Source: a virus. From it: a stretch of DNA of 64,000 nucleotides. The stretch lies in the IMG/VR virus record IMGVR_UViG_3300025150_000004, positions 64,001 through 128,000 of that record. The stretch is one strand, 5' to 3'. The notes beneath the pieces were generated by a model. The model worked only from the letters and a program-made list of their open reading frames with translations. It searched no databases and had not been told where the DNA came from. This document shows, in pieces, positions 1 to 64,000 of this stretch; within the stretch, counting starts at the first letter, position 1, and each line of letters begins with the position of its first letter. The position numbers were made by a program, and so were the translations under genes.

Positions 1-4
1 CCTT

Positions 5-979
5 GTGATGGTCACGGCGAACAACGTCTACGACGGGACCGGAACCCTCGTGCCGCAGCAGGCCCACCTCATGCGCCAGGGGGCCTTCAAGTCCCTGGCC
101 GAAAAGGAGGCAGCCCTGGAGGCCGGGGAGCGGAAGAAGTTCGCCGTTCACCTCGCCAAGCAGGTCAAGGCAGGGCTCCTCACCAAGGAGGAGGCCCAGA
201 AGATCCTCGCTCTGGACAAGCCGGTCCACGAGCTTCGCCGGGTGGCCACCATGGCCATTCAGACGGCTGGGCAGCACCGGAAGGTCAAGATGGAGGCCGC
301 CGAGCAGCGGGACTACTCGGGGCCGGAGTACCGGCCTGCGGAGCAGCGGGTCTCGGCCGTTCCCGACCTCACCGCCTACCAGAAGAAGGTCATTGCCCAC
401 GCCGAGAAGACCGGCATCGACGCCCGGGAGTTCTTCGCTCTCCTGCGCTACGCCAGCCGGGAGATGAACGAGGGCATGATGGGCAAGACCCTCACTGCCA
501 TGCTCGACGTGCGGTTCACCCAGGGCCTCCTGAAGGCTGCCGAGCCCCTCCTGCGAGAGCTACGGGCCGAGCACGAGGGGCTGGCGGGGACGGTCTACGT
601 GGACGCCTCTGCCTATGCCTCTCCGTCGGGGGTCAAGGGATGTGAGGGTGGGGCTCTCAAGCATCGGGCGAACCAGATCAAGACGGTCCTGGCCATGCCT
701 CGTTGTGGCGGGTGCGTCCATGCCCGGGAGGGTATGTGCTCGATCTACGGCAAGCCGCTCATCAAGGCGGCTTCCGAGGTTCTGCCGGACGTGAAGACCG
801 CCCAGCGGCAGATGCTCCACATGGCGGATGCCTCGGATGCCGAGGTGACGGGCTCCTACTTCAGTCCGAACGAGTTCAACCTGGGCTCGCAGTTGGACAG
901 CATCGACCTGATCGAGCAGGCCCCGGCCGACAAGCTGGGAGAGATCTTGTTCGGCGGGATGCACCTCGGGGAGGAGTGA
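5..979 (+). CDS. Hypothetical phage protein, probably 5'-truncated, with a Cys cluster (CGGC...CSIY)
   Basis: Long ORF with high-GC3 codon usage running from the window edge; a GGAGGAG RBS for the next gene overlaps its end. Confidence 0.7.
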   Translation: MMVTANNVYDGTGTLVPQQAHLMRQGAFKSLAEKEAALEAGERKKFAVHLAKQVKAGLLTKEEAQKILALDKPVHELRRVATMAIQTAGQHRKVKMEAAEQRDYSGPEYRPAEQRVSAVPDLTAYQKKVIAHAEKTGIDAREFFALLRYASREMNEGMMGKTLTAMLDVRFTQGLLKAAEPLLRELRAEHEGLAGTVYVDASAYASPSGVKGCEGGALKHRANQIKTVLAMPRCGGCVHAREGMCSIYGKPLIKAASEVLPDVKTAQRQMLHMADASDAEVTGSYFSPNEFNLGSQLDSIDLIEQAPADKLGEILFGGMHLGEE

Positions 980-981
980 AC

Positions 982-1554
982 ATGAACCGAGGAAGCAGAA
1001 ACGACCAGCGATTGGTCAGCCCGGCTTCCGGGTTCGCCAACCGGCTCGTGGCCAACCTGGCAGCGGGAGGGTCTCCCGACAAGGGGGCACCTTTCAACGC
1101 TCAGACCATCCGAACGGCCTGGTCCTCTCGGAGCCTCTCCGAGGGAAACCGGCCTGGGTTCCAGGCGAGCATGACCCGGACCCTCGGGCAGGATTTCCGG
1201 CCGGTGATGCAGATCACCGTGAGCGACAACGATTTCTCCACGGGAGCCTGCCTGCTCAAGATCGGGGACTACGTGTTCGTGGCCGGAGTGGACTACCTGG
1301 TGGGGGCTCTCGCAGCCAACACGGCCACCAACCTGTCGGCGGCCCTGGACCGCATCCCGGGGTGGAACTCCACGGTTGTGGGGGCCGACATCCAGGTCTC
1401 GTACCCGCACCCGGGTCGGATTCGCTACGAAGTGCGGCACTTGGGGACCATTGCGAACCTCACTCTGGCCGGTCCAGGCGGAGCGGCTTTCGAGCGGGCG
1501 GACCTCATGAGCTACAGCGCCATCGAACCCACTCCGCCCATCGTGACGCCGTGA
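982..1554 (+). CDS. Hypothetical, possibly structural protein
   Basis: ATG at 982 after GGAGGAG; the 703 start in the track is an upstream extension. ANTATNLSAAL resembles a segment of the 38608 structural protein. Confidence 0.6.
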   Translation: MNRGSRNDQRLVSPASGFANRLVANLAAGGSPDKGAPFNAQTIRTAWSSRSLSEGNRPGFQASMTRTLGQDFRPVMQITVSDNDFSTGACLLKIGDYVFVAGVDYLVGALAANTATNLSAALDRIPGWNSTVVGADIQVSYPHPGRIRYEVRHLGTIANLTLAGPGGAAFERADLMSYSAIEPTPPIVTP

Positions 1555-1568
1555 GGAGGTAAGGACTG

Positions 1569-2243
1569 ATGGCGGCGCAGAGCAAAAAGGTTCGGGCAGA
1601 CCTCCTGGCAAAGGTTCCGCCGGGGGCTCGTCGAGTCAAGGTCGAGACGGAGAAGGGCGAGACCAAGTACAAGCCCATCGACGAACTCGCCGATACCGAC
1701 ATCATCTGCACCTCGGCAGACGGGGACCCCATCGTCATGCGGGCCAAGCCGGGCCGCAAGGCCAAGGCCGACCCGCAGCCGGTGAACGACACCATCAAGG
1801 AACTGGTCAAGCGCAAGCAGGCGGCCGTCACCACCGACCCCCTTCGGGACGCTGCCGAGAAGGAGCCCGACTCCGAGATCGTCCTCCATGAGGTTCTCAA
1901 GGGCCTGACCGAGGAGGTGGCCTCGCTCCATTTCGAGAGGGCAGAAGCGGAGCGAACCGGCAAAGAGACCAGCCAGATCAGCGTCCGCCGGATCGGTGGT
2001 CTGAAGGCCGTGGCCGAGACCTGGCTCAAGCGCAAGGACCAGATCGCCACCAAGTCCGTGGACCCCGACTCCCCCGGGTTCAAGGCGGCTTTCCAGTTCG
2101 TGCTGGAGACGATGAAGGAGGCCATGCTGTCCGCCGGGCATCGTCCCGAGATGGTGCAGACCGTCTTCTCGAAGTTCAGCAGCATGACGGCCACCGAGTC
2201 CTGGGAGGCAGAACTGAAGGCCCACATCAAGAAGGCGGTGTGA
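1569..2243 (+). CDS. Putative terminase small subunit
   Basis: Helical 224-aa protein immediately upstream of terL with a good RBS; the function call rests on position only. Confidence 0.45.
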   Translation: MAAQSKKVRADLLAKVPPGARRVKVETEKGETKYKPIDELADTDIICTSADGDPIVMRAKPGRKAKADPQPVNDTIKELVKRKQAAVTTDPLRDAAEKEPDSEIVLHEVLKGLTEEVASLHFERAEAERTGKETSQISVRRIGGLKAVAETWLKRKDQIATKSVDPDSPGFKAAFQFVLETMKEAMLSAGHRPEMVQTVFSKFSSMTATESWEAELKAHIKKAV

Positions 2244-2253
2244 GTTACTTCGT

Positions 2254-4215
2254 ATGGGTCTTTCAAGTCTCGCTCTCGACATCGGCCAATCGGTCGCTCC
2301 TGTTCAGGACGCAGTCGCCGACATCATCACCTTCGTCGAGGCCCGTTGGGGTCTGAACCAGAAGCTCTACCCCGTCCAACGGATCATCCTCAAGTGCCAC
2401 TACGGCATCCCGCTGGATGACAACCCGTGGGGGCTCGACCTCAGCCAGCCGGTTCCACTGGGTCATCCCCAGTACGACGAGATCACGACAAAGGAGGGCT
2501 CGGAGAAGGGCTTCTACCGCTGGCGGGTGAAGATCTCCGACTGGCGGCGGGAGAACTGGAGGATCATGTCGGAGGCCGACTACCTCCGAATGCTCTACGA
2601 CGAGGGCCGCTCGAACATCCGAGAAGTGGTTCCTGGCCATGAGCGTCGGGAGATGGTGCTCTCCATCGGCCGCCGGTCCGGCAAAACCCACCTGGCCGCC
2701 TGTGTGGCCGCCTACGAGACCTACAAGCTCATCAAGAAGGGGGACCCGCAGTTCTACTACGGGCTCCCGGTCGGCGAGGTCATCGGCATCATCTCGGTCG
2801 CCACGGACAAAGAGCAGGCCGGGATCCTCTACTCGAAGGTGTCCGGTTACTACAAGGAGTGCCCTTACTTCGGCCCCTACACGGCCAACAACACGATGTC
2901 CTACGCCCGGTTCCAGACCCCCAAGGACATCGAGCGTTACGGCCGGTACATCGAGGACGAGAAGGCCAACGCCACCATTCGGGTGACGTTCCGGCCCTGT
3001 CGAGCCAAGGGTCTTCGAGGCCCTGGCAACATCGTCATCATCCTCGACGAGCTTGCCCACTTCTCGGACGGCGGGCAGTCGTCGGCCAAGGAGGTCTACG
3101 ACGCCGTCACCCCGTCGATTTCTGCCTTCTCCCCCAAGGACCCCGAGGACGCCACGACCCCGACCGGGGACGTGGAGGGGCGGGTTCTCTCGATCTCCAG
3201 CCCCCTGGGCAAGCAGGGCCAGTTCTACACGCTGTTCCAGATCGGCATGAAGGGCGGCAAGGCCGGGGAGAACATGGTGTGCATCCAGGCACCGACCTGG
3301 GAGGTGAACCCGACCGTCCCGTCCAACGAGTTCGAGAAGCACTACCTCAAGGACCCCAACGTTTTCTTCACCGAGTACGGGGGCGAGTTCACCGACCGGA
3401 CCCGGGGCTGGATCGACGATGCGGCCGACCTTCTGGCCTGCGTGGACCCGGCTCATCGCCCGACCGACCGGGGTATGCCTCGCCGTTCCCACTTCGTCGG
3501 CCTCGACTTCGCCCTTGCCGGGGACGGCACGGCCATCGCCATCGGTCACGTCGAGAACGGGGTCATCGTCCTCGATTACCTGGAGGAGATCCGGGCCGGG
3601 GAGGGCAAGTACGCCCACGTCGAGCGCCTGGACTTCGACGAAGTGGCCGATTGGGTCCACGACCTGTCCAGGCGGTTCTACTTCGCCTCGGGTTTGTTCG
3701 ACCAGTGGGCCGGGATCGTGTTCGAGCAGGCGCTCAAGAAGCGGGGCCTCTCCCAGTTGGTGAGCACCCACTTCACGAAGCAGTTGAACAGCCAGTTGTT
3801 CAGCAACTTCAAGGACATGATGTGGGACAAGCGGCTGAAGCTGTACGACTGGCCGAAGCCAAACCCCAGCGCCGGGGACGGGAGCCGGGTCGAGCACTGC
3901 CCGTACATCATGGAGCTTCTGACCCTTCAGGCGGAGTACCAGACCAAGTACATCACGGTCGTCTCCGCCCCCAACGCCCCGGGGAAGCACGACGATATGT
4001 CGGACGCCTTGGTTCGGATGGTCTGGGCGGCCAGTCAGAACATCACCAAGACCCCCTACATCGCTGGGTCTCGGGACAAGCAGGTGCGGGGGCGGACCGT
4101 CCCCAGTCCTGCGGCCGTCCGCAAGGCGTTCATCAAGTCCAAGCGTGTCGGTGGCAGCAGCCCTGATCGGCAGCCCTCCCGCATCAACCGAGGTCGGATT
4201 CGTGGGAGGTTCTGA
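2254..4215 (+). CDS. terL: Terminase large subunit
   Basis: Walker A GRRSGKT, Walker B IILDE, ISSP coupling motif, RNase H-like nuclease motifs GLDFA..D and HDDMSDA. Confidence 0.95.
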   Translation: MGLSSLALDIGQSVAPVQDAVADIITFVEARWGLNQKLYPVQRIILKCHYGIPLDDNPWGLDLSQPVPLGHPQYDEITTKEGSEKGFYRWRVKISDWRRENWRIMSEADYLRMLYDEGRSNIREVVPGHERREMVLSIGRRSGKTHLAACVAAYETYKLIKKGDPQFYYGLPVGEVIGIISVATDKEQAGILYSKVSGYYKECPYFGPYTANNTMSYARFQTPKDIERYGRYIEDEKANATIRVTFRPCRAKGLRGPGNIVIILDELAHFSDGGQSSAKEVYDAVTPSISAFSPKDPEDATTPTGDVEGRVLSISSPLGKQGQFYTLFQIGMKGGKAGENMVCIQAPTWEVNPTVPSNEFEKHYLKDPNVFFTEYGGEFTDRTRGWIDDAADLLACVDPAHRPTDRGMPRRSHFVGLDFALAGDGTAIAIGHVENGVIVLDYLEEIRAGEGKYAHVERLDFDEVADWVHDLSRRFYFASGLFDQWAGIVFEQALKKRGLSQLVSTHFTKQLNSQLFSNFKDMMWDKRLKLYDWPKPNPSAGDGSRVEHCPYIMELLTLQAEYQTKYITVVSAPNAPGKHDDMSDALVRMVWAASQNITKTPYIAGSRDKQVRGRTVPSPAAVRKAFIKSKRVGGSSPDRQPSRINRGRIRGRF

Positions 4216-4472
4216 TGCCGTCTCTCAAGCCCCACGTTCCCCCACGGGCTGACCAGCGCTTCATCCTCAAGCTCGTGCAGATCTCCCTCGGGGACAAGGT
4301 GGAGCACCGCCCTTCGGAGTTTGAGCGCATCTCCCGGGTATTCTCACGTATGGGTGGCTCTTGGGAGCGGATTTTCCGGGGCGGCAGCCCAGAGGACGTG
4401 AACCTGCTCAAGCGAATCCTCAAGGCTGCGGTCAAGCACGGCTACCTCACGAAGAAAGAGGGCTGGAACTAA
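4215..4472 (+). CDS. Hypothetical protein
   Basis: Translationally coupled (TGATG) to terL. Confidence 0.7.
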   Translation: MPSLKPHVPPRADQRFILKLVQISLGDKVEHRPSEFERISRVFSRMGGSWERIFRGGSPEDVNLLKRILKAAVKHGYLTKKEGWN

Positions 4473-4888
4473 TGGCGCTGAAGGACCGCAGAAGGGCCAA
4501 AGCCGAGCAGACCAATCCGGTTGACCGGGAGGTTCAGGGGCACTTGCAGGTAGCCCTCAAGGAGATCGACCGGGCCATGGCCGTTTACGGACGGATCTCC
4601 CGTAGTGCCCGCCAGGAGGACCAGCAGGTCGCCGGGCGGGCTCGGCAGAACAGGGCCATCCTCGAAGCGGCCAAGGCCCAGTTGTCTCGGGTGACCAACC
4701 TGAAGGCGGCTCTCGAACAAGACATTGACCTGCTCCCCGAGACCGTCAGGGAGCAGTTGTCCCGGGAAGCCAGTCTCAAGCGCCGGGCCGAGGATGATGC
4801 CAAGAGGCGGCAGCGCCAGACCGAGGAGTCCGTCCAGAATCTCCTGGCCTCGCTCGGAAAGGGTGCGTCGGGAGCGGCGGCTGAATGA
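4472..4888 (+). CDS. Hypothetical coiled-coil protein
   Basis: TAATG coupling at 4470-4474; its stop overlaps the portal start. Confidence 0.65.
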   Translation: MALKDRRRAKAEQTNPVDREVQGHLQVALKEIDRAMAVYGRISRSARQEDQQVAGRARQNRAILEAAKAQLSRVTNLKAALEQDIDLLPETVREQLSREASLKRRAEDDAKRRQRQTEESVQNLLASLGKGASGAAAE

Positions 4889-6792
4889 GGCGGAACGACC
4901 CCAAGTACACCGTGAAGGTGGCCACCGTCCCCAAACGGGCTGACGTGACCGTCGGCAAGCCTGGGAAGGTGGTGCGGACCGCCATGCGGGCCAAGGTCGC
5001 TTTCCCGATGGCGGGAGGCACCACGCTGGGCTCGGGTGGGAACTTCTACTCTCCCGAGCTTTCGCCGGACTTCCTCGAACTCCCCCAGAGCATCGACGAG
5101 CAGCGGAACTATTACCGCTTCTTCTACGACCACGATCCCTTCGTCGGTCAGGCCATCGACCTCCACAGTGAGCTTCCCCTCTCGAAGCTCCGCCTCCGCA
5201 AGCCCCGGGCGAAAAACAAGGCGTTGGCGGAAGCCTCCATGCGGTTCTGCGAGAGGTGGGTCAAGAGCATCGGCCTGCTCCAACGGCTCCTGGCAATCGT
5301 CCACGACTTTTACCTCATCGGAGAGGTGTTCGTTTTCGCCGAGGACACCAACCCCGAGATGCCCAGGGAGGTCACCCACCAGCCGCACCGGGAGGTGACC
5401 CCGGAAGGCAAGATCATCGACGAGTGGACCGAGAGGGGGGACGCCCGGGAGCGGATGGTCGAGTGGATGAAGAAGAACTACCAGGGCTGGACGGGCCTGC
5501 GTGTTCTTCCTCCCGAGCAGATCCACATCGAGTCGTTCCCGTTCACGGACAAACGGCTCATCGAACTGATCCCCGATTCCAAGACCAAGAGCCTGGTCGA
5601 GCGGGCACGGCAGGGGGACGAGCGGGCGGCCGAGATCGTCGCCACGTACCCGGCCGACATCATCCGGCACGTCCTCGACGGGACCAACATCCCTTTGAAC
5701 ACCAACCCGATGGCGGGGTCGTTCGTCCACTATCTGGCTCGGAAGAGGGCAGATTACGAGCCCCGGGGCAAGAGCCTTCTTCAGCGGGTCCTCCGGGTGC
5801 TCGTGTACCGGGACAAGCTCCGCCAGGCCCAGACAAGCATTGCCTCACGGCACATGACCCCCATCCGCATCGTGTGGGCGGAGGACATGAACGCCGAGCA
5901 GACCGAGGAACTGCGGGAGCAGGTGGACCTGGCCCTTCAGGACCCGGACTTCTCCATCATCGCCAACTTCCAGGTCAACTGGGAGGAGATCGGCGGGGGT
6001 CAGGGGAACCGGCTCCTCGAACTCACGAGCGAGTACGACCTCACCGACCGGCAGATGTACGCAGGGCTCGGGGTTACCGAGTCCCTCCTCTCCGGCGAGT
6101 CGAGCTACTCCGGCGACCGTATCCACCTGGAGGTCATCAACGTCCGCTACCTCCTGCTGCGGGAACTCCTTCAGGACTTCGTGGACCACCACCTCCTCGA
6201 ACCGATGTGCCGTCGGATGGGATTCGTCGAGATCGACGAGGACGGCTACGAGGTGGTCATCCATCCGAGGCTGTCGTTCACCAGGCTGGCCCTACGGGAC
6301 AATCAGGAGACGTTCGACGCCCTGTTCAACCTCTACCAGAAGGGGTCGCTGGACATCGACACCATCCTCGACCTGCTCAACATCGACCCGGACACGGTGC
6401 GGGAGAAGCTGGAGAGGGACTTCGGGACGTTCAACGACGCCACCTTCAACGAGCTTCTCCGAGCCCTCTACAGCCGGGCTGGGGATGCCATCGTCGAGAA
6501 CTCCGACTTCGTCGAGCAGATGGCCGAGCGGATCCACGTCACCTACAAGAAGCCGAAGCCCGAGGGCGTGGCCCGCTTCGCTTCGGTCCAAGGAGACGAT
6601 GGCGAGGCTCAGGACCCGATGGTACTGCTCAAGGGGGCCGTCAAACAGGCCATCAACGAGGTGTGGGCCACCGACCGCCCGCTCACGGGTTCCGATTGGC
6701 CGAGGGCAGCCACCCGGGAGCCCTCGGTTGGCGACCTGGCCCAGCAGGTGGCCGACTTGCAGGCCCAGATCGCCAAGCTCCAGGGTGGCTAG
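4885..6792 (+). CDS. Portal protein
   Basis: 635 aa downstream of terL; N-terminal YRFFYDHDPFVGQAIDLH helix and PRGKSLLQRVL segment typical of portals. Confidence 0.85.
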   Translation: MRRNDPKYTVKVATVPKRADVTVGKPGKVVRTAMRAKVAFPMAGGTTLGSGGNFYSPELSPDFLELPQSIDEQRNYYRFFYDHDPFVGQAIDLHSELPLSKLRLRKPRAKNKALAEASMRFCERWVKSIGLLQRLLAIVHDFYLIGEVFVFAEDTNPEMPREVTHQPHREVTPEGKIIDEWTERGDARERMVEWMKKNYQGWTGLRVLPPEQIHIESFPFTDKRLIELIPDSKTKSLVERARQGDERAAEIVATYPADIIRHVLDGTNIPLNTNPMAGSFVHYLARKRADYEPRGKSLLQRVLRVLVYRDKLRQAQTSIASRHMTPIRIVWAEDMNAEQTEELREQVDLALQDPDFSIIANFQVNWEEIGGGQGNRLLELTSEYDLTDRQMYAGLGVTESLLSGESSYSGDRIHLEVINVRYLLLRELLQDFVDHHLLEPMCRRMGFVEIDEDGYEVVIHPRLSFTRLALRDNQETFDALFNLYQKGSLDIDTILDLLNIDPDTVREKLERDFGTFNDATFNELLRALYSRAGDAIVENSDFVEQMAERIHVTYKKPKPEGVARFASVQGDDGEAQDPMVLLKGAVKQAINEVWATDRPLTGSDWPRAATREPSVGDLAQQVADLQAQIAKLQGG

Positions 6793-6844
6793 CTCGGTTC
6801 CCTGTCTATTGTCCCCGGTGTGACAGGAACCGGAGAGGCGACCC

Positions 6845-9800
6845 GTGGCGATTCCTGACCCCATCCTCGAAGCACAGGCCCGGCGGCTCAAGGCACGGCA
6901 CCAGGTCAGGCAGGAGTGGGCCAATCTCGACCACATCCGCCTGGCCCGCTCGTACCAGGAGTACGTCGAGGAGAAGAAGCGGGACAACGAGCGCCCGCTT
7001 CCCAAGGCCGAGTGGGAGAAGTTCCAGGGGAAAGGGAAGTCCGAGTCCAAGGGACTGAAGTCCCAACCGAAGTCGGACCGGGCCAAGGCTTTTCTCTCGA
7101 AGGCCAACTCGGTCATGAGCAAGGCGTTCGAGGCGGCCTCCCACAAGGTCAAAACGTTCATCGCCGATCCGGTCGAGCGGAAGAAGATGACCCGGGAGAT
7201 GGGCCGGAGCGTGAAGAAGAATGCTCCCCGGGCGGCCAAGGCCATGTGGAACGGGTTCAAGGGCGAGGCCAAGGCCATCGCCGTGGATGCCCCTTCCATC
7301 CTGTTCAAGATGGCCAAGGAGCGCCGCAAGCCCACCAAGAAGGAGCTTCACACGCTCTACGGGGTCGGCGTCTACGCTGCCGGGACAGCCTTGGCTTTTT
7401 CGGGAGCCACCCCTCTGTTGGCGGCAGCCAAGGCGTTTGGGCACAGCATCACCCTGCACGCCACGTTCAAGGCTATCCACACGGTCGCCGACGAGATCTT
7501 CCTCGGGACCGAGGCCGTCGAGTCCGTGGCACTCGCTGGGGGCCTCGGTGACAAGCTCCCTGTGATGACGAGCGACATCCCGGGTCTGAACCACATTTGG
7601 GATTTCATGGCGGAGACAGCCTCCCAGGTCACCAAGCTCCCCATGTTGGTCGCCGCTGAGGGTAAGGAGCCAGAGGGCGAGGAGGAGAAGTTCCTCTACG
7701 ACCTCATGCAGCGGATCTACGAGGAGGCGGGCAAGGTCTTCGAGAACCTCACCGACGAGGACATCGAGGCCATCATGGCGCACGGGGTTGATGCCCCGTC
7801 CGGCTCGAAGTCGGCGGCCTATTTCAACTCTAAGGAAGATCGGTTTTTGTCCTATTTGAAAAATAGGACATGCGAACCAACTGCTCTCAGCCAGGATGTA
7901 CCGACCCTGTCCATGCCCGAGGTTTTTGTAGGGCACACCGGCCAAAACCGCAGCCTCGAAAACGAGGTTTCAGGGTTGCTCCAGCCGAATCCGTTTGTGC
8001 GGTCGAGGGTTGCACAAACCCCTATCTCGCCAAGGAGTTCTGTAGGCAGCATTACCATGCCTGGTACAGATACGGGGACCCCTCAAAGCGATTTCGCACC
8101 TCCAACGGGCAAGGGAGGATCAACACGTCCGGGTACAGGGTCATTACGGTTGACGGCCAGCAAGTCCTCGAACACCGGCACGTCATGGAACAACAGCTTG
8201 GCCGGGCTCTCCTCCCAGGAGAGACCGTCCACCATCTTAATGGACAGCGGTCCGACAACCGGCCCGAGAACCTCGAACTCTGGTCGAGGCACCAGCCAGC
8301 CGGGCAGCGAGTCGAAGACAAGGTCCGCTGGGCACGAGAGATTCTCGGCCGATATGGCGACCTCTATCCTGAGAATCGCTAAGAAATTCGAGTTGAACGT
8401 TGGGGATCCAGTTCTTTACGGGAAGTACAAGAACAAGAAGGGTGTGATCACCGGGTTCAAGACGGATGAGAAGTCTGGTGACCCCATCGTAGTCATCGAG
8501 CCCGTCCCAAAGGGCCGAAAGCAGACCAAAGAACTGAAGTTGTTCAAAGTCCGTTTTGACGAAGAGCGGGCCGACCCTGCCAAGAGGGCCGCCGAGATGT
8601 CCAACCGGGCCTCCGTGGCTCTGATGCGAATGCTCTCCGACATCGCTCGTCGCCTGGGGGCGGCCCAGCACGTCTACGTCGTGGGTGGGGCCGTGCGGAA
8701 CTTCGCCATCGGCGAGCCCATCAAAGACATCGACGTGGTGATCGACTCCGTGTCCCTCGGCAAGGACTCGGAGTGGTTCGCCAACCAGGTGGCCCGAGCC
8801 ATTCCCGCCAAGACCCAGGTGGTCACCGACCAGTACGGGGTCAGCAAGGTCTTCGTACTTTCACCCTGGGAGCTTGCAGGGCACCAGATGCAGGACCCGG
8901 CCCAGGCGGCCGTGGAGATCGCCAACGCCCGCAAGGAGAGCTACGGCGGGGCCGCCGGGAAGGGGTACAAGCCGGATACGGTGGAGCCTGCCACCATCGA
9001 GGAGGACGTTCGTCGCCGGGAGTTCACGTTCAACTGCATGGCTGGGGATACCCTCATCCCCACCGAGAAAGGCATCCTTCGCATCGACCAGATCGCCTCT
9101 CGGGACGGGGGGGATTATCAGGACATCCGCCTGACGGTAGCAGGGCAAGATGGCCCTTCGACTGCGGTGGGGTGGCAGTACAGCGGGTTCGCCCCCACCC
9201 TGCGGGTGACGACCGAGTGGGGTCATTCCTTCTCCTGCACGCACCATCATCCGGTTCTGGTTCTTCGGGGGCACAGCCATGAGTGGGTGCAGGCGGATCA
9301 GCTTGAGGAAGGTGACCTGCTCTGTGTGCCCGTGCGGCAGGTGACGAGGCGAACTCCTCTTGCCCTCGACCTGCCTGACCCGGTGCAGCCAAAGCACGGG
9401 CGGTTCAAGGAAGTCTGCAAGCCCGAGGTGATGACGCCTGAGTTGGCGTTCCTGATTGGGTGTGTGTTGGCCGAGGGGTCTAATACCCACAAGCGGGTGT
9501 CATTCAGCAACTCCGACCCGGCCCTCATCTCCCGATACGTCGAGTGTTTCCACGCTACGTTCGGAGTCCAGCCCTCACGCAACAAAGTGGTCGAGAAGGG
9601 GTCCGTCCGTGTTTTGCGGGGGGTGGAGTTCGTAGCCAATGCCGACGGCTACGACATCTACGCCGACAGCAAGGCAGTGGTTGGGTGGCTGGAAGACCTC
9701 GGCCTGTACTGCGGGGGGTCCAAGAACGGCAAGTCCGCTTCCCACCACAAGGTCGTCCCGTGGTCCATCCTGCAAGCCGATGAGCGCAGCCAAGGGGCGT

Positions 9801-12800
9801 TCCTCGCAGCATATCTGGAGGGGGACGGCACCATCCGGCCCGACTCGGGGCGCATTACCTTCTGCTCGGCTTCTCCCCATGTCCGACAGCAGTTGCAGGT
9901 GCTTCTGGGTGCCCACGGCATCTTGAGCAAGGTGAAGGACAGGTTCGTCTACATCAACGCCGTGGACTCTGCCATCCTGTGGGAGAAGATCCAGCCGTGG
10001 ATGGTGACCAAGGGGTTCGACTACACTCAGCGGGACAACAAGGCCCGCACCCGCTACGGCATCCCCGCAGATTACATCCGGGGTTTCCTCGCTGGGCGCA
10101 AGCAGGACACCGGCAGCCGGGCCGTTTACGCCACGGACGGAGATGGATTCCGAACCCTCCCCGATGTCCATGAGCCGGTTCGGAAGGTTCAGCGGCTTCT
10201 CCACGATGCCCATGCCCGAGGAGACTTCGACGGGTTCATGGCGAGCCTCAAGGTCATCAGCCCGGACGAGTTCACCAAGCTCCGGCGGTTGTTCGACCTC
10301 GGCTACCAGTACGTCGAGGTCACGTCGGTTGAAAATGCGGGGCAGCAGGACGTGTTCGACATCTCGATGGGCGAGGGGGTCGAGCCTGCTTTTGTGGCGA
10401 ACGGGGTGGTGGTCCACAACACCCTCATGTGGCGGCTGCTTGACCTCGCCAAGGGGCCGGACAAGGCCGAGATCATCGACCTCACCGGCTGCGGGGTCCA
10501 AGACCTGAAGGACCGACGGATGCAGTGCCCGTCGGACCCGGACAAGACTTTCTCGGACGACCCGAGCCGGATGCTCCGGGCGGTCAAGTTCATCATGAAG
10601 TACGGCATGAAGCTGACCCCGGACACCGAGGCAGCTATCCGCCGGAACCTGCCCAAGCTCAAGCGGGCTCCGTTCGAGGCCATCGCCGTCATCCTCGAAG
10701 ACACCCTGCTCAAGGATCCGGGCACGGCGAAGAAGTCCCTGCCCGTGATGAAGAAGCTCGGCTTGCTGGACACTGTGGCCGAGATGATCCGTGAGAACAA
10801 GGCGTTCCAGGCCCGGATGGAGCGGTGGGTCACCAGCAAGCCCATGCTGTTCCTGTTCGACCTGATGGACCTTGGCCTTCCCCTGGGGGCCAACGTCGGG
10901 TTCCTCAGCCGGGACCAGCAAAAGAGGCTCCGTCAGATCGCCCTTGGGATGCCGGAGGGGGAGCCGGAGCGGCTCCTCGAAGTGCTCCGGCAGCCCGGGA
11001 AGGTCATGGACACCCGGGCACTCATTCAGGAGTTCGGGCTCCAGGGGCGAGAGATCGCCCAGATGCAGAAGGACGTGGGGGTGCGGCTCCTGCTCGACAA
11101 CCCCACCCTGGCCAAGAACCCCAGGGCGTTCACCGACGCAGTGCGTCACGAGTTTGCCCGGCGGAAGACGGCTGGTTCCCCGCTGGTCCAGTTGAACATC
11201 GACTTGGGGGAGGGGCAGAAGGTCGAGAAGGTCATCCCGAGTGCCTCACTGCCTTACCTCATCGACAACGTGCAGGTGAGGCGGGTGGCCGGGGCGTGGA
11301 TCCGGCGTCGGGCTACCCGCATCCGAGGTCGTACCCGCTACCTGGCCATGCTCGATGACGCCTGGGAGCCGGTCCGGGTCAAGCTGGCCAATCCCCTCCT
11401 GCCTCAGCAGTTCGTCCAGACGCTCAAGGCCCTGATCGAGAAGGTGAAGTACAACGAGGCTCGGGGTCTGGGGGACACCGCCGAACTCTGGTTGGAGTGG
11501 CGGGAACTCTTCCAGAAGGGTCGTCAGTGGGGCGATTACGTCATCGACCACACAGCCATCCCGTCCGGCAAGGCCAAGGCCGGGGAGATGGGGGTTCGGG
11601 TCTTCCGAACCACCTACGGGCGGGGCAAGGGGCCTCGCCCCAGCATCGCCGCCTGGCTCAAGAAGAACGAGCGGTACTTCCGGGTGCTGGAGGAGGCGAC
11701 CCGCTGGCCCGAGCGGTCGGAGGGTGACGGCATCTTCAAGCACGGGCCGTTCACGGTACACAACACCGTGGGGGCCTCTGACAAGGAGATCCAGACCGCC
11801 AAGGGAATCATCGACCGAGCACTTCGGGCACTTCCAAAGACCGATGTCCCCGAGATGCGCCAGATGGCCTACGGGGACCTGTACCTGGTCGGCGAGATCA
11901 AGCGGAAGCGGTGGGCCGCCTGGTACATGCCCCAGAAGGACGCCATTTACCTTCGGCCGAAGATCAGCGGCATTTCGGCGGACGATTCCGCCCTGCACCT
12001 GGTTCACGAACTCACCCACCGGCTGTGGGCCAAGAGGCTCCCCGCTTTGGTGAAGACAGCGTGGAGCGCCCACCACTTCCAGATGTCCAACAGCCGCAGT
12101 GCCCTTGGAAGGCTCCCCGAAGCCGGGGAAGTCCTGCCCAAGGAGTTGGTGGTCAACCGGAAGCAGGTCAAGGTCGATAGCTACGACGAACTGGGCCAGG
12201 CCGTGCTCGTGGACGCCAAGGGGGGCGCACCCATCGGCAAGGTGAACCGGGTGAAGCTCCGAGAATGGATGGGCAACATCGAGTTCGTCGGCAAGTTCCC
12301 CTCCATCTACGCCTCCTCAGACGCCGAGGAGCACTTCTGCGAGGCCATGGCCCACAAGGGGATGGGGTCCCTCTCGGCAGACAACCTGGCGGCGTTCAAC
12401 CAGATCGTGCTGGGCAAGGGGGGGCCGACCCAGAGCGTGAAGGTGGGGCTCTCCGCCCCTCCGGGGTGGAAGACCGAGAAGAAGCCGAACGGCTGGGTCA
12501 TCTACACGAACCCTACGGGAACGGTGCGGGTGCAGGACACCCGACGGCCTCATCCCGAGCGCTACCAGTTGCTCGAATGGGCGCAGCCCACCATCGTGCA
12601 GGACGGCAAGAAGGTGCCCCGTGGGCGTCCCCAGTGGTTGGAGCACCACGGGTACTCCAGGCTGCCCGAGGCACTGGCGGCCGGAGTGAAGCTCACGCAG
12701 CGGGGTCGGACGGCCTCGCATCACCACATCCGCAACGCCTGCCCAGCCTGCGGGAACGTCTCCACCTGTCGGTGCCGGGCACCCAAGACGGTCGAGACGC

Positions 12801-15494
12801 ACGACCTCTGCTATGACTGTCGGGAGTCAGCGGTCAGGGTCGCCGCTCGCTACAAGAACAAGAAGGAAGTACCCAAGGCCGACGGCAAGGGGACAACCAC
12901 CGTCTACGAGTACAGCGACAAGCAGGTCCAGCACCGAAACCGGGAGAAAGCCAAGCGAGTCGAGAAGCTCCGAGGCTCCATCCACAAGCTCCGAGCACAG
13001 GTCAAGAAGGATCTGGGGGCCGAGGACGAGAAGACCCGAACCGTCGCACTGGTCGTTGGTCTGATGGATCACACCTACGAGCGGGTCGGTAACGACGAGT
13101 CGGCCAAGGACGGCCACTACGGGGTCACCGGCTGGCAGGTCAAGCACATCACGTTCGGCAAGGGCAAGGCCACCATTTCCTACGTCGGCAAGTCCGGCGT
13201 GAAACACGAGAAGGTCGTGGACGACGCCTCGCTCGTCTCCGCCCTCAAGAAGGCTACCAAAGGGAAGGGGTCGAACGACCGGATCTGTGACGGGGAGGAC
13301 TGCAAGGTCTCCGCTTCGGACGTGAACGCCTACCTCAAGCCGTTCGACATCACGGCCAAGGACATCCGTGGGTTCCATGCCAACACCGAGGTTCAGACCC
13401 GGCTCAAGGCCATCCGCTCCAAGGGTGGCAAGCTCCCCGAGGACAAGAAGGAGCGGGAGAAGAAGCTCAAGGCCGAGTTCAAGCAGGCTCTCGAAGAAGC
13501 TGCCAAGGCCGTCGGCCACGAGCCCTCGACACTCAAGTCCCAGTACCTCGTGCCGGGTCTGGAGGACGAGTTCCTCAAGGGTGGTCAGGTGAGCGACAAG
13601 CTCGACAAGCGGGCCATGTCCCTGGAAGAGGTTCGGGCTCTCAAGCAGGAGATCCTCGCCGAGTTGGGGTGGCGGACTGCCACGAAGACCAAGGGGGAGA
13701 AGGAAGAGGAGGAGGTCGAGCGGATGTCCCGTCCTGCTCCCAAGAAGAAGCCGCCCCGGCAGGATCTTCGGCGGAACCGGATGAAGGACGACGACAAGGA
13801 CACCGATGGCCAGGGGGCCGACAAGGACAAGGATCTGTCCCTCAACTACAAGCGGGTAGCCCGCCTCTACCACGCTGCCGTTCTTCAAGACCTCGGGGAC
13901 CTCGATCTGATGCGTCTCGCTGGAGACAAGCAGCACAAACCTGGCGACGTGTGGAAGACCGAAAAGGGCTGGCGAGGGAAGAAGAAGACCCCGAACCAGG
14001 GAGGGCATTTCGAGGGGAAAACTTTCCCCGACAGGGAGCAGGCTGAGGCTTGGGTCGCCGACCCAGACCCGGAAGGCGAAGACGACCAGGCTCCCGACGA
14101 GGAAGGCAGCCGGGCTCCTGACGAGGAGGGCGACCAGGCTCCTGACGGAGATTCTTCGGATCGGCCCGACCCAAAGGCGGAGGCCCGCAAAGAGCGGGAG
14201 CGGCATCGGAATGAGGTTCGTCGCCGGGGCCAGAACTTCGACAAGTCCCTGGACGCTCTGGTGGACACCATCTCCCCGGAGATGGCTGAGGTTCTGATCG
14301 ACCACCTCCCCAGCGGGGACGCCGACAAAGCCGCCATGGCGGAAGCCTTCGACATCCACCTTCACGTTCTCACCGAGGTGTACCTCGACGACGATAAGGG
14401 CTTCTCGAAGAAGGGGCTCGAAGATGCCGCTGAGGTGGTGTCCCTGTTTGGTAGCCCGCCCGACCCCGAGAAGGGGGAGGAGGACGACGCCAAGTTGGAG
14501 GCCAAGCGGGACGCCGCCCGCAAGGAGAAGCTCAAGGAGTTCGGCGAGAAGACCGCCAAGGAGAAGGGGGAGATCCTCGCCCGCCTGCACTTCGCCACGA
14601 AGGTGGTGGCCGATCCTACGGTCGTGGGTGGGCGGTCCTTGGCAGGGAGGACAGACCCCGAGGCCCTACGTGAGCGGGGGTCCGAGGCCGCCCGTCAGTA
14701 CAGCCGGTCGTCACCAGAGATCCGGGCCATGGCCGCCAAGAACGCCATGACCGCCTTGGAGGGGATGGCAGAGGACGACCCGAACCGGGTGGAGTTGGAC
14801 GCCATCGTGGACGGTCTGGCCATCGCCGCAGGCTCCAAGGGGGAGACCTTGGAGGTGGACGGCAAAAAGCTCCGGCCCCGTGCCTCCAAGGGCCACCAGG
14901 TCTTGTACGACCACCTCATCAAGGCTGGGAAGCAGGACATCCTGACCGGCACCATGCACGACCTCTACGGTCCCGAGGGGCGTGCAGCCGTGTCCGAAGC
15001 CCTGGACACGATGGATGACAAGGAGTTGGCCGCCTACGGCAAGACGGGGCACTTCTCGGAGCTTGCGTCCAAGCTCACCGACTCCAAGGTCGGTGAGGAG
15101 CAGAAGGCGTTCATCCGTGGGTTCCTCAAGCGCCAAGGGATCGAGGACAACGGCCCAGTCGTTCATCGAGGCGGCCGAATCCGAGTCGGGAATCGCAGGC
15201 GAGAAGCTCGAAGCTCAGTGGCAGGACCACATCTCCAAGCACCCCGAGGCCAAGGCGTGGGATGACCGCATTCTCTCGGCTGCCCAGAAGGGCGGGGCCG
15301 ATCAGGAGGCCCTGGAGAAGGAGTACCTGGTCTGGCGGTCCCAGATGTACCTCGAATGGCTCCGTCTGATGGGCATCGACCTCCCCAAGGGAAACCCGGA
15401 GCGTGCCCGGCACGAGCACATCACCGACACCAAGGACCCCACACTGCTCGGGGAGAAGCTCGTTCCCCAGGGGGAGGACAAAAAGACAGGCTGA
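6845..15494 (+). CDS. Giant polyvalent protein: N-terminal helical domain, SH3/KOW-like domain, class II CCA-type nucleotidyltransferase (intein-containing), zincin metallopeptidase, Zn finger, DNA topoisomerase IB, acidic C-terminal domain
   Basis: NTase motifs GGAVRN, DID, EDVRRREFTFN, DDPSRMLRAVKF; HELTH plus EEHFCE; TopoIB R-K-R-H-Y set (ERVG, GKSG, DIRG, VGH, SQYL). The ORF is open 6845-15265 and the natural C-terminus continues in another frame to 15494. An internal ATG at 8354 is a possible separate start. Confidence 0.8.
7848..7870 (+). promoter_or_regulatory. RBS-sequestering hairpin upstream of the HNH gene
   Basis: Perfect 10-bp stem TGTCCTATTT-GAA-AAATAGGACA that includes AGGA and the A of the ATG. 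Confidence 0.7.
7870..8382 (+). mobile_element. HNH homing endonuclease nested out of frame inside the giant ORF
   Basis: Two Cx4C..CxxH Zn motifs, GYRVI, EHRHVME..LGR.L...ETVHHLNG.RSDNRPENLELW. Confidence 0.92.
9035..10420 (+). mobile_element. Intein with LAGLIDADG endonuclease (462 aa) in the nucleotidyltransferase
   Basis: Starts CMAGDTLI and ends VVHN before +1 Thr; LIGCVLAEG and FLAAYLEGDG motifs; splits the RREFTFN|TL motif. Confidence 0.95.
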
Positions 15495-15530
15495 CAACGA
15501 AACTTTGGCACCACAGACGGAAAGTTTGAT

Positions 15531-15570
15531 GTTGGGGCGAGGCCCAAACTTCGCCTCGGCGATTTTTCTT
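15531..15570 (+). terminator. Probable intrinsic terminator
   Basis: GTTGGGGCGAGG/CTTCGCCTCGGC stem with G-U pairs followed by ATTTTTCTT. Confidence 0.5.
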
Positions 15571-15675
15571 CAATCTTCCTTCTATACGGCAGGGCTTATG
15601 AGCGGAGGGCCGTGTGCCCGTGCTTTCCGCCGTTAGGGAAGGACACCACGTTCACCACCTCGGAGGACTACGATC

Positions 15676-16314
15676 ATGGCATTGACCAAGAAGGGCGCAC
15701 TGCTCATCACCCGTGACCTGGACCGTGTGGCAACGGTCATCACCCGTGAGGCCAAGGAACTCGGGATTCCCGACAAGGTCGCCACCGGCTTCGCCGAGTG
15801 GTGCGACCGTCTGGCCGACCGCATCGAGGCGACGGCCGGAATCGACCCGAAGGACACGGCCGCCAAGGAGGCGCTCCTCAAGCAGGCGCTCTCCGGCGAA
15901 CCGGCGGCGAAGACCGACTACCCGTTCGACAAGGGCAAGACCTACGACGGCGAGGAGATCGGCAAGGAGCAGTCGGGTCCCCAAGAGGGTGACGCCGACG
16001 AGAGCTACATGCGGGGCGAGTTCACCCAGCAGGAGAACCGGGAGCTTCGGGAGAAGCAGGAGGGTGGCCAGATCTCCGGCGTGAACACCGACCCCCGTGG
16101 CCCCCGTCCCGGCGTCCAGGCGGCCCTCGACAACCTGTCTCAGGTCGTCAAGAGCGCCACCTACACCGACGACGTGGCCGCCAAGGTCGCCGAGGCCCTG
16201 AACCTCGCCGCCGACATCGCCAAGAGCGGTGCCAAGGCCGAGGACGAAGAGGAAGACGAGGGGGAGGCCAAGGAGGCTTCCTCTTTCAACCACGGCTACA
16301 ACCTGAACGCCTAA
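15676..16314 (+). CDS. Hypothetical head-associated protein
   Basis: GGAGG RBS, high-GC3 codons, acidic tail ending KEASS..., located in the head operon. Confidence 0.75.
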   Translation: MALTKKGALLITRDLDRVATVITREAKELGIPDKVATGFAEWCDRLADRIEATAGIDPKDTAAKEALLKQALSGEPAAKTDYPFDKGKTYDGEEIGKEQSGPQEGDADESYMRGEFTQQENRELREKQEGGQISGVNTDPRGPRPGVQAALDNLSQVVKSATYTDDVAAKVAEALNLAADIAKSGAKAEDEEEDEGEAKEASSFNHGYNLNA

Positions 16315-16339
16315 TCGAGAGATCCAGGGAGCAACCAAC

Positions 16340-16936
16340 GTGAGCGAGAGGGCGGCATACGTCGATTACCAGCAGCGGGCTTCCGAGTTCGCCGTTGGCG
16401 ACGCAGTCTATCCGTTCATGTCGGGGAACCATGACCTGATGGGACGGGTCCAGGCTGTCTGGCCCGCCATCGGCATGGTGCAGGTCGAGTGGCCCCACGG
16501 GTCCGAGCGGGTTCCGGTGGAAGACCTCCAGCGGTATGAGCGAAAGGACCAACTGCCCCCTGCGGTGGGTCTCGACAACGTGCCCGGTGGGGCCTCCTCG
16601 GTCTCGGTTCCGGGCGGGCCGGTGGCTCCCAAGACGGCGACTCTCGCCATCGAGGGCTCCATCCGTCGGGTCGCCGAGGCGTTCGTCAAGAAGGCTCTCT
16701 ACTGGGGGGCCTCCGACCGGAAGTATCGTGCGACCAAGGGTGAACTGGATTCTGGGTCCTTCAACTGCCCCAAGTGTCGGGAGCACGCCCTCCGCAAGGC
16801 CATCTACAAGAGGCAGGAGGGGCGCAGTGAGCCTCTCCTGGGCTGCCCAAGCTGCATGTTCCTGATCAAGCGGTGCGACATCATCGGCTCGGACGAGTGG
16901 CGAGACCTGAACGAGCCCGTGCTGGAGGTGGCCTGA
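16340..16936 (+). CDS. Hypothetical protein with SH3-like N-terminus and C-terminal Zn ribbon
   Basis: CPKC...CPSC; RRVAEAFVKKA motif between the two domains. Confidence 0.75.
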   Translation: MSERAAYVDYQQRASEFAVGDAVYPFMSGNHDLMGRVQAVWPAIGMVQVEWPHGSERVPVEDLQRYERKDQLPPAVGLDNVPGGASSVSVPGGPVAPKTATLAIEGSIRRVAEAFVKKALYWGASDRKYRATKGELDSGSFNCPKCREHALRKAIYKRQEGRSEPLLGCPSCMFLIKRCDIIGSDEWRDLNEPVLEVA

Positions 16937-16937
16937 G

Positions 16938-19900
16938 ATGGCGTTCATGAAGTACGCCAGGGCCGTGGTCGAGCACCCTCACGTCTCCCGACGTGAGTGG
17001 GGCCAGATCCGCACGGCAGGACGTTCCTTCGGGAAGGTCCCGAGTTTCGCCCGGACCCGGGTGAAGCTGGCGAGGGGGTCTGTCCCGACCAACCTGGTGG
17101 ACCAGGCGAGCACCATCTTCGGGGATGTGTTCGACCCGGGTCAGTACCTCCTGACCCATGCCACCATCGTGGCTTCGGTGGATGTGTTCCAGCCCCAGGG
17201 GATCAAGCTCGGTTCCCAGTTGGAGGGCGGGTTCGTCGTCAACCGCAAGTACGGGGACTTCCGGGTCGAGCCGAGGTGCGCCCAGTTCATCAACAACAAC
17301 CGGGACGCCTGGACTCGTGGTGTCCTCCTCAAGGCGTTCGAGACGTTCATCGGCGGGCACAACTTCGTCGAGCACGTCCAGATCGAGTCGATGTCCAAGG
17401 GGCGGATCATCGACGCAGTGGCCCGGGACATCGGGGACTCGGTCTACATCGACATCCTCATCGCCACGGACCGGAAGCACCGGGACCTGGTGACGGCCAT
17501 CGAGAACGGCAAGATGGGCACTTTGTCGATGGGGTGTTTCCTGCCCGGCACGCAGGTCACGATGGCGGACGGTCGCCGCATCGCCATTGAGGATGTGCAG
17601 CCCGGTGACATGGTGCTGACCCACAAGGGCCGTGCCCGTGAGGTGCTGAACAAGCAGATCAAGGGTGGCAAGTGGGATATGCGGACGGTACATGCTGTTG
17701 GGCTGGCATCCCCCATCACGTCCACAGGCAATCATCCCTACTACGTCCTTCGGCCCGCCGAAGTGTGCGCTTGCGGGTGTGGCGAGAGCCTGCCCGCTTA
17801 TGTTTCTTCTGCGAAGAAACCGACGACACGAAGCCTCACACGGCGGTTCAAGGTCGGACACGACAAACGTGTCCTGAACCCCAACAACACCTACTCGCTG
17901 GATGAGTTCAAGCGTCGTAAGGCGCAGATGGACGAGATCCAGAACCCCGAGTTGGTGAAGGTTCGGGCCGATGAACTTCGGGTAGGGGATTTCATCGCCT
18001 TCCCACGGGTGAAGGATGGTGAGCACACCCTTTCCGTCTCTGACGGCAAGGCCCGTCTGCTTGGCTACTTCTTGGCCGAAGGGTGCTTTGCTAAGGAGAA
18101 GGGGCGTCCCGTTCAGGTGACGTTCTGCTTCTCGATGGATGAGAAATCTACGTTCGTTGCCGAGGTGGAGGGCCTGCTCAAGCAAGAGTTCCCAGACAGG
18201 CGGAATGAGCCGTGGGTGCAGGAGCGGGTTGACAGCAACAACTGCATGGTTCACATCCGTGACCCAGAGGTTGCGGCGTGGTTCAAAGAGCACGGCGGCG
18301 AGTACAGCCCTGGTAAGCGCCTGTCGGCTGACGCCATGAACTGGTCGGTGGAGAGCCACAAGCACCTGATCGGGGCGTGGCTAAACGGCGACGGCCACCG
18401 GGCCAAGGCTCATGGTGGGTTCCTTGTGGGCACCACTGTCTCACTGGACCTCGCCAGCCAGATGCACGCCCTGATGGCGAAGTGCGGTTGGTTTGCCCGG
18501 TTCGAGGCCCGCATCGGGTCGAAGTCGGTCACGGTGGCCGAGGCAATCAACGGTGGTGTTGCTGTTCGGGATGAGGCGACGGGGCGGCTTCCGGCGTACC
18601 TGCTGACCATCGGGAACACGCAGTCGGTCGAGTTGCAGGGCTACTGCGCCAAGGCTCCCACCACGGCGAAGTACAGCAACCAGAACAACCGCACTTTTGA
18701 GGATTGGGTGGTCAGCCCGATCACGGCCATCGAGGAGAGTACCTACGAAGGTTGGGTCCACGACATGGAAGTGGAGGAGGACCACACCTATGTTGCTGTA
18801 GGCGCCTGTGTGTCCAACTGCACCGTCGATGGGACCATCTGCACGAAATGCGGGCACTGGGCGGCCGACGAGACCGAGATGTGCTTCCCGACAGGCACCC
18901 GAATCCTGATGGCGGACGGCAAGTACGTTCCCATCGAGGAGGTGGTCGAAGGGGATCTGGTCGTCACCCATACGGGGGCGATCCAGCCTGTCCTGCACAC
19001 GATGGGGCGACACCACGACGGCAACGTCACCGTGCTGAACGTCGAGGGCGTGCCTCAGCCGATTCGGGCAACGACCGGGCACCGTTTCTGGGTCATGCGT
19101 CCCGAAACGCACTGCCAGTGCGGGTGTGGGCAGTCGTTTCGGCGCACCGTCGAACACGAACGGGGGGCGTCACAGGCGTTCCAACGTCGGTTCCTGCCCG
19201 GACACAACAGCAAGGTGATTCCTTTCCCGTCCGGGTTGTTCGCCCCGGCTGACAGCAGGAACACGGGGGCCAATCTGGAGTTCGTCCCGGCGAAGGACAT
19301 TCGCAAGGGCGACTACCTGACGTTCCCCATTCCTCAGCAGGTCACGGCCTCTCCCGAGGCTACTGAGGACAAGGCTCGTCTCATCGGGTTCTTCTTGGCC
19401 GAGGGGAGCTTCATCAAGCGGGATGGGGTACTTGTCGGCGTGAGCTTCGACTTCGGGGCGCATGAGTACGGCTCCCTTGCTGTCGAGGTCGAGGATCTGC
19501 TCAACAAGGTCTGGGGTCGGGACGAGCGCCGCACGGTGGACTTTGACTGGCGGCAGAAGGTGGCGTCGGAGGGTGCCAAGCCAATCCGTCGTCGCAAGAA
19601 CAGTCGTCCTGTCCCCACCGATCTCACCTGTCCGTCGTGTAAGGCACCTTCGGAGTACGCCTACAATGTCCGGTTTAAGAAGGGCCAGGACGACTGCTAC
19701 CAGTGCAAGGTGTGCAACCGTCAGTGGGTCGAGGGGTCGGACCGGGCCGTGAGGGCTTGCCGCAATCTGACGGGGGAGTCCGCCTGTTCGGTTCGGCTGA
19801 TGTGTTCCGAGGCTGCTGAGTGGTTCCACACCTTCTGCGGGGAGTACGCCCACGGCAAGGCGCTGGCTCCCGAGGTCATGTACTGGCCGCAGGAGATCCA

Positions 19901-21362
19901 GAAGCACGTCCTGTTCGGTTGGTTGGGCGGGGACGGGACTCAGTCCCGGTTAGGGATCACGGGCAACACGGCGTCGTTCGATCTGATGAGCCAGATGCAC
20001 GTTCTGGCTGCCCGGTGCGGTTGGTATAGTCGCAAGCAGGTCACGTTCGACCGTCGAGCCGCCATCTTGGACGAGGTGGTCAACGGTTCCGGTCCGGTGA
20101 CGGTGCGAGATAGCAATGGATGGCTGCCTTCGTTCTCGTTGACCCTGCCCGAGCCTGCGGGCTTTGGTGGTGAGGTTAGGTTCACGGACCCCGAAAGCGC
20201 ACGGGTCACGTTGTCGGGTGTCACGGACGGTTTCAAGCGGGTGGGCAACTACCTGTTGTACCGGGTCCGAGAGGCATGGAACGAGTGCTTCTCCGGGCAG
20301 GTCCACAACATCGAGGTCGCCAAAGACAAGAGCTACGTCGTGGAGGGCATGGCCGTCCACAACTGCCCGCACATCAAGTACCAGAAGGGCAACACCTTCT
20401 TCGACGAGCAGGGTCGGCAGCACATCATCGCCGAGCTTTGCGGGCACGAGAGCCTCGACCCAACCGGCGGCGTCACCTTCATCGAGGCGTCGTGGGTTGA
20501 GACACCAGCCTTCACGGGAGCGGTCCTCCGCAACGTGATGGAGGCGACCGAGGAGACGGCCAAGAAGGCCGAGGCAGTTCTCAACTCCCCGCCCCCCCAG
20601 TGGTCCACCGCCGCCATGGCGAAGGCCGCAGGGATGACCAAGACGGGCGTGGGGATCGACGCCCTGGAGCGGGCGGCGCAGCAAGATGGCCGTGTCGTGG
20701 GCCGAGTAGCCCACGGTCCTCTGACTTCTCCCGAAGTCCTCTCTGTCGGGGCCAATCCTTCGATGGAGGCCGACCTGTTCCTGTCGGGATGGGACGAAGA
20801 GGACGACGAGGGGGCCGACGCCCCCGCTGCACCTCCGAAGGAGGAGGGCACCCCTCTCGAAGAGCTTCGCCAGGAGGTCAAGCAGCACCTCCTGAACGAG
20901 GTCAAGCGGGAGATCAAGGACGAGATGAGGAAGAAGGACGTGTCCGACCGCCTCGACTCCACGGCCCCCAACGACACGGTTCAGCATGAAGCTGATGGCC
21001 TCGGGACGCCCTCAAGATCCCGACAGCACGAGGCACGGGCCTACACGGCCGGGATCAACACCTTGGTCCGCACTGCTGCCTCGGACATCGATCTGATGGA
21101 GGCGGTTGCCGCCTTCAACAGGGAGGCAGGGGTTTCGGTCCCTGTCCCGCTTTACCGGGCGGCCCTCAAGGTGGGGCCGTCTACCCAGTTCTCGGGGTCT
21201 TCGACATCCGAGTTCGTCCGGGCCTGCCACGCCGCTCTGGGACGGCAGCCCAACACCACTGAGGTTCGGGTCATGGCCCGTCTCAGCCATCTGCTGTCCC
21301 GTCGGACTTCGGCCCGCACGGGGAACCACAAGGCAGTCGCCACAGAAGGAGCGTTGACATGA
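16938..21362 (+). CDS. Prohead (maturation) protease with two inteins; about 552 aa after splicing
   Basis: NNNRDAW, NFVEH and LSMGC motifs, FIEASWVETPAF, position upstream of scaffold and capsid. Confidence 0.85.
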   Translation: MAFMKYARAVVEHPHVSRREWGQIRTAGRSFGKVPSFARTRVKLARGSVPTNLVDQASTIFGDVFDPGQYLLTHATIVASVDVFQPQGIKLGSQLEGGFVVNRKYGDFRVEPRCAQFINNNRDAWTRGVLLKAFETFIGGHNFVEHVQIESMSKGRIIDAVARDIGDSVYIDILIATDRKHRDLVTAIENGKMGTLSMGCFLPGTQVTMADGRRIAIEDVQPGDMVLTHKGRAREVLNKQIKGGKWDMRTVHAVGLASPITSTGNHPYYVLRPAEVCACGCGESLPAYVSSAKKPTTRSLTRRFKVGHDKRVLNPNNTYSLDEFKRRKAQMDEIQNPELVKVRADELRVGDFIAFPRVKDGEHTLSVSDGKARLLGYFLAEGCFAKEKGRPVQVTFCFSMDEKSTFVAEVEGLLKQEFPDRRNEPWVQERVDSNNCMVHIRDPEVAAWFKEHGGEYSPGKRLSADAMNWSVESHKHLIGAWLNGDGHRAKAHGGFLVGTTVSLDLASQMHALMAKCGWFARFEARIGSKSVTVAEAINGGVAVRDEATGRLPAYLLTIGNTQSVELQGYCAKAPTTAKYSNQNNRTFEDWVVSPITAIEESTYEGWVHDMEVEEDHTYVAVGACVSNCTVDGTICTKCGHWAADETEMCFPTGTRILMADGKYVPIEEVVEGDLVVTHTGAIQPVLHTMGRHHDGNVTVLNVEGVPQPIRATTGHRFWVMRPETHCQCGCGQSFRRTVEHERGASQAFQRRFLPGHNSKVIPFPSGLFAPADSRNTGANLEFVPAKDIRKGDYLTFPIPQQVTASPEATEDKARLIGFFLAEGSFIKRDGVLVGVSFDFGAHEYGSLAVEVEDLLNKVWGRDERRTVDFDWRQKVASEGAKPIRRRKNSRPVPTDLTCPSCKAPSEYAYNVRFKKGQDDCYQCKVCNRQWVEGSDRAVRACRNLTGESACSVRLMCSEAAEWFHTFCGEYAHGKALAPEVMYWPQEIQKHVLFGWLGGDGTQSRLGITGNTASFDLMSQMHVLAARCGWYSRKQVTFDRRAAILDEVVNGSGPVTVRDSNGWLPSFSLTLPEPAGFGGEVRFTDPESARVTLSGVTDGFKRVGNYLLYRVREAWNECFSGQVHNIEVAKDKSYVVEGMAVHNCPHIKYQKGNTFFDEQGRQHIIAELCGHESLDPTGGVTFIEASWVETPAFTGAVLRNVMEATEETAKKAEAVLNSPPPQWSTAAMAKAAGMTKTGVGIDALERAAQQDGRVVGRVAHGPLTSPEVLSVGANPSMEADLFLSGWDEEDDEGADAPAAPPKEEGTPLEELRQEVKQHLLNEVKREIKDEMRKKDVSDRLDSTAPNDTVQHEADGLGTPSRSRQHEARAYTAGINTLVRTAASDIDLMEAVAAFNREAGVSVPVPLYRAALKVGPSTQFSGSSTSEFVRACHAALGRQPNTTEVRVMARLSHLLSRRTSARTGNHKAVATEGALT
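17535..18818 (+). mobile_element. Intein 1 of the protease (428 aa, LAGLIDADG)
   Basis: SMG|CFLPGTQVTMADG ... CVSN|C; LLGYFLAEG and LIGAWLNGDG; penultimate Ser instead of His. Confidence 0.93.
18882..20363 (+). mobile_element. Intein 2 of the protease (494 aa, LAGLIDADG)
   Basis: EM|CFPTGTRILMADG ... AVHN|C; LIGFFLAEG and LFGWLGGDG. Confidence 0.95.
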
Positions 21363-23023
21363 GCACTCGCAACCGTTCGACGTGGGCGGCGGACAAGAAG
21401 GCAGGTCAGGCACCTGCGGTCCCCGGCTACGGATCCGAAGACCAGGACCACCCGGCTCACAAGCCGGAGCCCGGCTACGCCGACTACAAGAAGGGTGACC
21501 CGGACGCCTGGGCCGAGACGCCGAACCCGCCCCCGTACCCCGAGGGCAACCCGCCGTCCGTCCCCGGCTACGACACCGAGGATCAGGACCACCCGGCCCA
21601 CAAGAGGAACCCCCGGGTGGAGAAGCTGTCCTCGCTGGTGGAGAAGAAGGCCAAGAAGGCCCTCGTCATCGCCAGCCACATGCTGGGCAAGGAGGCCACC
21701 AAGGAGGCCGTCGAGCTTCAGGCTCTCGACCTCATGGACATGGACGATGCCGTGATGGAGGCGACCCTCAAGCGCCTCGGCGGCGGCTTCATGGCCGACG
21801 ACGACATGGACCCGATGTACGACATGGAGCCCGAACTCGACGAGGTCGAGCCCATGGCGTGCGGGGCCATGTACGGCCTCGAAGACATGGAGATGGAGGG
21901 GCCGATGGGCGTGTTCGCCAACGCCCTCAAGGCCATCGCCACCGACCTGAAGGCCCTCAAGGACGCCAACCAGAACCAGTACCCCGGCCCGACGCTCGGG
22001 GGACCGGCGAAGGACGAGGCAGGTGCTCGGGCCGAGGCTTCCCAGGTCTCCGGCCTGGAGGCCAAGGCTCGTGCCGAGGGTGCCGCAGCGGCCAAGGGCG
22101 AGGTCCACGCCTCTGTCTTCGACGGCATGGACAAGGACCGGGACGGCTTCGTGACGGCCTCCGAGTTCACGGGCAGCAAGGCGATCTTCGCCGCCATCGA
22201 CGTGGACGCCGACGGCATCATCTCCAAGTCCGAGTACGTCGCCGCCTTCTCGGCCACCGCCAAGAAGGCCGAGGACGACGAGGACGAGGATGGCAAGGAG
22301 GCCGCCAAGAAGGCCGAGGACGACGAGGACGACAAGGGCAAGGAGGCCAAGAAGGCCGACGACGCCATGCTCGACCTCATGGCCAGCCTCTCCGACGACG
22401 AGATCGCCATGCTCCACCAGGCGTCCGAGGACGACAAGGAGAACGGCGACGACGAGGAGACCGCCGCCAAGAAGGCCGCTGCTCGACTCGCTCAGCTTCG
22501 GGCCGAGGCCGGGTGCGACAAGCTCCCGCCCGCCCTGAAGGAGAAGTGCGAGGAGAAGTCCGGCAAGGGCGACGACAAGGGCGACGACAAGGGCAAGGAG
22601 GCCGCCAAGAAGGCCGACGACGACGAGGACGAGGACGACGAGCCCGAGGACAAGGGCGAGGAGTCCGAGGGCGGTGACGAGGACGACGACAAGGAGGCCG
22701 CCAAGAAGGCCACCGAGGACGCCGCCTTCTTCGCCTCCACCGGGGACCCCATGGGCCTCGGCGGGGACCCGTCCCACGGTCTGAACCTCACGGCCGAGGA
22801 CGAGGCGGTGCTCAACGAGATCTTCGCCGCCGACGTGCCGAACACGGCGTCCGCCCTCCCGGGTGACGCCGTCGAGGCGGCCATGAAGCCCCAGCCGAAG
22901 CAGGCGAGCACCGGCTCGACCGCCCCGGTCGGCAACATGACCCGCACGGCCTCGGGCGGGATCTCGGACCTCTCCCAGCTTTGGGAGTCGGCTCCCGACG
23001 TGTCCAAGGTCTTCGGCGTCTGA
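21359..23023 (+). CDS. Scaffolding/core protein with an EF-hand pair and acidic repeats
   Basis: Lies between protease and capsid genes; very acidic low-complexity sequence; loops DKDRDGFVTASE and DVDADGIISKSE. Confidence 0.7.
   Translation: MSTRNRSTWAADKKAGQAPAVPGYGSEDQDHPAHKPEPGYADYKKGDPDAWAETPNPPPYPEGNPPSVPGYDTEDQDHPAHKRNPRVEKLSSLVEKKAKKALVIASHMLGKEATKEAVELQALDLMDMDDAVMEATLKRLGGGFMADDDMDPMYDMEPELDEVEPMACGAMYGLEDMEMEGPMGVFANALKAIATDLKALKDANQNQYPGPTLGGPAKDEAGARAEASQVSGLEAKARAEGAAAAKGEVHASVFDGMDKDRDGFVTASEFTGSKAIFAAIDVDADGIISKSEYVAAFSATAKKAEDDEDEDGKEAAKKAEDDEDDKGKEAKKADDAMLDLMASLSDDEIAMLHQASEDDKENGDDEETAAKKAAARLAQLRAEAGCDKLPPALKEKCEEKSGKGDDKGDDKGKEAAKKADDDEDEDDEPEDKGEESEGGDEDDDKEAAKKATEDAAFFASTGDPMGLGGDPSHGLNLTAEDEAVLNEIFAADVPNTASALPGDAVEAAMKPQPKQASTGSTAPVGNMTRTASGGISDLSQLWESAPDVSKVFGV
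22255..22712 (+). repeat. Imperfect coding repeats (KEAAKKA-E/D-DDED)
   Basis: Repeated GGCAAGGAGGCCGCCAAGAAGGCCGA-like units. Confidence 0.85.
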
Positions 23024-23029
23024 TCGAAC

Positions 23030-23075
23030 TGGGTTCTTCATCCCCGGTTTTTCGGAGCCGGGGATGAAGAACCCA
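23030..23075 (+). terminator. Long hairpin after the scaffold gene
   Basis: TGGGTTCTTCATCCCCGG ... CCGGGGATGAAGAACCCA inverted repeat; no clear U-tract. Confidence 0.65.
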
Positions 23076-23226
23076 CGGGAACCCCCGGGTTCTTCGGTAA
23101 TTGATTGATAGTTGACCTGTATGTGTGAGGGCGGATGACCCGCTCATCAAACTAGAGGCCCGAGGGGGCAAGGCTCCCGCTGGCTTCAACACCAAGGCCC
23201 TGTGAACAGGGAGTGGAGGATACAAC

Positions 23227-23874
23227 ATGCCTTTGCTTGGACAGGCCAGCGGTGGGTGGACCGAGTCGTCTTCGGCCCTTCGTCTTCTGCACCTCGGCGT
23301 GCGGAACTCGACGGGGGTGCTCACGGATGACGCTTTCACCCAGGCCAACCCTCGGGTGATCGTGGTCGCTGCCACGATCTCGACTCATGTGGACACGACT
23401 GCGACCGGCGTTCTCTCCGGCTCGGTGTGCTTCGCCCGTCAGGACGGCGGTGAGAACTTCATCGGCGGACCGACGGCCGACGGCAACAACGCCGGTGCGA
23501 ACGACGCCCGCCAGCGTCCCCTGGGCGTCTTCATCAACTCGGCGAACGGCAACGCCTTCGAGAACACCCCGGGCACGGCGTCCGGCAAGGGACCCTACGT
23601 CTCGGGCCAGGGCACCTACGGCAACGGGCTGTTCGAGACGCAGGTGCTCACGGGCGGCGGTGCCGGGAACAACCTGGCGTACACGGCCGGTGACCGGCTG
23701 GTGGCCTCCGTCAACGGGTTCCTCACGAACTCCACTGGCGTGGCGACCGACGTTCACGACGCCGCCGGTGGTCACGCTTCGAGCGACCTCGGCGGCAACG
23801 CCTACGAGATCGGCATCCTGAAGATGGCCCCCGACGCCACCCAGAACGAACTGGTCTACGACCAGCGCATCTGA
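23227..23874 (+). CDS. Head decoration/cement protein
   Basis: Gly/Thr/Asn-rich 215-aa protein immediately before the major capsid gene; strong RBS. Confidence 0.7.
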   Translation: MPLLGQASGGWTESSSALRLLHLGVRNSTGVLTDDAFTQANPRVIVVAATISTHVDTTATGVLSGSVCFARQDGGENFIGGPTADGNNAGANDARQRPLGVFINSANGNAFENTPGTASGKGPYVSGQGTYGNGLFETQVLTGGGAGNNLAYTAGDRLVASVNGFLTNSTGVATDVHDAAGGHASSDLGGNAYEIGILKMAPDATQNELVYDQRI

Positions 23875-23914
23875 CGGACGACCCGCAACCGAGAGAACCT
23901 CAAGGAGAATTACG

Positions 23915-24787
23915 ATGAGCGTTTCCAACGCAGTGAAGCAGCGGGTCATCGGCGAACTGATCCAGTCCCCCCAGGGACGGGCGAAGCTCGCCGCCTCGAT
24001 GACCCAGCCCCTCCGCCTCCGCCGGGACTACGCCTCGGTCGGCCGCAAGACCTTCCTGGTCGAGCAGCTTCCCGATGGCGCACTTCCCATCTACGACAAG
24101 GACCCCGACGTGACGGCGTTCGTGGTCGGCGAAGAGGGCGAGAACATCCTGGCCGTCACCAAGCCGAGGCGGGTGATCTTCCCGCTGTTCGAGATCGCCA
24201 GCAACCCGGAGATCCCGCTGACCCAGATCAAGGAGCGGCGCTTCGACCTGATCGAGCGTGCCCAGGATCTCGGCCGGGCTCAGGTGCAGGCGGCCGAGGA
24301 CGAGCGGGTGTTCGCCACCCTCGACGCCATGGCGACGGCGGGCTTCGACTCCCTCCCGGGCCAGACCAACGCCGACATCCCGGTGATCGCTCCGATCTCG
24401 GGTGCGGTGCTGGCCGACGCCTTCTCCCTCGTGGAGCGGCACGACCTGCGGGTGGCTCGGGTGTACATGAACGCCCGGGACTTCGCCGACATCCGCAAGT
24501 TCGGGCGGAACATCCTCGACATCGAGACCCAGGCCACCCTGCTCAAGACGGGCCTCATGGGCGTGCTGTACGGCGCTCAGATCGTCGTGAGCCGCCTGGT
24601 GCCGGTGGGCACGGTCTACGTCTGCTGCGAACCCGAGCACTTCGGCCGCATCCCGGTCCGTACCGAACTGACGGTGCTCTCCGCCGACGACCCGAAGGCC
24701 CGCACCATCGGCTTCTCGATCTTCGAGAACCTGGGCATCGGGGCCTTCAACCCCCGGGGCCTCGCCCGTCTCACGGTCAACCGCTAA
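23915..24787 (+). CDS. Major capsid protein (HK97 fold)
   Basis: AAGGAG RBS, strongly biased codons, QAAEDERVF spine helix, GVLYGAQIVVS and AFNPRGL C-terminal motifs, followed by a terminator. Confidence 0.88.
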   Translation: MSVSNAVKQRVIGELIQSPQGRAKLAASMTQPLRLRRDYASVGRKTFLVEQLPDGALPIYDKDPDVTAFVVGEEGENILAVTKPRRVIFPLFEIASNPEIPLTQIKERRFDLIERAQDLGRAQVQAAEDERVFATLDAMATAGFDSLPGQTNADIPVIAPISGAVLADAFSLVERHDLRVARVYMNARDFADIRKFGRNILDIETQATLLKTGLMGVLYGAQIVVSRLVPVGTVYVCCEPEHFGRIPVRTELTVLSADDPKARTIGFSIFENLGIGAFNPRGLARLTVNR

Positions 24788-24809
24788 TCAGCGGTAATCA
24801 CTCGTCCTA

Positions 24810-24848
24810 TTAGGATCCCCCGTTGTTGAAAACAGCGGGGGATCCTAA
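24810..24848 (+). terminator. Hairpin terminator after the capsid gene
   Basis: TTAGGATCCCCCG..CGGGGGATCCTAA inverted repeat. Confidence 0.75.
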
Positions 24849-24926
24849 CTTAGCGAGGGTGATTAGTTCGACCACCCCACCTTTTTCAAAACATCTCCAA
24901 ACAAGCGTTGACCTTCTCACTTCGAT

Positions 24927-26891
24927 GTGTTTACATTTGAAGTCAGAGAGGTTGAAGTGGTGGAACTGTCGTCTGAACTCCTTCGGGAGTTGTACCTGGA
25001 ACAACGGTTGTCCGAGGCTCTTATCGCAGAGCGGTTTGGAACCTACCAGGTGAAGATCGGCAGGCTGAGGAAAAAGTGGGGAATCCCCACCCTCTCCAAA
25101 ACCGAGAGGGTCGCAGGTGCTTTACCTGATCTCACCGAACAGCAACGGGAACTCATTATGGGCTCGTTACTTGGTGACGGCTGGATGCGGGCCAGCAGTG
25201 AACTGGCCGCAGGGTTTGGCGAAGGCCATGCCGTTTCCCAGTCTGCTTACACGGATTGGAAAGCTGATTTACTTGAGCCGTTCACCCGCTCCAGATATCA
25301 CGGGAAAAAGACAGACGGGGAAACGGGCAAGGTCTATCACAGTTGGTCTTTTGCGACGGCCTGTTGTACCCAGATTCGTCCTTATTATGACCTTTTCTAC
25401 CCCTCTCCAGCCCGTAAACGGCGTTTCCCTCCGAATCTGCCTGATTTAATGACCCCGTTTATGCTGGCTGTTTGGTACATGGATGATGGGAACCTAACGG
25501 AGCGAAATGAGCCCAGAATCGCTTTTGGTTTGGATGACCGGAGTTTGTATCGGGGGCTGAAGGCTTTGTCGAAGCTCGGTCTCAAGCCCAGGGTCTACGG
25601 TCAGGGTTCCGATCAGGCCATCCATTTTCCCAAGCAGAGGATGAAGTTCCGAGCCCTCATCGAGACTTACGTCCCTGAGTGCATGACCCACAAACTCCCG
25701 ATCGAAACTGATCGTCAGGCTGGCGATCGGAGAGCCAGGGTTTTGACGTTGGATAAGGCAGCGCATCTCTACCGGGGCGGTCTCAGTGCGGAAGCGATAG
25801 CACAGGTCTACGGGGTCGGGACCTCCACCGTGAGCCGCCGCCTGAAAGATGCTGGGGTGCAGAAGCGCCGATCAGGCCCTCACTCGAAGAAGTTGACCCG
25901 GGAGGCTGCTGAGGCTGTGCTGGGGTCCTTCGACCCATCTCGGTGGTCTACCTTGACTGAGCAAGAGCAGGATCGGTGGGTAAGGGAAGCGTTCCAGGTG
26001 TTACGGACGCTAGGGTTCCCATTTCCGAAGCAGGGTTCGGTTTCCATTGCTAAGGAGTTGTCTAAGGTCAGGGAATCCCAGATGTTCCTGGAAGATAGTC
26101 GTATCATGCCGGTACGACGGGTAGGGATCGGACTCTGCAAAGAGTTTTTCCCCAACCGGTACCGGGCCGTTTCGATGACCAAAGCCGTATCGGCTTGGGA
26201 ATCCTGGCATCGGGATTCTGACCTTAAGCGGGCTGTTCGCTTTCAGTTCAAGGTGGGGGACCCAGTGCTTCCTCATCGGGTACTCCGGGCGGTGACCATG
26301 AATTGTCGGACGCCAACCGTATTTCGTCCGACCGTGGCCCGGTTCATCTATGAGAGATTCCTGGAGCCGGGTCAGGTGACCTGGGACCCTTGTTCTGGGT
26401 ATGGGGGTCGTCTGTTAGGTGCTGTGGCTGCCGGAGTCCGGTACGTTTCGACCGATGTTGACCCGGAGACCGTGGAGGGGAACTTGGCTCTAGCCAAGGC
26501 TTTGGGGGCGGATGTGTCAGTGATCTGCTGTCCGGCCGAGGCGTCAGACCCGCCACCTGTGAATTTGGTTTTCACGTCTCCGCCATATTTTCATCAGGAG
26601 CAGTACGAGGGTGGCTCGCAGTCGTGGAAGAAATATCCTGGGTTTGATATTTGGGTAGATGGTTTTCTACGGCCGATGGTCGAGAAAGGAGCCAAGGTTC
26701 TCCTTCCTGGTGGTCATTGGGTGATGAACATTGCCGATGTGAAAAACCGGAAGGGGTCGTTCCCGTTGGTGGTTGCCGCTCGTCAGGTCATGTCCGAGGT
26801 GGGGTTAACAGAGATGTCGATGTTGAAAATACCATTACCTTCGCTGAACCGGAAAGACCCCTGGGAGCCGGTCTTGGTGTTTCGGCGGTAG
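24927..26891 (+). CDS. HTH + LAGLIDADG endonuclease + HTH + amino (N4C/N6A) DNA methyltransferase fusion
   Basis: GSLLGDG and VWYMDDG LAGLIDADG motifs; DPCSGYGGR (motif I) and FTSPPY (motif IV); lower GC than its neighbours; the true start may be the GTG near 24957-24960. Confidence 0.85.
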   Translation: MFTFEVREVEVVELSSELLRELYLEQRLSEALIAERFGTYQVKIGRLRKKWGIPTLSKTERVAGALPDLTEQQRELIMGSLLGDGWMRASSELAAGFGEGHAVSQSAYTDWKADLLEPFTRSRYHGKKTDGETGKVYHSWSFATACCTQIRPYYDLFYPSPARKRRFPPNLPDLMTPFMLAVWYMDDGNLTERNEPRIAFGLDDRSLYRGLKALSKLGLKPRVYGQGSDQAIHFPKQRMKFRALIETYVPECMTHKLPIETDRQAGDRRARVLTLDKAAHLYRGGLSAEAIAQVYGVGTSTVSRRLKDAGVQKRRSGPHSKKLTREAAEAVLGSFDPSRWSTLTEQEQDRWVREAFQVLRTLGFPFPKQGSVSIAKELSKVRESQMFLEDSRIMPVRRVGIGLCKEFFPNRYRAVSMTKAVSAWESWHRDSDLKRAVRFQFKVGDPVLPHRVLRAVTMNCRTPTVFRPTVARFIYERFLEPGQVTWDPCSGYGGRLLGAVAAGVRYVSTDVDPETVEGNLALAKALGADVSVICCPAEASDPPPVNLVFTSPPYFHQEQYEGGSQSWKKYPGFDIWVDGFLRPMVEKGAKVLLPGGHWVMNIADVKNRKGSFPLVVAARQVMSEVGLTEMSMLKIPLPSLNRKDPWEPVLVFRR

Positions 26892-26951
26892 TTCGGTTCC
26901 TCCCTCCCAAGGGTAATAGACCTCGTGAGCCCCCGGTAAGGAGAGCCGAAC

Positions 26952-27617
26952 ATGCAGATCCCCGTTCCCGACAGCATCGCCTCTGCCGCTCTCGGCGGCA
27001 ACACGGGCGTCCTCACCGAGGTCAGCGACGCCTTCAAGGCCCTGAAGGCCGCCCAGGAGAAGGCCCAGCGGGCCCTTCAGCCCGAGGTCGCCCAGGTCTT
27101 GGCCGACGGCCTGGCCCGCTCGAAGGCCGCCAACGGCGAGTCCGCCCAGATGGTCATCACCGAGGAGGGTGCCCTGGTCGTCCGACTCGGCGAGTCCCAC
27201 GAGCCAACCGAGGCTCCCGAGGACCGCAAGGTCGTGGTCGCCCAGCCGTACACCCAGCCTGAGTCTCCGAAGGAGACCCAGAAGGTCACCCCTCCGGGTC
27301 CACCGCAGTACCCGTCCCTGGACGAGCTTCGCCAGCGGGCCGAGGCCGCCGGGGTGGACATCAGCGATCTCGACGGGCGCAAGAAGAAGGAGATCCTCGA
27401 CCGGATCGAGGTCGCCGAGAACGCCGCCCCCGAACCCTCACCGGCCCAGGAGACCCCACCCGAGGTGGTCGAACCCACGGAGGAAGACGAGGAGGACGAC
27501 CACCTGGGTCTGGATGTGGCCCCGGACGAGGAGCCGGTGGAGTCCCCGGAGAACGTGGGGGGGGCGGAGCCCGTCATCCCGCCCGAAGTGGACGTGGACT
27601 CCTGGCTGGACGACTAG
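26952..27617 (+). CDS. Acidic hypothetical protein with a small helix-extension-helix motif
   Basis: AAGGAG RBS; SLDELRQRAEAAGVDIS..KKKEILDRI. Confidence 0.7.
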   Translation: MQIPVPDSIASAALGGNTGVLTEVSDAFKALKAAQEKAQRALQPEVAQVLADGLARSKAANGESAQMVITEEGALVVRLGESHEPTEAPEDRKVVVAQPYTQPESPKETQKVTPPGPPQYPSLDELRQRAEAAGVDISDLDGRKKKEILDRIEVAENAAPEPSPAQETPPEVVEPTEEDEEDDHLGLDVAPDEEPVESPENVGGAEPVIPPEVDVDSWLDD

Positions 27618-27928
27618 AGGCTCATCCAGAACCAGCAGACCAGCGACCAGTAGACTACGAAGCAGACGTACCCCCCGGTGACCACGATCAGATGGTCCCT
27701 CCGCCTCCACATGAGGTAGGACCCCAGTCCGACCAGGGACGTTTTGACGGCCACGAATGGCAGTGGCCCCGACTCCATCGGACCCTGGAGGAGAGGATTG
27801 GCCTCGACGGCGAGCCCTTTGGCGACGACCCAAAGGGTCGCCGAAGCATCAAACACGTTGAACACGAGCGTGGCGATGATGAAGAACGTCGCCAACGACT
27901 TCAGGAATTTTGACCCCACCAGCAACAC
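27614..27928 (-). CDS. Small membrane protein (DUF5658-like)
   Basis: FNVFDASAT...EANPL motif, three hydrophobic segments; GTG after GGAGGG. Confidence 0.7.
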   Translation of the reverse strand: MLLVGSKFLKSLATFFIIATLVFNVFDASATLWVVAKGLAVEANPLLQGPMESGPLPFVAVKTSLVGLGSYLMWRRRDHLIVVTGGYVCFVVYWSLVCWFWMSL

Positions 27929-28008
27929 ATTACTTCCCTCCAGGGTCCCCCGAGCCGTGACCGGGGGCCGGGCGTGGGGGAAGCACCACCCGGCCCCCGG
28001 TCGGCGAG

Positions 28009-29493
28009 TCAGGGCAGCGGGGCGTGCAGCACTGCGACGAGGCCACGGTCGTGGTCGTGCAGGTACACGGGGAGGGACTTCGCTGCCCCGACGTAACCGT
28101 TGAGCGAGTGCCAACGGTCGGTCCCCGAGAGGGAGGGGATCTGGCGGCGAGTGACGCCGTAGGCCACGTCGGTCTCCGTCCTCTCGAAGTGCATGTGACC
28201 CGTGTAGATGGTCTTGTGCGGGCACTGCGACCAGTGCTTCGACGCCTCCCGGGCCATGAGCCCCGCCATGTCCTGGGTCTTCTTCACCCCGTCGCCGTGG
28301 ACGAACCCGATGAGGTTCTGCCCGTAGACCCGGTAGACCCTGGGAGTTCGGTCGAGGTGGACCTCAACATCCGGGGCGTCACGGAACAGGGCGTCCAGGT
28401 AGAGCAGCAAGGCCAGGCCCAGCATCCGGTCGTGGTTGCCGGACATGAGGACCAACTCCACCGGGGCCACCTGGCGGAGGGTGTGGATCCAGTCCTCCAT
28501 CAGCTTGCAGGCGGACACGAGGATCTCCGCCGGGGTTCCATCCATGTCCTGCATGGTTCCCTCGGTCGTCGTGCCCTTCTGGTTGTCGATGTGCAGGAAG
28601 TCCGACCCGATGGGGACGTACAGCTTCTCCGGCCGCCCCAGTCGGGCCACCTGGGCGAACACGTCCTCGGTGGCCTGGAAGAGGCGGTGCTCGGCGATCT
28701 GCCGGTTGTAGGGCTCGCCCACCTCGTCGGCATCGCCGTACTTGCCCCAGTGGAAGTCGGTGAAGCCGACGACCCCAGCGAAGGGGCTGTCCGGCTCCGC
28801 AAGTCGGAGCTTCGGGACCTGGACGACCTTCCGGTTCTTCAACCCCTCACGAAGGGTCCGCAGAAGATGGTCCTCGACCTCCCGCCATTTCATGGCGTCC
28901 TGGCGGATGTCGGCCCACTTGGCCTGCTCCATCTTCTTGTAGAGCGTGGCCCGGCGAAGCTGGAGAGCATCCTCGACCAGTTCATCGTCGGTGCGGGACA
29001 TCACCTCCTCGGTCGAGAAGGGCTCCATGTCGTGGGTGATGCCGTGGACCTTGAGGTACTTGACGACCCAGGGGCGGGGGAGCCGCACGGTACGGGCGAT
29101 CTCGTTGACGGTCGCCGGGTTCCCGTCGAAGTTGCTGTAGGCCCGAACCATCTCCCTGTGGACCTCGCCCGGGAGCACCAGCGGCTTCGGGAGACCTGGG
29201 ACGAAGGTGACGTAGGTGTCATTGTCCGGGTTGTAGACGTACTGCTTGTCGTAGAGGTACTGGGACGCCTCCTGCTCGGTGGGCTCGGCGGCGGAGGGCT
29301 CGACCTCGACCTCGGAGGGCTCTGCCGGATCGGGGTCTGGGAGTTCGGAGAGGTCGCCACGGCGGCAGTAGGCAGCGAGGGCCTTTGCGTGGGCGAGAGG
29401 GAGTCCGGTCATCGCCACGATGCGGGCGCTGGACAGCTTCCCTCGGGTGATCCGCTCGCTGTAGAGCGAGGCGTACTCTTCCAACCAGGTCAT
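28009..29493 (-). CDS. Calcineurin-like metallophosphoesterase with N-terminal extension
   Basis: TDFH, GSD, GNHD, HGD and GHMH motifs. Confidence 0.9.
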   Translation of the reverse strand: MTWLEEYASLYSERITRGKLSSARIVAMTGLPLAHAKALAAYCRRGDLSELPDPDPAEPSEVEVEPSAAEPTEQEASQYLYDKQYVYNPDNDTYVTFVPGLPKPLVLPGEVHREMVRAYSNFDGNPATVNEIARTVRLPRPWVVKYLKVHGITHDMEPFSTEEVMSRTDDELVEDALQLRRATLYKKMEQAKWADIRQDAMKWREVEDHLLRTLREGLKNRKVVQVPKLRLAEPDSPFAGVVGFTDFHWGKYGDADEVGEPYNRQIAEHRLFQATEDVFAQVARLGRPEKLYVPIGSDFLHIDNQKGTTTEGTMQDMDGTPAEILVSACKLMEDWIHTLRQVAPVELVLMSGNHDRMLGLALLLYLDALFRDAPDVEVHLDRTPRVYRVYGQNLIGFVHGDGVKKTQDMAGLMAREASKHWSQCPHKTIYTGHMHFERTETDVAYGVTRRQIPSLSGTDRWHSLNGYVGAAKSLPVYLHDHDRGLVAVLHAPLP

Positions 29494-29694
29494 GCTCGGC
29501 CTCCTTCGGCTGTTGGCCAGCACATGAAGGAACGGTCAGACAGCAGGCCGAGCAGAGCTTGGGAGGCCGGGGCCTCTTGCTAATAGAGAGTCGGGATAGG
29601 CTCGCAACCGAAAGGAGTGCTGTTGTGAGGGGGTAGAGCGGCCCTTGGCGTGGGGTAGATGGGGAGGACAGCACGACCCCGAACGGAGGGAAAC

Positions 29695-30876
29695 ATGAGC
29701 GACGGGTTCACGTTCCACGGCTTCCAGCGAGGCCCCCAGATCTACGCCACACGGCACACCATCCTCCTTCTCCTGGCTCTCAACGACATCTGGAAGCAGG
29801 AGAAGGCGAAGTACCAGTTCACCGGAGGCTTCGACCCGGCGAGGCACTTCCACAAGCCGACCCTGCTCGCTGACCTGGCCAGAGCCATCGCCCCGGTCAT
29901 CAAGAAGGTGCTGACCCCAGGGGACGTGTACGCCCACCTGCTCTACCTGTCCGAGCGGAAGCTCGGGTCGGACACGGTGATGGTGCGGAACCATCCCGGC
30001 AACGAGAAGGCCGGGGAGCCCATTTTCCAGATGGGCAAGGCGGGCGAGGAACTCTGCGACATCATCGACAACCGTGGCGTCCGGGCGTTCATCGAGAGCG
30101 ACCCCACCAACTGGCACGCCCTGGTGATGTACGCCCGCCTCGTGGAGTCCGGCCAGTGCAGCCCGTCCGTCTGGACGCCGGAGAACATCGGCAGCCTGAC
30201 CGGCCTCACGGAGAGCCAGATCCGCAAGGCGATCAAAACCCTCCAGCAGGGGTTCACGAGCAAGGCCGGGGACCAGGAGTTCACGCTCGCTGCCGGGTCT
30301 CTCGTGGTGGAGGGGACCCGTCGTTTCCCGAAGTACAAGCTGGCTGCGAGCCTGCGGGTCTCCGCCAGCCCCGAGATCGGTGACCTCGACTTCGAGGAGG
30401 ACCCGAAGGCCCTCCGTCAGAAGGCCCAGACGGCGACGTTCCAGCAGATCTACGGCGGGAAGGGGCCACAGGGGAACGGCCGGGCGGCAGCAGCGGCGGA
30501 CGCCTTCATGGAGGAGTTCACCAAGCCCGAGGCCGACCCCGAGCCGACCCCCAGCGTTCCCGCATCCCGGCCCATCGGAGCCAAGGCCAACATCTCCGAC
30601 CAGGAAGTGGCCATCCTCCAGGCGGAGGCGATCCGACTCCGCATCTCGCTCGACTCCCTCATGACCCTCATCATCAAGACGGGCATCGAGGGCATCGAAC
30701 GGGAGAACGTCAACCGGGAGACGGCCGAGGCCAAGCGTCGGGAGGCCGAGGAGGCCCTGCGGAAGGAGGAGGAGGAGGCCCAGCGTGCGGCTCAGGCAGC
30801 AGCCGAGCGGCTGGCCGAGATCCAGCGGCGGCGGGCCGCCCTGGGGTCCGAGACAGGCGCATCACCGGCCCCCTAG
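29695..30876 (+). CDS. Hypothetical DNA-binding protein (HTH-like segment, C-terminal coiled coil)
   Basis: GGAGGG RBS; IGSLTGLTESQIRKAIKTL. Confidence 0.65.
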   Translation: MSDGFTFHGFQRGPQIYATRHTILLLLALNDIWKQEKAKYQFTGGFDPARHFHKPTLLADLARAIAPVIKKVLTPGDVYAHLLYLSERKLGSDTVMVRNHPGNEKAGEPIFQMGKAGEELCDIIDNRGVRAFIESDPTNWHALVMYARLVESGQCSPSVWTPENIGSLTGLTESQIRKAIKTLQQGFTSKAGDQEFTLAAGSLVVEGTRRFPKYKLAASLRVSASPEIGDLDFEEDPKALRQKAQTATFQQIYGGKGPQGNGRAAAAADAFMEEFTKPEADPEPTPSVPASRPIGAKANISDQEVAILQAEAIRLRISLDSLMTLIIKTGIEGIERENVNRETAEAKRREAEEALRKEEEEAQRAAQAAAERLAEIQRRRAALGSETGASPAP

Positions 30877-30903
30877 AAAAACGACTCGGGTCGAAAAAAG
30901 TTG

Positions 30904-30932
30904 TTGACGGCGGATCCGGGTTCAAGTACAAC
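30904..30932 (+). promoter_or_regulatory. Sigma70-type promoter
   Basis: TTGACG-N17-TACAAC with an upstream A-tract. Confidence 0.7.
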
Positions 30933-30938
30933 GTCTCT

Positions 30939-31371
30939 TGCCGGTTGGGACTGCCCCCGAGAAATCGAGGATGGTTCCCAAACGGAGCACCGAGGGTCGA
31001 AGGTTCGCAACCTGAAACCGGAGGTGAGTGGGAGGTCGGGCGAAGGCCATTCCCACGGAAGGCGCTGACCATTCAGGTGGTCATGGGCTTCACCTGAAAA
31101 GGAAGTCCTGGGTTCTGAAACATGGACCCGAACCCCATGGCGGGGAAGATAGCGAGCGCCGCTATCGTTCTCACCCGCCTTCGCAGAGGTCAACCGGGCA
31201 ATCGGCGAGCCAAAGCGACCCTGCCCTCCCCGGGCAACCGGGAGAGGGAGCCAGTCGGGTAACCGGGTGGTGGGACGGGGGAACTCAAGGACCCGTAACA
31301 GGGTCCAGCGGTTCAGCAATGCCCAGCGGGTCCGGCCGTCTTCGGCCGGACCCGCTGGGCATTCTTGTTTT
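30939..31371 (+). ncRNA. Candidate large structured non-coding RNA, family unknown
   Basis: No credible ORF; many nested hairpins; bounded by a promoter and a terminator. Confidence 0.65.
31318..31371 (+). terminator. Intrinsic terminator
   Basis: Perfect 21-bp stem AATGCCCAGCGGGTCCGGCCG with TCTT loop, followed by CTTGTTTT. Confidence 0.85.
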
Positions 31372-31446
31372 AGGACCCCGGAAAAGGTCTACTGTCCTCG
31401 GTATCGTGACGCCAGCCCTTTCGGCTCCACGAGAATGAGGCGAAGA

Positions 31447-31686
31447 ATGCCGACCATCCGGCGACTGGACGTTCCCATCATCCTGGGTTGTCAACCCCCG
31501 GCAGGTCAATTCGCCAATGCGTTTCGAATCCTGAACGCCGACTCGGGCTGCGTGCTGGAGTTCCTGGTGTACTCCCCTCGTGAGAACAAGGCATTCCTCG
31601 TTCATCGCATCCGGCTCTCCCAAGAACTCCTTCCCGTCATCAAAGACCAGGTGAGGTGCGCTTTGGACCCCCAACACGCTTGTTGA
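31447..31686 (+). CDS. DUF3467-like protein
   Basis: FANAFRI..VLEFL..LVHRIRL; similar to 42282-42548. Confidence 0.55.
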   Translation: MPTIRRLDVPIILGCQPPAGQFANAFRILNADSGCVLEFLVYSPRENKAFLVHRIRLSQELLPVIKDQVRCALDPQHAC

Positions 31687-31723
31687 TCGGGGCATGGGTA
31701 GAGTGTGGAGCTACGGAGGTTTG

Positions 31724-33034
31724 ATGATGACGACGTTCCAGACCGGCCAGTTTCAGCCCCTCAAGGCCATCTCGGAGTTCAACTTCGGTCCCCTGAACGG
31801 GATGACCATCAAGGATGGAACCGAGATGGACTTCGACGGCACCACCCTGCGGATGATGGGGAAGGAGTACGGCTGCCCGGAGTTCTCCATCGCCATCCGG
31901 GCCGGATTCGTGAAACCCCGCTCCGACACCACTTCGGCTCCGCCGAAGCCCACCTCCAACGTGGAGGTGAAGTCGGCGGTCGGCCACGGGGAGACCCGAG
32001 AGACGGTCCGTATGGGGGCCATCGTCGAGGAGGAGCAGGTCGTCGGCTCCGTGGCTGGGAGCAAGGGCCGCCGAGAAGCCGCCCAAGACGCCCGGTCCCA
32101 GCAGGTGACCAGCCAGCCGCAGGTGAGCCCGGACCCGGAGATCGAGGCAGCCCTGATGCCGCAGGCTCCTCCTCCACCTCGGCAACTGGACCCCAGGGAT
32201 GTGACCTCTGCCTCCGTCGCCGCCCAGTCCATGCAGGGGAATCGGCCCCGGACGGTGGAGGAGGCCGACGCCCTCAACGCCGCCGCCATCCAGGCGGAGT
32301 TGAACAAGCCCGTGAACACCAACTACATCAAGGGCGGCACCCGGCACGACAAGCTGGATGAAGATGATGCCGCCCCGACCGTCGGGGGTGGCAAGTTCAA
32401 GCTCGTGACCGCCGACGGGGCGAGCCAGGGGACCGTGGTGGGATCGGTGAAGTCCGGGGCGCACTCCGCCCGAGTCGGTCGGGACGGGGAGGCCGTGAAG
32501 ACGGCCGCCTTGGACGTGACCAAGGCGACGGCCAGCACGGTCGAGTCGGGGCTTCAGGAGCAGAAGGTGGTCGAGGGGGTTCGAGGACTCGAAGCCAAGA
32601 CCCGTGCGGTGCCGTCGGGCATCCAGAAGGTCGGGGCTCAGGTGATGCCGGAGCGCCCGGACATCATGGTCCAGCCCATCAAGACGGCCCATTCCACGGT
32701 CATCACCGAGGGTGAAGACATCCGCACGGTCGGTGCCCAGGGGCAGACGGGGGATGTGTCAGAGAGCCGGTCCGGGGACGAACTGACCGATCTCCTGCCC
32801 GACGCCATCGTGGCGTCTCCCCCCAAGCCGAAGAAGTCCAACCCCGACGACGAGGTCGCCGAGATCGTGGCGGGCTGGGACAAGCAGCGGCAGTGGAAAA
32901 AGCGGGTCAACGAGGCCGTGGAGTTCTACGCCGACTGGCCCGCCGCCCTGGACGCCATCTGCGCCATCGAGTCCGAGGCTGTGGTCAAGCACATCCGCAG
33001 CCAGGTCGCCAAGAAGCAGGCCGAGAGCGCCTGA
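31724..33034 (+). CDS. Hypothetical protein
   Basis: GGAGG RBS and high-GC3 codon usage. Confidence 0.75.
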   Translation: MMTTFQTGQFQPLKAISEFNFGPLNGMTIKDGTEMDFDGTTLRMMGKEYGCPEFSIAIRAGFVKPRSDTTSAPPKPTSNVEVKSAVGHGETRETVRMGAIVEEEQVVGSVAGSKGRREAAQDARSQQVTSQPQVSPDPEIEAALMPQAPPPPRQLDPRDVTSASVAAQSMQGNRPRTVEEADALNAAAIQAELNKPVNTNYIKGGTRHDKLDEDDAAPTVGGGKFKLVTADGASQGTVVGSVKSGAHSARVGRDGEAVKTAALDVTKATASTVESGLQEQKVVEGVRGLEAKTRAVPSGIQKVGAQVMPERPDIMVQPIKTAHSTVITEGEDIRTVGAQGQTGDVSESRSGDELTDLLPDAIVASPPKPKKSNPDDEVAEIVAGWDKQRQWKKRVNEAVEFYADWPAALDAICAIESEAVVKHIRSQVAKKQAESA

Positions 33035-33103
33035 TCCCTGCCGGTATTCCGCCTATGGTCAGGCCACGGTAGAGGTTTCGCACCTCCGCCGTGGAGGACC
33101 CGA

Positions 33104-33511
33104 GTGGCGACAGGATCCAACAAAAAAGCCAGTAGCGAGGCCGCTTGGGCGCTCATCATGGGGGGCGTGGCCTCAGCCCGTCTGGAAGCCCATCGGCTGA
33201 AGCACCTGGTCAGCCGATGTGAGAAGCTCGTCGAGCACTCCACGCACCGGGAGCACCTGTACCAGGTCGCCGGGGACATCATCGTGGACATGCCGGGCCG
33301 CCTTCGCAAGCTGGAGGTGGCCCTCGACCGGACGGCTCTGGCTCTGTCAGGGATGGGGGAGGAGTTCCTCTCCGCCAGGCTCCCGCTGTCCGAAAAGCAG
33401 CTTGTCGAAGAAGCCACCCAGCCGGGCTTTGGTGGCCACCGTCACCGGCATTCGGTCAAGACAGTCGCCCGGGAGTGGCTCCTCCGGCAGCTTCGAGAGG
33501 CTGGTAGATGA
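33104..33511 (+). CDS. Hypothetical helical protein ending in a TVAREWL motif
   Basis: GGAGG RBS downstream of a CGGT-N7-CTAT motif. Confidence 0.75.
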   Translation: MATGSNKKASSEAAWALIMGGVASARLEAHRLKHLVSRCEKLVEHSTHREHLYQVAGDIIVDMPGRLRKLEVALDRTALALSGMGEEFLSARLPLSEKQLVEEATQPGFGGHRHRHSVKTVAREWLLRQLREAGR

Positions 33512-36429
33512 CCCGGCAGGCCGACAAGTTCCCGGCCTTGGGGCTTCCATCGGAAGCGGGACCCTGTTTCGTAGTCCGGCGGATCGAGGACAACGTCCGC
33601 TCCCCCTCAGTTCGGGACACCTTGGAGAGGAAGGTCGAGCGAGGCCAAGACCTGACGAATCCCGAGGCCCATGCGGTGTACGACCGGGAGGTCGAACGGG
33701 GTCCCGGCGGTCTCATCTCGAAGTTCGAGATCTCGTCTCACGCCCAGTACCGGATGGACCTGCGGGGCATCACGGTCCCCGAGGTCCGCTTCGTGTTCCA
33801 GCGGTTCCAGAAGGAACTCAATGACTGGAAGTCCCGACAGGATCCCGCCTACGACAGGGTGGCTCGGGCAATCCAGCGAGGGGAGCCCATCGAGTACGAG
33901 GACAAGCGGCTCCAGATGTTCATTGCCTTCACCATCCTCCAGAAGGGCTTGGCGAAGGTAATCACGGTCTACTGGAAGGGAATGCCAGACCCCAAGGCTC
34001 CAGGGGTCTGTGTGGTCCCGCACAGCCACCAGAAGCACGCACGGGACCCGGTGCAGGACTGGGGCACCCAGACATACACCAAGGACCCGACGGACAACCC
34101 GGACAACCGGGAGAAGCAGCAGGTGCTACCGACCCCGCCGTGGAGTCGGAGCAAGCCGACGGGGAGGCCCCAGTACAACGTCCCAGGACCCAGTGGCACT
34201 GGGCCAGGCGAGAAGAACATCCACCAGTACCGTATGCGGACCAAGGGGGAGCCGGGGAAGGAGCACCCCCAACCACCGGCTCGAACCTCCCCTGTTCGGC
34301 GGCCGGAGGTGACCGGCGAGGACTGGGAGACGGCTGGTTGGTATGACCGGCTCGACCCACAGGTGGAGGAGCCTTTCCTCGAAGCCTCAATGAAGGGCAA
34401 GCCGTATCCTGGGGCGAACCGGCAGAGGGAGCAGCGAGGCCCCGCTCGAAGGTATTACCGGCTTCGGTACAAGCGTCAGCGTCAGCAGTACAAGCGGCGG
34501 ATGAAGCTGTGGTATCGGCGCTATCGCAAGAACCCCAGGTATTTGAGGGACCAGGAGCGCCGGGACGATCACCCGAAGAGGTTCGAGCGCAAGCCCGGCG
34601 GCGGCTACGTGCGGAACCAGGACCGAAGCAAGGCTTGGCGGGACAAGCAGAAGAAGGCCAGCTTGGCAGAGCCCATCCCTGTGTTCTTCCTCCCGTTGCA
34701 GGAGTGGGGGTGGTTCGAGGGTGTCGGCGACGAAGACCTGATGGAGATCCGTGTTGATGGGAGCCTGTTCCAGCTTCCCATTGACCTGTTCTTCGACCAG
34801 GTGGAGGGCGACCCGGACATGGCGGATGCCCTCTTGGCCTACCTCGACGAGCACTACGAGTTCTCCGAGGGTGAAGGTGAGGACATGGCCATCGACGACG
34901 CAATCGAGGCTCTCAAGAAGATCGCTTTCCAGGTGAAGCTCCGCTACCGGCCCGAGAAGCGCCAGCGGAAGACCCGTGGATTGAAGAAGTGGAAGCAGAA
35001 GATGCAGTACATGCGGAACCGGGCGAAGTCCAAGCGACAGACCCGGGTCCGGTACAAGCGTCTCAAGAGGCTCCCGGCCTTCAAGAAGCAGCAGCAGATC
35101 CGCCGCAAGCACCCAGAGAGGTTCAAGCGGCGGATGGCCGAGGTGCTCACCGCCCCGGACATCGCTTTCGTGGTGGGTGAGGAACTGGACCTGGGGTACG
35201 TCCACAGCGTCAGCCCCATGACCGGGCTCGTGACGTTCCATCGGACCTCGAACGGGGAGTACCTCTCCGACTCTCTGGAGTCCCTGGCAGTCGAGGATTT
35301 CATGGCGGCCGTCGGCTTCCTCTCGGAGGCCGACGAGGAGGCCATGTTCAAGCTCATCGACGTGGAACTGGGAGAGACGGCCTGGTCCGGTGAGTTGACC
35401 GAGGACGGTCTTCGTGGGTCAGCGGCCCTCATGGGCATCGACTGCGATTCCCCGAAGTTCCAAGACCTCTGCGAGAAGCTGGTCGGCAAGACCCAGATCG
35501 CCGACATGGACCCAACCGAAGTCGCCCTGGTGAACTCGGTGGTCATCCATCAGACGGTCTATGACGACGATGCGATGGAGGTTGGAGAGTTCCCCGACCG
35601 GGACCGGGCAAAGGAGCCGACCGAGGCCGACTCTTTCATGATCGACCCCCAGGACGACGACTACATCTTCGGCAGGGTCAACCTCCCCGAGGACTACGCT
35701 CACCTGGTTCAGCGGACGGCTCGGCGGTGGGTCGCCCGGCAGGCGGAGATGCTCTATTGCAAGGAGCCCACCGACCAGGATTCGGACGACACCTACGACC
35801 GTGGGGATGACAGGCTGGAGAAGAAGGTCCATCCGCCTCACTCCGAGCGCCTCGACCAGCCCTCCGTGGAGGAGAACCCGGGTTCGGCCAAGGTCATCCC
35901 GTGGAACCATCCCGACATGGTGAACAACCGGGCGGGGATGGTGCGCCTGGCGGCCCGCATCCACGAGATCGTGGAGAAGTGCGGGGAGGATGTCTTGACC
36001 CGCTCAAGGGGGCTTCGTGTGAAGCTCCGCCGGGTGGATGCACGGAACGCTGTGTGGCTGTTCGACGTGCCCGGGAAGTCCGGCACCCATCGGGTGCGGA
36101 TCAAGGCTGTTCGTCACGGCAACATTCGGGACGTGGGCAAGGCCCACGTCAAGGTGTCCTGCTCCTGCCCGTTCTGGCAGTGGCAGGGGCCGGAGCATCA
36201 CGCCAAGACGGGGGATTACCTGTTCGGGAGCCCGAGGGGCACGGCTGCCAAGCCGGATGTGAAGGACCCCGGCGGGAAGCACGGGGCCTGCAAACATGTT
36301 TTGGCTTGCTTTGATTGGGTTATAGGCCACAACTGGCGGGTTCCCCCAAGACCACGGAAGCGGGCGTCAACAGATCGAGTAGTTGCACAGTTCCTTCGGC
36401 GGCAGCTTCAGGAGGCGTGGTGTGGCTAG
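33508..36429 (+). CDS. Multi-domain protein: DUF4258/RelE-like RNase-fold domain, two very basic tracts, acidic domains, SWIM Zn finger
   Basis: ISSHAQYRMDLRGIT...KVITVYW; SCSCP...CKH. Confidence 0.75.
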   Translation: MTRQADKFPALGLPSEAGPCFVVRRIEDNVRSPSVRDTLERKVERGQDLTNPEAHAVYDREVERGPGGLISKFEISSHAQYRMDLRGITVPEVRFVFQRFQKELNDWKSRQDPAYDRVARAIQRGEPIEYEDKRLQMFIAFTILQKGLAKVITVYWKGMPDPKAPGVCVVPHSHQKHARDPVQDWGTQTYTKDPTDNPDNREKQQVLPTPPWSRSKPTGRPQYNVPGPSGTGPGEKNIHQYRMRTKGEPGKEHPQPPARTSPVRRPEVTGEDWETAGWYDRLDPQVEEPFLEASMKGKPYPGANRQREQRGPARRYYRLRYKRQRQQYKRRMKLWYRRYRKNPRYLRDQERRDDHPKRFERKPGGGYVRNQDRSKAWRDKQKKASLAEPIPVFFLPLQEWGWFEGVGDEDLMEIRVDGSLFQLPIDLFFDQVEGDPDMADALLAYLDEHYEFSEGEGEDMAIDDAIEALKKIAFQVKLRYRPEKRQRKTRGLKKWKQKMQYMRNRAKSKRQTRVRYKRLKRLPAFKKQQQIRRKHPERFKRRMAEVLTAPDIAFVVGEELDLGYVHSVSPMTGLVTFHRTSNGEYLSDSLESLAVEDFMAAVGFLSEADEEAMFKLIDVELGETAWSGELTEDGLRGSAALMGIDCDSPKFQDLCEKLVGKTQIADMDPTEVALVNSVVIHQTVYDDDAMEVGEFPDRDRAKEPTEADSFMIDPQDDDYIFGRVNLPEDYAHLVQRTARRWVARQAEMLYCKEPTDQDSDDTYDRGDDRLEKKVHPPHSERLDQPSVEENPGSAKVIPWNHPDMVNNRAGMVRLAARIHEIVEKCGEDVLTRSRGLRVKLRRVDARNAVWLFDVPGKSGTHRVRIKAVRHGNIRDVGKAHVKVSCSCPFWQWQGPEHHAKTGDYLFGSPRGTAAKPDVKDPGGKHGACKHVLACFDWVIGHNWRVPPRPRKRASTDRVVAQFLRRQLQEAWCG

Positions 36430-37102
36430 GTCTGTTTGTATTTTGACCTGCCCTTGTTGCGGTCAAGGGTTCCTTCGGCGGCAGAGCATCGTAGTGGCCA
36501 TGCAGAAGCGAAATCCCGACGTGGTATTGTCCTGCGGCAAGGCGTGTAGTGACATGCTGAAGCGGCGTCCTATCAACATCATGGACCGCAAAGCATTTGA
36601 GTACACCGTTGGCGTGGTACTTGGGGATGGATCGGTAGATCGGGCCGTGAGGGTGGCCGTTGGTCTTCAGGACGAAAATTTTGTGCCTATTTTGCGTCAG
36701 TTCTTCCAACGGGGAGTTGGGGTAGACCCTGGTGTGCTGCGGAATGAAGAAGCAAGATCTTTGTCTGTGAACCTGAGCTTCAAGGCGGCTGGCGACCTTT
36801 ATCGGTCGTTCAAGCATGGCCCTTCATGGATACTGGAAGATGTGCGCCACCCGGCGATGGTGTTGGCCGGGTTGTGCGATACGGACGGGGGGTGGGAGAA
36901 AAAGAAAGGGCGGCGGGTCGCTTTTTGCATCACGCAGAAGAACAACGGGAATCTGGAGAAGTCCCTACCCCTATGGTATCAAGTCGGGCTGAACCCGTCG
37001 ATTAGGTATTACGCTCCTGACCGGGCGGTACTTCGGATACCCTCTCCTCAACGTGAGCGGTTCCTTGATGTCGTCTCGCTCCAGCACCCCAGGAAAATCT
37101 GA
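36422..37102 (+). mobile_element. Free-standing LAGLIDADG endonuclease with N-terminal Zn finger
   Basis: VGVVLGDG and LAGLCDTDG; CPCC..C...C; lower GC; GTG after GGAGG. Confidence 0.85.
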
Positions 37103-37263
37103 TGGCCGTGTTCGACCACATCGTCACCAACAAGTGGTCGGTGCCTCGCTCGAAGCAGGGGGCCTCTCGGTATCTCCTCGATAGCCTGTCCTTGGGTGAG
37201 CCGGTGACGGCCGCCCGGGTGATCGCTGCCCGGTATCTTGGGCTGAAGGCAAGAGGAACGTGA
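37102..37263 (+). pseudogene. Displaced original 3' end of the 33508 gene (53 aa)
   Basis: MAVFDHIVTNKWSVPR aligns with LACFDWVIGHNWRVPP; ends RVIAARYL; not in the ORF track. Confidence 0.65.
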
Positions 37264-37643
37264 TGCCCAGCTACAGCTACCGTTGTCAGGAATGCGAAGC
37301 CGTCTTCGATGCGACGGTGTCCCGGGCGGAGTGCGCCCAACCCCAGCCCTGCTCCTGCGGAGGTGACGCCAAGAGGGTCGTCGGGACCATCGGGTTCGTC
37401 CTCAAGGGGGACGGCTGGGTTGGCAAGAACCAGAAGATCAAGGGCCAGATGGCCCGGAAAAACGTCCGCCTCGACACCAAGTCCAGGGAGCGCCGCCATG
37501 ATGCTCCCGGGGTCCGCCTCGTCCCCAACGTGGAGGGGGAGCGGGTGGATTCCTGGGACGAGGCGGCGAAGCTGGCCAAGTCGAAGGGCTACGACAACAC
37601 GTCGTTCAAGCAGATGGCCCAGCAGGAGAAGGCTGACCGATGA
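37263..37643 (+). CDS. FmdB-family Zn ribbon protein
   Basis: MPSYSYRCQEC...PCSCG..FVLKGDGW. Confidence 0.85.
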   Translation: MPSYSYRCQECEAVFDATVSRAECAQPQPCSCGGDAKRVVGTIGFVLKGDGWVGKNQKIKGQMARKNVRLDTKSRERRHDAPGVRLVPNVEGERVDSWDEAAKLAKSKGYDNTSFKQMAQQEKADR

Positions 37644-38521
37644 GCGAGACCTTCGGCCCACTGGACCACTACCCCGGCATCCTCGAACGGGCACGGGAAC
37701 TCATCGACCTCCAGGTCCAGCTTCGGGATCGACCGGGGGTCACCGGAGTTCGCCTGTGGGGCTCCAGGCATCCCCATCACCTGTATGGCCCACGCACGAA
37801 CTCGGGCATGGGGGGTGCCACCCCCAACGCCGACGCCAACCAGCGGGTTGTCCTCAACCGAGCCCGGCCGAACGAGATCACCTTGTCGAACTCGTTCCGA
37901 CGTGGCCGGTTCCGCTACGACGAGGTGACCCGAGGCATCTGCCGGTTCATCCAGAACGTGACCGACGTTGTGGGGCCACCCAGCATCTCGGACGACCAGG
38001 TACTCTACGCCGCCATCCAGCAGGAGAGGGCCACACTTCCCGAAGTGACCGTGGATGGATTCACCGGCAGGGCGAACCGGATCAAGGGTGTCGTGGACCT
38101 GCTTGATCCCATTCTCGGCCCAATCCTGGTCATCCCCACGGTGGAGCAGTGGACCACCCTGCACGAGACGACGCAGATCATCCAGGCAGACGCTCCCGCC
38201 TTGGGGATTGGGGCCGTGGCCATGGCCGTGGGTGGGACTCCAGCCCCGGACCCGGACCTCCAGATCCCCAACCCACTGCATTTCGTGCTGGCTCGGCCGA
38301 CGACATCCATCACCATCAGGAACCTGGAGGCGGCCCCGGGAACGGGTCTTCTGGTCTCCCACGGACTGGGGCAGGCGGTCTACGAGATTCCGGCGGGGGA
38401 AGAGCGTACCTATTTCGGTGCGGTCAAGGAGGTCTGCCTCATGGCGAATGCCGCTGCGGCGCTCGCTTCGTTCGAGATCGAGGCGAACCTGAACCTGGGA
38501 GGGGCCGCAGGAGGACGCTGA
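37640..38521 (+). CDS. Hypothetical, probably structural protein
   Basis: Coupled ORF upstream of the structural paralog trio. Confidence 0.65.
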   Translation: MSETFGPLDHYPGILERARELIDLQVQLRDRPGVTGVRLWGSRHPHHLYGPRTNSGMGGATPNADANQRVVLNRARPNEITLSNSFRRGRFRYDEVTRGICRFIQNVTDVVGPPSISDDQVLYAAIQQERATLPEVTVDGFTGRANRIKGVVDLLDPILGPILVIPTVEQWTTLHETTQIIQADAPALGIGAVAMAVGGTPAPDPDLQIPNPLHFVLARPTTSITIRNLEAAPGTGLLVSHGLGQAVYEIPAGEERTYFGAVKEVCLMANAAAALASFEIEANLNLGGAAGGR

Positions 38522-38529
38522 GCCTCGAT

Positions 38530-38560
38530 TGGTAATCCGCCTATAGGCGACAACAAGTAG
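38530..38560 (+). promoter_or_regulatory. Representative copy of the putative late-promoter motif
   Basis: TGGT-AATCCGC-CTAT-N12-GTAG; 16 copies are listed in findings. Confidence 0.7.
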
Positions 38561-38607
38561 ACGAGGCCGGTCCTCGTCGAAGGTACTGGAACCGGAGAGC
38601 AACCACC

Positions 38608-39945
38608 ATGCCGTACATCTGCCTTGCACGGAACGACATCCCCGACGGGACTCTTCAGGTGCTCGACCTGGTTCCGAACACGTCCCTTCGGAACCAGAGC
38701 ATCGACCCGCCGGGCCAGACCCGCTACCTCAAGCGCACCCGCCGGGTGAACGTCGGTCTCGACGCCAACACCGGCGTGGTGACCCGAGGCGGTGGTGTCC
38801 AGGGATCGGCCAACTTCCTCACGGGCCTCGAAGCCTACCTCCTCGACCGGGTCGAGCCCGGCTCCCTTCAGGTGGCCACGGGCACCATCGTGATGGCGGC
38901 CCAGCCCAACGTCGGCGACCGGGTGGTCATCAAGGGCATCATCTTCGAGTTCCAGGCTGGGGCCAACCCGGTCAACTGGAACGCCCCCCAGGATGGGACG
39001 GATGGCACCCCGTTCCTCGTCGGTGCTGGTGCCAGTGCGAACGATGCCGCCGCCAACCTGACGCTCGCCATCAACGATGTCGGCGCTGTGCAGGCGGCCA
39101 TCCTCGCTGCGGCTCCTGCGAACACGACGGCAACGGCCACCAACCCCGCCGCTCCGTCCCCCAACGTGGTCCTATCGGCCGAGGACAACCTCGGTGCCCC
39201 GCTCCTGGGCCGGGCCGGTGACCTCACCGTCGTGGTGACCGTGGGCGGTGCCCGGATCACCCAGCCAGCGGCGGGCCGGATGGGGCGTACCGACGAGGCG
39301 TGGACCGAGGCGACCCTGGTCGCCCGTGCTGGCAACCTCCAGGGGGCCTGCGATGCCGGGCTGCCCCTCACACTCGCAGTGGTCAACGGTGGTGCCCATC
39401 TCGGGGCCGTCGGTGCGGATCTCACGGGAGCAGCGGCGACATCGGCTTCGACCGGGACCCTTCTGCAACTCCTGAGCATCCTCGCTGGGCGGGAGTATCG
39501 GATCGCCCCGGGTGCCCTGAAGTTCACGGCTGCGGCGGCCCCGGACTCGATCCACCTGTGGGACGCCACCCAGCGTGGTGCGTTCACCCAGGCCGTGTCG
39601 GTCTTCGACAGCCAGATGCTCAACGGCGAGATCCGGCCGAACGCCCGCTTCGTGAAGCGCCCGAACATCTCCGCTCGGTCGCAGTTCAACAACGTGACCG
39701 GCGGGGACGCCGTGAACCGGGAACTCGGTGATGTCCGCTACAACGTGGCGGGTGAGTCTCTCGATGCCTCTCTGGACAGCGGGACGCTGGCCCAGATGGT
39801 GGCGGCGACCAACACCCTGTTCCCCGACAACCCCTTCTCGGCGTTCAAGAACGGGGCGCATCCCTCTCAGCCGGGGCCGCAGACGGCCGAGGTCAACAAC
39901 GTCCGGCTGGTCACCGTCTACGCTGACGACGGCAGCGTGCTCTGA
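38608..39945 (+). CDS. Structural protein, paralog 1 of 3
   Basis: RNDI..LQVLDLVPNTS..DPPGQT N-terminus; Ala/Gly/Thr-rich. Confidence 0.75.
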   Translation: MPYICLARNDIPDGTLQVLDLVPNTSLRNQSIDPPGQTRYLKRTRRVNVGLDANTGVVTRGGGVQGSANFLTGLEAYLLDRVEPGSLQVATGTIVMAAQPNVGDRVVIKGIIFEFQAGANPVNWNAPQDGTDGTPFLVGAGASANDAAANLTLAINDVGAVQAAILAAAPANTTATATNPAAPSPNVVLSAEDNLGAPLLGRAGDLTVVVTVGGARITQPAAGRMGRTDEAWTEATLVARAGNLQGACDAGLPLTLAVVNGGAHLGAVGADLTGAAATSASTGTLLQLLSILAGREYRIAPGALKFTAAAAPDSIHLWDATQRGAFTQAVSVFDSQMLNGEIRPNARFVKRPNISARSQFNNVTGGDAVNRELGDVRYNVAGESLDASLDSGTLAQMVAATNTLFPDNPFSAFKNGAHPSQPGPQTAEVNNVRLVTVYADDGSVL

Positions 39946-39960
39946 TCGGAGGAACCTGAG

Positions 39961-40839
39961 ATGGCTCGTGCATACATCGTGTTGGCCCGCAACGACCTGG
40001 ACGACTCGTTCTTCCAGATGCTCGACCTGTGGCCCAACACTTCCCACAGGAACTACGCCGTCGATCCGCCGGGCCAGACCCACTACCTGACCCACTACTT
40101 CCTCGATGGGATCAACACCGCCATCACCATCAACGAGGGTCCCCCCCGTGCGGTGGCGGCGGCCAACTACGGGCTGTCCGGCTACGCCGCCGACACCATC
40201 GAGAACGCCGCCCCCCCGGATCGTGCGCTCACCACGGCCCAGGCGGTTGCCTTCGCCGTGTTCTGCGAGGGCCGGGTGTCCAACGGCCTGCCGCTGACAG
40301 CAGCCGACTGCGATGCCTGGCTCGCCGCCAACGTCGGAGCCGGAACGGCCCTCGGCGAGGGCAACGGGACCGCCACCATCGAGGAGATCCTTCGCATCCT
40401 CGCCGGTGAGCGCTACCAGATCCCGGCCGGAGCCCTGGAGGATGGTGGCCCGAACTTCGTGGGGGTTCGCCGGGGTGCGTTCCGCACCCGCCCGAACGTC
40501 GAGCAGCCGGAGTCGGTCCGCAGCCAGTTCGGTCCGGTGCGTGGCCGCAACTCGTTCGTCGGCAAGACCATCCCGACGACAACGGCGGTTCAGACGGCTC
40601 CCCAGGATCTCAACTTCAACGACGTGCTGACCGTGTCGAACACGGGTCGGCTCCAGCAGAGCGCCCTCAACGGTGCTCTGTCCCGGGTGGCGTCCCCCAA
40701 CTTCGCTTGGCTCAACCCGGCCTTCACCTACGGTGGTGGTGCCACCCCGGCCACGACCATCGCCGGGGCCAACGTTCCGGTCACTGGAGTGGCTCGGGCC
40801 TGCACCGTCTACGCCGCTGACGGCACGGTCATCGTCTGA
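39961..40839 (+). CDS. Structural protein, paralog 2 of 3
   Basis: RNDL..QMLDLWPNTS..DPPGQT. Confidence 0.75.
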   Translation: MARAYIVLARNDLDDSFFQMLDLWPNTSHRNYAVDPPGQTHYLTHYFLDGINTAITINEGPPRAVAAANYGLSGYAADTIENAAPPDRALTTAQAVAFAVFCEGRVSNGLPLTAADCDAWLAANVGAGTALGEGNGTATIEEILRILAGERYQIPAGALEDGGPNFVGVRRGAFRTRPNVEQPESVRSQFGPVRGRNSFVGKTIPTTTAVQTAPQDLNFNDVLTVSNTGRLQQSALNGALSRVASPNFAWLNPAFTYGGGATPATTIAGANVPVTGVARACTVYAADGTVIV

Positions 40840-40851
40840 GGGAGAACGAAG

Positions 40852-41886
40852 ATGGCAGATCGAGGCATCATCATCCCGGTTCGGAACGACATCCCCGGGT
40901 CCAACCTTCAGGTCGAAGACCTGTGGCCGAACACCTCGCAGAAGAACTCGGTCTACGACGGCGAGGGTCAGTCGGGCTATCTCTCCGCCCAGATGGACCA
41001 GCCGGGAGCCACGACCTTCGTGGGCGAGGCGTTCTCCACGGGGTCCCGCATGACCACCGCAGCTTCGGTGGCTGGCAACTGGGCGCTCGCAGCGGCCGTG
41101 GACTGGTCCAACGACGCAGGCCACGGCGGGAACGACTCCCGGGCCACGGCGGTTCCGATGCTCGGGCTCGCAGCCTACCTGCGGGAGCGAGTGCAGAACA
41201 ACCCGGCGGTTGCCGGTGACACCCTGGCAGCGGCGGACGCCGACGCCATCGTCACCGCTCTCGTGGCCCGGGTGCTCGCCGGGAACAGCATGACCCTGGC
41301 GGACATCAACACCGTCATCCAGGGCGTGACGGCCCTCGGAGCCGGGGATGGCACCGAGGTGCTCGGTGGTGACCCGGCCAACAGCCCGTCCTTCGGCACG
41401 GTGCAGGACGTGCTCCGCATCATCGCTGGTGAGACCTACTACGTTCCGACCAACACCATCGTCACCGATGCGGCCGGTGCGTTCATCAGGGAGACCCACC
41501 CAGACGGTGTGGGTGAGGTGGCTGCCGGTGCGGTGGAGACGAGGCGAGGCCGTATCCTGAACCTCGCCGGTGCGGGTCTGACGGCTAACCCCACCCCGGT
41601 CGCCACTGGGCGTTTTCTCGCCCAGGGTGAGGCGGGCTACGTGACCAAGCGGACCATCGCTCTGTCCACCTCGTTCCTGGCCTCCTGCTCCCGGGGCAAG
41701 CTGCGGTCGCTGCACGACAACACCGTGGCGTTCCTCAACACCGCAGGGTTCGCCTACGCTGCGGCCGACGTGACGGCGGCACGCCCACGAGCCGTGCTGA
41801 TCGACAACACGGCCGTCCCCGTCACCGGCGTCGCCCGTGCCGTCCGCTGCTACGACAGCAACGGCAACCTCCTCAACGTCCCCTGA
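40852..41886 (+). CDS. Structural protein, paralog 3 of 3
   Basis: RNDI..LQVEDLWPNTS..DGEGQS. Confidence 0.75.
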   Translation: MADRGIIIPVRNDIPGSNLQVEDLWPNTSQKNSVYDGEGQSGYLSAQMDQPGATTFVGEAFSTGSRMTTAASVAGNWALAAAVDWSNDAGHGGNDSRATAVPMLGLAAYLRERVQNNPAVAGDTLAAADADAIVTALVARVLAGNSMTLADINTVIQGVTALGAGDGTEVLGGDPANSPSFGTVQDVLRIIAGETYYVPTNTIVTDAAGAFIRETHPDGVGEVAAGAVETRRGRILNLAGAGLTANPTPVATGRFLAQGEAGYVTKRTIALSTSFLASCSRGKLRSLHDNTVAFLNTAGFAYAAADVTAARPRAVLIDNTAVPVTGVARAVRCYDSNGNLLNVP

Positions 41887-41911
41887 CGGCAGCCTTCGGG
41901 CTAGCCTCCCC

Positions 41912-41949
41912 GGAACGCCCCCACCCCCCCCAGGGGGCGTTCCCCTTTT
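41912..41949 (+). terminator. Intrinsic terminator
   Basis: GGAACGCCCCC..GGGGGCGTTCC followed by CCTTTT. Confidence 0.8.
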
Positions 41950-42013
41950 AGGTCGGTACAATGGATCGGCTATAGCCGCCGATCAGTGACCCTCCCTCCA
42001 CGGGAGGTGGGAC

Positions 42014-42274
42014 ATGGAGCCGACCAAAATGGCAGAGAAAGAACCGTTCAAGACCTCGGACATCAAGTTCGCAGCCTTCCTGAAGGCTGCTGCGGTGCCG
42101 TTTCTTGGCGTCGAAGACGCAGAGGATGGGGGGCGCAGGAAGGTGTTCCAGTTCGAGAACACCGACGGACTGCGGGAGTTGAGGCATCAGTTCTTCTCCC
42201 GCCGACCCGATTCGCTGGCATCCCTCACCCTCTTCGACGAGTACGACGCCTTGAAGGCGTACACCTTCGATTGA
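42014..42274 (+). CDS. DUF5659-like small protein
   Basis: FKTSDIKFAAFLKA...KVFQF. Confidence 0.65.
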   Translation: MEPTKMAEKEPFKTSDIKFAAFLKAAAVPFLGVEDAEDGGRRKVFQFENTDGLRELRHQFFSRRPDSLASLTLFDEYDALKAYTFD

Positions 42275-42281
42275 GGGAGGC

Positions 42282-42548
42282 ATGGCGGTGCCCGACCACA
42301 GAGTACGATGTCCGGTCGTGGACCCGGACGGGGCTGAGGCCAAGGAGGCCAACGCTTTCCGGTCTTTCTGTGACGGAGGCAACGAGTTCGTGCTCGACTT
42401 CATCAACTGCCCAGAGGAGGCGGATTACGGGGAGGTCGTGGCAAGGGTTCGGATCCACCGGGAGGTGCTCCAGGCGGTGTTTGAGCGGCTCCGGGGTTCG
42501 GTGGAGGCCCGGGGCGGCCTGATCTTCAGCGCCGCCTTGGAGGGGTGA
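42282..42548 (+). CDS. DUF3467-like protein
   Basis: ANAF..EFVLDF..VVARVRI. Confidence 0.65.
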   Translation: MAVPDHRVRCPVVDPDGAEAKEANAFRSFCDGGNEFVLDFINCPEEADYGEVVARVRIHREVLQAVFERLRGSVEARGGLIFSAALEG

Positions 42549-42549
42549 C

Positions 42550-43446
42550 ATGGCCACGTCGTTCTATCCTGGGCAGACCATCGGGCGGACCGACCTGAGC
42601 ATCTTCCTTCAGGATGCGAATGCCAACCCGACCAACGCCTTCTCCATCACCTATGCCATCTACTACGTGGACCCCGGCCCGCCTGAGGCCGAGGTGCTCA
42701 TCGGTTCGGCGACTCGAACCCCTGTGAACCCCACGGTCGGCGAGTACTTCGCCTCCCTGATGGTCCCTCCGTCGGCCCAGACGGGGACGTACCGCATCCG
42801 GTGGACCTTCCAGCAGTACGCCAACTCCCCACAGCAGACGGTCACCCAGGAGTTCACGGTGGTGGCGACGGCGGAGGCCACTCTTCCGACCTACACCCCC
42901 GAGATGCAGGAGATGATCACCCGGCTCAGGGTGCTTCTGCGGGACCAGAACCCGGACAAGTTCTACCACTTCCGTCCGCCGCAGCACGCTGGCCGGATCG
43001 GGAGCTACGACCGGGTGTTCGGCCAGATCTGGGAGGACGAGGAGCTACGCCACTACCTGGAGGCCGCTCTCGACTTCTTTAACATGTTCCCCCCGAGCAC
43101 CTTCTCCGTGCGGACCATCGAGAACCTCGTGGTCACGATGCCTGGGTGGAAGACGGGCATCTTCTACGGAGCCATGGCCCTGGCCTTCAATGCGGTCGCC
43201 GCCAACTGGGTGGCGGACGAGTTCGACTACAGCATCGGGGGCATCAGCCTCTCCATCGAGAAGTCGTCCAAGTACGAGAGCCTCAAGCAGAACGCCGAGC
43301 AGCAGTTCGACAAGGCCACCGAGGCCAAGGCCCGAACGGTCAAGTTCATCCGTGGGTTGCAACAGCCTCGGTTCGGCATCGGTATCCGTTCCGCCTTCGG
43401 TCCACACGTCGGTCGTGGCGTCCTCTCGCCTCGTAATTTTCTTTGA
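42550..43446 (+). CDS. Head-tail adaptor/neck protein
   Basis: N-terminal Ig-like domain, LRVLLRD, DEEL..YL..AL..FN, YSIGGISLS. Confidence 0.7.
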   Translation: MATSFYPGQTIGRTDLSIFLQDANANPTNAFSITYAIYYVDPGPPEAEVLIGSATRTPVNPTVGEYFASLMVPPSAQTGTYRIRWTFQQYANSPQQTVTQEFTVVATAEATLPTYTPEMQEMITRLRVLLRDQNPDKFYHFRPPQHAGRIGSYDRVFGQIWEDEELRHYLEAALDFFNMFPPSTFSVRTIENLVVTMPGWKTGIFYGAMALAFNAVAANWVADEFDYSIGGISLSIEKSSKYESLKQNAEQQFDKATEAKARTVKFIRGLQQPRFGIGIRSAFGPHVGRGVLSPRNFL

Positions 43447-43449
43447 GGT

Positions 43450-43498
43450 TTGACAACACCCTTCTGGTGCAGTACCTTCTCGTTGGGGGTACTACCCC
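43450..43498 (+). promoter_or_regulatory. Sigma70-type promoter plus RBS-occluding hairpin for the endonuclease gene
   Basis: TTGACA-N17-TACCTT; GGGGT-ACT-ACCCC directly before the ATG. Confidence 0.65.
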
Positions 43499-44944
43499 AT
43501 GTCCATCACCTGTCCTCATTGCGGGCGTGAGTTCCCTGGCGACCGGCTGAACGCCCGTCACCTGTCCATCTGCAACCCCTCCAGCCGCCCTTCCGCCCCA
43601 CCTTGCCTCTGCGGGCATGAGAGCACGAGCCTCACGCAGATGAAGCGCCATCGTCAGGACTGTGAAGTCTGGACGAGCCGGGACAAGAGCGCCGTCCAGA
43701 AGGTCCGCACCGAGGTTACGTTCACCGAGAAGTACGGGGAAGGCGTCACCAACGCCCGGCACATCTCCGAGGCTGAGGAGCGACGCAAGGCGACGATGCA
43801 GGAGCGGTATGGGGCGGAGAACGTCTTCTTGAAGGGCTCCACCCTGTTCGATCAGGTGCAGGCATCTCTGGAGGGAAAGCGCCCTGTGCTACGAGGGGCC
43901 GACAACCCGTTCGCCAAGCCCGAGGTGCGGGAGAAAATCCGAGAGCACTGGCAGCGGGAGCATGGGGTCAGCAATCCACAGCAGGTGCCGGAGGTGCGGG
44001 AGAAGACCCGAGCCACGAACTTGGGGCGGTACGGGGGTGAACTGCTGGGGTCGCCCGAGTTGGCGGCCAAGGTGAGGGCGACGAACGAAGCCCGGTACGG
44101 CGACGTGTTCCCCCAGCGCACGGATAAGGTGAAGGCCCGGATTCAGGAGACAAACGAGGCCAGGTATGGGGTGCCTTGGACTTCGATGGACCCCGAGGTG
44201 CGGGCGAAGCAGTTGGCGACGATGGAGGCCAAGTACGGGTCGCACTTCTTCGCCTCGGAGGAGGGCAAGGGCATCGTGAGGGCGGCGATGCTGGAGAAGT
44301 ACGGGGTCGAGTTCTGGATGCAGACGGAGGGGGCCTGGGACAAGTTGGTGGAGACGTTCCGTGAGCGGTTCGGGGTAGACCATCCGCTTCAAGACTCGGA
44401 GATCCTGGCAAAGAGGGAGTCTACGAATCGCCAGCGATATGGTTGGGACAACTTCATCGGGTCACCGGATTTCGTAGTTGCGTGCCTTCAAAGTTACGGT
44501 GTCCCAATACCAGCGGAATTGCCTGACCATCCGATGAGGGTCAGGGAGTTTGCTCGAAAGCATTTCGACCGGATGGGACCAGGATGTCCTGGTCCCAATA
44601 AGCTCGAACAGCGGGTCTGGGACATGGCTCCGCTGTTGATGTTCACGGGTGACCGGAAATTCTGGCGTTGGCTCCCCAAACTGGGGCATTTCAAGAACCC
44701 GGACTTCATCTTGCCCGGTCCTGACCAGGAGCATCCTTTCCGTGGGGTCACGAAGATTGTCGAGGTCTTCGGGGACTACTGGCACGGGCGGATGCGGACA
44801 GGCAAGGCGGGGTTCGAGCACGAGCAGGGGTTGATCGACGCCTTTGCTGATATCGGGTTCGAGTGCCTGGTGATCTGGGAGTCGCAGGTGAAGGCCGTTC
44901 CCGAGGCGGTGATGGATCGGTTGCTGACGTTCCTGGGTGATTGA
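43499..44944 (+). mobile_element. Free-standing PD-(D/E)xK (Vsr/DUF559-like) endonuclease with Zn fingers and (E/A)(K/R)YG repeats
   Basis: CPHC..H...C; about nine xxYG-type repeats; PNKLE..NPDF..EVFGDYWH..LVIWE. Confidence 0.8.
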
Positions 44945-45008
44945 AGCATCCCGGGGTTTTAGATCCGAGGGGCTCCGGGTAAGATGGGCAACCCGGAAGA
45001 GGACCCCG

Positions 45009-45191
45009 ATGGACATCAACGACCTCCGAGACATGCTCATGGCCCGCCTCCCCCAAATGCGGGTCCGCACCATCGAGATGAACCCCGCCCGGTTCTACTC
45101 GCTCGCCGACCTCATGAACGGTCGGGAGCAGGAGGCACTGGAGAAGACCTGCCCTCGCTGCGGTGGGACGGGCAAGAACAGAGGGACATGA
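45009..45191 (+). CDS. Small protein with a CPRCGGTG motif
   Basis: ATG after GAGGA; coupled to the next gene. Confidence 0.55.
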   Translation: MDINDLRDMLMARLPQMRVRTIEMNPARFYSLADLMNGREQEALEKTCPRCGGTGKNRGT

Positions 45192-45847
45192 TGAAACCCA
45201 AACACCTGGCCATCCGCATCGAGCAGTGCATCGCCCTCTCGAAGGCGTCCAACTGTCCCCGCAGGAAGTTCGGAGCCCTCCTGCTCGACCCCGAGCGAAA
45301 CGTCGTCCTCATGGACGGGTACAACGGCGGCCCCAGGGGTGGCGAGGGGGACTTCTGCGCCGGGCATTTCTGCGCTCGGGACGGGCTCAAGAAGTCCGAC
45401 TTCGACATCCAACCCGGGATGGAGCACAACACCATCGGTGCGGACGGCTACTGGGTCATCGGCCCGGGTGGGAAGGACGTGTTTTTCAAGGGGGCCGAGG
45501 GGCATGACGCCGCCCTGTCCTATGTGGACGAGCAGGTAGCCGCCTTCCCTTCGGTGCAGTCGGGCACCAGGATGGAGATCGGCTGCCACCACGCCGAGAT
45601 GAACGTGGTGTGCAACGCCGCCGCCAACGGGGTGAAGACGGCCGGAGCTTGGCTCATCGTGACGGGGGAACCCTGCATGATGTGCTCCAAGCTCATCCAC
45701 CACGCCGGGATCGTGAAAGTGTTCGTCGTGGACGGCGGTTACATCGGGCAGAACGGTGTCCAGTACCTTCGAGACCACGGCGTCGAGGTCGAGGCGACCG
45801 AGGGGCCGAAAGACCCTCGGGCAAGAAAAACGGCCGAGGGGGTTTAG
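45188..45847 (+). CDS. dCMP deaminase
   Basis: SNCPRRKFGA, GYNG, HAEMN, PCMMC. Confidence 0.9.
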   Translation: MMKPKHLAIRIEQCIALSKASNCPRRKFGALLLDPERNVVLMDGYNGGPRGGEGDFCAGHFCARDGLKKSDFDIQPGMEHNTIGADGYWVIGPGGKDVFFKGAEGHDAALSYVDEQVAAFPSVQSGTRMEIGCHHAEMNVVCNAAANGVKTAGAWLIVTGEPCMMCSKLIHHAGIVKVFVVDGGYIGQNGVQYLRDHGVEVEATEGPKDPRARKTAEGV

Positions 45848-45908
45848 TCCGGCTGCCGGTGGAGTAGAGGACTCCAGAGCGGCCACATCGAGCCGAACAG
45901 GAGATCCC

Positions 45909-48401
45909 ATGAGCAACACTCGCTTCGCCCTTCGCAACTTCGCTGGCGACCCCACGGCCTTTTTCCGGGTCGAGCCCGAGACCCTGGACACGAGCAGCGC
46001 CAAGGCCACGAGCCAGCCGTCCCACCACATCATCGGCATCGACGTGTCCGGGTCGATGTACTACGACCTGGAGGCCCTCAAGGGCATGGTCGAGAAGCTC
46101 CTCACCCTGGAGGAGTTCCGTGATCCGAACCTCCGGGTGAGCCTCATCACCTACTCGTCCAGCGGCGACGTGCGGGTCCACTTCGAGCGGGCCTCCGTGG
46201 CCGACGTGATGGCCCCCGGGTCCAAGCAGCTTCAGGAGATCCGCAACCTGCGGGTGCGGGGCCTCACCTGCATCAGCCAGGGGCTCCGGGCGGCCGAGAA
46301 GCTGGTGGACGACAAGGAGACGACCTGCATCAGCCTCCACAGCGACGGCTACGCCAACGACTCCAGCCCGATGGCGGAGCGGCGGGACATCGCCGCCGCC
46401 GTGGACGCCCTCAAGCAGCATCCCAACTGCTTCGTGAACACGGTGGCCTACCGGGACTGGAGCGACTTCGGGATGCTCTCGGGCATCGCCAACGCCCTCT
46501 CCGGCACCTGCCTCCAGGCCCGGGACATCCACCAGGTGTACGACGCCATGCACGACACCACCGAGCTTCTCGCCGGGAACATGGCCCCGGTGCTGGAGGT
46601 CGGCGTCGGCAAGGCGGACTTCCTCCTCGTGCTCTCCAAGTCGGGGGAGAAGGTGCTCGGTTCGACGGAACCGCTCGCCGTTCGGGGGCTCTCGGCCGGT
46701 GACGACGCCACGGCCTTCCGCCTGTACTCCATGACCAAGGACGAGTACGAGACCAGCGAGCTTCCGCAGGTCTCGGTGGACACGGACGGCGGGGACGTGA
46801 TCCTGGCCTTCGCCCGTGCCCAGGTCGCCCTCGGCAACCTCAACGCCGCCAAGTACGCCCTCGTGGCCTACCGGGACGCCGACCTGCTGGAGGGGCACTA
46901 CAAGGCCCTCACCGGCTCGGCGGTGGCCTCCATGGCCGGGGCGATGGAGAAGGCCCTGTTCACGCAGAACCGGACCGTCCGCACCACGACCGGCTTCGGG
47001 CTCTCGGCCCAGGGTCCGTCGGTGCTGGCCGTCCTCGGGACGCTGGCGACCTACCGCAACGGCATCCGGGTCAACGTGGACGACCTCGTCAAGGGCTACC
47101 AGCGGCGTGGCCTCAAGCGCATCCCCGGCGTCCGCAACGACGACGGCTCGCTGACCCCGCCCAACGCCACGCTCAAGACGGCGAAGGACCGTTCGGCGCT
47201 GCCCGTGTCCGGCATCGAGATCAACCGGAACACGGCGACGTGCAACATCCGCATGGTGCAGGACGGAACGCTCATCGACCAGCGTCCCGGCCGTGAGGAC
47301 CAGGTGATCGCCGAGGTCGAGGGCGTGCCGCTGAGCCTCAAGGACTACCGGAACTACACGATGGTCTCGGACGGCGACCTCAACGTCACGGTCCTGCCCC
47401 TGCGGATCACGGACAAGCGGTGCTTCAAGGCGCTGGCCGACCTGGGGATGGTGACCGGGACGTTCGACCCGAACCGCCAGTACGACCTGGACCTCTCCAG
47501 CCTCCCGCTGGTGGACTTCGGCCAGTCGTTCGACCTGCCGGGGGACACCTTCGACCGTCTCCTCCGCCTGACCGTGCTCCAGAAGCTCCTTTCGGGCATC
47601 ACGGCGGGGACCAGCGAGGCCCTGACGGCGGAGCAGATCGCCGCCCTCAAGGACGTTCACGTCACCCCGGCGGGGTATTTCTCGCCCCCGACGACGAACG
47701 CCTACACGGACCTCAAGGACGCCCTCGACAAGGGGATGGTGGACACCCGGCTGTCCTACAAGGTGGACATCGGGTCGCCCCAGATCACCAACCTCGGCAA
47801 GCTGCACTCGGGCAACGCCTTCCTCGACCGCCGGTTCACCGTGACGGACGCCGACGGCAACGAGGTGAAGAAGCCGAAGCTCCCGGCCCTGCTCGACGAC
47901 GGGATGACCGTGGCCGTGAAGGCCCTGTCCGCCCGGACCAAGCTCGACGCCGTGGACGAGGTGATGTACCCGGTCTTCGCCGAGTTCCTGAACCTGGAGG
48001 ACAACGGGCACCTGCTCGCCGTCCTCGGCGAGGCCGGGCTCGACTACGACGAGAAGAAGGCGTTCGACCAGGCCCGGATCGGGAAGGTGGACCGGGACAC
48101 CCGGGTGGAGACCTTCACGGCCACCCTCCGCAAGGTCAACGAGGCCATCGACGGCATCTACGACCAGACCGTCAGCCCGCTGGTCTTCTACGTCGGGGCC
48201 ACCGGCCTCGTGCCCGACGAGTTCGGGGCCAAGGCCATGACGGCGGAGCAGGTGGTCGAGAAGTTCCCCGACCTCAAGCTGGCCAAGGCCGAGAAGGAGG
48301 AGGGGACCTTCTTCCTCCTGCCCTCCGGGCTCCTGCTCACCGTCTACGTGAAGGGCGAGCACTTCACGACCGACGCCGGGCTCAAGGCCGCCGCAGCCTG
48401 A
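45909..48401 (+). CDS. vWA-domain protein (830 aa)
   Basis: MIDAS DVSGS, LT, HSDG; AGGAG RBS. Confidence 0.85.
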   Translation: MSNTRFALRNFAGDPTAFFRVEPETLDTSSAKATSQPSHHIIGIDVSGSMYYDLEALKGMVEKLLTLEEFRDPNLRVSLITYSSSGDVRVHFERASVADVMAPGSKQLQEIRNLRVRGLTCISQGLRAAEKLVDDKETTCISLHSDGYANDSSPMAERRDIAAAVDALKQHPNCFVNTVAYRDWSDFGMLSGIANALSGTCLQARDIHQVYDAMHDTTELLAGNMAPVLEVGVGKADFLLVLSKSGEKVLGSTEPLAVRGLSAGDDATAFRLYSMTKDEYETSELPQVSVDTDGGDVILAFARAQVALGNLNAAKYALVAYRDADLLEGHYKALTGSAVASMAGAMEKALFTQNRTVRTTTGFGLSAQGPSVLAVLGTLATYRNGIRVNVDDLVKGYQRRGLKRIPGVRNDDGSLTPPNATLKTAKDRSALPVSGIEINRNTATCNIRMVQDGTLIDQRPGREDQVIAEVEGVPLSLKDYRNYTMVSDGDLNVTVLPLRITDKRCFKALADLGMVTGTFDPNRQYDLDLSSLPLVDFGQSFDLPGDTFDRLLRLTVLQKLLSGITAGTSEALTAEQIAALKDVHVTPAGYFSPPTTNAYTDLKDALDKGMVDTRLSYKVDIGSPQITNLGKLHSGNAFLDRRFTVTDADGNEVKKPKLPALLDDGMTVAVKALSARTKLDAVDEVMYPVFAEFLNLEDNGHLLAVLGEAGLDYDEKKAFDQARIGKVDRDTRVETFTATLRKVNEAIDGIYDQTVSPLVFYVGATGLVPDEFGAKAMTAEQVVEKFPDLKLAKAEKEEGTFFLLPSGLLLTVYVKGEHFTTDAGLKAAAA

Positions 48402-48465
48402 TCCACCGAGAAGGCGGCCCTGCCGGGCCTTGACCCGGTAGGGCCGCTATGGGCCATCCTTCTGT

Positions 48466-48810
48466 GTGGAGGGATGGCCCGTGGACGACATCCGCCGAAC
48501 CTTCAAGTTCCGAGACGCCCGTACACTCCAGGTCTTCCTTGGCCCGGAGAGGGACATCCTCCATCTCCTGAAAAAGCTCCACATCCGAGCCCATGTCCAG
48601 GGGAAAAAGCTCGTGCTTCGTGGCTCCTCGCCGCAAGACATGGATCTTGCGTCTGACCTGGTGATGTTCGTGTCGATGCGGGCGCACCAGGGTCAACCCA
48701 CCAGAACACACCCGCCTGCTCGAACATGTCCCCAACTTCAGCGGCCTCCGCCCAACGGCGGACCGTCTCGACATCGGGTCACTCGACGTGCTCTTGGAGC
48801 GCCTTCATGA
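48466..48810 (+). CDS. Small protein resembling the KH-like N-terminus of PhoH/YbeZ; 3' part doubtful
   Basis: FLGPERDILHLLKKLHIRAHVQGKKLVLRG; preceded by CGGT-N7-CTAT. Confidence 0.4.
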   Translation: MEGWPVDDIRRTFKFRDARTLQVFLGPERDILHLLKKLHIRAHVQGKKLVLRGSSPQDMDLASDLVMFVSMRAHQGQPTRTHPPARTCPQLQRPPPNGGPSRHRVTRRALGAPS

Positions 48811-48879
48811 GGTCATCGGTGGAGGAAAGCCGCACTCGCCACGACTCCCGAGACACGTCGCTGTAGATCAAATCGAACA

Positions 48880-49152
48880 TCAGTTCACCTCCGCCAGGGC
48901 GAGCGTCACGCCCTGCACCTGAGCCGCCGAAGCCGCCCACACGGCCCGCTCCGGGCCGATGCGGCGGACCCGGGTGGACTCGTGCCACTTCTGGTACTCG
49001 TCCCGACCCTCGTACTGATCGTCGAAGACCTCCCAGCCCTCGGGCAGCGATGGAGTCCAGCCGTCGTCGAGGTAGGACGACTCGTAGCGCTGGACGAACA
49101 GACCCGTCTCGGGGCAGGTGGGGAGGCTGGTGATGTGCTCGGGCAGGTTCAT
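48880..49152 (-). CDS. Hypothetical protein
   Basis: GGAGG RBS; divergent promoter motif upstream. Confidence 0.7.
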   Translation of the reverse strand: MNLPEHITSLPTCPETGLFVQRYESSYLDDGWTPSLPEGWEVFDDQYEGRDEYQKWHESTRVRRIGPERAVWAASAAQVQGVTLALAEVN

Positions 49153-49174
49153 GCTTCCTCCGTGGTCACCTCAT

Positions 49175-49238
49175 CAACCCGTGAGGCCCCAGGACTAAAA
49201 TGCTGGCTGCACTTTTACTCCAGCGGACCTGCCGGTAG
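49175..49238. promoter_or_regulatory. Divergent pair of TTTA(G/C)-N14-(G/C)GGT(A/T)G promoter-like motifs
   Basis: Minus strand 49199-49175 and plus strand 49214-49238, each upstream of a GGAGG-led gene. Confidence 0.6.
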
Positions 49239-49262
49239 ATGGGGTGAGTACGGAGGAACCTG

Positions 49263-49586
49263 ATGCTGAACACCGACCATTTCACTCTCCTCGCTGGCAG
49301 CACCGACTGGGACGACGAGATGCGTCGTCGCCGGGAGGCGGGTGAGGATCTCGTGGCTCTCCAGGTGGAGTTCCACGGGCGAGGCCGCTGCGAGGCCGAG
49401 GTCGTCAAGACGCTCAACGGCTACAGCGTCCGCTACGCCTCTGGGCTCAGCAACTTCGGCCTCATCTTCCGTGGCTGCAAGACCTACGAGGAGGCGGTCG
49501 AGAAGGGGACCCGTTGGGTCGAGGAGGACCCCTCCGGGCGTTCCCTGTTCGTCCGCAACTCTGACATCCCCGGCAAGGAGGGTTGA
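49263..49586 (+). CDS. Hypothetical protein
   Basis: GGAGG RBS. Confidence 0.7.
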   Translation: MLNTDHFTLLAGSTDWDDEMRRRREAGEDLVALQVEFHGRGRCEAEVVKTLNGYSVRYASGLSNFGLIFRGCKTYEEAVEKGTRWVEEDPSGRSLFVRNSDIPGKEG

Positions 49587-49589
49587 TCG

Positions 49590-50272
49590 ATGTTCACTCC
49601 CGAACAACTCCGTGTACTGTCCATCGGCTACGACCTCGACTGCGGGGGCTACGAGTTCGAGCGTGCCCCCAAGGCCCTCGATCCCGACGGTGAGGACGTG
49701 GTCATCTTCGACGACCCGGACCTCGACTACCTCGGGTTGCAGGACGTGGTGCGGATGGGCGACTACTCCTGCGGGCTGTTCGCCTTCGCTCCGGGGGACG
49801 AGGACTTCGAGTTCCCAGAGTCCTACGAAGAGGACGACCTCGGGACGATGGTGCGGGTGGCCAAGGGCGTCCTCTATGGCTCGGACCACGAGTGCCACTG
49901 CCACGGCAAGCTCGTGACGTGGACCGGGGCTGCTGGGGAGCCCCGAGAAGCCCTCTCCGGGGAGAAGGTGGCGGAGTTCATCCGGGCTGGAGTGGAGGTC
50001 GAGGACCCTCCCAACTTCCCGAGGCGAAGAAGCCACGGCTTCAGCCGTGGCGTGCCAAGCTCGAAGCCGCTGCTCAGCGCCTCATCGAGGAGGAGAACCT
50101 CCAGGCCGCCCGTACTCACAACGTCATGGGTATCAGCATCCGAGCGATCCAGTTGTGGGGGGATGACGGGCTGCTTCTGGCAGAGCTTCGTCTCAACTCC
50201 CGGGGTGACGTGCTCCGGGTCTACCACAAGCTCTACATGAGGGCGAAGGACTTCGAGGATTACGAGAAGTGA
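49590..50272 (+). pseudogene. Acidic hypothetical protein with an apparent frameshift near 50017
   Basis: Coding-like sequence moves from the 49590 frame to the 49892 frame, whose stop couples to the next GTG. Confidence 0.5.
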
Positions 50273-50592
50273 GAGAACTCGAAGTCCTGTTCTACGAGAA
50301 CGGGCGTGGTGGCGTCGCCGTGTCCGTGGACGGCGGTGAGCACGTTGTCATCTCGACCGGCCGTACCCTGCTCCTGGCGGACACCGCCTGGGAGGAGTCC
50401 GGCGAGGAGCCCTGGGACGACCTCACGGAGCCTCAGAAGGCCGCCATTGTGGAGGCTCGGGAGCGGCTCCTGAGCATGAACGAGGCACAATCCGACCTTG
50501 ACGAGATCGTCCTGAACTACCGCAAACGGCGGCTTCACGAGGCCAGGCGGAGCCCAACACGGGCGGCCGAAAAGACGCCGAGAAGGTCGTAG
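50269..50592 (+). CDS. Hypothetical protein
   Basis: GTGA coupling; high-GC3 codons. Confidence 0.65.
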   Translation: MRELEVLFYENGRGGVAVSVDGGEHVVISTGRTLLLADTAWEESGEEPWDDLTEPQKAAIVEARERLLSMNEAQSDLDEIVLNYRKRRLHEARRSPTRAAEKTPRRS

Positions 50593-50849
50593 AGGTCGTC
50601 TGGAAGCGACCCCAGGGCGGGTTCCGAGAACCACTCGCCCTTCTGGAGCCGGAGCCGGAAAGGTCGCATGACCCGGTGGACCTGGGGCTCCCTGGCCCCC
50701 TGACCCTCGGCGACGAGGATGACCCGGACTTCGTAGGGGCAGCCGGTCTGGATCTCCTGGCGGCGACGCTCCACGTCGGAAGACCGGCCGACCTTGATGG
50801 CCCCGGTTTTCCCCATCTGGAAAACATACAAATGCTCTCCACCCCTCAC
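50535..50849 (-). CDS. GIY-YIG nuclease (T5orf172/MUG113-like)
   Basis: LYVFQ..IKVGRS.DVERR..EIQTGCP...GEWF. Confidence 0.8.
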   Translation of the reverse strand: MRGGEHLYVFQMGKTGAIKVGRSSDVERRRQEIQTGCPYEVRVILVAEGQGAREPQVHRVMRPFRLRLQKGEWFSEPALGSLPDDLYDLLGVFSAARVGLRLAS

Positions 50850-51427
50850 GTACCGCCTCCGTGCCGAGCTAGAAAACTTCGGCAGTAGGTTTTCAACTCC
50901 TGCATGGTCAAATCGGTCTTCATGCGGTTGAATCCCCAGCAGGCCAGCACCACGTTTCCCTGAACGTACCCTTTTTCCGGCACTTTCCGGTCTAGGCTGA
51001 CAGCGGTGTTGGACCTGTCCCCCGAGAAGGTGAGCGGCTCGCCGGTGTAGTAGCAGAGACCCCCCTGCTTAGACCAGATCTCGCAAAGGTGCTCTGGGGT
51101 GATGTCGAACGGAAGCCCCAGAGCCCGAACGTTGTTCCTGGCCGTGTTGTGCAGGTGGGAGAGGCGGGCCTTTGGGGATGAAGAGCGCCACCTCTTGTTG
51201 TAGTCGTTATGGCAATCACGGCAAAGGGTGTTGCCCCCTGAGAACCTGGCTTTCGGAAGATCCTCCCGGCATCCGGGGCAGATACGATTGGGCATTGCAG
51301 CTAGTCGTTGCCTTTGACGTTGCTGGATCTCCCGCCGGGCTTGTTTTCGGCATTCTAGGCATCTTTGGGCCTGCCCTGGGAAGTGGTCCTCGGGTTTGTC
51401 GTTCCCACACCTCTGGCAGTTTCGCAT
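50846..51427 (-). CDS. HNH-like endonuclease with two Zn ribbons
   Basis: CYYTG..SLDR....GY..GNVVLAC...NRMK; ATG after GGAGGGG. Confidence 0.8.
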   Translation of the reverse strand: MRNCQRCGNDKPEDHFPGQAQRCLECRKQARREIQQRQRQRLAAMPNRICPGCREDLPKARFSGGNTLCRDCHNDYNKRWRSSSPKARLSHLHNTARNNVRALGLPFDITPEHLCEIWSKQGGLCYYTGEPLTFSGDRSNTAVSLDRKVPEKGYVQGNVVLACWGFNRMKTDLTMQELKTYCRSFLARHGGGT

Positions 51428-51559
51428 AGGCCCCTCCGGTACTCCCCATGTGCCCGGTATAGGAGAACTACCGTGGCTAGAATTCCCTCCCACCACCGAG
51501 AAACCGGCCCTCTGGCGGAGAACTTGACCTATAGGCCACCTGACGCCCACGGTGAAAGA

Positions 51560-51850
51560 ATGAGGACAGCAATGATCTCCGTCCTCGTGCTTCTCGCTCT
51601 CTCTGCCTGTGGAATCTCGTACCCGGAGACCCCGGAAGAGGCCCCGGAGACCGTGTCGTTCCGGTTCGAGTGCCATTGGCTTGCCACGCCTGTGCTCGCC
51701 GGGATCCTCACCCTCCCCGTGGAACAGCTTCGGGGCAAGCCGCCCGAGTACTACACCGGGAGCATCGAGTGCAATGACCCCGAGACGCCCGGGATGACAT
51801 GCAAGTTCGTCGAGGTGGTTCACCCCGGGGAACCGGACGCCGGGGGGTAG
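51560..51850 (+). CDS. Lipoprotein
   Basis: Signal peptide with lipobox LSAC. Confidence 0.65.
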   Translation: MRTAMISVLVLLALSACGISYPETPEEAPETVSFRFECHWLATPVLAGILTLPVEQLRGKPPEYYTGSIECNDPETPGMTCKFVEVVHPGEPDAGG

Positions 51851-51851
51851 C

Positions 51852-52082
51852 TCACGGGCTCCCGAGCACGTCCATCCCTTGGCTCCGCATGTGCTCGACA
51901 TCCCCGTTGGTGAACTCGACGGTCGGGATCTCCTCATAGGAGGAGCGGCCACCCACACCCCCGTGCTTTGGGCGACGGACCACGGCCGTCACGGGCTCGA
52001 ACCCCTGGAACGGGGCGTTGAAGATGGTCTTGGCCTCGGGGTCGCACTCCGAGAGAAGGCGCATGAGGTCTTTGACTTTCAC
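51852..52082 (-). CDS. Small hypothetical phage protein
   Basis: MKVKDLMRLLSECDPEA; coupled to thyX. Confidence 0.65.
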   Translation of the reverse strand: MKVKDLMRLLSECDPEAKTIFNAPFQGFEPVTAVVRRPKHGGVGGRSSYEEIPTVEFTNGDVEHMRSQGMDVLGSP

Positions 52083-52984
52083 GCTGGACCCCCGAGCAGT
52101 CGGGAGACCTTGGCCTGAAGTTCGGTGACCTCCCGGGACGCCTTTTTGCCCTCCTTGGGCAGGGGTAGACCCGAGCCCCGGAGGACTTCCTCGACCACCC
52201 GGTCGAAACTCCAGTCGGGCACCTGCTCGGCGAGCACCTGGAGGACGGACCGCAGGCCCTCAACCTCGAATCGGGTGAGGTACATCCCGTTGAGCCGGTA
52301 GTCCTCGAACGCCTCCCAGCACCAGGGGACCCACTCCTTGACGACCTCGGCGATGGCGTTGGCGTAGGAGCGGATCTCCAGTTGAGCGTGCGGATCCATG
52401 CGGAGGCTGAGGAAGTGGAACAGGTTGTGGAGGTCGCTGGACCAGACCTTGGCGGTGTAGATGTTCACGGGAAGCACGCATCTTGCAAGCTCCCGAGCCA
52501 CCCCGCTCTCCAGCGCCCGTTCGTAGGCTCGGTAGGCTTCGGAGCAGCTTCTCCGAAGCTCGGTCTGGTAGGCCACCACGTCGTCTTCAGGGAGGTGCCC
52601 GTCTCGACCTTGCTTGTTGCTGGTGCTCTGAGCCCGCACGACCTCGGAGTCTGGGATGTAGAACTCTTCCGGCAGGACGCTGTACCGGGCTGACACCTCG
52701 TTGAGAGATGCCATCCGGTGCCGAACCCATTGACGCTCCACGAAAATTGGGAGCTTCACCTCCAGCTTGATTCGGGCCTGCTCGAACGGCGAGGTGTGCC
52801 TCGACCTCATCAGGTAGCGGAGAAGGCTACGGTCGTCGTTGGTTTTCTTGGTCCCCTTGGCGTAGGAGACCCGTGCGGCCTGTACAACTGAGTCGTCATC
52901 CCCCATCACGTCCACGAGCATGATGTAGCCGTGATCGAGCACAGGGATGGGCTCTTGAAATCGTTTGAGGTGTTCAGGAATCAT
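52079..52984 (-). CDS. thyX: FAD-dependent thymidylate synthase
   Basis: AARVSY, HTSPFE, RQWVRHRMASLNEVSARY, AQLEIR. Confidence 0.97.
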   Translation of the reverse strand: MIPEHLKRFQEPIPVLDHGYIMLVDVMGDDDSVVQAARVSYAKGTKKTNDDRSLLRYLMRSRHTSPFEQARIKLEVKLPIFVERQWVRHRMASLNEVSARYSVLPEEFYIPDSEVVRAQSTSNKQGRDGHLPEDDVVAYQTELRRSCSEAYRAYERALESGVARELARCVLPVNIYTAKVWSSDLHNLFHFLSLRMDPHAQLEIRSYANAIAEVVKEWVPWCWEAFEDYRLNGMYLTRFEVEGLRSVLQVLAEQVPDWSFDRVVEEVLRGSGLPLPKEGKKASREVTELQAKVSRLLGGPA

Positions 52985-53591
52985 CCTGCCTGTCCTTGCA
53001 TTCGTAGGTGCCCGTCTCTCGGTTGAACATCAGAAAACCCGAACGAAGCAGGCGGAAGGCCACCCCCTGTAGAGAGGAGTGCGCTTGCCGATGCCTTGTC
53101 CGATCCGTCAGCCACAGGTTCTCCGGGGCGTTGTTGGTTTTGTCTCCGTCGATGTGGTGAACGACCTCGGTCGGGAGAAGGGTTCTGCCCAGAGCCCCCT
53201 CCATGACCACCACATGTTCCTTGCGATAGTTTACCCATCCTGAACCGGAACCCTGCCGCCCAGGGACGACGTTGACCATCACGTACCCATGGTGGTCAAC
53301 GTAGCGACCGCCCTTCCAACAGGGGTGGTTCTCCCGGGTCCGTTGACGGTTGCGCTCAGCAACAGCCTTGTTGGTTGTCCCACGGCTGGATTTCCCAATG
53401 CGCCTGGCCACACAGGGCTGGCAGAACGTCTCTCCCGTCCAGCCCTGTTTGCGTTGACCCTGGACGTAGTTGTTCCAGTTGGTCTCGGACCGTTTTCCGC
53501 AGTCGTCGCAGATGAGCGCCACACGTTTGATGCTGCCCTTGGTCAGTAGCGCAATGGGGGTCCCGTCCATTGCTTTGTCCGATGCAAGCAT
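52974..53591 (-). mobile_element. HNH homing endonuclease upstream of thyX
   Basis: CDDC..CQPC, HPCWKGGR, EHVVVME..LGR.L..EVVHHIDGDKTNN..ENL. Confidence 0.9.
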
Positions 53592-53691
53592 GGGGGCACC
53601 CTATCTGTGAAGGCACCAACAGTCAATTCGTTTCCTTTCCTATACCCAGATCAGGGGTAGGACGACCCATGTGGGCCGCCTCGGAGGCAAG

Positions 53692-53964
53692 ATGGCCACG
53701 GCGAACAACACCAAGGTCTGGGACTGGCTGTTCAAGATCATGTCCGCCCTCGTCATCCCCCTGGTCCTGTGGGGGGTTAAGCTGGAGGTGAAGAACGCCG
53801 TGCAGAACGAGAAGATCGTCCAGTTGGAGAAGGACCTTGCAGCGGCGGCGGATGTCGAGAAAGAGGTACGTCTGAACACCCAGGCCCTCGGGAGGCTGGA
53901 GGAGAAGCTCAATGCGGCGAACACCAATCTCAGCGAGATCAAGCGCCTGCTTCGTCAGCCTTAG
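53692..53964 (+). CDS. Membrane-anchored coiled-coil protein (i-spanin or holin-like)
   Basis: One N-terminal TM helix followed by heptads. Confidence 0.55.
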   Translation: MATANNTKVWDWLFKIMSALVIPLVLWGVKLEVKNAVQNEKIVQLEKDLAAAADVEKEVRLNTQALGRLEEKLNAANTNLSEIKRLLRQP

Positions 53965-54391
53965 CCTCCTCCTGGCCTGCTCCAAGCCGGTCGAGAAGGC
54001 TGCGGCACCGCCCACGGCCCCAGAGGCGGTGGAGGCCGAAGATGCGGGCGTCGAGCCCTCCGATGCCGGGGTGGCCCCGGCCCCCCCGGCTCCACGGCCG
54101 GAGCGCAAGCGGCGCAAGGTCAAGCTCGCCGAGAAGGGCTACGACCCCGAGCGGATCACGGAGCAGCGGGCCATGGTGGCTGTGCAGTCCAAGCGGGCCG
54201 AGGACTTGGGGCAGGAGATTGCCCAGGTCAAGGCCGAGCTTATGGCCCGAAAGCTGGCGCATTTGCGGGTTCTGGCCCGGCGGAGGGGCTGGACGCTGGG
54301 TGAGGAGCCCGTGCAGGACCGGGAACGGAAGGTGTGGCGGCAGTGGGTCAAGCTGGAGCGGGAGGTGGAGGGTGATGAAACGTCACCTTGA
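53912..54391 (+). CDS. Lipoprotein (o-spanin-like)
   Basis: Lipobox LLAC, Pro/Ala linker, coiled coil; overlaps the upstream gene. Confidence 0.55.
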   Translation: MRRTPISARSSACFVSLSLLLACSKPVEKAAAPPTAPEAVEAEDAGVEPSDAGVAPAPPAPRPERKRRKVKLAEKGYDPERITEQRAMVAVQSKRAEDLGQEIAQVKAELMARKLAHLRVLARRRGWTLGEEPVQDRERKVWRQWVKLEREVEGDETSP

Positions 54392-54605
54392 GGCCGTGAC
54401 CGGGAGACGGGTCTACGAATACACCGATGCCGAGGGCATCGTGTTCTACTCGTTCCACCGGACGGCCAACTTCGTGAACCCGCCCAAGCGGCTCACGTTG
54501 AAGTCCCGCATCGGGGAGCACCTGACCAACTTCCTCTCCCGGCTCCGGCGGGAATTCGGCGAGCCCGACAAGCCCGAGCCGAAGGACAAGGAGACCGGCG
54601 GGTAG
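54375..54605 (+). CDS. Hypothetical protein
   Basis: ATG after GGAGGG. Confidence 0.6.
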   Translation: MKRHLEAVTGRRVYEYTDAEGIVFYSFHRTANFVNPPKRLTLKSRIGEHLTNFLSRLRREFGEPDKPEPKDKETGG

Positions 54606-54634
54606 AGTGGCGCACACCACCTGATCCCAGGGAG

Positions 54635-55111
54635 ATGAAGACAATGAACGACGAGACCAAGACCGACAAGACCGACGAGACCCCGGAGGTCCCCGAGGTG
54701 GCCGGGGAAGCCCCCGAGTCCTCCGAGCCCGTCGAGGCCGCCCCGGAGACCGAGCCCCAGGAGCCGACCCCCCTCAACGGCAAGGCGAAGCCGGGGAGCG
54801 ACCCGTTCCAGGTCGGGGAGCTTCTCCCACAGGAGGTGATGCAGCTTCAGCAGGTGCGGGGCCGCATCAACCAGCACCTCATGGAGATCGGGCACCACGA
54901 GGTCCAGAAGGCCATGCTCCTCGCCAAGCTCGAACAACTGGAGCAGCAGGGTCAGACGGTCATCCGCCAGGCCCGGCTCCGGCTCGGGATCGATGACGGC
55001 GAGACCATCCAGGTGACGCCCGACGGCAAGATCCGCCGGATGCCCCAGCATCCGCCCAACGTGGTTCCCATGCCCACCCCGGGGAGCGGCAAGCCGCCCG
55101 CTGCGGGGTGA
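54635..55111 (+). CDS. Hypothetical protein
   Basis: GGGAG RBS; acidic N-terminus and a coiled coil. Confidence 0.7.
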   Translation: MKTMNDETKTDKTDETPEVPEVAGEAPESSEPVEAAPETEPQEPTPLNGKAKPGSDPFQVGELLPQEVMQLQQVRGRINQHLMEIGHHEVQKAMLLAKLEQLEQQGQTVIRQARLRLGIDDGETIQVTPDGKIRRMPQHPPNVVPMPTPGSGKPPAAG

Positions 55112-55125
55112 CAAGGAGGTAGGCG

Positions 55126-56553
55126 ATGACCGCCGGGTGGGATGCAACCACCACCCAATATCCGCTCCCCCCGCAGAACGGCGTGGTTGTCACCCCGTTC
55201 ACGAAGGGGGTTCACGATATTCGGTGGGACAACCCGGCGCTCCTGGCGGGCAATACGCCGTACTCCGTGGTCGGCGTGAACATCTATCGGTCTGACGCCT
55301 CGGATCGTGGACCTTTCCACCGCCTCAACGAGTTCCCCCTCGGCGGCAGCTTCTACCGGGACCGAAACGACTACCGCCTCGTCGTGAGGGAGGTTGTGGA
55401 CTGGGATTCCGGCTGGGTCTTCAAGGGGGACAAGCCGAACGTCCGCCGGTGGCAGTTCAGGACCAGGAACCGGATCGTGAAAGCGTCCGCCCGAGCCCCG
55501 TTCGAGCTTCCCATCTGGGGAGACAACCCCACGGACGTACAGGTGTACATCGACGGGGTGGAGGTCCCAGTCCACGAGGTCTTCGGCCGCTCCGGCGAGG
55601 TCACCCTCATCAACGCCCCTGAGTTCAACGAGGCCACCGAGAAGCTGGAAGGGCCATCCATCCCGACAGCAGAGTCCGTCGTGGAGGTGACCTACCGAAC
55701 CCCGACCAACCACGTTCCCAGTGGGCTCGACAAGAACGTCTGGTATCGGTTGACCACGGTGGTCCTCGACCCGAACACGCTCTCGGGCTACAACGAGACG
55801 CCCCTGGCTCAGTCGAGGCCCCTCTCCCTCATGGAGGTCGAGGCCCGGGACTGGATCTGGGATGAGGCCGTCCGGCGGAACAACTGGATCCTCCAGCAGG
55901 GCGGGGAGAACGTCTACCTTTTCGTCAAAAAGGTCTGTGGCGTCCCATGTGACTGTACCAGGGACCCACGGAGCCTGGAGTACCACAAGCAACCGGAGAA
56001 CACCTGCCTGATTTGTTTCGGGACGGGGCTCATCGGCGGCTACGAGGGTCCCTACGACATCATCGTCGCCCCAGACGATGGGGAGCGGCGCATCTCCCAG
56101 ACCCCACGGGGCCGCCGCAAGGAGCACACCTACGAGGTCTGGACCGGACCGTACCCGCTCATCACCCAGCGGGACTTCCTCGTCAAACAGACCAACGAGC
56201 GCTACAGCGTCGGCCCAGTGCGTCGTCCGAGCAACCGAGGGAACCTGCTCCAGCAGCATTTCAACATCGGCTATTTGGATGAGGGGGACATCCGCTACCG
56301 TGTGCCCATCGACGGAACCGACCAACTTGCTTGGCCCGAGACCCGACCTGGCAAGCCGTCCCCCGTCTACCCCCGGATGCCGGTCACGGGTGAGTCGAGC
56401 TACGACCAGAAGGAGGGCTGGGCTGGCCCGAATTACCCCGAGGGGCCGGAGACGGACCACCCGCTCAACACCGAGAAGGAGCTTGGGGAGTCCACACCTG
56501 ACGATGTGGAGCGGCGAGGACGCACGAAGGTCTGGGAGAATATTTCCCAATAA
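55126..56553 (+). CDS. Neck/head-closure protein
   Basis: WILQQGGE, CDC..CLICFGTG.IGGY, RDFLV..ERY; position between head and tail genes. Confidence 0.65.
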   Translation: MTAGWDATTTQYPLPPQNGVVVTPFTKGVHDIRWDNPALLAGNTPYSVVGVNIYRSDASDRGPFHRLNEFPLGGSFYRDRNDYRLVVREVVDWDSGWVFKGDKPNVRRWQFRTRNRIVKASARAPFELPIWGDNPTDVQVYIDGVEVPVHEVFGRSGEVTLINAPEFNEATEKLEGPSIPTAESVVEVTYRTPTNHVPSGLDKNVWYRLTTVVLDPNTLSGYNETPLAQSRPLSLMEVEARDWIWDEAVRRNNWILQQGGENVYLFVKKVCGVPCDCTRDPRSLEYHKQPENTCLICFGTGLIGGYEGPYDIIVAPDDGERRISQTPRGRRKEHTYEVWTGPYPLITQRDFLVKQTNERYSVGPVRRPSNRGNLLQQHFNIGYLDEGDIRYRVPIDGTDQLAWPETRPGKPSPVYPRMPVTGESSYDQKEGWAGPNYPEGPETDHPLNTEKELGESTPDDVERRGRTKVWENISQ

Positions 56554-57524
56554 TGGGCACTTGTGCTAACATCGGCCCCGTGAAATACTTAGGTGATTGC
56601 GAGGTTTGCGGCTCTACGGTCCCAACTTACCGGGCACTTGGTCAGCATCTCCGCCATGCAAATGATGGTGCCCATCAAGACCTCCAAAGACGGTGGCACG
56701 CTTGGAGGGCGAGGCAACGCACGCTTCGTTGTCGGAAGTGTGGGCAGTTGTGGGTCACGGGGGTTGACCGGGTGCATGGGAAGCGGTGCCATGACTGCGA
56801 GAACGCCCGAGCCTCGATGACCAAGCGGGAATACGAGGCATGGAGGCCCACCAAGAAACCAGACCCCCGCTCGACGTGGTGCAAATCACACTGGAATGGG
56901 CTAGAGAATCGCCACTTTGTCCCCGACGATCTGACGGAACAACAAGTGGTAAAGGGCATCGAAGACAGGGTGCAGATCAACACCCTGCGAACCCAGCTAG
57001 GGGTGTCCTACAAGGTGCTGCGAGCGGTAGCCGAAAAAGCATTCGGGGCACAGCAGTTTGCGGCTTTGATGAGGGACAGGAAAGTAGAGTCGGCTCGTCG
57101 CATGGTTCAGCAGGCTCAAACAGCTTCGGGCTTAGAAGCGACGATGGTGGCCGCTTTGAAGGCGGCTTCTGTTGACGTGGTGGGGAGAAATATCTGGCTG
57201 ACCTTGGAGGTGTCTGGAGTCCGCACACATCGGGAGATCGACATAAAGGTTGCGGCCCCGTCCGGGCATAAGATCGTCGTGCTGTGTGATGGGGAGGCTT
57301 TTCATGGTCCGAACGCACTATACGTTGATCCTGCTTTGCGAGTTTCTGACGACGTGAGCACCGCCAAGGCTTTGTTTACGCTTGGTTACTCTGTGTGCCG
57401 CTATTCTGAATCCGAGATCCATAATGGGGAGGCCCTCGCCCATTTGCAGGGCGTTCTGCCGCATATGCACGACAAAAAACGTTTGCTGCGGCTGTGGCAC
57501 CCGGCGACGGAGAGGTGGGCCTGA
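56553..57524 (+). mobile_element. Free-standing Zn-finger PD-(D/E)xK endonuclease
   Basis: C2H2 finger, CRKC..CHDC, SGLE..EIDI..CDGEAFH..GYSVCRYSE; lower GC. Confidence 0.75.
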
Positions 57525-58126
57525 TGGCCGATGGAGTCCGATCTCTGTACGGCGGGCCGCTTGCTCGGCTCGCCGAAGCCACCGTCTCCAAGGAGCTTCT
57601 GGAGCGCATGGCGAAGTGCATCATCGACGCCATCATCGCCGAGGGCAAAAAGGACTTCGCCAAGCGAGGTTGGAGGCTTGATGACCCCATGGGCGGCCCG
57701 CCTTTCGACGAGAGTTTCAGTTTCTCCATCCGGGGGCAGCGGACCATCGAGATCCGGTCGTCCTTCTATGGCCTGGAGGAGTTCACCCGGCAGGACATCC
57801 CAAGCCGGAAGATGACCTGGCTCACCCAGGAGGCGAAGAACAAGACCCCGTCGAAGTACCCCCTCACCAAGACGGAGAAGAAGCTCGGGATGAAGCGGGC
57901 GGGAAAAGTCCGTCAGGGGGATCGGAAACCGTTGGTGGTCCCGCTTCAAAAGGATGACGGGACGGTCATCTTTCGTATGGCCCCGCTCAAGACCAAGGAC
58001 GCATGGGTTCATCCAGGCATCGCTCGGTTCACGTTCGTCGAGAGGGCACTCCGCAAGGGACGGGCGGCCTGTGCCAAGGTGGTCGGGGAGTACCTGAAGG
58101 AGCAGATGTCGGGGGCAAGGACATGA
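57524..58126 (+). CDS. Putative neck/tail-completion protein
   Basis: WVHPGIARFTFVERAL C-terminus; TGATG coupling; position. Confidence 0.55.
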   Translation: MADGVRSLYGGPLARLAEATVSKELLERMAKCIIDAIIAEGKKDFAKRGWRLDDPMGGPPFDESFSFSIRGQRTIEIRSSFYGLEEFTRQDIPSRKMTWLTQEAKNKTPSKYPLTKTEKKLGMKRAGKVRQGDRKPLVVPLQKDDGTVIFRMAPLKTKDAWVHPGIARFTFVERALRKGRAACAKVVGEYLKEQMSGART

Positions 58127-58773
58127 GAGAAGCGGAGGTCACCTGTCTGATCCGCATGACACGGATCCCCGACCTCAACCTCGAACTGGTGAAGGACCAG
58201 GTGGTCCTCGTGCCCGAGGACCAGGCCCAGGGCTCCAAGGACTTGGCCCTGTTCAAGAGCATGAACGCCGTGAAGGTGCGGTGGGTCCGGCGGTTCCACA
58301 AGCTGCGGGAGGCAGATCAACCCTTTACGGTGAGTACGCCGAAGCGTGACACGAGGGCGGTGAGGCCCCTTCACCCTCAGCAAGCTCCCCTGGCGTCCCC
58401 AGTTGACGCCCCGGAACCACCTGCGGCTCCAAACCCGCAACTGGGGCGTCAAAACGTTGACTTGGAACTCCTGGCTACTCGTCTGGAGGCTCGGCTCGGG
58501 GGAGCCATTGACCGTGTGGTCGCCGCCATAAGGGAGTCGAGGCCGGTGGTCGTGTCGGCCGACCCGTCCGCTCCGGGCAAGCCGGGTAAAGTGGGCGATG
58601 AGGTGCCTACGTTCATCCCCGACAAGATCCTCGACCCGGATGCGGCGAAGAAGGTGGACATCCGGGCAACCGAGACCACCGGGGAGGCGGGGGGCATCGA
58701 CGCCGCCAAGGCGGCCTTGAAGAAGGCCCGTGGCGGTCGGAAACAGAAGGAGAGATGGTGCAAGCCTCGATAA
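58123..58773 (+). CDS. Hypothetical protein
   Basis: ATGA coupling at 58123. Confidence 0.65.
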   Translation: MREAEVTCLIRMTRIPDLNLELVKDQVVLVPEDQAQGSKDLALFKSMNAVKVRWVRRFHKLREADQPFTVSTPKRDTRAVRPLHPQQAPLASPVDAPEPPAAPNPQLGRQNVDLELLATRLEARLGGAIDRVVAAIRESRPVVVSADPSAPGKPGKVGDEVPTFIPDKILDPDAAKKVDIRATETTGEAGGIDAAKAALKKARGGRKQKERWCKPR

Positions 58774-58794
58774 AGGCTCTATACTAAACTCTTC

Positions 58795-59489
58795 ATGGAT
58801 AGGTCCCGAGAGAGCTACGAAACCGAGATCCAACAACACCCCAACATCACACACAAGGAATTGGCTGCGACGTTGGGGTGTGGGCCTACAACCGTTGCCA
58901 GGGACCTTCAACGCTACGGGTTGACAACCAGACCTTGGAGTCAGCGCAGGCATTCAGAGGCCACGAGACAGAAACTTAGTGATCAAAGGCAGGGTCAACA
59001 AAAGGGTTCGGACAACCCCAACTTTGGCCCAATGTCTCGTCCTTGGTTGGAAGGCGAAAATCATCCTTTCCGTCGCTGGCACCGAGAACACCCTGAATTT
59101 GGGGAGAACCAGCGAGGGGCCGCAAATCCCGTGCATAAGGCCCGTCACCTCTACGATGATCCCGAATACGTCGAACGGATCACCACGGGCATTCGAGCCC
59201 ATGTAGACCAAAAACGGGGGTCCACCTACGAGGAAGTGTATGGTCCCGAGAAGGCTGCGGCGAGGAGGTTCGGTTGGTGATTCAAGCGGACGGAGACTAC
59301 TGGCACGCCAACCCGGAGAGGTTTCCGTCACCAGATGCAAACCAGGCAGATCGGCGTCGGTTGGATGCCTCTTGTGATTCCTTCCTTCAGAACCGGGGGT
59401 ATCGTGTCCTGCGGTTCTGGGAGTCCGACCTCAAGGTGGACCCAGATGAGTGTCAAGCGAAGATCAAGGAGGCCCTCCGTGGCGGATGA
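58795..59489 (+). pseudogene. Broken HTH-NUMOD3-DUF559 endonuclease
   Basis: HTH, HSEATRQKLS, NPNFG, then a frame change near 59255-59275 into VIQADGDYWH..GYRVLRFWE; the N-terminal part of the nuclease core is missing. Confidence 0.7.
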
Positions 59490-60501
59490 GAAAAAGTCTG
59501 TGAAAACGGAGCCCTACGGCTGCGGCCTGGACGTGGGTACAATGAATCTTGTGTGTGCAAGACGCACATCTGAGGGCGTGACCCACACCAGGATGCGGGA
59601 CGTGTTCCTCGACCTGCCGACGAGCGCCAAGAAGATGCTCAGGCTCTCCAAGACCAGCTTCGTCGAACGGGATGACGACGTGCTCATCCTCGGTGACGCA
59701 GCCCTTCAGACGGCCAACGTCTTCGGCAAAGAGGCCCGCCGCCCGCTCTCGGCCGGGCTCATCTCCGCCGGGGAGATGGAGGCCATGGAGGTGCTCGGGC
59801 TGATGATCAAGCAGATCCTCGGCGAGCCCCGGGCGGCCGGGGAGCACTGCTACTTCTCCGTCCCCGCTGCCCCGGTGGACCGCCCCGACCGGGATGTCGT
59901 CTACCACAAGGGCATCTTCGAGCGGATCGTGACCGAGTGCGGGTACACGGGGACCCCGAGCAACGAGGCGATGGCCATCATCTACTCCGAGTGCGCCAAC
60001 GACGGATTCTCGGGCGTGGCCCTGAGCTTTGGCTCGGGTATGACCAACGTGGCCCTGGCCATCAACACCATCGAGGGTCTGAGCTTCTCCGTGGCCCGGG
60101 GTGGCGACTGGATCGACAGCGGATCGGCCAACTCCGTCGGCTCGACGAATGCCCGCATCTGCGCCATCAAGGAGAAGGGTGTGGACCTCCTCAAGCCCGA
60201 CTCCAGGGAGCAGGAGGCGATCAGCTTCTACTACAAGGAGTTGATCCGGTACGCCCTCGACCAGATCGCCCTGCGGTTCGAGCAGATCCGGGGGCAGTTC
60301 GAGCTTCAGCAGGCCATCCCCCTGGTCGTCTCCGGCGGCACGAGCAAGGCGGGGAGCTTCCTCGACCTGTTCCGCCAGGAGTTCGAGCGGAGGAAGAAGA
60401 AGTTCCCCATCGAGGTCAGCGAGATCCGCCAGGCGAGCGATCCACTCAACGCTGTAGCCAACGGAATGCTCACCCAGGCCATGTTGGAGCACGAGGACTG
60501 A
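59479..60501 (+). CDS. Actin-like ATPase (MreB/ParM/MamK superfamily)
   Basis: GLDVGTMN (phosphate 1), NEAMA, SFGSGMTN (phosphate 2), VSGGTS (adenosine), DPLNAVANG; GTG after AAGGAGG. Confidence 0.88.
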   Translation: MADEKKSVKTEPYGCGLDVGTMNLVCARRTSEGVTHTRMRDVFLDLPTSAKKMLRLSKTSFVERDDDVLILGDAALQTANVFGKEARRPLSAGLISAGEMEAMEVLGLMIKQILGEPRAAGEHCYFSVPAAPVDRPDRDVVYHKGIFERIVTECGYTGTPSNEAMAIIYSECANDGFSGVALSFGSGMTNVALAINTIEGLSFSVARGGDWIDSGSANSVGSTNARICAIKEKGVDLLKPDSREQEAISFYYKELIRYALDQIALRFEQIRGQFELQQAIPLVVSGGTSKAGSFLDLFRQEFERRKKKFPIEVSEIRQASDPLNAVANGMLTQAMLEHED

Positions 60502-60956
60502 TGCCCCACGAGTTCATCGCCAATGACCCGAAGTGGCGGAGGGCACACAACCAGACGCCAGACGCTCCCGGGTGTTTGGGGTGTACTCATCTTCGAGTCG
60601 CTGGGCGGCCGAACATGGCCTGTGCAGAACGTCCCGTGGTTCTTTTTCAAGAAGCCGTTGGTGAGGGACCAGAAGGCCCCGGGCTCTGGATCCTCATGCT
60701 CCATGAGTTCCTGCACGTTGGGGAGTCAGTGCTCAAGCAAGCCGGGGCCATCAAGCGACGGGTGGACCACGATTTCATCGAGAACATCCCGACGGGCCTC
60801 CTGTTCCTGATGCACCAGGCCGGGATGCTCAAGGACTTCCCCATCGACGAGTTGCTGAGTTCGTGCAGACCGGCCCCGATGGATAGCCTATCGGGCGGCC
60901 GAGGTAGGAGCCCTGGAGGGACTTCGGCGTGTACTTCTACCTCACCGACAGCCTGA
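60501..60956 (+). CDS. Small HExxH protein
   Basis: MLHEFLH; TGATG coupling. Confidence 0.5.
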   Translation: MPHEFIANDPKWRRAHNQTPDAPGCLGCTHLRVAGRPNMACAERPVVLFQEAVGEGPEGPGLWILMLHEFLHVGESVLKQAGAIKRRVDHDFIENIPTGLLFLMHQAGMLKDFPIDELLSSCRPAPMDSLSGGRGRSPGGTSACTSTSPTA

Positions 60957-62155
60957 CCCGGAAGTTCATCCACGAGCTTCGCCGATTCTGGCAGCACCAC
61001 CCGAAGCACCGGGACTTGGTGGATGCCATCCAGGGGAAGTACTCGTTCAAGGAGAGGCCCCAGAAGTCCATCGTCGTCAAGACGGCGGGTGGCTCTCACC
61101 TGTCCTTGTCCCCCGATCACTACAAAGGCATGGTGATGTCCCACGTCTACCTGTCCAAGCGGGTGGGCAAACCGGGGCTCTCCGTCGAGTGGGTGCGGGA
61201 GGACGGCCGGGCCATCCAAGAGAACGGCGGGACGTTTCCCTCCCAACCGGGGGTGTACTTCATTGACGTGGTGGACGGGCCGGAGAACGGCCTGGCCCAC
61301 AACCCCGTGGCCTTCTACGTGGACCCTCTCATCGACCAGCGGGGGGAGCAGGTCACCAAGGTGGACGACTCCACGTTCCAGCTTCAGAAGGCCCCGTTGG
61401 CCGGGACCCTCCGCCTGTTCGAGATGCCCGCTGGGTTCCTTTACGTCGAAGGCACGAACTACACCGTGACCCTCAACGACCAGGGGAAACCGACCGAGGA
61501 GGTCAAGCTGACCGAGCCTCTCACCGGGGGTCGGTGGTTGCAGGCGGATTACCGCTGGCCTGACGAGTCCCGAGGCCCGTTCCCCATCGTCGAGCAGCAC
61601 GCCAACAACTCAGCCATCCCAGGGGTCGTGTTGGCCTTCGGCCGCCGGGTGGAGATCGGCGACCAGCAGGCTGTGGTTGTCCAGCCCATTCGCTATCCCT
61701 CGGCTCTGGAATACGGCGGCCGGTGGACCATGAGCATGGAGTTCGAGATCACGGCCAGGGACGTGTACGACCAGCGGGAGATCTACGACTGGTCCATCAT
61801 GGCCCTCTACGCCATTGCCCGTGGTCGCCTCTCCACGGAGGGCATCGAGATCTTGAGCGTGGGCCTTGGCGGGGAGTCCGAGGAGGTCTACGACGAGACC
61901 GGGGACGATTACCTCTACAGCGCCATCTTCACCATGGAGGTGGAGACGGAGTGGGCCGTACATGTCCCGCTCAACGTCTGGCTGCGGCAGGCAGCCCCGC
62001 TCACCAACGCCGAGGCGCAGATCATCGCTGGGCTGCCTGATGACCAGCTTCCCGGCCAGGACGGCAACATCAAGGCGTTGGCGGACATCGGGCTGGAGTC
62101 GGTCCGTGACCCGTACTGGGCGGGGAAGGTCGGGACCTTCGAGAGTTTCAAGTGA
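60929..62155 (+). CDS. Putative tail terminator/completion protein
   Basis: Position before the tail sheath; MEFEITARD..DQREIYD; preceded by CGAT-N7-CTAT. Confidence 0.6.
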   Translation: MYFYLTDSLTRKFIHELRRFWQHHPKHRDLVDAIQGKYSFKERPQKSIVVKTAGGSHLSLSPDHYKGMVMSHVYLSKRVGKPGLSVEWVREDGRAIQENGGTFPSQPGVYFIDVVDGPENGLAHNPVAFYVDPLIDQRGEQVTKVDDSTFQLQKAPLAGTLRLFEMPAGFLYVEGTNYTVTLNDQGKPTEEVKLTEPLTGGRWLQADYRWPDESRGPFPIVEQHANNSAIPGVVLAFGRRVEIGDQQAVVVQPIRYPSALEYGGRWTMSMEFEITARDVYDQREIYDWSIMALYAIARGRLSTEGIEILSVGLGGESEEVYDETGDDYLYSAIFTMEVETEWAVHVPLNVWLRQAAPLTNAEAQIIAGLPDDQLPGQDGNIKALADIGLESVRDPYWAGKVGTFESFK

Positions 62156-62200
62156 GGTTCGGTGGAAGGACTATAGCCCCGCTCGGGTGAGGAGGTCGAG

Positions 62201-62818
62201 GTGCCCAAGTTGCCCCCTGAATGCGGCGTGTACGAGATCCGGTGCTCCAACGGGCGCAGGTACATCGGTTCGTCCGACAACATGGAGCGGCGGCAGCGCA
62301 ACCACCTGACCAAGCTGCGGGCGGGCCGACATCAGAACCCACATCTTCAAAGGGCGTGGTCCAAGTACGGGGCGGGGGCTTTCACGTTTCTGGTGGTGGA
62401 GACATGCGCTGTTGACGAGCAGTACGCCGTCGAACAGAGGCATTTGGATGCAGCCGACAAAGCCGACCTGTTCAACATCGCAGAAGATGCCGCTCGTGGG
62501 GCTGGGCGATTTGGCCGCCTGGGAAAGAAAAACTCCCGGGAGCACAATCGACGGCTTCGAGAAGCCAACCTTGGCAAGCCCTCACCACGGAAAGGCAAAA
62601 CCCACACCTGGGGGCACAAAATTCGGGTGGCGATGACGGGTCGGTTCCCCGACATCAGGGCCAGGCATCAGGATGGGAAAGTCTTGGTGTTCAAGTCCAC
62701 CGTTCAGGCAGCGGAGGTTCTGGGGCTCAAACGGAAGTCCGTGAGCAACAACCTCAACGGGTTGTCGAGACGAACCCGGTGCGGCTGGACGTTCGAGCGG
62801 ATCGTCTCGGGAGGGTAG
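62201..62818 (+). mobile_element. GIY-YIG homing endonuclease with NUMOD3/NUMOD1-like domains
   Basis: GVYEI..YIGSS..R...H..HQNPHLQRAWSKYG..E..FN. Confidence 0.92.
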
Positions 62819-62822
62819 CGTC

Positions 62823-63281
62823 ATCCCAAAGTTCAGGTATCAGTGCTCCTGCGGAGTCCAGTTCGATGCCCGCAACCCGGTCTCGAAGCACCAGGACCCC
62901 AAGCCCTGCCCAGACTGCGGGGAGTCCGCTCCCCGGATGATGCCGTCCACGGTCGAGGGGCACTTCAACAAGGAAGTGACCGGACCCGGCCCCCAGAACA
63001 CGGGGATCCACGACCTCGACACTCACATCGACCGGGTGATCGGTCAGTCGGCCCACCAGGGGATGGAGGTCATCGAGAAGCGCCAGGCGGTCAAGCGGGA
63101 GTTCCTCCGTGACCGGCCGGGGATCAGCCCGAAGCAGATCGCCCGGCGCCCTGACGGCAGGTTGGGCGTGAACACCCCCGAGGAGCAGGCGTTCGCCGAG
63201 CGGGCGAACCGCATCAACAGCCGAGCCATGTCCCACTTCCAGTCCAAGCGTGAGCCCGCTCGGCAGGAGGCTGGCCGGTAA
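62823..63281 (+). CDS. FmdB-family Zn ribbon protein with an apparent ATC start
   Basis: (I/M)PKFRYQCSCG..PCPDCG is in frame with the 62937 ORF; GGAGGG RBS upstream. Confidence 0.7.
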   Translation: MPKFRYQCSCGVQFDARNPVSKHQDPKPCPDCGESAPRMMPSTVEGHFNKEVTGPGPQNTGIHDLDTHIDRVIGQSAHQGMEVIEKRQAVKREFLRDRPGISPKQIARRPDGRLGVNTPEEQAFAERANRINSRAMSHFQSKREPARQEAGR

Positions 63282-63484
63282 TTCTTTGATAGCCTGCCTG
63301 GATTAGCAGAGGGCTCCTCGCCCACGGCACCACACCTCCCCTCCGGGGGAGGTGGCAGATCGATTCAGGATGGACACACCAGAACTTGTGCTGCGCTGAC
63401 CCCTCCTTCGGGAGGTGGGTGATGAACCAGAAAACCTGAAGCAGCAATGTTGGCGTCCATGACGCCCTGAAACGAGGTGCCCAG

Positions 63485-64000
63485 ATGGCGTTCCCCGGCC
63501 AGAACTACGCTCCCCCCGGCGTCTACACCCGAACTCTCTTCGAGAACCCCTTCTCCGGGTCCATCGACAGCTTGAAGATCCCGGTCTTCATCGGTGAGGG
63601 CAACGAGTTCCTCGTCCAGCGGAACCTCGAACTGGTACGTGGCTCCTCGGCGAGCATCGACCAGCGGCGGGTCAACGAGGACATGACGGGGCGTGCGGTC
63701 GTCAGCATCTCGGCGACCGGCGTGGTGACCCTGGGCGACTGGGACGGAGTTCGGACCAAGCTCAAGGTGGTCAACCTGCCCATCGTGACCGGCAACGGCA
63801 CGGGGACGGTATCGAACAGCCGCTCCGACGTGTCCGTCACCATCAACGGGCAGCCCATCGTCGTCCTGAGCGTGAACGGCACCACCGGCATCGTCGAGCT
63901 GGCACAGGCTCCGAAGGCCGGGGACGTGGTCAAGATCACCTACTTCTTCAACCGGACGGACACCCTCATCACCGACGACGTGTCCGACCAGGTGTCCCCC
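63485..64000 (+). CDS. Tail sheath protein, 3'-truncated by the window edge
   Basis: MAFPGQNYAPPGVYT..IPVFIG N-terminus; GAGGTG RBS; not in the ORF track. Confidence 0.85.
   Translation, partial: MAFPGQNYAPPGVYTRTLFENPFSGSIDSLKIPVFIGEGNEFLVQRNLELVRGSSASIDQRRVNEDMTGRAVVSISATGVVTLGDWDGVRTKLKVVNLPIVTGNGTGTVSNSRSDVSVTINGQPIVVLSVNGTTGIVELAQAPKAGDVVKITYFFNRTDTLITDDVSDQVSP

What the first reader, a model, noticed from the sequence alone, without database searches (positions are those of the whole stretch)
6845..37263. Candidate capsid-cargo polyprotein system marked by R-V-A-x-x-[YWF] tags and [KR]-x-A junctions
Seen: unrelated domains in the head-region proteins are separated by two recurring short motifs. 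The helix-like tag appears as RLARSY, RIAKKF, RVAGAW, RVAARY and RVARLY (giant protein), RVAEAF (16340), TVAREW (33104), RTARRW and RVVAQF (33508) and RVIAARY (37102). [KR]-x-A falls at domain starts: KRA-AEM before the NTase, KTA-GS after it, KLA-NP before the peptidase, RTA-SH before the Zn finger, KRA-MS and RTA-TK after TopoIB, plus KKA, KQA and RTA in the scaffold and KVA and RFA flanking the portal core. Known: T4 and phiKZ prohead proteases cleave internal head proteins after short Glu-ending motifs, and T4 internal proteins carry a capsid-targeting peptide. Inference: this phage uses an Ala-ending code to load polyproteins into the prohead and cut them into separate enzymes that are ejected with the DNA. 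Caveat: [KR]xA is common by chance in Ala/Arg-rich proteins, so the evidence is the placement at boundaries.
Basis: partly seen in the sequence, partly recalled or inferred. Interest (0 to 1): 0.9.

Follow-up and report, generated by a model that had tools for sequence, protein, structure and literature searches.

The report
Peptide address tags on huge-phage proteins
A huge uncultured phage puts one short helical peptide (R-V-A-x-x-aromatic), often next to a [K/R]-x-A-S site, at the ends and module joints of many unrelated enzymes; it is probably a label and cut site for loading them into the head, but nobody has measured this.

Summary
Both motifs are real. RVAxx[YWF] occurs 11 times in this 143-kb genome against about 1.3 expected. 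It is also enriched in two related genomes (9 vs 1.3; 14 vs 3.5) and in 80 capsid-gene loci (37 vs 5.5). Permuted controls stay at chance, the codons vary, and half the copies lie within 25 residues of a protein end.

Loose [KR]xA is not over-represented. It does cluster at module junctions defined independently from relatives (8 of 13 against 2.6 expected, P=0.002). The sharper form [KR]xAS is enriched proteome-wide. It is conserved two or three times before an invariant C-terminal tail in 37 of 38 scaffold orthologues.

The two-intein gene 16938-21362 encodes an assemblin-fold (T4 gp21-like) protease. The giant ORF is a polyvalent protein (nucleotidyltransferase, zincin motif, topoisomerase IB) whose modules are shuffled among relatives.

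Best reading: a docking helix plus an Ala-Ser release site that load and free head cargo, resembling the T4 capsid-targeting sequence and the herpesvirus scaffold M-site. Packaging, cleavage and ejection are all untested, and the tag also sits on proteins encoded far from the head genes.

This scan found the same tag earlier in other genomes of the clade.

The parts
4885..6792 (+). Portal protein. RFAS at 6574-6585 lies exactly where shorter orthologues end; a ~70-aa C-terminal extension follows it.
   Evidence: Weak Pfam Portal_Mu match; 63-73% identical orthologues; orthologues of 564-572 aa end at ...GRF(G).
6845..15265 (+). Polyvalent 'giant' ORF of 2806 aa. Modules: N-terminal module; KOW/SH3-like barrel; PolyA_pol-type nucleotidyltransferase split by an intein (aa 746-1192); HELTH..EEHFCE zincin motif (12005-12343); Zn finger; topoisomerase IB (aa 2029-2232); C-terminal module.
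   Evidence: Pfam; motif positions; module order differs among relatives.
6938..6955 (+). Tag copy RLARSY (giant aa 32-37).
8372..8389 (+). Tag copy RIAKKF (aa 510-515), at the start of the KOW-like module. Relatives have RTAKKF, RIAKTF or RTAKIF here.
11282..11299 (+). Tag copy RVAGAWIRRR (aa 1480-), between the nucleotidyltransferase and the zincin region.
12836..12853 (+). Tag copy RVAARY (aa 1998-2003), between the Zn finger and topoisomerase IB. BLAST HSPs with relatives start or end here.
13853..13870 (+). Tag copy RVARLY (aa 2337-2342). It ends a conserved ~70-aa charged linker (RxATK..EKEEEEVER..KPPR..DLSLNYK).
15676..16314 (+). 212-aa acidic head-module protein with KEAS (16270-16281) 10 residues before its C-terminus.
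16340..16936 (+). SH3-like barrel + variable linker + RVAEAFVKK helix (16667-16684) + Zn ribbon. The family has 411 members.
   Evidence: R110 and A112 at least 90% conserved; AF2 model.
16938..21362 (+). Prohead protease (assemblin / T4 gp21 fold) interrupted by two inteins (17535-18818 and 18882-20363). Conserved H (17373-17375) and S (17526-17528).
   Evidence: Hint domains; junctions; intein-less orthologue alignment A2; fold matches.
21359..23023 (+). Acidic low-complexity scaffold-like protein with an EF-hand pair. KQAS (22898-22909) and RTAS (22943-22954) precede the conserved tail LSQLWESAPDVSKVFGV (22970-23020).
23915..24787 (+). Major capsid protein.
   Evidence: phrog_2522 at 1e-51; 85-94% identical in more than 574 contigs.
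33104..33511 (+). 135-aa protein with KKAS at aa 7-10 and a C-terminal tag TVAREWLLRQLREAGR* (33461-33478). Its orthologue ends RVAVRYLLAQLKGS*.
33508..36429 (+). 973-aa protein with an internal RTARRW (35713-35730) and a C-terminal KRAS-TD-RVVAQFLRRQ... (36358-36393).
37102..37263 (+). 53-aa ORF ending RVIAARYLGLKARGT* (tag with one inserted residue, 37216-37236).
   Evidence: Whether this ORF is a real gene was not tested.

Best explanation
The window holds the head-assembly module of a huge phage distantly related to Bacillus phage G. Its gene order is T4-like: portal, polyvalent giant protein, two small core proteins, assemblin-fold protease (with two inteins), acidic scaffold, capsid protein.

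The clade uses two linked peptide signals.
1. A 10-14-residue basic amphipathic helix, R-[VL]-A-x-x-[YWF]-[LMV]-x-[RK]. It sits at the extreme N- or C-terminus of stand-alone proteins and between modules of the giant protein. I infer that it docks these proteins to a still unidentified component of the prohead interior.
2. [KR]-x-A followed by S or G. I infer that the prohead protease cuts here to free the scaffold from its conserved C-terminal tail, to trim head proteins, and to detach cargo from the helix or separate modules.

Shown: the motifs, their excess over chance, their placement, their conservation and the protease fold. Inferred: docking, cleavage, packaging and ejection.
For: - Tag excess: home 11 against 1.3 expected; G004 9 against 1.3; G001 14 against 3.5; 80 capsid-gene loci 37 against 5.5.
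- Permuted controls are flat in this genome and G001, and tag codons vary, so selection acts on the protein.
- Terminal placement: 15 of 29 copies lie within 25 aa of a protein end, against 6.2 expected (P about 1e-4). In the 43%-GC relative the tags sit at residues 6-19 or within the last 15 residues.
- The tag is conserved in orthologue families.
- Module shuffling puts HSP ends at tag positions.
- AF2 models the tag as a helix after a disordered linker.
- Protease: T4 gp21 is the top fold match (Z 7.3), followed by herpes assemblins. H and S are invariant.
- [KR]xAS excess: 43 against 26 expected, 86 against 37, and 79 against 62 in the three genomes; most control tetrapeptides are near chance, though [KR]xAE in this genome reaches z 2.8.
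- Scaffold: 37 of 38 orthologues have a site within 18 aa of the invariant LW..APDVS..FG tail, and 37 of 38 have another further upstream. Site density is 1 per 111 aa.
- [KR]xA within 9 aa upstream of tags: 27% against 7% background, P=4e-5.
- Junction co-localisation: P=0.002.
- In G004, at least 13 genes start MRR[ST]AS-helix, often followed by N-R-[TS]-A-S.
- Domain types match published polyvalent or Dar-type packaged proteins (PMC5512222).
- Precedents: T4 CTS (PMC9026906); herpes M-site VQA-S, which frees the scaffold from the capsid protein (PMC4498786).
Against: - There are no virion proteomics and no mapped protein termini for any member of the clade.
- No receptor for the tag was identified.
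- HAD, C39-like and SNF2 proteins carrying the tag are encoded 40-60 kb from the head genes, so capsid targeting is an extrapolation for them.
- Loose [KR]xA is not enriched in count, and two of the six cited giant sites are not conserved; a third, KLA-1513, has no aligned relative.
- The predicted orientation (site downstream of N-terminal tags, upstream of C-terminal tags) goes the right way, but the counts are tiny: 3 downstream and 1 upstream for N-terminal tags, 4 upstream and 0 downstream for C-terminal tags.
- Known gp21-type proteases cut after Glu, not Ala.
- The protease fold match is moderate (Z 7.3; Foldseek E 0.012).
- Part of the [KR]xA signal near tags may only reflect the R/K/A-rich composition of the helix.
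Confidence: 0.5

Rival explanations
1. The helix is a docking motif for a hub unrelated to the capsid, for example a replication or repair factory, the phage chaperonin, or a membrane site. Under this reading the [KR]xAS sites of the scaffold are a separate, ordinary maturation feature.
For: The tag is present on HAD, C39-like peptidase and SNF2 proteins in the early or replication part of the genome. No receptor was found. The phage encodes its own Cpn60.
Against: The tag density is highest in the gene next to the portal and in conserved head-module proteins. [KR]xA sites are physically linked to the tags. The tagged domain types are those of known packaged polyvalent or Dar proteins.
Confidence: 0.2
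2. R-[VILT]-A is itself the protease cleavage site (P3-P1), and the following aromatic and basic residues are P' determinants. There would then be no separate docking function.
For: R-[VILTA]-A, with or without the aromatic residue, is what co-localises with junctions: 7 of 13 against 1.0 expected, P=0.002. The motif has the same x-A form as the scaffold sites. Ser is the commonest residue after RVA.
Against: Conservation is strongest downstream (aromatic, hydrophobic, basic) and the stretch is modelled as a helix, which is unusual for a protease substrate. Cutting within the last 6-12 residues of a protein, or after residue 6-16, has no obvious purpose unless the removed piece does something.
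Confidence: 0.12
3. The motifs are conserved linker 'joints' that persist because module exchange between polyvalent genes occurs there. They would be recombination scars or permissive linkers with no targeting role.
For: Module order differs between relatives and HSPs break at the tags. In G004 the modules are separate ORFs ending at the tag.
Against: Codons differ between copies, and between 43% and 64% GC genomes, so there is no DNA-level homology to recombine on. The tag also occurs on single-domain proteins at their extreme ends and is more conserved than its flanks.
Confidence: 0.08
4. The pattern arises by chance or from composition in Arg/Ala-rich proteins of a 64% GC genome.
For: Loose [KR]xA is at or below the shuffle expectation.
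Against: The tag shows a 4- to 8-fold excess in three genomes of different GC content, with mostly flat permuted controls and orthologous conservation.
Confidence: 0.03

Closest known systems
Phage T4 capsid targeting sequence (CTS) of IPI-III and Alt, removed by prohead protease gp21
   Same: A short terminal peptide shared by unrelated small or enzymatic proteins. An assemblin-fold protease gene lies between the portal and scaffold genes. The proposed logic is the same: dock to the core, then cut to release (PMC9026906).
   Different: The T4 CTS is N-terminal only, about 10 residues and weakly conserved, and gp21 cuts after Glu. Here the tag is a well-conserved helix found at N-termini, C-termini and internal joints. 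The candidate site ends in Ala-Ser. [LIV]xE and [ASG]xE show no junction signal.
Herpesvirus scaffold maturational (M) site and capsid-protein-binding C-terminal tail, cut by assemblin
   Same: An x-A|S site a few tens of residues before the scaffold C-terminus, followed by a conserved hydrophobic tail. The protease has the same fold (PMC4498786).
   Different: P3 is basic here rather than V/L/I, and the sites are repeated two or three times. Binding of the tail to the capsid protein was not tested. The protease is not fused to the scaffold.
Polyvalent proteins of phages and conjugative elements (Iyer, Burroughs, Anand, de Souza, Aravind 2017)
   Same: One giant late-gene polypeptide strings together unrelated enzymes, including a zincin-type HExxH motif. 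Relatives add 2H phosphoesterase and GNAT modules. The SNF2 ATPase is a typical partner.
   Different: In the passages I searched, that work proposes autoprocessing by the metallopeptidase and describes no shared linear tag or Ala-Ser site. Topoisomerase IB plus a CCA-type nucleotidyltransferase is a combination I did not find mentioned there (term search only).
Encapsulin cargo-loading peptides and microcompartment encapsulation peptides
   Same: Short terminal or inter-domain amphipathic peptides that address unrelated enzymes to the inside of a protein shell. This comparison rests on my own knowledge.
   Different: There is no sequence similarity. Those peptides are not removed by a protease. 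Binding to the HK97-fold shell was not tested here.

Membership tests
T4-type CTS / gp21 internal-protein system | Serine protease of the gp21/assemblin fold encoded in the head module | tested here: met
   AF2 model of the intein-less orthologue: 5jbl_A Z 7.3, rmsd 3.5, 124 aa aligned, 2 Z units above the next hits; herpes proteases at Z 4.8. Foldseek top three hits are 5JBL, E 0.012. H143 and S194 are invariant. The strength of the match is moderate.
T4-type CTS / gp21 internal-protein system | Cleavage after Glu in (L/I)-x-E or (S/A/G)-x-E | tested here: not met
   [LIV]xE and [ASG]xE do not co-localise with module junctions (P=0.83 and 0.31). The conserved scaffold sites are [KR]xAS. This is indirect, because no termini have been measured.
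T4-type CTS / gp21 internal-protein system | Short N-terminal peptide necessary and sufficient for incorporation into the prohead | not testable with these tools
   Only placement is shown: tags at residues 4-19 of several proteins.
Herpesvirus-type scaffold M-site | x-A|S site shortly before the scaffold C-terminus, followed by a conserved tail | tested here: met
   37 of 38 orthologues have [KR]xA[SGA] within 18 aa upstream of the LW..APDVS..FG tail; 31 of 38 have [KR]xAS.
Herpesvirus-type scaffold M-site | The C-terminal tail binds the major capsid protein, and cleavage releases the scaffold | not tested
Polyvalent proteins (Iyer et al. 2017) | Two or more unrelated effector or enzyme domains in one polypeptide encoded among late or packaging genes | tested here: met
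   PolyA_pol head and Topoisom_I in one ORF directly after the portal gene. Relatives add 2H phosphoesterase and GNAT.
Polyvalent proteins (Iyer et al. 2017) | Zincin-like metallopeptidase (MPTase) domain | tested here: inconclusive
   HELTH (aa 1721) and EEHFCE (aa 1828) are present, but there is no Pfam or PHROG hit for the region.
Polyvalent proteins (Iyer et al. 2017) | Protein is packaged in the virion and delivered with the DNA | not testable with these tools
   No virion proteome exists for this clade.

The most novel reading that the evidence does not exclude
A whole clade of huge phages, with hundreds of contigs up to 536 kb, uses a sequence-readable 'address and release' code. A portable helix docks any enzyme to the prohead interior. 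A herpesvirus-like [KR]-x-A|S site, cut by an assemblin-fold protease, then frees the cargo and splits polyvalent proteins into separate injected enzymes, including tRNA and RNA repair enzymes and topoisomerase IB. If so, the packaged proteome of uncultured phages could be predicted from sequence alone.
Probability: 0.4. Interest if true: 0.8.

Novelty: new variant of a known kind. Interest (0 to 1): 0.62.

Why it matters
If the reading holds, the set of proteins that these uncultured huge phages carry in their heads and inject could be read directly from genome sequence. That set would include RNA-repair enzymes, a topoisomerase and an SNF2 ATPase, which are likely first-minute counter-defence tools.

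It would also show a tailed phage using the Ala-Ser scaffold-release logic known from herpesviruses, which strengthens the evolutionary link between the two lineages.

A short, well-defined tag that works at either end of a protein would also be a practical handle for loading foreign proteins into large capsids.

Tried and rejected
- Complex prediction with the scaffold EF-hand pair (A4), 2 Ca and the 102-aa tagged protein (A3) scored 0.00. That is no verdict either way. The idea that the EF-hand pair is the tag receptor therefore remains untested.
- Rfam found no intron or other RNA family in the window or around the HNH gene at a loose threshold. No tRNA genes were found.
- Megablast of the protease gene against phage records gave no match.
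- The first 32 kb of Tunturiibacter phage Tunturi_5 (portal 35% identical) has no tag, so the code may be limited to a subclade.
- Pfam and PHROGs gave nothing for most tagged proteins or for the giant's N-terminal, zincin and C-terminal parts.
- The protein Atlas gave nothing for the giant's C-terminal module.
- A sequence search of PDB with the protease orthologue and with the Zn-ribbon family profile gave nothing useful.
- A k-mer search for a shared promoter upstream of tagged genes found none.
- A DNA-level repeat as the origin of the motif is rejected, because the codons vary.
- The orientation test of cut sites relative to N- and C-terminal tags goes in the predicted direction but is underpowered.
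- My first reading, that [KR]xA is pure chance, was dropped.

Full report
**Context.** The window is bases 64001-128000 of a single 142,891-bp virus contig with 64% GC. GC3-based gene calling gives 111 genes, almost all on the + strand. In the finding's span the order is:
- terminase large subunit 2254-4215
- portal 4885-6792
- a 2806-aa ORF 6845-15265
- a 212-aa acidic protein
- a 198-aa SH3-like/Zn-ribbon protein
- a 1474-aa ORF with two inteins
- a 554-aa very acidic low-complexity protein with an EF-hand pair
- a 215-aa protein
- the major capsid protein 23915-24787

This matches the T4 order 20-(67,68)-21-22-23. By portal similarity the nearest records are an uncultured 485-kb phage (61%), Tunturiibacter phage Tunturi_5 (35%) and Bacillus phage G (25%). 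The capsid protein is 85-94% identical in more than 574 viral contigs, so this is a large clade of huge phages.

**The helix tag is real.** RVAxx[YWF] occurs 11 times in the genome against 1.3 expected from per-protein shuffles. The head region has 5 against 0.29 expected and the rest of the genome 6 against 1.0. I fetched two related genomes in full. G004 (227 kb, 43% GC) has 9 against 1.3 expected. G001 (402 kb) has 14 against 3.5. In 80 loci around the capsid gene the count is 37 against 5.5, with the capsid protein's own site excluded. Nine permuted or shifted control patterns are at chance in this genome and in G001; two of them (RVG, RVAx[YWF]) are raised in G004. Codons for the motif vary within and between genomes, so selection acts on the protein.

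The extended consensus is [AS]-[AV]-[RKQ]-R-V-A-x-[RA]-[YFW]-[LMV]-[KR]-[RK].

**Placement.** Leaving out the multi-copy giants, 15 of 29 copies lie within 25 residues of a protein end, against 6.2 expected (P about 1e-4).
- In G004 the tags sit at residues 6, 10, 15 and 19 of small proteins, or in the last 15 residues.
- In this genome the tag is C-terminal on a HAD_SAK_1 phosphatase, a C39-like peptidase and a 296-aa protein. It is N-terminal on an SNF2 ATPase and a 102-aa protein.
One of them has an orthologue ending RVAVRYLLAQLKGS*.
- In orthologue families the tag is among the best conserved positions. In the Zn-ribbon family (411 members), R110 and A112 are at least 90% conserved after a variable linker. 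In the 102-aa family, A16 and W19 are invariant. The SNF2 orthologue of G001 keeps RVAESW at residue 12.
- AF2 models the tag of the Zn-ribbon protein as a helix following a low-confidence linker.

**The giant ORF is a polyvalent protein with shuffled modules.** Pfam finds a PolyA_pol-type nucleotidyltransferase head split by a LAGLIDADG intein, and topoisomerase IB. HELTH and EEHFCE are present. Relatives place the same modules in a different order and add 2H phosphoesterase and GNAT modules. In G004 the region is split into separate ORFs, two of which end just after the tag. BLAST HSP ends against relatives fall at tag positions 510 and 1998 and within about 10-40 aa of positions 1480 and 2337. 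This class, including the SNF2 partner and the proposed autoprocessing, was described by Iyer et al. 2017 (PMC5512222). I found no mention of a shared linear tag in the passages I searched.

**[KR]xA.** My first tests suggested chance: 130 against 117 expected in the head region and 36 against 42.7 in the giant. Placement tells another story.
- Of 13 junction clusters defined only by HSP ends, 8 have a [KR]xA within 5 aa, against 2.6 expected (P=0.002 by circular shifts). Nine control classes are not significant.
- The signal lies in R-[VILTA]-A (7 of 13 against 1.0 expected); KxA alone is not significant.
- Alignments show that several junction sites are decayed or variant tags. KTA-1441 aligns with RTAKIF. 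KRAAEM aligns with TRVAHRY/LRVSAKY. RTASHH aligns with RVAHQSY.

- A [KR]xA lies within 9 aa upstream of 27% of tags, against 7% background (P=4e-5).
- The sharper [KR]xAS is enriched proteome-wide: 43 against 26, 86 against 37 and 79 against 62 in the three genomes. Most control tetrapeptides are near chance; [KR]xAE in this genome is the exception (z 2.8).
- It is strikingly conserved in the scaffold-like protein. In 38 distinct orthologues of otherwise divergent low-complexity sequence, the last ~60 residues read ...[KR]xAS..PQP[RK]xAS.G.K..G...[RK]xAS, then 3-8 residues, then an almost invariant LSxLWESAPDVSxVFG tail. 37 of 38 have each of the two proximal sites. Site density is 1 per 111 aa, against about 1 per 900 in the proteome.
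- Further sites lie at the point where shorter portal orthologues end (RFAS), 10 residues before the end of the 212-aa protein, after the catalytic domain of the protease family (KAAS), and directly before the C-terminal tag of the 973-aa protein.
- In G004 at least 13 genes begin MRR[ST]AS plus a helix, often followed by N-R-[TS]-A-S.

**The protease.** The 1474-aa ORF carries two Hint-domain inteins. Its extein junctions read continuously in the consensus of intein-less orthologues. The AF2 model of one such orthologue has T4 gp21 as its best structural match (Foldseek E 0.012; Z 7.3, rmsd 3.5 over 124 residues). Herpesvirus assemblins follow at Z 4.8. One His and one Ser are invariant. I regard the fold assignment as moderately supported. 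Herpes assemblins cut at x-A|S, and their M-site removes the scaffold tail that binds the capsid protein (PMC4498786). The scaffold pattern found here is the same arrangement.

**Mechanism proposed.** The helix docks cargo and modules inside the prohead. The protease cuts at [KR]xA|S/G, freeing the scaffold from its tail and the cargo from its helix. The closest functional precedent is the T4 CTS (PMC9026906). None of docking, cutting, packaging or ejection has been measured. The receptor is unknown, and my single complex prediction gave no verdict. The orientation test is underpowered. Tagged proteins encoded far from the head genes keep open a non-capsid docking role.

**Verdict.** It is a new variant of known kinds (T4 CTS/gp21, herpes M-site, polyvalent proteins). 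The same tag was noted earlier by this scan in other genomes of the clade (e1-5401860, e1-5373604, e1-5362272) and in an overlapping window of this genome (e1-5763951).

Noticed in passing
window 7870-8382 (+), inside the giant ORF in another frame: A complete HNH_3 endonuclease ORF lies here. The giant's frame stays open through it as a Ser/Thr/Gly/Pro-rich stretch, and the GC3 signal drops. L012 and L013 have a similar alternate-frame ORF at a different place in their giant gene. Rfam detected no intron.
   Followed up: partly
window 9080-10420; 17535-18818; 18882-20363: Three inteins, at least two with LAGLIDADG domains: one in the nucleotidyltransferase and two in the prohead protease. The ribonucleotide reductase outside the window also carries inteins.
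   Followed up: partly
window 24927-26891 (+): An ORF with low GC3 carrying LAGLIDADG_2, HTH and a weak N6_N4 methyltransferase match sits directly behind the capsid gene. It is probably a mobile insertion.
   Followed up: no
window 28009-29523 (-): By GC3 the real gene here is on the minus strand (GC3 0.90). The + strand ORF 28024-29583 is spurious.
   Followed up: yes
window 23915-24787 and loci L062-L141: The capsid protein is 85-94% identical across more than 574 contigs, including a 43%-GC genome, while portals of the same phages are only 63-73% identical. The capsid protein also contains a conserved internal RVARV[YF]MNARD that matches the tag consensus.
   Followed up: partly
window 22046-22318 (scaffold aa 230-320) and orthologues (A4): A canonical EF-hand pair is conserved inside the otherwise low-complexity acidic scaffold-like protein of most clade members. 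Its role is unknown.
   Followed up: partly
G004 (loci L030-L041), e.g. L036:4799-5200, L041 region after the portal: A second shared N-terminal leader, MRR[ST]ASExIRNLExRIARLE, heads at least 13 genes of the 43%-GC relative. It is absent from this genome and from G001.
   Followed up: partly
L002:915-1384 (genome 20915-21384, upstream of the window): A reading frame starts MASSAQRVANTWLRRK (N-terminal tag). After about 45 codons the coding signal appears to continue in another frame. This could be a frameshift, a sequencing error or two small genes.
   Followed up: no
window 6574-6792: This portal and that of L006 carry a ~70-aa C-terminal extension that begins exactly where the 564-572-aa orthologues end.
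   Followed up: partly
L011:11600-13600: About 2 kb between the portal and the next ORF in the 43%-GC relative has stops in all three + strand frames. It may hold an RNA gene or a mobile element.
   Followed up: no

Follow-up and report, generated by a model that had tools for sequence, protein, structure and literature searches.

The window, a stretch of 64,000 nt, is part of a 143-kb huge-phage fragment (CheckV completeness 27%). Between the portal and protease genes of the head module lies one long gene, the giant gene, whose product of ∼300 kDa carries three catalytic domains in one frame: a class II nucleotidyltransferase (NTase) split by an intein, an HExxH...E zincin and a type IB topoisomerase (TopIB). 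Besides these it contains a module at its N-terminus, an SH3-like one, a Zn-ribbon and, at the C-terminus, a conserved domain that is all-alpha (Table 1). The original prediction had read the three motif sets in a single plus frame within 8354-13620 and had placed the gene between portal and protease, both of which were confirmed; two small genes (15676..16314 and 16340..16936) precede the protease gene. The boundaries it gave were wrong, leaving out the true N-terminus as well as 550 residues at the C-terminus.

The GTG start at 6845 is preceded at 6 nt by the Shine-Dalgarno sequence GGAGAGG, and both the N-terminal 27 residues and module A have homologues at the N-termini of relatives, where they continue unbroken into the NTase. 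Since, in addition, the Shine-Dalgarno sequence ahead of ATG 8354 is poor, the results indicate that 6845 is the true start of one gene. The ATG at 8354 is internal to the giant gene and lies within the 3'-terminal part of the overprinted HNH endonuclease gene; it was rejected as the start because of its poor Shine-Dalgarno sequence and the conserved N-terminal sequence upstream of the HNH insertion.

Table 1. Features of the giant gene, with coordinates in the window and the evidence for each.
Feature	Coordinates	Strand	Evidence
Whole giant gene	6845..15265	+	2,806 codons, GTG start; GC3 frame plot
Conserved N-terminal peptide (aa 1-27, DPILEAQARRLKAR...)	6845..6925	+	74-80% identical to first residues of P0003, P0004, P0010, P0012 and P0013
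Module A (aa 28-328), with hydrophobic stretch	6926..7828	+	Same N-terminal position in 7 relatives, 41-65% identity
570-nt insertion, host-frame S/T/G/P-rich linker (aa 329-518)	7829..8398	+	Relatives lack insertion; GC3 frame switch
HNH homing endonuclease gene, 170 aa	7870..8382	+ (other frame)	Pfam HNH_3 1.4e-10; PHROG 20891 6e-26
Small beta-rich module (GDPVLYGKYKNKKG...), termed SH3-like	8399..8614	+	Matches 69/119 relatives, positions varied
NTase N-extein (head domain; GGAVRN, DID, RRREFTFN)	8642..9034	+	Profile, PDB comparison, family alignment
Intein with LAGLIDADG endonuclease (aa 731-1192, 462 aa)	9035..10420	+	Pfam Intein_splicing, LAGLIDADG_3
NTase C-extein (neck/body; DDPSRMLRAVKF)	10421..11344	+	PHROG 2244 tRNA NTase 1e-21; weak PolyA_pol_RNAbd 16.4 bits
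Four-helix bundle and zincin domain	11372..12424	+	HELTH 12005-12019, EEHFCE 12326-12343; alignment, AF2 model, fold matches
Segment ending in Cys4 zinc-ribbon-like motif	12452..12844	+	CPACG 12740-12754, CYDC 12809-12820; read from sequence
RVAARY boundary motif, directly ahead of TopIB module	12836..12853	+	Motif class enriched in family
Type IB topoisomerase module	12851..13624	+	R2080, K2116, R2175, H2225, Y2234; Tyr codon 13544-13546
Highly charged linker, predicted disordered	13625..14158	+	AF2 pLDDT < 50; composition
Conserved all-alpha C-terminal domain	14159..15154	+	Matches 102/119 relatives; AF2 pLDDT > 90

Nucleotidyltransferase

The NTase matched Pfam PolyA_pol (PF01743) with 42.2 bits (cut-off 23), and the head-domain motifs A-D occur in order, as in the class II tRNA NTases (CCA-adding, A-adding, PcnB) and the stand-alone phage CCA enzymes of PHROG 2244. 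GGAVRN occupies aa 614-619 (nt 8684-8701), the DxD metal carboxylates are kept downstream of it as D629-I-D631, RRREFTFN occupies aa 723-730 and DDPSRMLRAVKF aa 1238-1249; motif D retains the templating Asp and the Arg. The best solved relatives were the A. aeolicus A-adding enzyme (4wby, 2e-16) and the Bst CCA enzyme (1miv), with the class II matches ranging from about 1e-16 to 1e-10 and including E. coli PAP I (1e-13). The PolyA_pol_RNAbd match remained below its cut-off of 22 bits. Among the NCBIfam models the highest score was that of PcnB with 84.1 bits (cut-off 305.65), followed by the CCA models TIGR02692 with 78.9 (438.8) and NF009814 with 73.9 (290), so that neither equivalog cut-off for a CCA-adding enzyme proper was reached. 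Of the predicted "CCA-type NTase", the class II assignment was thus upheld but not the restriction to CCA, the PcnB and CCA models scoring alike and far below their cut-offs; since the CCA equivalog cut-offs are so distant, the domain is filed only as CCA/poly(A)-type.

Unlike the class II tRNA NTases, which have GGxVRD, RRD and EDxxR, the enzyme has GGAVRN, RRE and DDPSR, and the forms GGxVRN, RRE and DDxxR are clade-wide. GGxVRN was found in 61 of 67 family members and RRE in 62 of 64. The original prediction had treated GGAVRN and RRE as special changes, a view that is weakened by their being the family norm; they mark a clade and not a shift peculiar to this copy. A further difference from the class II tRNA NTases is that the NTase forms part of a giant protein and is interrupted by an intein.

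Intein and HNH insertion

The intein begins with C731, ends in H1191-N1192 and is followed by T1193 as the +1 nucleophile. The intein-less allele of L002 and P0003 joins the exteins as RREFTFN-TLMWRL, P0003 reading RREFTFNTLMWRL without interruption, and the same intein was found in 6 relatives with 77-93% identity. The class II (CCA/poly(A)-type) nucleotidyltransferase would become whole only once the LAGLIDADG intein has been spliced out.

Where the 570-nt insertion stands, relatives run from ...YFN straight into PGDEIVYGKYKNK. Its length is a multiple of 3 and the host frame through it is open with no stop, the 190 host-frame codons being an off-frame read of the HNH gene. A second HNH insertion, in L007, is 46% identical and its host frame is likewise open. 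Synonymous resampling left the host frame open in only 9% of cases here and in only 1.8% at the L007 insertion. A group I or II intron around the HNH gene was considered and judged unlikely, since no Rfam match was obtained at gathering scores, nor at E<=1 on 7600-8600, and the HNH ORF leaves just 41 and 16 nt of the insertion on its two sides.

Zincin metallopeptidase

The HELTH motif of the metallopeptidase occupies aa 1721-1725 and EEHFCE aa 1828-1833. H1721, E1722, H1725 and E1829 were invariant in 24 of 24 sequences with identity down to 25%. In the AF2 model (pLDDT 88.7), H1721, E1722 and H1725 lie in model helix 213-231 and E1829 in helix 328-340. Comparison of the model by VIA-align gave anthrax LF (Z 9.8, 188 aligned, rmsd 4.4), PPEP-3 (Z 9.2) and PPEP-2 (Z 9.1), with deuterolysin, AsaP1, lugdulysin and Wss1 in lower rows, and the Foldseek rows were almost all zincin-type HExxH proteins, weakly matched (E >= 7e-3). 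The predicted fold match is moderate, not strong. The domain had no match among the curated peptidase families in Pfam, PHROG and NCBIfam or among PDB sequences, and it is consequently classed as a zincin by motif and fold, in no named MEROPS or Pfam family. The zincin claim of the original prediction therefore withstood the fold comparison that it had proposed, with the model matching the anthrax LF and PPEP folds and the ligands invariant. Its suggestion of proteolysis of host factors is weakened, having no more in its favour than self-processing by the polyprotein, the role proposed for zincins in polyvalent proteins (Iyer et al. 2017, PMC5512222).

Topoisomerase IB

The topoisomerase module matched Pfam Topoisom_I (PF01028) with 96.3 bits (cut-off 23.7, E 2.3e-27; 101.7 bits in the genome search). 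Its R-K-R-H-Y pentad aligns to the catalytic residues of the best solved relatives, the enzymes of D. radiodurans (2f4q, 4e-11) and variola (2h7f, 2e-7), and is invariant in 120/120 relatives. These results agree with the topoisomerase IB that had been predicted from the same five residues, and the module appears to be a pox/bacterial-type enzyme. It shares with the vaccinia, variola and D. radiodurans enzymes a compact catalytic domain and the pentad. It differs from them in sitting inside a 2,806-aa protein and in having only about 25-30% identity. The alignments start at residue 62-70 of the solved enzymes, so that only the last part of the N-terminal DNA-binding beta domain is matched; most of the DNA-recognition domain of the pox enzyme is unaligned, and a Cys4 ribbon precedes the module of the giant protein. 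Another TopIB-type enzyme encoded by phages is the TopoI of the jumbo phages PaBG, Lu11 and phiRSL1 (PMC7824862), which, unlike the giant protein, stands alone with 562 aa and not beside the portal gene (32% identity over 136 aa). In PaBG a few genes separate the TopoI gene from that for the major capsid protein. The PaBG TopoI was not among 14 Coomassie-stained virion bands (PMC7412058), a result that is uninformative for a low-copy protein.

Remaining modules

DNA homology to L002 extends through 6920, and module A is missing from L002. Module A had no match in Pfam, PHROG, NCBIfam or the atlas, in which all leads were below 0.9, and no close relatives of the N-terminal 335 residues were found in IMG/VR. 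The SH3-like module had no sequence match in Pfam or PDB, and the segment with the Cys4 motif gave weak family matches only. Motifs of the class RVAAR[YW] numbered 162 in the family, compared with a shuffling expectation of 9, and were found mostly at module borders, where the recurrent motif is a candidate cleavage site. Its use as a general prohead-protease site is unsupported, RVAARY being absent from the other head-module ORFs (portal, scaffold, capsid); outside the giant gene, two small ORFs are the only places in the 143-kb fragment where it occurs. Comparing the fold of the C-terminal domain with PDB by Foldseek (best E 0.87), with BFVD and with the ESM atlas (TM <= 0.27) yielded no meaningful match, the atlas feature search found nothing for this domain, and no stand-alone homologues of 253-807 aa were found.

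Family and conserved gene order

The search for relatives of the giant protein returned 161 giant proteins at E<=1e-3, with PF01028 in 120/120 of those listed and PF01743 in about 66. More than 100 giant relatives have sizes of 1.5-4.5 kaa and appear to occupy the corresponding place in the head module. The TopIB hits number 3,018, and a search with the TopIB module alone gave 586 clusters at 50% identity (E<=1e-30), of 326-3381 aa among the 150 matches listed. The family is known only from metagenomes and confined to huge-phage contigs, no cultured relative was found in the phage collection, and it is described in no paper found by literature search. As judged from the alignments, its members have a constant TopIB, usually followed by a charged linker and the all-alpha C-terminal domain, and a swappable N-terminal payload that appears to consist of enzymes, mostly for RNA-end repair. 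The RNA-repair modules of relatives are RNA_ligase, 2_5_RNA_ligase2 (2H), HAD_SAK_1 and tRNA_lig_CPD; the polyvalent-defined Pfam domains are ART-PolyVal, InPase and, from precomputed annotation, PF18796; DUF5661 is also present. The catalytic motifs are intact and under purifying selection. The prediction of a polyvalent-type multi-enzyme protein is consistent with these findings, the relatives adding ART-PolyVal, InPase, RNA ligase and 2H to the NTase, zincin and TopIB found here.

The gene order is TerL, portal, giant protein, two small genes, a prohead/head maturation protease of ~500 aa, a scaffold/EF-hand protein and capsid, and it is held in every relative with a readable contig (L002, L005, L006, LR745208.1, P0005 and P0089). 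The portals of relatives are 64-89% identical, whereas the payload of the giant protein differs. In L006 the NTase is a separate gene of 254 aa, and in LR745208.1, a 485-kb phage, a TopIB-only protein of 508 aa occupies the same position; the fusion itself is thus not essential. No MuF domain was found in the giant protein, in the 143-kb fragment or in the Pfam lists of 120 relatives. The original prediction had put the protein at the locus where minor head/MuF-type genes usually sit; its conserved place in the head module directly after the portal is supported.

Discussion

The locus is on balance read as encoding a topoisomerase-anchored variant of the phage polyvalent cargo proteins that is packaged and delivered, a reading that we hold with modest confidence. 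Polyvalent proteins and head-packaged enzymes encoded beside portal or terminase genes provide the precedent (PMC5512222, PMC9503650). Like the polyvalent proteins of Iyer, Burroughs, Anand, de Souza and Aravind (2017, PMC5512222), the giant protein joins many unrelated catalytic domains in one polypeptide, includes a zincin-like metallopeptidase that is fold kin of anthrax lethal factor, has relatives with ART-PolyVal, InPase and 2H domains, and is encoded in the virion module. It departs from them in lacking a MuF, portal or ArdC-N domain, with adjacency to the portal gene in their place, in having as its hub a type IB topoisomerase, which PMC5512222 does not list among the polyvalent domains, in a payload dominated by RNA repair (according to the same paper, polyvalent 2H domains were never seen with RNA ligases), and in a family that occurs only in huge-phage contigs.

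We infer packaging and injection solely from the position of the gene, and likewise the processing, the choice of tRNA as substrate and the time at which the modules act. The giant protein would be made late alongside the head proteins and loaded into the prohead, where its own zincin or the prohead protease may cleave it into modules, possibly at RVAAR[YW]; a protein of ∼300 kDa would need cleavage or unfolding to pass through the tail. The modules would then enter the cell together with the DNA, the NTase restoring or completing tRNA 3' ends and the TopIB, which needs neither ATP nor Mg, relaxing the very long genome as it comes in, so that early transcription can proceed, in the way that the virion enzyme of poxviruses does. 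Vaccinia packages its TopIB in the virion, and T4 Alt and internal proteins and the N4 virion RNA polymerase are head-packaged, injected enzymes. The head loading and delivery with the DNA before phage gene expression that are proposed here resemble those of the T4 and N4 proteins; in contrast to T4 Alt and the N4 polymerase, to which the giant protein has no sequence relation, no capsid-targeting signal was found in it.

A non-packaged multi-enzyme of the cytoplasm, made with the late genes, is a less probable reading, to be taken seriously nonetheless. Its NTase would add CCA to the phage's own tRNAs, its zincin would free the enzymes, and its TopIB would relieve torsion in replication, late transcription or concatemer processing of a genome of roughly 0.5 Mb. 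The fragment contains 19 tRNA genes, nearly all without encoded CCA, so that the NTase, the product of the sole PolyA_pol gene of the fragment, could simply mature phage tRNAs in the cytoplasm; moreover, CCA-adding enzymes are a known part of the translation toolkit of huge phages (PMC7162821, PMC7824862). The absence of MuF or virion domains from the giant protein and fragment and the separate genes for modules in L006 also fit this reading. Nevertheless, a strictly conserved portal-protease placement with variable payload is the pattern of head cargo and not of replication genes, and domains characteristic of injected polyvalent proteins are present in relatives. In addition, CCA-less tRNAs are normally served by host CCA enzymes. 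The NTase might instead act offensively, as a poly(A) polymerase or an enzyme that tails tRNAs, so that host RNAs would be marked for decay or host tRNAs blocked, and be delivered with a protease attacking host proteins. The top NCBIfam score of PcnB (84 bits) and the PAP I match fit such a role, and room for an altered activity is left by the changes found throughout the family in motif A (D->N) and motif B (D->E); we regard this as highly unlikely, given that the CCA-enzyme models score nearly as well as PcnB and that the relatives' modules (RNA ligase, 2H, HAD_SAK_1, tRNA_lig_CPD) heal and seal ends, as fits repair.

The constancy of the topoisomerase, the only module in every family member listed, with its invariant pentad, bears on two further readings. 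TopIB and the C-terminal domain might serve packaging or ejection as an ATP-independent swivel at the portal that releases the twist of half-megabase DNA, the other enzymes being passengers on an abundant head component. The gene always adjoins the portal gene in the contigs read, and the minimal 508-aa form in LR745208.1 keeps this position, as such a swivel would predict. No phage packaging motor is known to depend on a topoisomerase, and no portal-binding fold can be recognised in the C-terminal domain; we consider a swivel improbable. Slightly less probable again is TopIB as the delivery device itself, clamped or Tyr-linked to the packaged genome near the portal and towing the RNA-repair and other enzymes into the host, with RVAAR[YW] as the release sites; if true, this would be a DNA-tethered effector-delivery system specific to huge phages. 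That the gene is an artefact or dead, by chimeric assembly or by an HNH insertion that leaves a fragment from 8354 or nothing, is hardly credible in spite of the HNH gene inside the frame and the 190 codons read off-frame. An identical protein occurs in a second record (P0002), and the fusion of NTase and TopIB recurs in dozens of independent assemblies, so the gene is not a misassembly; the same architecture is present in more than 100. The insertion is stop-free and its length a multiple of 3, both insertions are open although few resamplings keep the frame so, and downstream neither the GC3 signal nor the catalytic residues are disturbed.

Nearly all that is known of huge phages comes from metagenomes, and the locus may bear on their survival in the first minutes after infection. 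The modules of the giant protein appear natural and compact, with catalytic motifs that read as intact. Returning to the cargo reading, the locus resembles a modular slot at a fixed place in the head module, in which TopIB is kept and the modules for RNA repair, ADP-ribosylation, pyrophosphatase and protease activity change from one relative to another. Packaging of the protein, if it takes place, would carry the polyvalent-protein idea over to a new anchor domain, provide a bacterial-virus parallel to the poxvirus virion topoisomerase and suggest that pre-made tRNA repair enzymes are delivered against tRNA-targeting defences. The locus also shows mobile endonucleases colonising an important gene without breaking it, one as an intein and one as an HNH gene read through in frame.

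Gene extent and genomic context

The locus at 8354-13620 is contained in a single open reading frame of 2,806 codons on the + strand, with a third-position GC content of 0.8-0.9 in this frame over nearly the full length. The class II nucleotidyltransferase (NTase), zincin-type metallopeptidase and type IB topoisomerase (TopIB) were correctly placed in one frame by the original prediction, as all three are inside this gene. The window covers bases 64001-128000 of an IMG/VR virus record (142,891 b) whose CheckV completeness is 27%, indicating that the record is a fragment of a phage of approximately half a megabase. The 1,474-codon gene downstream of the giant gene has an intein-free homologue (540 aa) on L002, the contig of a relative, that matches a head maturation protease (PHROG 18299, 5e-11). 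At least three inteins are present within ~15 kb of the head module, two in the protease gene and one in the NTase. The EF-hand gene lies where a scaffold gene would be expected; relatives show the EF-hand signal as well (contig L005 and the contig of P0005).

Features of the giant gene and its surroundings (G000:C1, whole record; other positions are those of the window)
Feature	Position	Context	Evidence
Large terminase	2254..4215	upstream of giant gene	PHROG 2, 2.7e-28
Portal	4885..6792	upstream of giant gene	PHROG 16240, 2.2e-27
Giant gene	6845..15265 (+)		
Insertion, 570 nt	7829-8398	between SAAYFN (aa 323-328) and VGDPVLYGKY (aa 519-)	
Complete HNH endonuclease gene	7870..8382	within insertion, other frame than giant gene	Pfam HNH_3, 1.4e-10; PHROG, 6e-26
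[RK]VAAR[YWH] motif	12836-12853	in giant gene	
Two small genes		between giant gene and 1,474-codon gene	
1,474-codon gene, two Hint/intein insertions	16938-21362	downstream of the two small genes	
EF-hand protein, 554 aa	21359-23023	after protease gene	Pfam EF-hand_1, 6.5e-9
290-aa gene		after EF-hand gene	homologue with weak capsid-family match
19 tRNA genes, 17 in one cluster	G000:C1:3191-7965, 51173-51262, 54004-54095	outside window	ARAGORN

The N-terminus and an overprinted HNH gene

The ATG at 8354, previously taken as the gene start, is internal, since conserved sequence (residues 1-27 and module A, residues 28-328) lies upstream and a Shine-Dalgarno sequence (GGAGAGG) is located 6 nt 5' of a GTG start at 6845. 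DNA homology to L002 spans the portal gene, ends at 6920 after 25 codons of the giant gene, and resumes from 8414. At least eight relatives share residues 1-27 at their own N-termini, and module A occupies the same N-terminal position in seven, where it runs directly into an SH3-like module and the NTase. The giant-gene frame is open throughout the HNH insertion, which is not an intein and around which no intron RNA was detectable; synonymous resampling of the HNH gene leaves that frame open in only 9%. A parallel is found at L007 4299-4964, where a 46%-identical HNH in the same relative frame lies just upstream of an SH3-like FELN[IV]GDPVLxGKY module and the host frame is again open, an outcome permitted by only 1.8% of synonymous resamplings. 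Based on the conserved N-terminus, the open frame, the lack of detectable intron RNA and the parallel in L007, the giant gene is most likely translated from 6845 straight through the insertion, and the open host frames in both phages suggest selection for translational read-through. A perfect 9-10-bp hairpin at 7841-7872 (GTCCTATTT...AAATAGGAC) covers the HNH ribosome-binding site and abuts the HNH ATG, resembling the way in which translation of some phage homing endonuclease genes is known to be silenced.

The nucleotidyltransferase

The NTase head matches Pfam PolyA_pol over residues 610-735 (42.2 bits versus a cut-off of 23) and the second half matches the PHROG tRNA nucleotidyltransferase over residues 1202-1317. 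The halves are split by a 462-residue intein (residues 731-1192) with Cys1, His-Asn, +1 Thr and a LAGLIDADG endonuclease. The splice junction is fixed by P0003, an 80% identical relative encoded on L002, that is without the intein and reads RREFTFN-TLMWRL uninterrupted across the site. With this natural allele as query, the A-adding enzyme of A. aeolicus (2e-16), the CCA-adding enzyme of B. stearothermophilus (4e-14) and the poly(A) polymerase of E. coli (1e-13) were the best solved relatives. NCBIfam scores were close together (PcnB 84 bits, CCA enzymes 79 and 74), all far under the equivalog cut-offs. The sequence marks the NTase as a divergent member of class II and does not allow its product to be named. 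The GGAVRN and RRE motifs, earlier regarded as special changes, are instead the family rule (GGxVRN in 61/67, RRE in 62/64).

The zincin

Neither the profile libraries nor a sequence search of the PDB recognized residues 1500-1870. H1721, E1722, H1725 and E1829 are invariant across 24 aligned family members with identity down to 25%. AF2 modelled the region with confidence (pLDDT 88.7, pTM 0.79), as a four-helix bundle and, after it, a domain that carries HExxH on one helix and the glutamate of EEHFCE on a subsequent helix. Exhaustive structural comparison returned the catalytic domain of anthrax lethal factor on top (Z 9.8, 188 residues, rmsd 4.4), then Pro-Pro endopeptidases (Z 9.2 and 9.1), with more zincins in lower rows. 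The Foldseek rows were weak, yet nearly all were zincin-type HExxH proteins. Anthrax lethal factor is likewise the structural neighbour that Iyer et al. gave for polyvalent-protein metallopeptidases (PMC5512222).

The topoisomerase and C-terminal domain

The TopIB module matches Pfam Topoisom_I (2.3e-27), with the enzymes of D. radiodurans (4e-11) and variola as closest solved relatives. In alignment, the catalytic pentad falls on R2080, K2116, R2175, H2225 and Y2234, each of them invariant in 120/120 family sequences. Past 13620, a charged, disordered linker leads to a 330-residue all-alpha C-terminal domain, found in 102/119 relatives and modelled confidently, for which PDB, BFVD and the ESM atlas gave no match.

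Family, synteny and module exchange

A search with residues 1196-2300, over a length range of 1,543-4,911 aa, found 161 family proteins, many on contigs of 100-530 kb. TopIB is present in all 120 proteins listed of the 161 and PolyA_pol in about 66. Their other domains vary, comprising RNA_ligase, 2_5_RNA_ligase2/LigT, HAD_SAK_1, tRNA_lig_CPD, cREC, NUDIX, PAP2, GNAT, ART-PolyVal, InPase and DUF5661, with a subset scanned a second time. With only the TopIB module as query, an exhaustive phmmer search of 50%-identity representatives yielded 3,018 matches at E<=1e-3, and 586 when the threshold was E<=1e-30; the 150 matches listed span 326-3,381 aa. In every contig with readable context the portal is followed by the TopIB protein, two small genes, the protease, the EF-hand protein and the capsid, and portals are 64-89% identical. 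The same modules occur either fused or split into separate genes, since the 331-kb relative L006 encodes the NTase as a gene of its own (254 aa), which with three further small genes separates the portal from the TopIB giant protein (L006 6692-9988). In the 485-kb phage LR745208.1 a 508-aa TopIB occupies the position of the giant protein.

The giant protein probably represents a TopIB-anchored, RNA-repair-rich polyvalent family of huge phages, which would extend the polyvalent-protein concept (PMC5512222, PMC9503650). TopIB is not among the domains listed for polyvalent proteins (PMC5512222); a jumbo-phage survey notes phage TopoI genes as stand-alone only, and a huge-phage paper mentions CCA-adding enzymes and no topoisomerase. 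Targeted literature searches, of limited reach, found no description of this architecture, and an earlier description is possible.

Candidate functions

A candidate head-associated cargo slot would fit three observations: the gene keeps its place in the head module, its modular payload changes fast beside a slowly changing portal, and domains first defined on injected polyvalent proteins are present. No MuF or other virion domain was found in the giant protein or the 143-kb fragment, and the phage collection contains no cultured relative that would offer a proteome. TopIB enzymes work without ATP and without Mg, and poxviruses package theirs for early transcription; by analogy, TopIB could plausibly act on the incoming genome. 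The family payload is made up mainly of enzymes that heal and seal RNA ends, in keeping with a possible defence against host systems that cleave tRNAs (PMC7824862). A serious rival to the cargo slot is a solely intracellular role in which the NTase matures phage tRNAs, since nearly all of the 19 tRNA genes in the fragment are without a genomically encoded 3' CCA and no second class II NTase is present there.

A motif at module borders

The family contains 162 copies of the motif [RK]VAAR[YWH] versus 9 expected from shuffled sequences (~18-fold), mostly at module borders and directly ahead of every TopIB module inspected. The motif is a candidate cleavage or docking signal. It is also present in two more small ORFs of the phage outside the window, at about 9684 and about 58951 of G000:C1.

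Follow-up and report, generated by a model that had tools for sequence, protein, structure and literature searches.

An HNH endonuclease gene overprinted within an open, in-frame linker of a polyvalent-protein gene from an uncultured jumbo phage

HNH endonucleases encoded by group I introns (e.g. I-HmuI), like the HNH and LAGLIDADG inteins, are selfish elements that occupy precise sites within host genes. Free-standing homing endonucleases can also split coding genes, as found for nrdA/mobE of phage Aeh1, gene 60/39 with mobA of phage T4 and the split gp43, and hairpins that sequester the ribosome-binding site (RBS) have been described for T4 I-TevI, segB and Aeh1 mobE (Edgell et al. 2010, PMC2988022). 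The closest described systems are the ShiLan domain and the Pacc40 gp60 insertion, which are hidden out-of-frame HNH elements within the DNA methylases of actinobacteriophages (Arsenault, Gosselin & Gogarten 2025, Genes 16:178, PMC11855218). The report of these elements left open whether a ShiLan-type insert is translated through. The locus described here shares this architecture, first described in 2025 (PMC11855218), and is a clean new example of it rather than a new kind.

The window is a stretch of 64,000 nucleotides (positions 64,001 to 128,000 of IMG/VR record IMGVR_UViG_3300025150_000004) from an uncultured jumbo phage, and the features discussed below lie within it as follows.

6845-15265 (+): post-portal polyvalent-protein ORF of 2806 aa, which stays open across the insertion
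6845..7819 (+): N-terminal module, ending ...AHGVDAPSGSKSAA, without Pfam or PHROG match and with a GC3 of 0.87
7820..8380 (+): inserted cassette of 561 nt (187 codons), missing from the closest relative, L003
7820..7869 (+): AT-rich HNH leader of 50 nt, containing T5 and A5 runs, in which the host frame is the sole open frame
7823..7833 (left arm) and 8387..8397 (right arm): inverted repeat of 11 nt (10/11 match) flanking the insert, from an inverted-repeat search
7848..7870 (+): perfect 10-bp hairpin, TGTCCTATTT GAA AAATAGGACA, that takes in the AGGA ribosome-binding site along with the first base of the HNH ATG
7870..8382 (+): HNH_3-family endonuclease gene, a 513-nt ORF encoding 170 aa (Pfam HNH_3, 1.4e-10; phrog_20891, 6e-26)
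8354..8356 (+): ATG in the host frame (Met504), 27 nt before the insert end, conceivable as a restart point for the downstream polyprotein, though unsupported
8381..8560 (+): small KOW/SH3-like beta module (KKFELNVGDPVLYGKYKNKKG...) directly 3' of the insert, without Pfam match
8561..15265 (+): remainder of the polyvalent-protein ORF (Pfam PolyA_pol, Intein_splicing, LAGLIDADG_3 and Topoisom_I)

The host ORF lies directly downstream of the portal gene (phrog_16240) and combines PolyA_pol, Topoisom_I and an intein in a single product of 2806 aa. In common with the phage polyvalent proteins (Iyer et al. 2017, PMC5512222), it is a multi-domain string of effectors next to the portal, containing a nucleotidyltransferase, a type IB topoisomerase and other modules, and the protein is probably packaged in the virion. 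In its downstream part, a LAGLIDADG intein (9080-10420) interrupts a class II nucleotidyltransferase head domain, which is accompanied by a type IB topoisomerase core. The N-terminal module is homologous to residues 1-~385 of the related protein P0004 and to stand-alone proteins of ~300 aa (P0014, P0054, P0071, P0111, P0127 and P0138); a search of IMG/VR found no related loci for it and an ESM-Atlas look-up returned nothing beyond the noise level. The KOW-like module is conserved in P0004, P0007, P0008, P0024, P0029, P0040 and P0069, is modelled by AlphaFold2 as beta strands (pLDDT 70-90) and has a GC3 of 0.70, compared with 0.87 for the rest of the host gene. A tblastn search of the host region against the INPHARED phages returned distant nucleotidyltransferase matches only. 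Over 10,421 nt the sequence is matched identically by a Logan contig of SRR6240789, and the 2806-aa ORF recurs in three assemblies (JGI, ENA and Logan).

The edges of the cassette were placed by alignment to the HNH-less relative L003/P0004, and fall after GCC (Ala, 7817-7819) on the left and before AAG (Lys, 8381-8383) on the right. Across the junction, L003 reads GCT GCC/AAG ACC, whereas the sequence here reads GCG GCC/TAT...GCT/AAG AAA (slashes mark the edges). L003, a TARA contig with 71% identity, is the closest relative; it lacks the insertion and its protein joins ...SKAA/KTF... at the exact site. The insertion is also missing from P0005, P0007 and P0008, and indeed from every relative found. 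The initial annotation had proposed a homing-type element tolerated because the polyprotein frame is kept open, and alignment to the HNH-less relative fits this proposal in that the 561 nt are a multiple of three, inserted precisely in frame relative to L003/P0004. The cassette differs in composition from its host (GC of 0.57 versus 0.64), and the TAA stop of the HNH gene straddles the right edge, taking one base from the insert and two from the host Lys codon. Only one sequence of the insertion was found, with no second, diverged copy among the collections searched, and the exact junction strings had no match in the viral and genome collections. The point of insertion is a natural module boundary, occupied in relatives by a Gly-rich linker, an extra domain or even a gene boundary: P0005 links the two modules directly, P0008 carries an extra domain of ~200 aa there and L164 has a stop, 3 nt and an ATG.

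The HNH gene is judged complete because alignments to its homologues run from residue 1-5 to about residue 165, in agreement with the earlier claim of a complete HNH gene in a different frame on the same strand. Its N-terminus harbours two Cys/His zinc-finger-like motifs. The gene lies in the -1 frame relative to its host, such that host codons begin one base after HNH codons. A set of 5.8 billion proteins contained 644 homologues at E<=1e-10, the closest of which (P0154, 61%) is a free-standing gene. Close copies were found neither in viral contigs, where the best match was 53%, nor in metagenome contigs, where it was 58% over residues 43-162. When 160 homologous loci were inspected, an alternative frame was open over the HNH gene in 7, and the gene was embedded in a longer ORF in none (0/160). 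The leader is closed by stops at 7831 and 7864 in the HNH frame and at 7857 in the third frame; the host frame remained open in 25% of leader shuffles. The hairpin at the end of the leader (-10.9 kcal/mol, z = -4.4; 1/200 shuffles equally stable) also appears as an inverted repeat and forms part of the minimum-free-energy fold of 7790-7900. Only 1 nt separates AGGA from the HNH ATG, which is a poor Shine-Dalgarno spacing. A promoter and terminator scan of 7500-8700 found neither.

The correspondence with the ShiLan type is close. Each adds about 190-200 in-frame codons without a stop to a phage gene, and each contains a complete zinc-finger plus HNH gene in another frame, which starts a few tens of nucleotides into the insert and ends with TAA at its very last bases. 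Both also lack a detectable intron or intein, have a host-frame product that is predicted to be disordered and show a faint resemblance between the insert start and the 3' flank. In each case, as re-verified on gp66 of phage Starcevich, the host frame is HNH + 1, and the two HNH cores share homology (54% over 67 aa, pairwise E 5e-20). However, the host gene is a methylase there and a post-portal polyvalent protein here, and the insertion lies among conserved catalytic residues there but in an inter-module linker here, a position that is a gene boundary in some relatives. The ShiLan-type gene begins with GTG, for which leaderless initiation was proposed, whereas an ATG behind a strong RBS-sequestering hairpin is found here. 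The phages also differ, one being a temperate mycobacteriophage and the other known from an uncultured jumbo-phage fragment with its nearest relative in a marine (TARA) metagenome, and the present insertion is known from a single copy.

The host frame contains no stop in 7700-8500, whilst the third frame has 9 there. The initial annotation described a stop-free stretch of about 180 codons, with an upstream domain lacking a stop of its own and a Ser/Thr/Pro/Gly-rich linker bracketed by KSA and RIA; all of this is borne out, with 187 codons, a continuous ORF from 6845 to 15265 and both brackets in place. The peptide encoded by the insert in the host frame is 187 residues long and S/T/G/P-rich (56% S/T/P/G/N/Q). 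It is predicted by AlphaFold2 to be disordered, with pLDDT values of 39-50 against 70-91 in the flanks, which would spare the host domains. Apparently, the host protein is translated straight through the HNH gene as a floppy 187-residue linker, with no splicing. A search of proteins of 329-2000 aa found none with the linker peptide, which is weak evidence. The further suggestion that a head protease removes the linker finds no support, as Pfam, applied to the HExxH region of the polyprotein, confirmed no peptidase family.

Evidence that this open frame has been maintained comes from the codons of the HNH gene. All 21 of its Leu and Val codons are CTY or GTY and none ends in a purine (0/21). 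No other codons for these residues are safe from forming TAx or TGx in the host (+1) frame; therefore, such triplets can arise there only where Met forces them. In host genes, 42% of Leu and 49% of Val codons are purine-ending, and under this usage 0/21 has a probability of 2.8e-6. Purine endings are avoided even at 9 Leu/Val sites where no stop is possible now, and the Ala, Gly, Pro, Thr, Ser and Arg codons show no comparable shift away from them. The purine-ending fraction of Leu/Val codons has a median of 0.54 and a minimum of 0.22 in 160 homologous HNH genes, and a minimum of 0.22 in 247 windows of host genes; within the same phage it is 15/29 in a second HNH gene, 41/80 in the intein and 71/116 in a LAGLIDADG-MTase. 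The same signature would be expected of a gene from a donor genome extremely biased towards CTC/GTC, and no such homologue occurs among the 160. On resampling of codons, the host frame was open in 8% of trials with host usage and in 0.2-1.6% with GC3-matched usage. Permuting the gene's own synonymous codons left it open in 69% of trials and therefore places the signal in the codon set, not in codon order; this permutation is uninformative as a null because the codon set itself holds the bias. In Starcevich gp66, every Val before an A-initial codon is GTC. Whereas Starcevich avoids purine-ending Leu/Val codons at at-risk sites only, the present gene does so throughout (0/21).

As read from the sequence, this frame-specific bias (0/21, P about 3e-6) shows that the openness of the host frame has been selected and is not due to chance. 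The initial annotation had cautioned that open frames of this length arise by chance in high-GC DNA, a caution that the codon bias, indicating selection, overturns. A reading along these lines would make the cassette a recent neutral or harmful insertion in a degenerating gene, its open frame being an accident of high GC. Long alternative open frames are indeed plentiful in this window of 63% GC, a single copy is known, and comparison with two relatives reveals a 5-nt frameshifting deletion close to the 3' end of the giant ORF, so that this copy of the host gene is not pristine. However, Pfam shows all upstream modules to be intact, as well as the intein and catalytic domains, and the joint neutral odds of an open ORF (0.08), an open leader (0.25) and an in-frame insertion (1/3) amount to ~0.7%. 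Since the codon bias is, moreover, equalled by 0/160 homologues and 0/247 host windows, we regard chance or decay as highly improbable. The feature is real and selected.

The absence of an intron and of an intein, both asserted in the initial annotation, is upheld by the searches. Rfam, which covers described ribozymes, gave no group I or group II intron family at E<=10 in 7000-9500 or 7770-8430. The candidate of a group I intron with a homing ORF was rejected, as there was no Intron_gpI match to a ribozyme core (P3-P9) and only 50 nt lie outside the ORF. An intein at the insert was likewise rejected: in the host frame the insert starts with Tyr and ends as Y...RIA/K, in place of the Cys/Ser start, His-Asn end and +1 Cys/Ser/Thr that mark an intein, with no intein motifs at its ends, and the sole intein found by Pfam is at ORF residues 746-1192, with none at the insert. 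Translational bypass of the gene-60 type does not apply to a gap of 561 nt with no stop after a take-off codon and no matched take-off and landing codons. As in intron- and intein-encoded systems, a selfish endonuclease occupies a precise site in a host gene, and the giant ORF also has a canonical LAGLIDADG intein; in the cassette, by contrast, neither a detectable ribozyme nor splicing residues are present, and its endonuclease is off the host frame.

A self-splicing RNA that escaped detection, or one excised in some other manner, would be a degenerate or novel intron, with its core overlapping the HNH ORF, that is removed from the mRNA, its ends perhaps paired by the inverted repeat 7823-7833/8387-8397. 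This repeat does flank the insert with a 10/11 match, the chance of arms lying so near both ends being ~1% by a hand estimate; an element preceded by U and ending in G can be delimited, the length of 7821-8378 likewise being divisible by three, and phage group I introns often harbour HNH genes (discussed in PMC11855218). The space for such a core is small, however. The estimate of about 50 nt before the HNH ATG and none after its stop proves exact: 50 nt lie 5' of the ORF, with the RBS hairpin taking up 23 of these, and 0 nt lie 3' of it, where the TAA overlaps the insert end. Rfam gave no intron match at E<=10 even for the 661-nt stretch alone. Furthermore, an insert removed by splicing could contain host-frame stops, whereas the codon signature shows that they have been selected against, and self-splicing or excision is consequently considered quite improbable.

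A different possibility is that the cassette divides the polyprotein as mobE divides nrdA in Aeh1, with the downstream part restarting at ATG 8354, the open frame incidental and the N-terminal module, with a junk tail, either dispensable or working alone. The two parts are indeed separate in relatives, as in L164 and in stand-alone proteins such as P0014, P0071 and others, and an in-frame ATG lies 27 nt before the end of the insert. The initial annotation was correct about this codon; a restart from it is unsupported, the sole purine-rich stretch (GAGAG) ending 13 nt upstream, and there is no well-spaced Shine-Dalgarno sequence. Relatives with a separate downstream gene start at MANYF..., corresponding to ~ residue 513 here, and the closest relative, L003, is fused. 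In addition, upstream ribosomes must run on, as there is no host-frame stop, and avoidance of purine-ending Leu and Val codons would be pointless if read-through were immaterial. This scenario is thus unlikely. Genes in pieces are recognized by an upstream stop of their own and a downstream start with an RBS; no host-frame stop was found at this locus. The gene-splitting endonucleases resemble the cassette in being intron-less and intein-less genes inside a coding region, with an HNH gene and an RBS-sequestering hairpin, but they leave the host as two ORFs with their own stop and start, whereas one continuous frame is retained here.

From the anatomy, the precise in-frame insertion, the lack of detectable intron or intein features, the codon signature, the hairpin and the predicted disorder, all of which this analysis shows, we consider it likely that the locus as a whole represents a homing cassette of the free-standing HNH type, with in-frame read-through of the host and a separately started HNH protein. 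A cassette comprising the 50-nt leader and the 513-nt ORF would have been inserted in the flexible linker that joins the N-terminal and KOW-like modules. The host gene would survive because the length of the insert is divisible by three and its host frame is free of stops. Ribosomes would then read through, yielding a polyprotein with an extra, disordered spacer of 187 residues, and selection would keep the host frame open through the use of CTY and GTY only for Leu and Val. The HNH protein would be made separately, by internal initiation at ATG 7870, and the 10-bp hairpin, by analogy with the known RBS-sequestering hairpins, may normally lock this ATG to give low or timed expression. The putative nuclease presumably cuts HNH-less alleles in co-infecting relatives, and repair would copy the cassette into the cut allele.

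More tentatively, the HNH gene might derive from a lineage specialized for this read-through lifestyle, a portable 'frame-neutral' cassette, an idea that we regard as possible though doubtful. If true, such a cassette would be stop-proof in the +1 frame whatever mutates nearby, and any tolerant coding linker could serve as a landing site. Overprinting with read-through would then join introns and inteins as a third strategy evolved by homing elements, with rules of its own: a host frame of HNH + 1, an ORF that fills the insert to the last base and a hairpin-locked start.

The locus provides an independent example, far outside the actinobacteriophages, of an intron-less and intein-less homing gene within a coding gene, and adds a new host gene, the virion-cargo polyprotein of an uncultured jumbo phage, with the element at an inter-module linker. 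The avoidance of purine-ending Leu and Val codons offers a simple proof, from sequence alone, of selection for an open host frame. As a test it is usable for screening genomes for this class of element, and could put right annotations in which only one of the two, the giant ORF or the nuclease, is called. For the polyvalent proteins themselves, the finding marks the linkers between their modules as safe harbours for selfish DNA.

The window is bases 64001-128000 of an IMG/VR record of 142,891 bp that is only 27% complete by CheckV, and the phage from which this fragment comes must therefore be very large. The features considered here are as follows:

4885-6792: portal gene (phrog_16240), upstream of the giant ORF
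6845-15265 (+): giant ORF of 2806 aa, after the portal gene
within the giant ORF: PolyA_pol (class II nucleotidyltransferase) head domain (Pfam)
9080-10420, ORF residues 746-1192: canonical intein with a LAGLIDADG_3 domain (Pfam), which splits the PolyA_pol domain after RRREFTFN of the nucleotidyltransferase module
within the giant ORF: type IB topoisomerase core (Pfam)
7820-8380: insert between the N-module (6845-7819) and a KOW/SH3-like (KOW-like) module (8381-8560)
7870-8382 (+): HNH gene, 170 aa (HNH_3, 1.4e-10; phrog_20891, 6e-26)
52974-53591 (-): second HNH_3 gene, 205 aa (9.7e-09)

The giant ORF has the architecture of phage 'polyvalent proteins', whose genes adjoin head genes and whose packaging and injection are thought likely (Iyer et al. 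2017, PMC5512222). With the protein encoded in the host frame by 6845-9079 as query, an exhaustive HMMER search returned 645 relatives, the best of which, P0004 (2740 aa, 71% identity, locus L003 of a TARA ocean contig), joins the N-module directly to the next module (...AHGVGAGGGGSKAA/KTFTLEKGDP..., slashes marking junctions), whilst the window reads ...AHGVDAPSGSKSAA/YFNSKED...SILRIA/KKFELNVGDP... at the same point. The insertion is therefore assigned to 7820-8380. Alignment to this HNH-less relative, proposed in the initial annotation as a check that the insert length is a multiple of three, gives 561 nt, or 187 codons. The exact ends are known only to within a few codons, since the insert start (A-YFN) echoes the A-x-Y-F motif that opens the KOW-like module; a comparable echo has been reported for ShiLan, the hidden out-of-frame HNH element of mycobacteriophage methylases (PMC11855218). 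An 11-nt inverted repeat (10/11 complementary; TTCAACTCTAA / TTCGAGTTGAA) has one arm just inside the left insert end (7823-7833) and the other just outside the right (8387-8397).

The initial description of a complete HNH gene in a different frame is borne out: alignments to hundreds of homologues cover practically all of the gene, and Cys/His motifs lie at the N-terminus of its product. Host codons begin one base after HNH codons, and the TAA stop of the HNH gene comprises the last insert base and the first two bases of a host Lys codon. As described initially, fifty nt precede the ATG, counted from the insert start, and the host frame is stop-free, with none in 7700-8500; the third frame has nine stops there, and the HNH frame itself stops shortly before the ATG (TAA 7831, TAG 7864). 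At 7800 the GC content drops from about 0.64 to 0.48-0.58. The second HNH_3 gene, which shares 56% identity with the first in the core region, appears to be free-standing and has an 11-nt overlap with the beginning of the minus-strand ORF that comes next.

The claim that neither an intron nor an intein is present is also supported. Two Rfam scans (7000-9500, and a 661-nt stretch alone with laxer filters) detected no intron family at E<=10, and Pfam no Hint domain at the insert. Outside the HNH ORF the insert has only 50 nt, 23 of them in a hairpin, and in the host frame it begins with Tyr and ends with Ala, followed by Lys.

The insertion site is a natural module boundary, and the junction is a hotspot of modular change in relatives P0004-P0153 (loci L003, L164 and L166). 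In P0004 it is fused by a Gly linker; at L164 it is a gene boundary, the N-module gene ending 3 nt before a downstream gene that begins MANYFKVGDP; and in several relatives the N-module stands alone as a protein of about 300 aa. P0008 and P0015 carry at this point a domain of ~200 aa with HxT-like motifs, which by eye looks 2H-phosphoesterase-like. The KOW-like module is missing from P0005, little of the N-module is left in P0007, and P0040 has the reversed order, KOW first. The host-frame peptide of the insert is, as first read, a Ser/Thr/Pro/Gly-rich linker (56% S/T/P/G/N/Q, 20% hydrophobic), and AlphaFold2, run with an alignment of relatives, gives pLDDT 39-50 throughout it, with 65-91 for most of the N-module end and 70-90 for the KOW-like beta strands. 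A predicted disordered spacer, placed at a boundary where a linker, a domain or a gene break can be accommodated, explains why the insertion does no harm. GC and GC3 are 0.49 and 0.70 in the KOW-like module and 0.64 and 0.87 in the host gene; the module may have been co-converted from the HNH cassette donor, 60 codons being too few for certainty.

An open frame of this length could be a chance effect of high-GC DNA, as the initial annotation allowed. When the HNH protein was resampled with synonymous codons, the host frame was open in 8% of cases with host usage and in 0.2-1.6% with usage matched for GC3; the shuffled 50-nt leader was open in 25%, and the odds of the insertion being in frame are 1/3. 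A host-frame codon can begin with T only from Leu, Val, Ile or Met codons of the HNH gene, and here all Leu (10/10 CTC/CTT), Val (11/11 GTC/GTT) and Ile (3/3 ATC/ATT) codons end in pyrimidines, the host-frame TGN codons over the HNH ORF all deriving from Met. Host genes use purine endings in 42% of Leu and 49% of Val codons (P = 2.8e-6 for the HNH pattern), and for Ala, Gly, Pro, Thr, Ser and Arg the HNH gene and the host have purine endings equally often. Purine-ending Leu/Val codons elsewhere are as follows:

160 homologous HNH genes at other loci: median 0.54, minimum 0.22, none at 0
second HNH gene of the same phage: 15/29 (normal usage)
intein: 41/80
LAGLIDADG-methyltransferase: 71/116
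247 host windows of 170 codons: minimum 0.22

This bias argues against chance. An alternative frame is open across the HNH gene at only 7 of the 160 homologous loci, at none of them within a longer ORF. When the gene's own codons are permuted, the host frame is still open in 69% of trials, so it is the codon set that carries the evidence; extreme CTC/GTC preference in a donor genome would be expected to give the same pattern. A frame-specific codon bias of this kind is expected if selection keeps the host frame uninterrupted; it speaks against splicing and against a simple split gene, neither of which would need it. The insert is a real feature, and selection keeps the host frame open across it.

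The HNH protein would be made by internal initiation, with low or timed expression. AGGA and the A of the ATG are buried in a 10-bp hairpin with no mismatch (7848-7857/7861-7870; -10.9 kcal/mol, z = -4.4), and RBS-sequestering hairpins control I-TevI, I-TevII, I-TevIII, segB and Aeh1 mobE (PMC2988022). No sigma-70-like promoter or terminator was found in 7500-8700.

The 2806-aa protein is identical in the JGI/IMG, ENA and Logan assemblies, and the Logan contig of SRR6240789 matches the window identically over 10,421 nt. Since the HNH frame itself is intact, an indel could alter the reading only in the 50-nt leader. At 15140-15160 the giant ORF is 5 nt short (GAC A ACG GCC CAG) compared with P0004 and P0007 (GAC ATG ACC ACG GCC CAG), so that the last ~120 conserved residues are out of frame and the ORF has a junk end at 15265; common to all three assemblies, this deletion may mark a recoding site or a gene break, or be a true frameshift mutation. 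HELTH...EEHFCE motifs at 11900-12300 suggest a putative zincin-like peptidase module, and Pfam (E<=1) gave no family for 11501-12700. The intein is absent at its site from P0004, P0005, P0007, P0024 and P0029, which read FTFN/TLMW there, and present in P0027 (FTFNCMAGDTLIPT); the gene that hosts the hidden HNH thus also holds an intein of disjunct distribution.

The ShiLan domain is an in-frame, stop-free 202-aa insertion in mycobacteriophage DNA methylases, its hidden HNH gene running out of frame from a GTG 18 bp into the insert to a TAA within the last four bases; intron and intein are undetectable, the host-frame product is disordered, and Pacc40 gp60 is a further case (Arsenault, Gosselin & Gogarten 2025, PMC11855218). 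In gp66 of Starcevich, one of the phages of that study, an open HNH frame spans 2303-2857 of locus L167, the methylase frame reads through as S/T/A/P-rich sequence one base after HNH, as in the window, and Val before an A-initial codon is GTC in 5/5; the HNH cores are 54% identical over 67 residues. The window element, a single known copy, shows every structural feature of the ShiLan kind, and differs in its codon-level signature, which is unusually complete, and in a regulatory hairpin like those of T4. We infer read-through translation, nuclease activity and homing. The kind has been known since 2025; what is new here is its host gene, a polyvalent virion-cargo protein, and its occurrence in a distant phage lineage.

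Follow-up and report, generated by a model that had tools for sequence, protein, structure and literature searches.

What is encoded by a stretch of about 430 nt that contains no gene, in the middle of the structural genes of a very large phage? The stretch in question covers positions 30904-31372 (plus strand) of the window, that is, of the whole 64,000-nt piece of DNA that was analysed, which corresponds to bases 64001-128000 of record IMGVR_UViG_3300025150_000004 (142,891 bp). CheckV estimated the completeness of this record at 27% and that of three related records (63-111 kb) at 14-25%, and a value of 27% for a 143-kb record implies a phage genome of ~0.5 Mb (about 400-500 kb). A first-pass annotation had proposed that the stretch is the gene of a highly structured RNA, possibly of a new class. 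The data presented below indicate that it is probably (with a probability of roughly 0.8) a stand-alone gene for a structured, pseudoknotted non-coding RNA of ~430 nt, which belongs to a new family found in huge phages, would be transcribed by the host, and would act in trans.

Gene neighborhood and non-coding character

The RNA gene was located among the morphogenesis genes, downstream of the head genes and ahead of the next structural block (Table 1). In the related phages this block was made up of an 83-aa gene, a ~430-aa gene, a ~135-aa gene whose product was 57-78% identical across all relatives, and a 700-1200-aa gene, followed by the gene for a Zn_ribbon_8 protein. No Pfam or PHROG match was obtained for the 83-, 446-, 135-, 973- or 405-aa ORFs of the window. 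The AlphaFold model of the 446-aa neighbor was poor (pLDDT 56), and no match to the profile of this protein was found among PDB sequences. Only small ORFs were present at 48.4-50.9 kb of the window, and the phage record contained a large tRNA array. The domains of the 1474-aa ORF suggest at least one intein, and the 654-aa ORF may be a methyltransferase gene that contains an intein or a fused homing endonuclease.

In every relative contig examined, gene callers placed no gene in the gap. In the alignment of the group A homologs described below, 52 of the 64 internal gap runs were 1-2 nt long, and there was no reading frame that was open in every member. The region is not protein-coding, and this explanation was rejected on the basis of the frame-breaking gaps and the lack of a shared open frame. 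The minimum free energy (MFE) of the plus strand was -238.7 kcal/mol (z -7.45 relative to dinucleotide shuffles, with 0 of 100 shuffles as good), and the z score of the minus strand was -5.3. Each homolog, when folded alone, repeated the same hairpins in its own MFE fold.

Table 1. Positions of the RNA elements, the neighboring genes and related features (window coordinates unless a locus is named).
Feature	Position	Strand	Remarks
Terminase large subunit	2254-4215
Portal	4885-6792
2806-aa ORF			After portal, before 1474-aa ORF
1474-aa ORF	16938-21362	+	Hint/intein-splicing and LAGLIDADG_3 domains; adjoins head genes
554-aa protein, head module	21359-23023	+	EF-hand calcium-binding motifs, E ~7e-9
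Major head protein	23915-24787
654-aa ORF	24927-26891	+	LAGLIDADG_2, E 6e-22; weak DNA-methylase and HTH matches at ends
DUF5658 gene, PHROG-704 exonuclease gene		-	Between 654-aa ORF and 405-aa ORF
405-aa ORF	29659-30876		Directly upstream of RNA candidate
A-tract GAAAAAAG	30893-30900	+	UP-element-like, just 5' of -35 hexamer
Promoter-like site (from sequence)	-35 30904-30909; -10 30927-30932	+	TTGACG, 17-nt spacer, TACAAC
H1, 5' hairpin	30941-30985	+	CCG/CGG and GGGA/TCCC stems, GAAA-capped tip
H2 enclosing H3	30988-31026	+	CACC/GGTG enclosing AGGTT-CGC-AACCT
H4	31028-31056	+	GTGGG/CCCAC plus GGTC/GGCC, loop GGGCGAA
Pseudoknot	31061-31065 x 31156-31160	+	GGCGC x H9 loop GCGCC, 5 bp
H5, H6, H7	31066-31083; 31085-31108; 31110-31129	+	Core hairpins, consecutive
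H7 loop	31116-31123	+	TGAAACAT
Conserved junction and H14 5' strand	31130-31136	+	GAA, then CCCC (31133-31136)
H8 enclosing H9	31139-31179	+	GGCGGG/CCCGCC enclosing GATAGCG-AGCGC-CGCTATC; asymmetric internal loop, conserved ..GA
H11 enclosing H10	31181-31218	+	TCGC/GCGA enclosing GNRA-capped CCGG-GCAA-TCGG
Three-way junction	31219-31274	+	CCC/GGG closing H12 (31224-31248, GCAA loop) and H13 (31251-31270, GTAA loop)
H14 3' strand	31277-31280	+	GGGG, inside conserved GGGACGRGGGGA; pairs with CCCC 31133-31136
H15	31289-31306	+	GGACCC-GTAACA-GGGTCC
Intrinsic terminator	31318-31372	+	21-bp stem 31318-31338/31343-31363, UCUU loop, then TCTTGTTTTA
83-, 446-, 135-, 973-aa ORFs	31435-36429	+	Gene block after RNA
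239-aa ORF	36383-37102	+	LAGLIDADG_3; another homing-endonuclease-like gene in structural region
Mini RNA	L009 1475-1665		Only ~120-nt core
~240-nt unit	L097 8085-8345	-	G000:C1, outside window; CGAAAAAAGTTGTTGAC then CATAGT; tail GGGGGCTTCGTCGTTTAAG
CCCACCG..CGGUGGG hairpin	L012 3080-3125; L016 2235-2277; L022 95-144; L028 290-328; L031 3540-3592

Homologs and conserved structure

Relatives of the 446-aa neighbor were found at identities from 74% down to 31%, and their contigs were examined. In the closer relatives the gene order was a ~400-aa gene, a gene-free gap of 530-580 nt, a ~80-aa gene, and a ~430-aa gene, and the gaps aligned with the RNA region of the window. Two groups were distinguished. 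Group A consisted of six sequences (the window, L004, L005, L006, which was identical to L007 and L018, L094, and a mini form in L009), and group B of eight (L010, L011, L012, L014, L016, L024, L027, and L028), from contigs in which the neighbor protein was 31-36% identical. The group B RNAs were 480-515 nt long and had the same promoter type and terminator tail as the window RNA. These 14 distinct sequences came from about a dozen huge-phage genomes, all of them in contigs that shared the 446-aa gene, and there was one RNA copy per record. A further contig, L022, contained a 3' fragment only.

The mini RNA was made up of the pseudoknot strand, H5, H6, H7, a CCC/GGG closing helix, and H8/H9. 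It had its own promoter (TTGCAC-N17-TATAAA) and terminator, and the 83-aa gene was missing from its locus. The RNA was missing altogether at the expected place in three relatives (L095, L020, and L031), and together with the core-only form of L009 this indicates that the RNA is accessory.

A blastn search of 50,697 phage records gave no match, and searches of viral contigs with each flanking protein singly found nothing. When viral contigs and species-representative genomes were scanned for three conserved strings, only known members and chance matches were returned, as checked with nhmmer. Profiles built for nhmmer gave no link between groups A and B, so a covariance model, R1, was built with only the group A core as input (H5, H6, H7, and H8/H9; 123 positions) and searched against 309 kb of loci and the remainder of the record. 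R1 returned exactly 14 matches, the six of group A and the eight of group B, full-length and at the expected positions, and nothing else. The window scored 124.6 bits (E 8e-29), seven group B members had E values from 2e-7 to 7e-4, and L010 had an E value of 0.85. All 14 members matched the set of features taken to define the family: the pseudoknot, H5, H6, H7 with its UGAAA-A loop, the AAACC junction, H8/H9, and detection by R1. Groups A and B are one previously undescribed RNA family of very large phages.

Covariation among the collected homologs, a check that the first-pass annotation had called for, was strong. In an initial RNAalifold analysis with four sequences, 33 of the 94 predicted pairs were compensatory. 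A model assembled by hand placed 14 helices (67 pairs) in register in a MAFFT alignment of the five full-length group A sequences; 94.2% of its cells were paired, and 23 of the 67 pairs (39 cells) had changed on both strands. None of these measures was reached by any of 500 shuffles, and controls in which the helices were slid were 32-51% paired. For H8, H10, H11, and H12, shifts of 1-3 columns brought the strands into pairing in every sequence. In the alignment of all 14 sequences, 92.2% of cells were paired and 25 of 33 pairs were compensatory (102 cells); this alignment was fitted to the R1 structure, which favors pairing, and holds only 14 sequences, but its controls were still far below the observed values (0 of 500 shuffles as good, slid controls 33-53% paired).

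The pseudoknot was evaluated in the 13 of 14 members that had a recognizable H9 loop, L010 being the one without. The longest or joint-longest Watson-Crick complement of this loop lay just 5' of H5, 82-96 nt upstream of H9; for L011 the longest complement chosen by the script was elsewhere, and a 5-bp complement at the pseudoknot position was read by hand. In group A the pairing was GGCGC(U) with (A)GCGCC, changed in L005 to GGCAC with GUGCC, and in group B it was GAUGG with CCAUC, changed to GACGG with CCGUC in L011 and extended to GAUGGA with UCCAUC in L024. In other words, there were two compensatory events within the groups and a complete swap between them. The pseudoknot encloses hairpins H5, H6, and H7. 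Further 3', the long-range helix H14 was CCCC/GGGG in the window and L005, as opposed to CCUC/GAGG in L004, L006, and L094 (alignment pair 208-365), and it was formed in L005's own MFE fold. H14 closes three arms, namely H8/H9, H11/H10, and the H12/H13 three-way junction, and these are followed by H15 and the terminator.

The core hairpins H5-H7 were kept in both groups and in the mini form, with 17 of 18 pairs compensatory in the 14-sequence alignment; the UGAAA-A of the H7 loop was nearly invariant, and a conserved AAACC junction led into H14. In H8/H9, 8 of 15 pairs were compensatory and 97-98% of cells were paired across the 14 sequences. The 5' domain (H1-H4) and the 3' arms differed between groups A and B and were absent from the mini form, which indicates that it is the core that carries the function. 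The peripheral hairpins were variable, and several of them were GNRA-capped.

Within the 5' domain, H1 was the weakest part of the structure model. It was predicted in every homolog's own MFE fold and had a GNRA cap in four of the five group A sequences, but its 5' strand was lost in L005, the three pairs of H1a had no compensatory change, and no covariation was found in the H1 stem pairs beyond H1a or in the 5'/3' closing helix. H2 had a compensatory CG to UA change (alignment pair 57-93), by which CACC/GGTG became CATC/GATG, and the H3 loop in the relatives was TCACA. In H4, six of nine pairs were compensatory and 100% of cells were paired. Among the 3' arms, H11 was TCAC/GTGA in L004 and CCGGGG/CCCCGG in L005, the H10 loop was of the GNRA type in all five group A sequences, H13 covaried, and H12 paired in five of five sequences after small register shifts. 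The CCC/GGG stem of the three-way junction was invariant and so showed no covariation. In H15, all six pairs formed in each of the five sequences, two of which needed a 1-nt shift, and the changes were GC/GU/AU, AU/CG, and CG/UA.

Six of the helices listed in the first-pass annotation were conserved and covarying: AGGTT-CGC-AACCT, GTGGGA..TCCCAC, TGACCA..TGGTCA, GGCGGG..GATAGCG-AGCGC-CGCTATC..CCCGCC, CCCGG-GCAA-CCGGG, and GGACCC-GTAACA-GGGTCC. Two others were not the conserved pairings. AGGTGAG/CTTCACCT (AGGUGAG/CUUCACCU in RNA letters) was replaced by the CACC/GGTG helix with its covariation to CATC/GATG, and in place of GGGTTC/GAACCC the GGGTTC strand pairs with GGACCC, with TGAAACAT as the hairpin loop.

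Several additional interactions were considered and rejected. The first RNAalifold run had given a long-range GUCCU/GGGAC helix, but the local H6, which covaries and is common to group B, took its place. A kissing interaction between the H4 and H6 loops had no covariation, the change in L005 fits the pseudoknot better than a self-dimer of the H9 loop through GCGC, and the geometry of the H8/H9 internal loop was unsuitable for a K-turn.

Known RNA classes, transcription and gene arrangement

A cmscan search with Rfam 15 (4227 families) at gathering thresholds gave no match in the window and none in 11 related loci; the models without a match included GOLLD, ROOL, OLE, raiA, HEARO, 6S, SRP, the riboswitches, and the self-cleaving ribozymes. 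At E ≤ 10 only terminator-hairpin noise was returned in place of anything meaningful. The rest of the record, at gathering thresholds, yielded only tRNAs, including those at L097 4239-5046 (minus strand, outside the window). The first-pass proposal of a new class transcribed by host RNA polymerase was supported by the lack of an Rfam match, the covariation among homologs, and the conservation of a host-type promoter in them.

Individual classes were also examined. ARAGORN found no tRNA or tmRNA in the window, in line with the earlier statement that the RNA lacks tRNA or tmRNA ends, and no tmRNA in the 143-kb record; the Rfam tmRNA models were silent, and a tag frame ending in AA or AV plus stop was absent in 12 family members. 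A tmRNA, whether one-piece or permuted two-piece, was rejected on the basis of having neither a tRNA-like domain nor a tag ORF. RNase P RNA was rejected as well: with the type A, type B, and archaeal models, its sole match was 9.8 bits to the terminator hairpin, relative to a gathering score of 84, and no P4-type helix with CR-I and CR-V was recognized in the RNA. A group I or II intron was also rejected: the Rfam intron models were silent, the region had its own promoter and terminator, and in relatives without the full RNA (L095 and L009) the flanking genes were shorter and not fused. The LSU rRNA model RF02541 found nothing in the record at E ≤ 10, with matches in 13 of 14 control genomes, and a mimic of 23S rRNA domain I was rejected on this basis.

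It is very improbable that the region is a highly divergent member of one of these classes (RNase P RNA, tmRNA including the two-piece alphaproteobacterial form, a group I intron, or an rRNA-domain mimic). Translation-related RNAs would fit a phage with a large tRNA array. The likeness to RNase P RNA includes the setting in a genome rich in tRNA genes, the size of a few hundred nucleotides, a core built from long-range helices and a pseudoknot, and variable GNRA-capped arms. Short strings are also alike: GGAAGUCCUGGG resembles RNase P CR-I, and GGGGAAACCC (in group B), CUGAAACAU, and GCGAGCG resemble 23S domain I. However, the CR-I-like string GGAAGUCC showed no conservation in group B and forms local pairs within H6, the only RNase P match was the terminator hairpin noted above, and the RNA gene, which has its own promoter and terminator, has no exons to fuse.

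The promoter-like and terminator elements that were said to bracket the RNA, TTGACG-N17-TACAAC and a 21-bp stem, were both located in the sequence, and the -35 and -10 elements recurred in the homologs. TTGAC was preserved in 12 of 13 homolog promoters, the -10 was mostly TA(C/G)AAC, and A-tracts recurred 5' of the -35. A generic E. coli-type sigma-70 scan did not call the promoter of the RNA gene, since the last T of the -10 hexamer is missing. The promoter sequence agrees better with the RpoD consensus of Caulobacter, TTGaCgS / GCtANAWC (quoted in PMC8144410), than with that of E. coli. This fit provides a lead to the host, and the promoter letters hint that the host may be alphaproteobacterial.

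The terminator scan found the hairpin as well and counted 20 pairs. All homologs finished with a GC-rich hairpin followed by TTTCGT(C/G)GTTT(A). The U-tract is interrupted (UUCGUCGUUUAA), and termination may therefore be partial. As a separate observation, a CCCACCG..CGGUGGG hairpin followed by UUUCGUCGUUUAA was almost letter-identical across distant phages (Table 1), and in L031 this hairpin was also found 3' of a coding region. With its interrupted U-tract and unvarying sequence, this hairpin seems to be more than an ordinary terminator.

A ~240-nt unit that immediately precedes the tRNA array of the record is also flanked by the string CGAAAAAAGTTGTTGAC and the tail GCTTCGTCGTTTAAG. This unit ends in a terminator tail of the type found in the RNA gene, so the tRNA genes sit behind a terminator-like hairpin. 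That the RNA gene and the tRNA array have a promoter and terminator design in common hints at use of the host polymerase by the phage.

The same design raises the question of whether the RNA is instead a cis-acting leader, in which promoter, RNA, and terminator form a checkpoint ahead of the structural operon (83-, 446-, 135-, and 973-aa genes) that is read through after antitermination. Models for such an arrangement are the lambda PR'-6S RNA-tR' unit with Q and the put RNAs of HK022. As in these phages, there would be a short terminated transcript behind a strong promoter just upstream of late structural genes, and the twin unit with a near-identical promoter and tail ahead of the tRNA array suggests a recurring promoter-leader-terminator design. 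Partial termination at the interrupted U-tract would also agree with a leader, as would the position of the RNA in group A, where it is directly upstream of the operon and co-oriented with it. A leader would be expected in this position in every genome, but in L011 a convergent exonuclease gene directly follows the RNA and in L010 opposite-strand genes follow, leaving nothing downstream to read through into, and in the other group B loci the arrangement was loose, with 0.5-1.4 kb and other genes between the RNA and the next conserved gene. Furthermore, the operon was kept in relatives without the RNA (L095 and L031), and no alternative (antiterminator) pairing with the 5' strand of the terminator was seen. 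The lambda and HK022 leaders are small or have no conserved elaborate fold, whereas a pseudoknotted fold of 430-500 nt with 25 of 33 core pairs covarying is far beyond what known antitermination leaders need. A leader is unlikely on this evidence, and a stand-alone gene is the preferred explanation of the locus.

The neighboring genes were also examined as possible partners of the RNA. No conserved protein partner adjoining the RNA was found. The 83-aa protein and the upstream protein were rejected in this role, since the 83-aa gene was also present where the RNA was absent (L020 and L031), and the upstream genes differed between the groups, those of group B being unrelated to the 405-aa protein. 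These results bear on the possibility of a guide or scaffold RNA for a nearby protein, such as a TnpB/IscB omega RNA, an IS110 bridge RNA, or the non-coding RNA of a retron or defense RT. The length of 0.4-0.5 kb and the heavy structure do resemble omega RNAs and RT-associated RNAs, and a ~400-aa gene ends just upstream in group A. This was nevertheless the least probable of the explanations considered: the flanking 405-, 83-, and 446-aa proteins belonged to no Pfam or PHROG family, the 405-aa gene had no counterpart upstream of the group B RNAs, the RNA had its own promoter and no overlap with the 3' end of a gene, and the Rfam model HEARO (IscB-associated omega RNA) did not match.

Possible function and comparison with other large RNAs

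For a stand-alone gene, the arrangement of elements suggests that the host sigma-70 RNA polymerase would transcribe the RNA from its own promoter (A-tract, -35, and -10) and stop at the intrinsic terminator, with the transcript start and the RNA ends as predicted from the sequence. This would yield a stable, trans-acting RNA. Its invariant unpaired nucleotides, which are the UGAAA-A of the H7 loop, the AAACC junction, and the ..GA bulge of H8/H9, may form one binding or active site, and the peripheral arms may hold this putative site in shape. By analogy with other large, covariation-rich RNAs of bacteria and phages, its most likely role during infection would be that of a ribozyme or of the RNA core in a particle or assembly. 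No motif for catalysis or ligand binding was recognized in the RNA.

A more specific proposal, which is possible but tentative, is that the family is a new catalytic or self-assembling class of huge-phage RNA, in which the ~120-nt pseudoknotted core would be the functional unit. Its members could be ribozymes that work on host or phage RNA, for example on tRNAs by way of the T-loop-like UGAAA in the H7 loop, or they could form RNA-only multimers similar to ROOL and GOLLD. The latter are large ornate RNAs, often carried by phages or prophages, which form RNA-only multimers as observed by cryo-EM (PMC12286853). Like them, the window RNA is large, stand-alone, heavily structured, and phage-carried, with many peripheral hairpins. 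In contrast to them, it matches neither Rfam model, is smaller (430-500 nt), and comes from GC-rich huge phages. Among smaller RNAs, the pRNA of phi29 is likewise a structured RNA encoded by a phage, and the window gene is in the morphogenesis region; pRNA differs in being ~174 nt long, in being found only in phi29-like phages, and in having its own Rfam model, which does not match the window RNA.

RNAs of several hundred nucleotides with covariation this dense are rare in bacteria and phages. Most of those with a solved function are ribozymes, riboswitch-like sensors, or the cores of ribonucleoprotein machines. GOLLD, ROOL, OLE, and raiA are among the unexplained large RNAs, and a new class restricted to phages of 400-500 kb enlarges this set. 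The family is also tractable, as the ~120-nt mini form, together with the pseudoknot, defines a small core suited to expression, probing, imaging, and assays.
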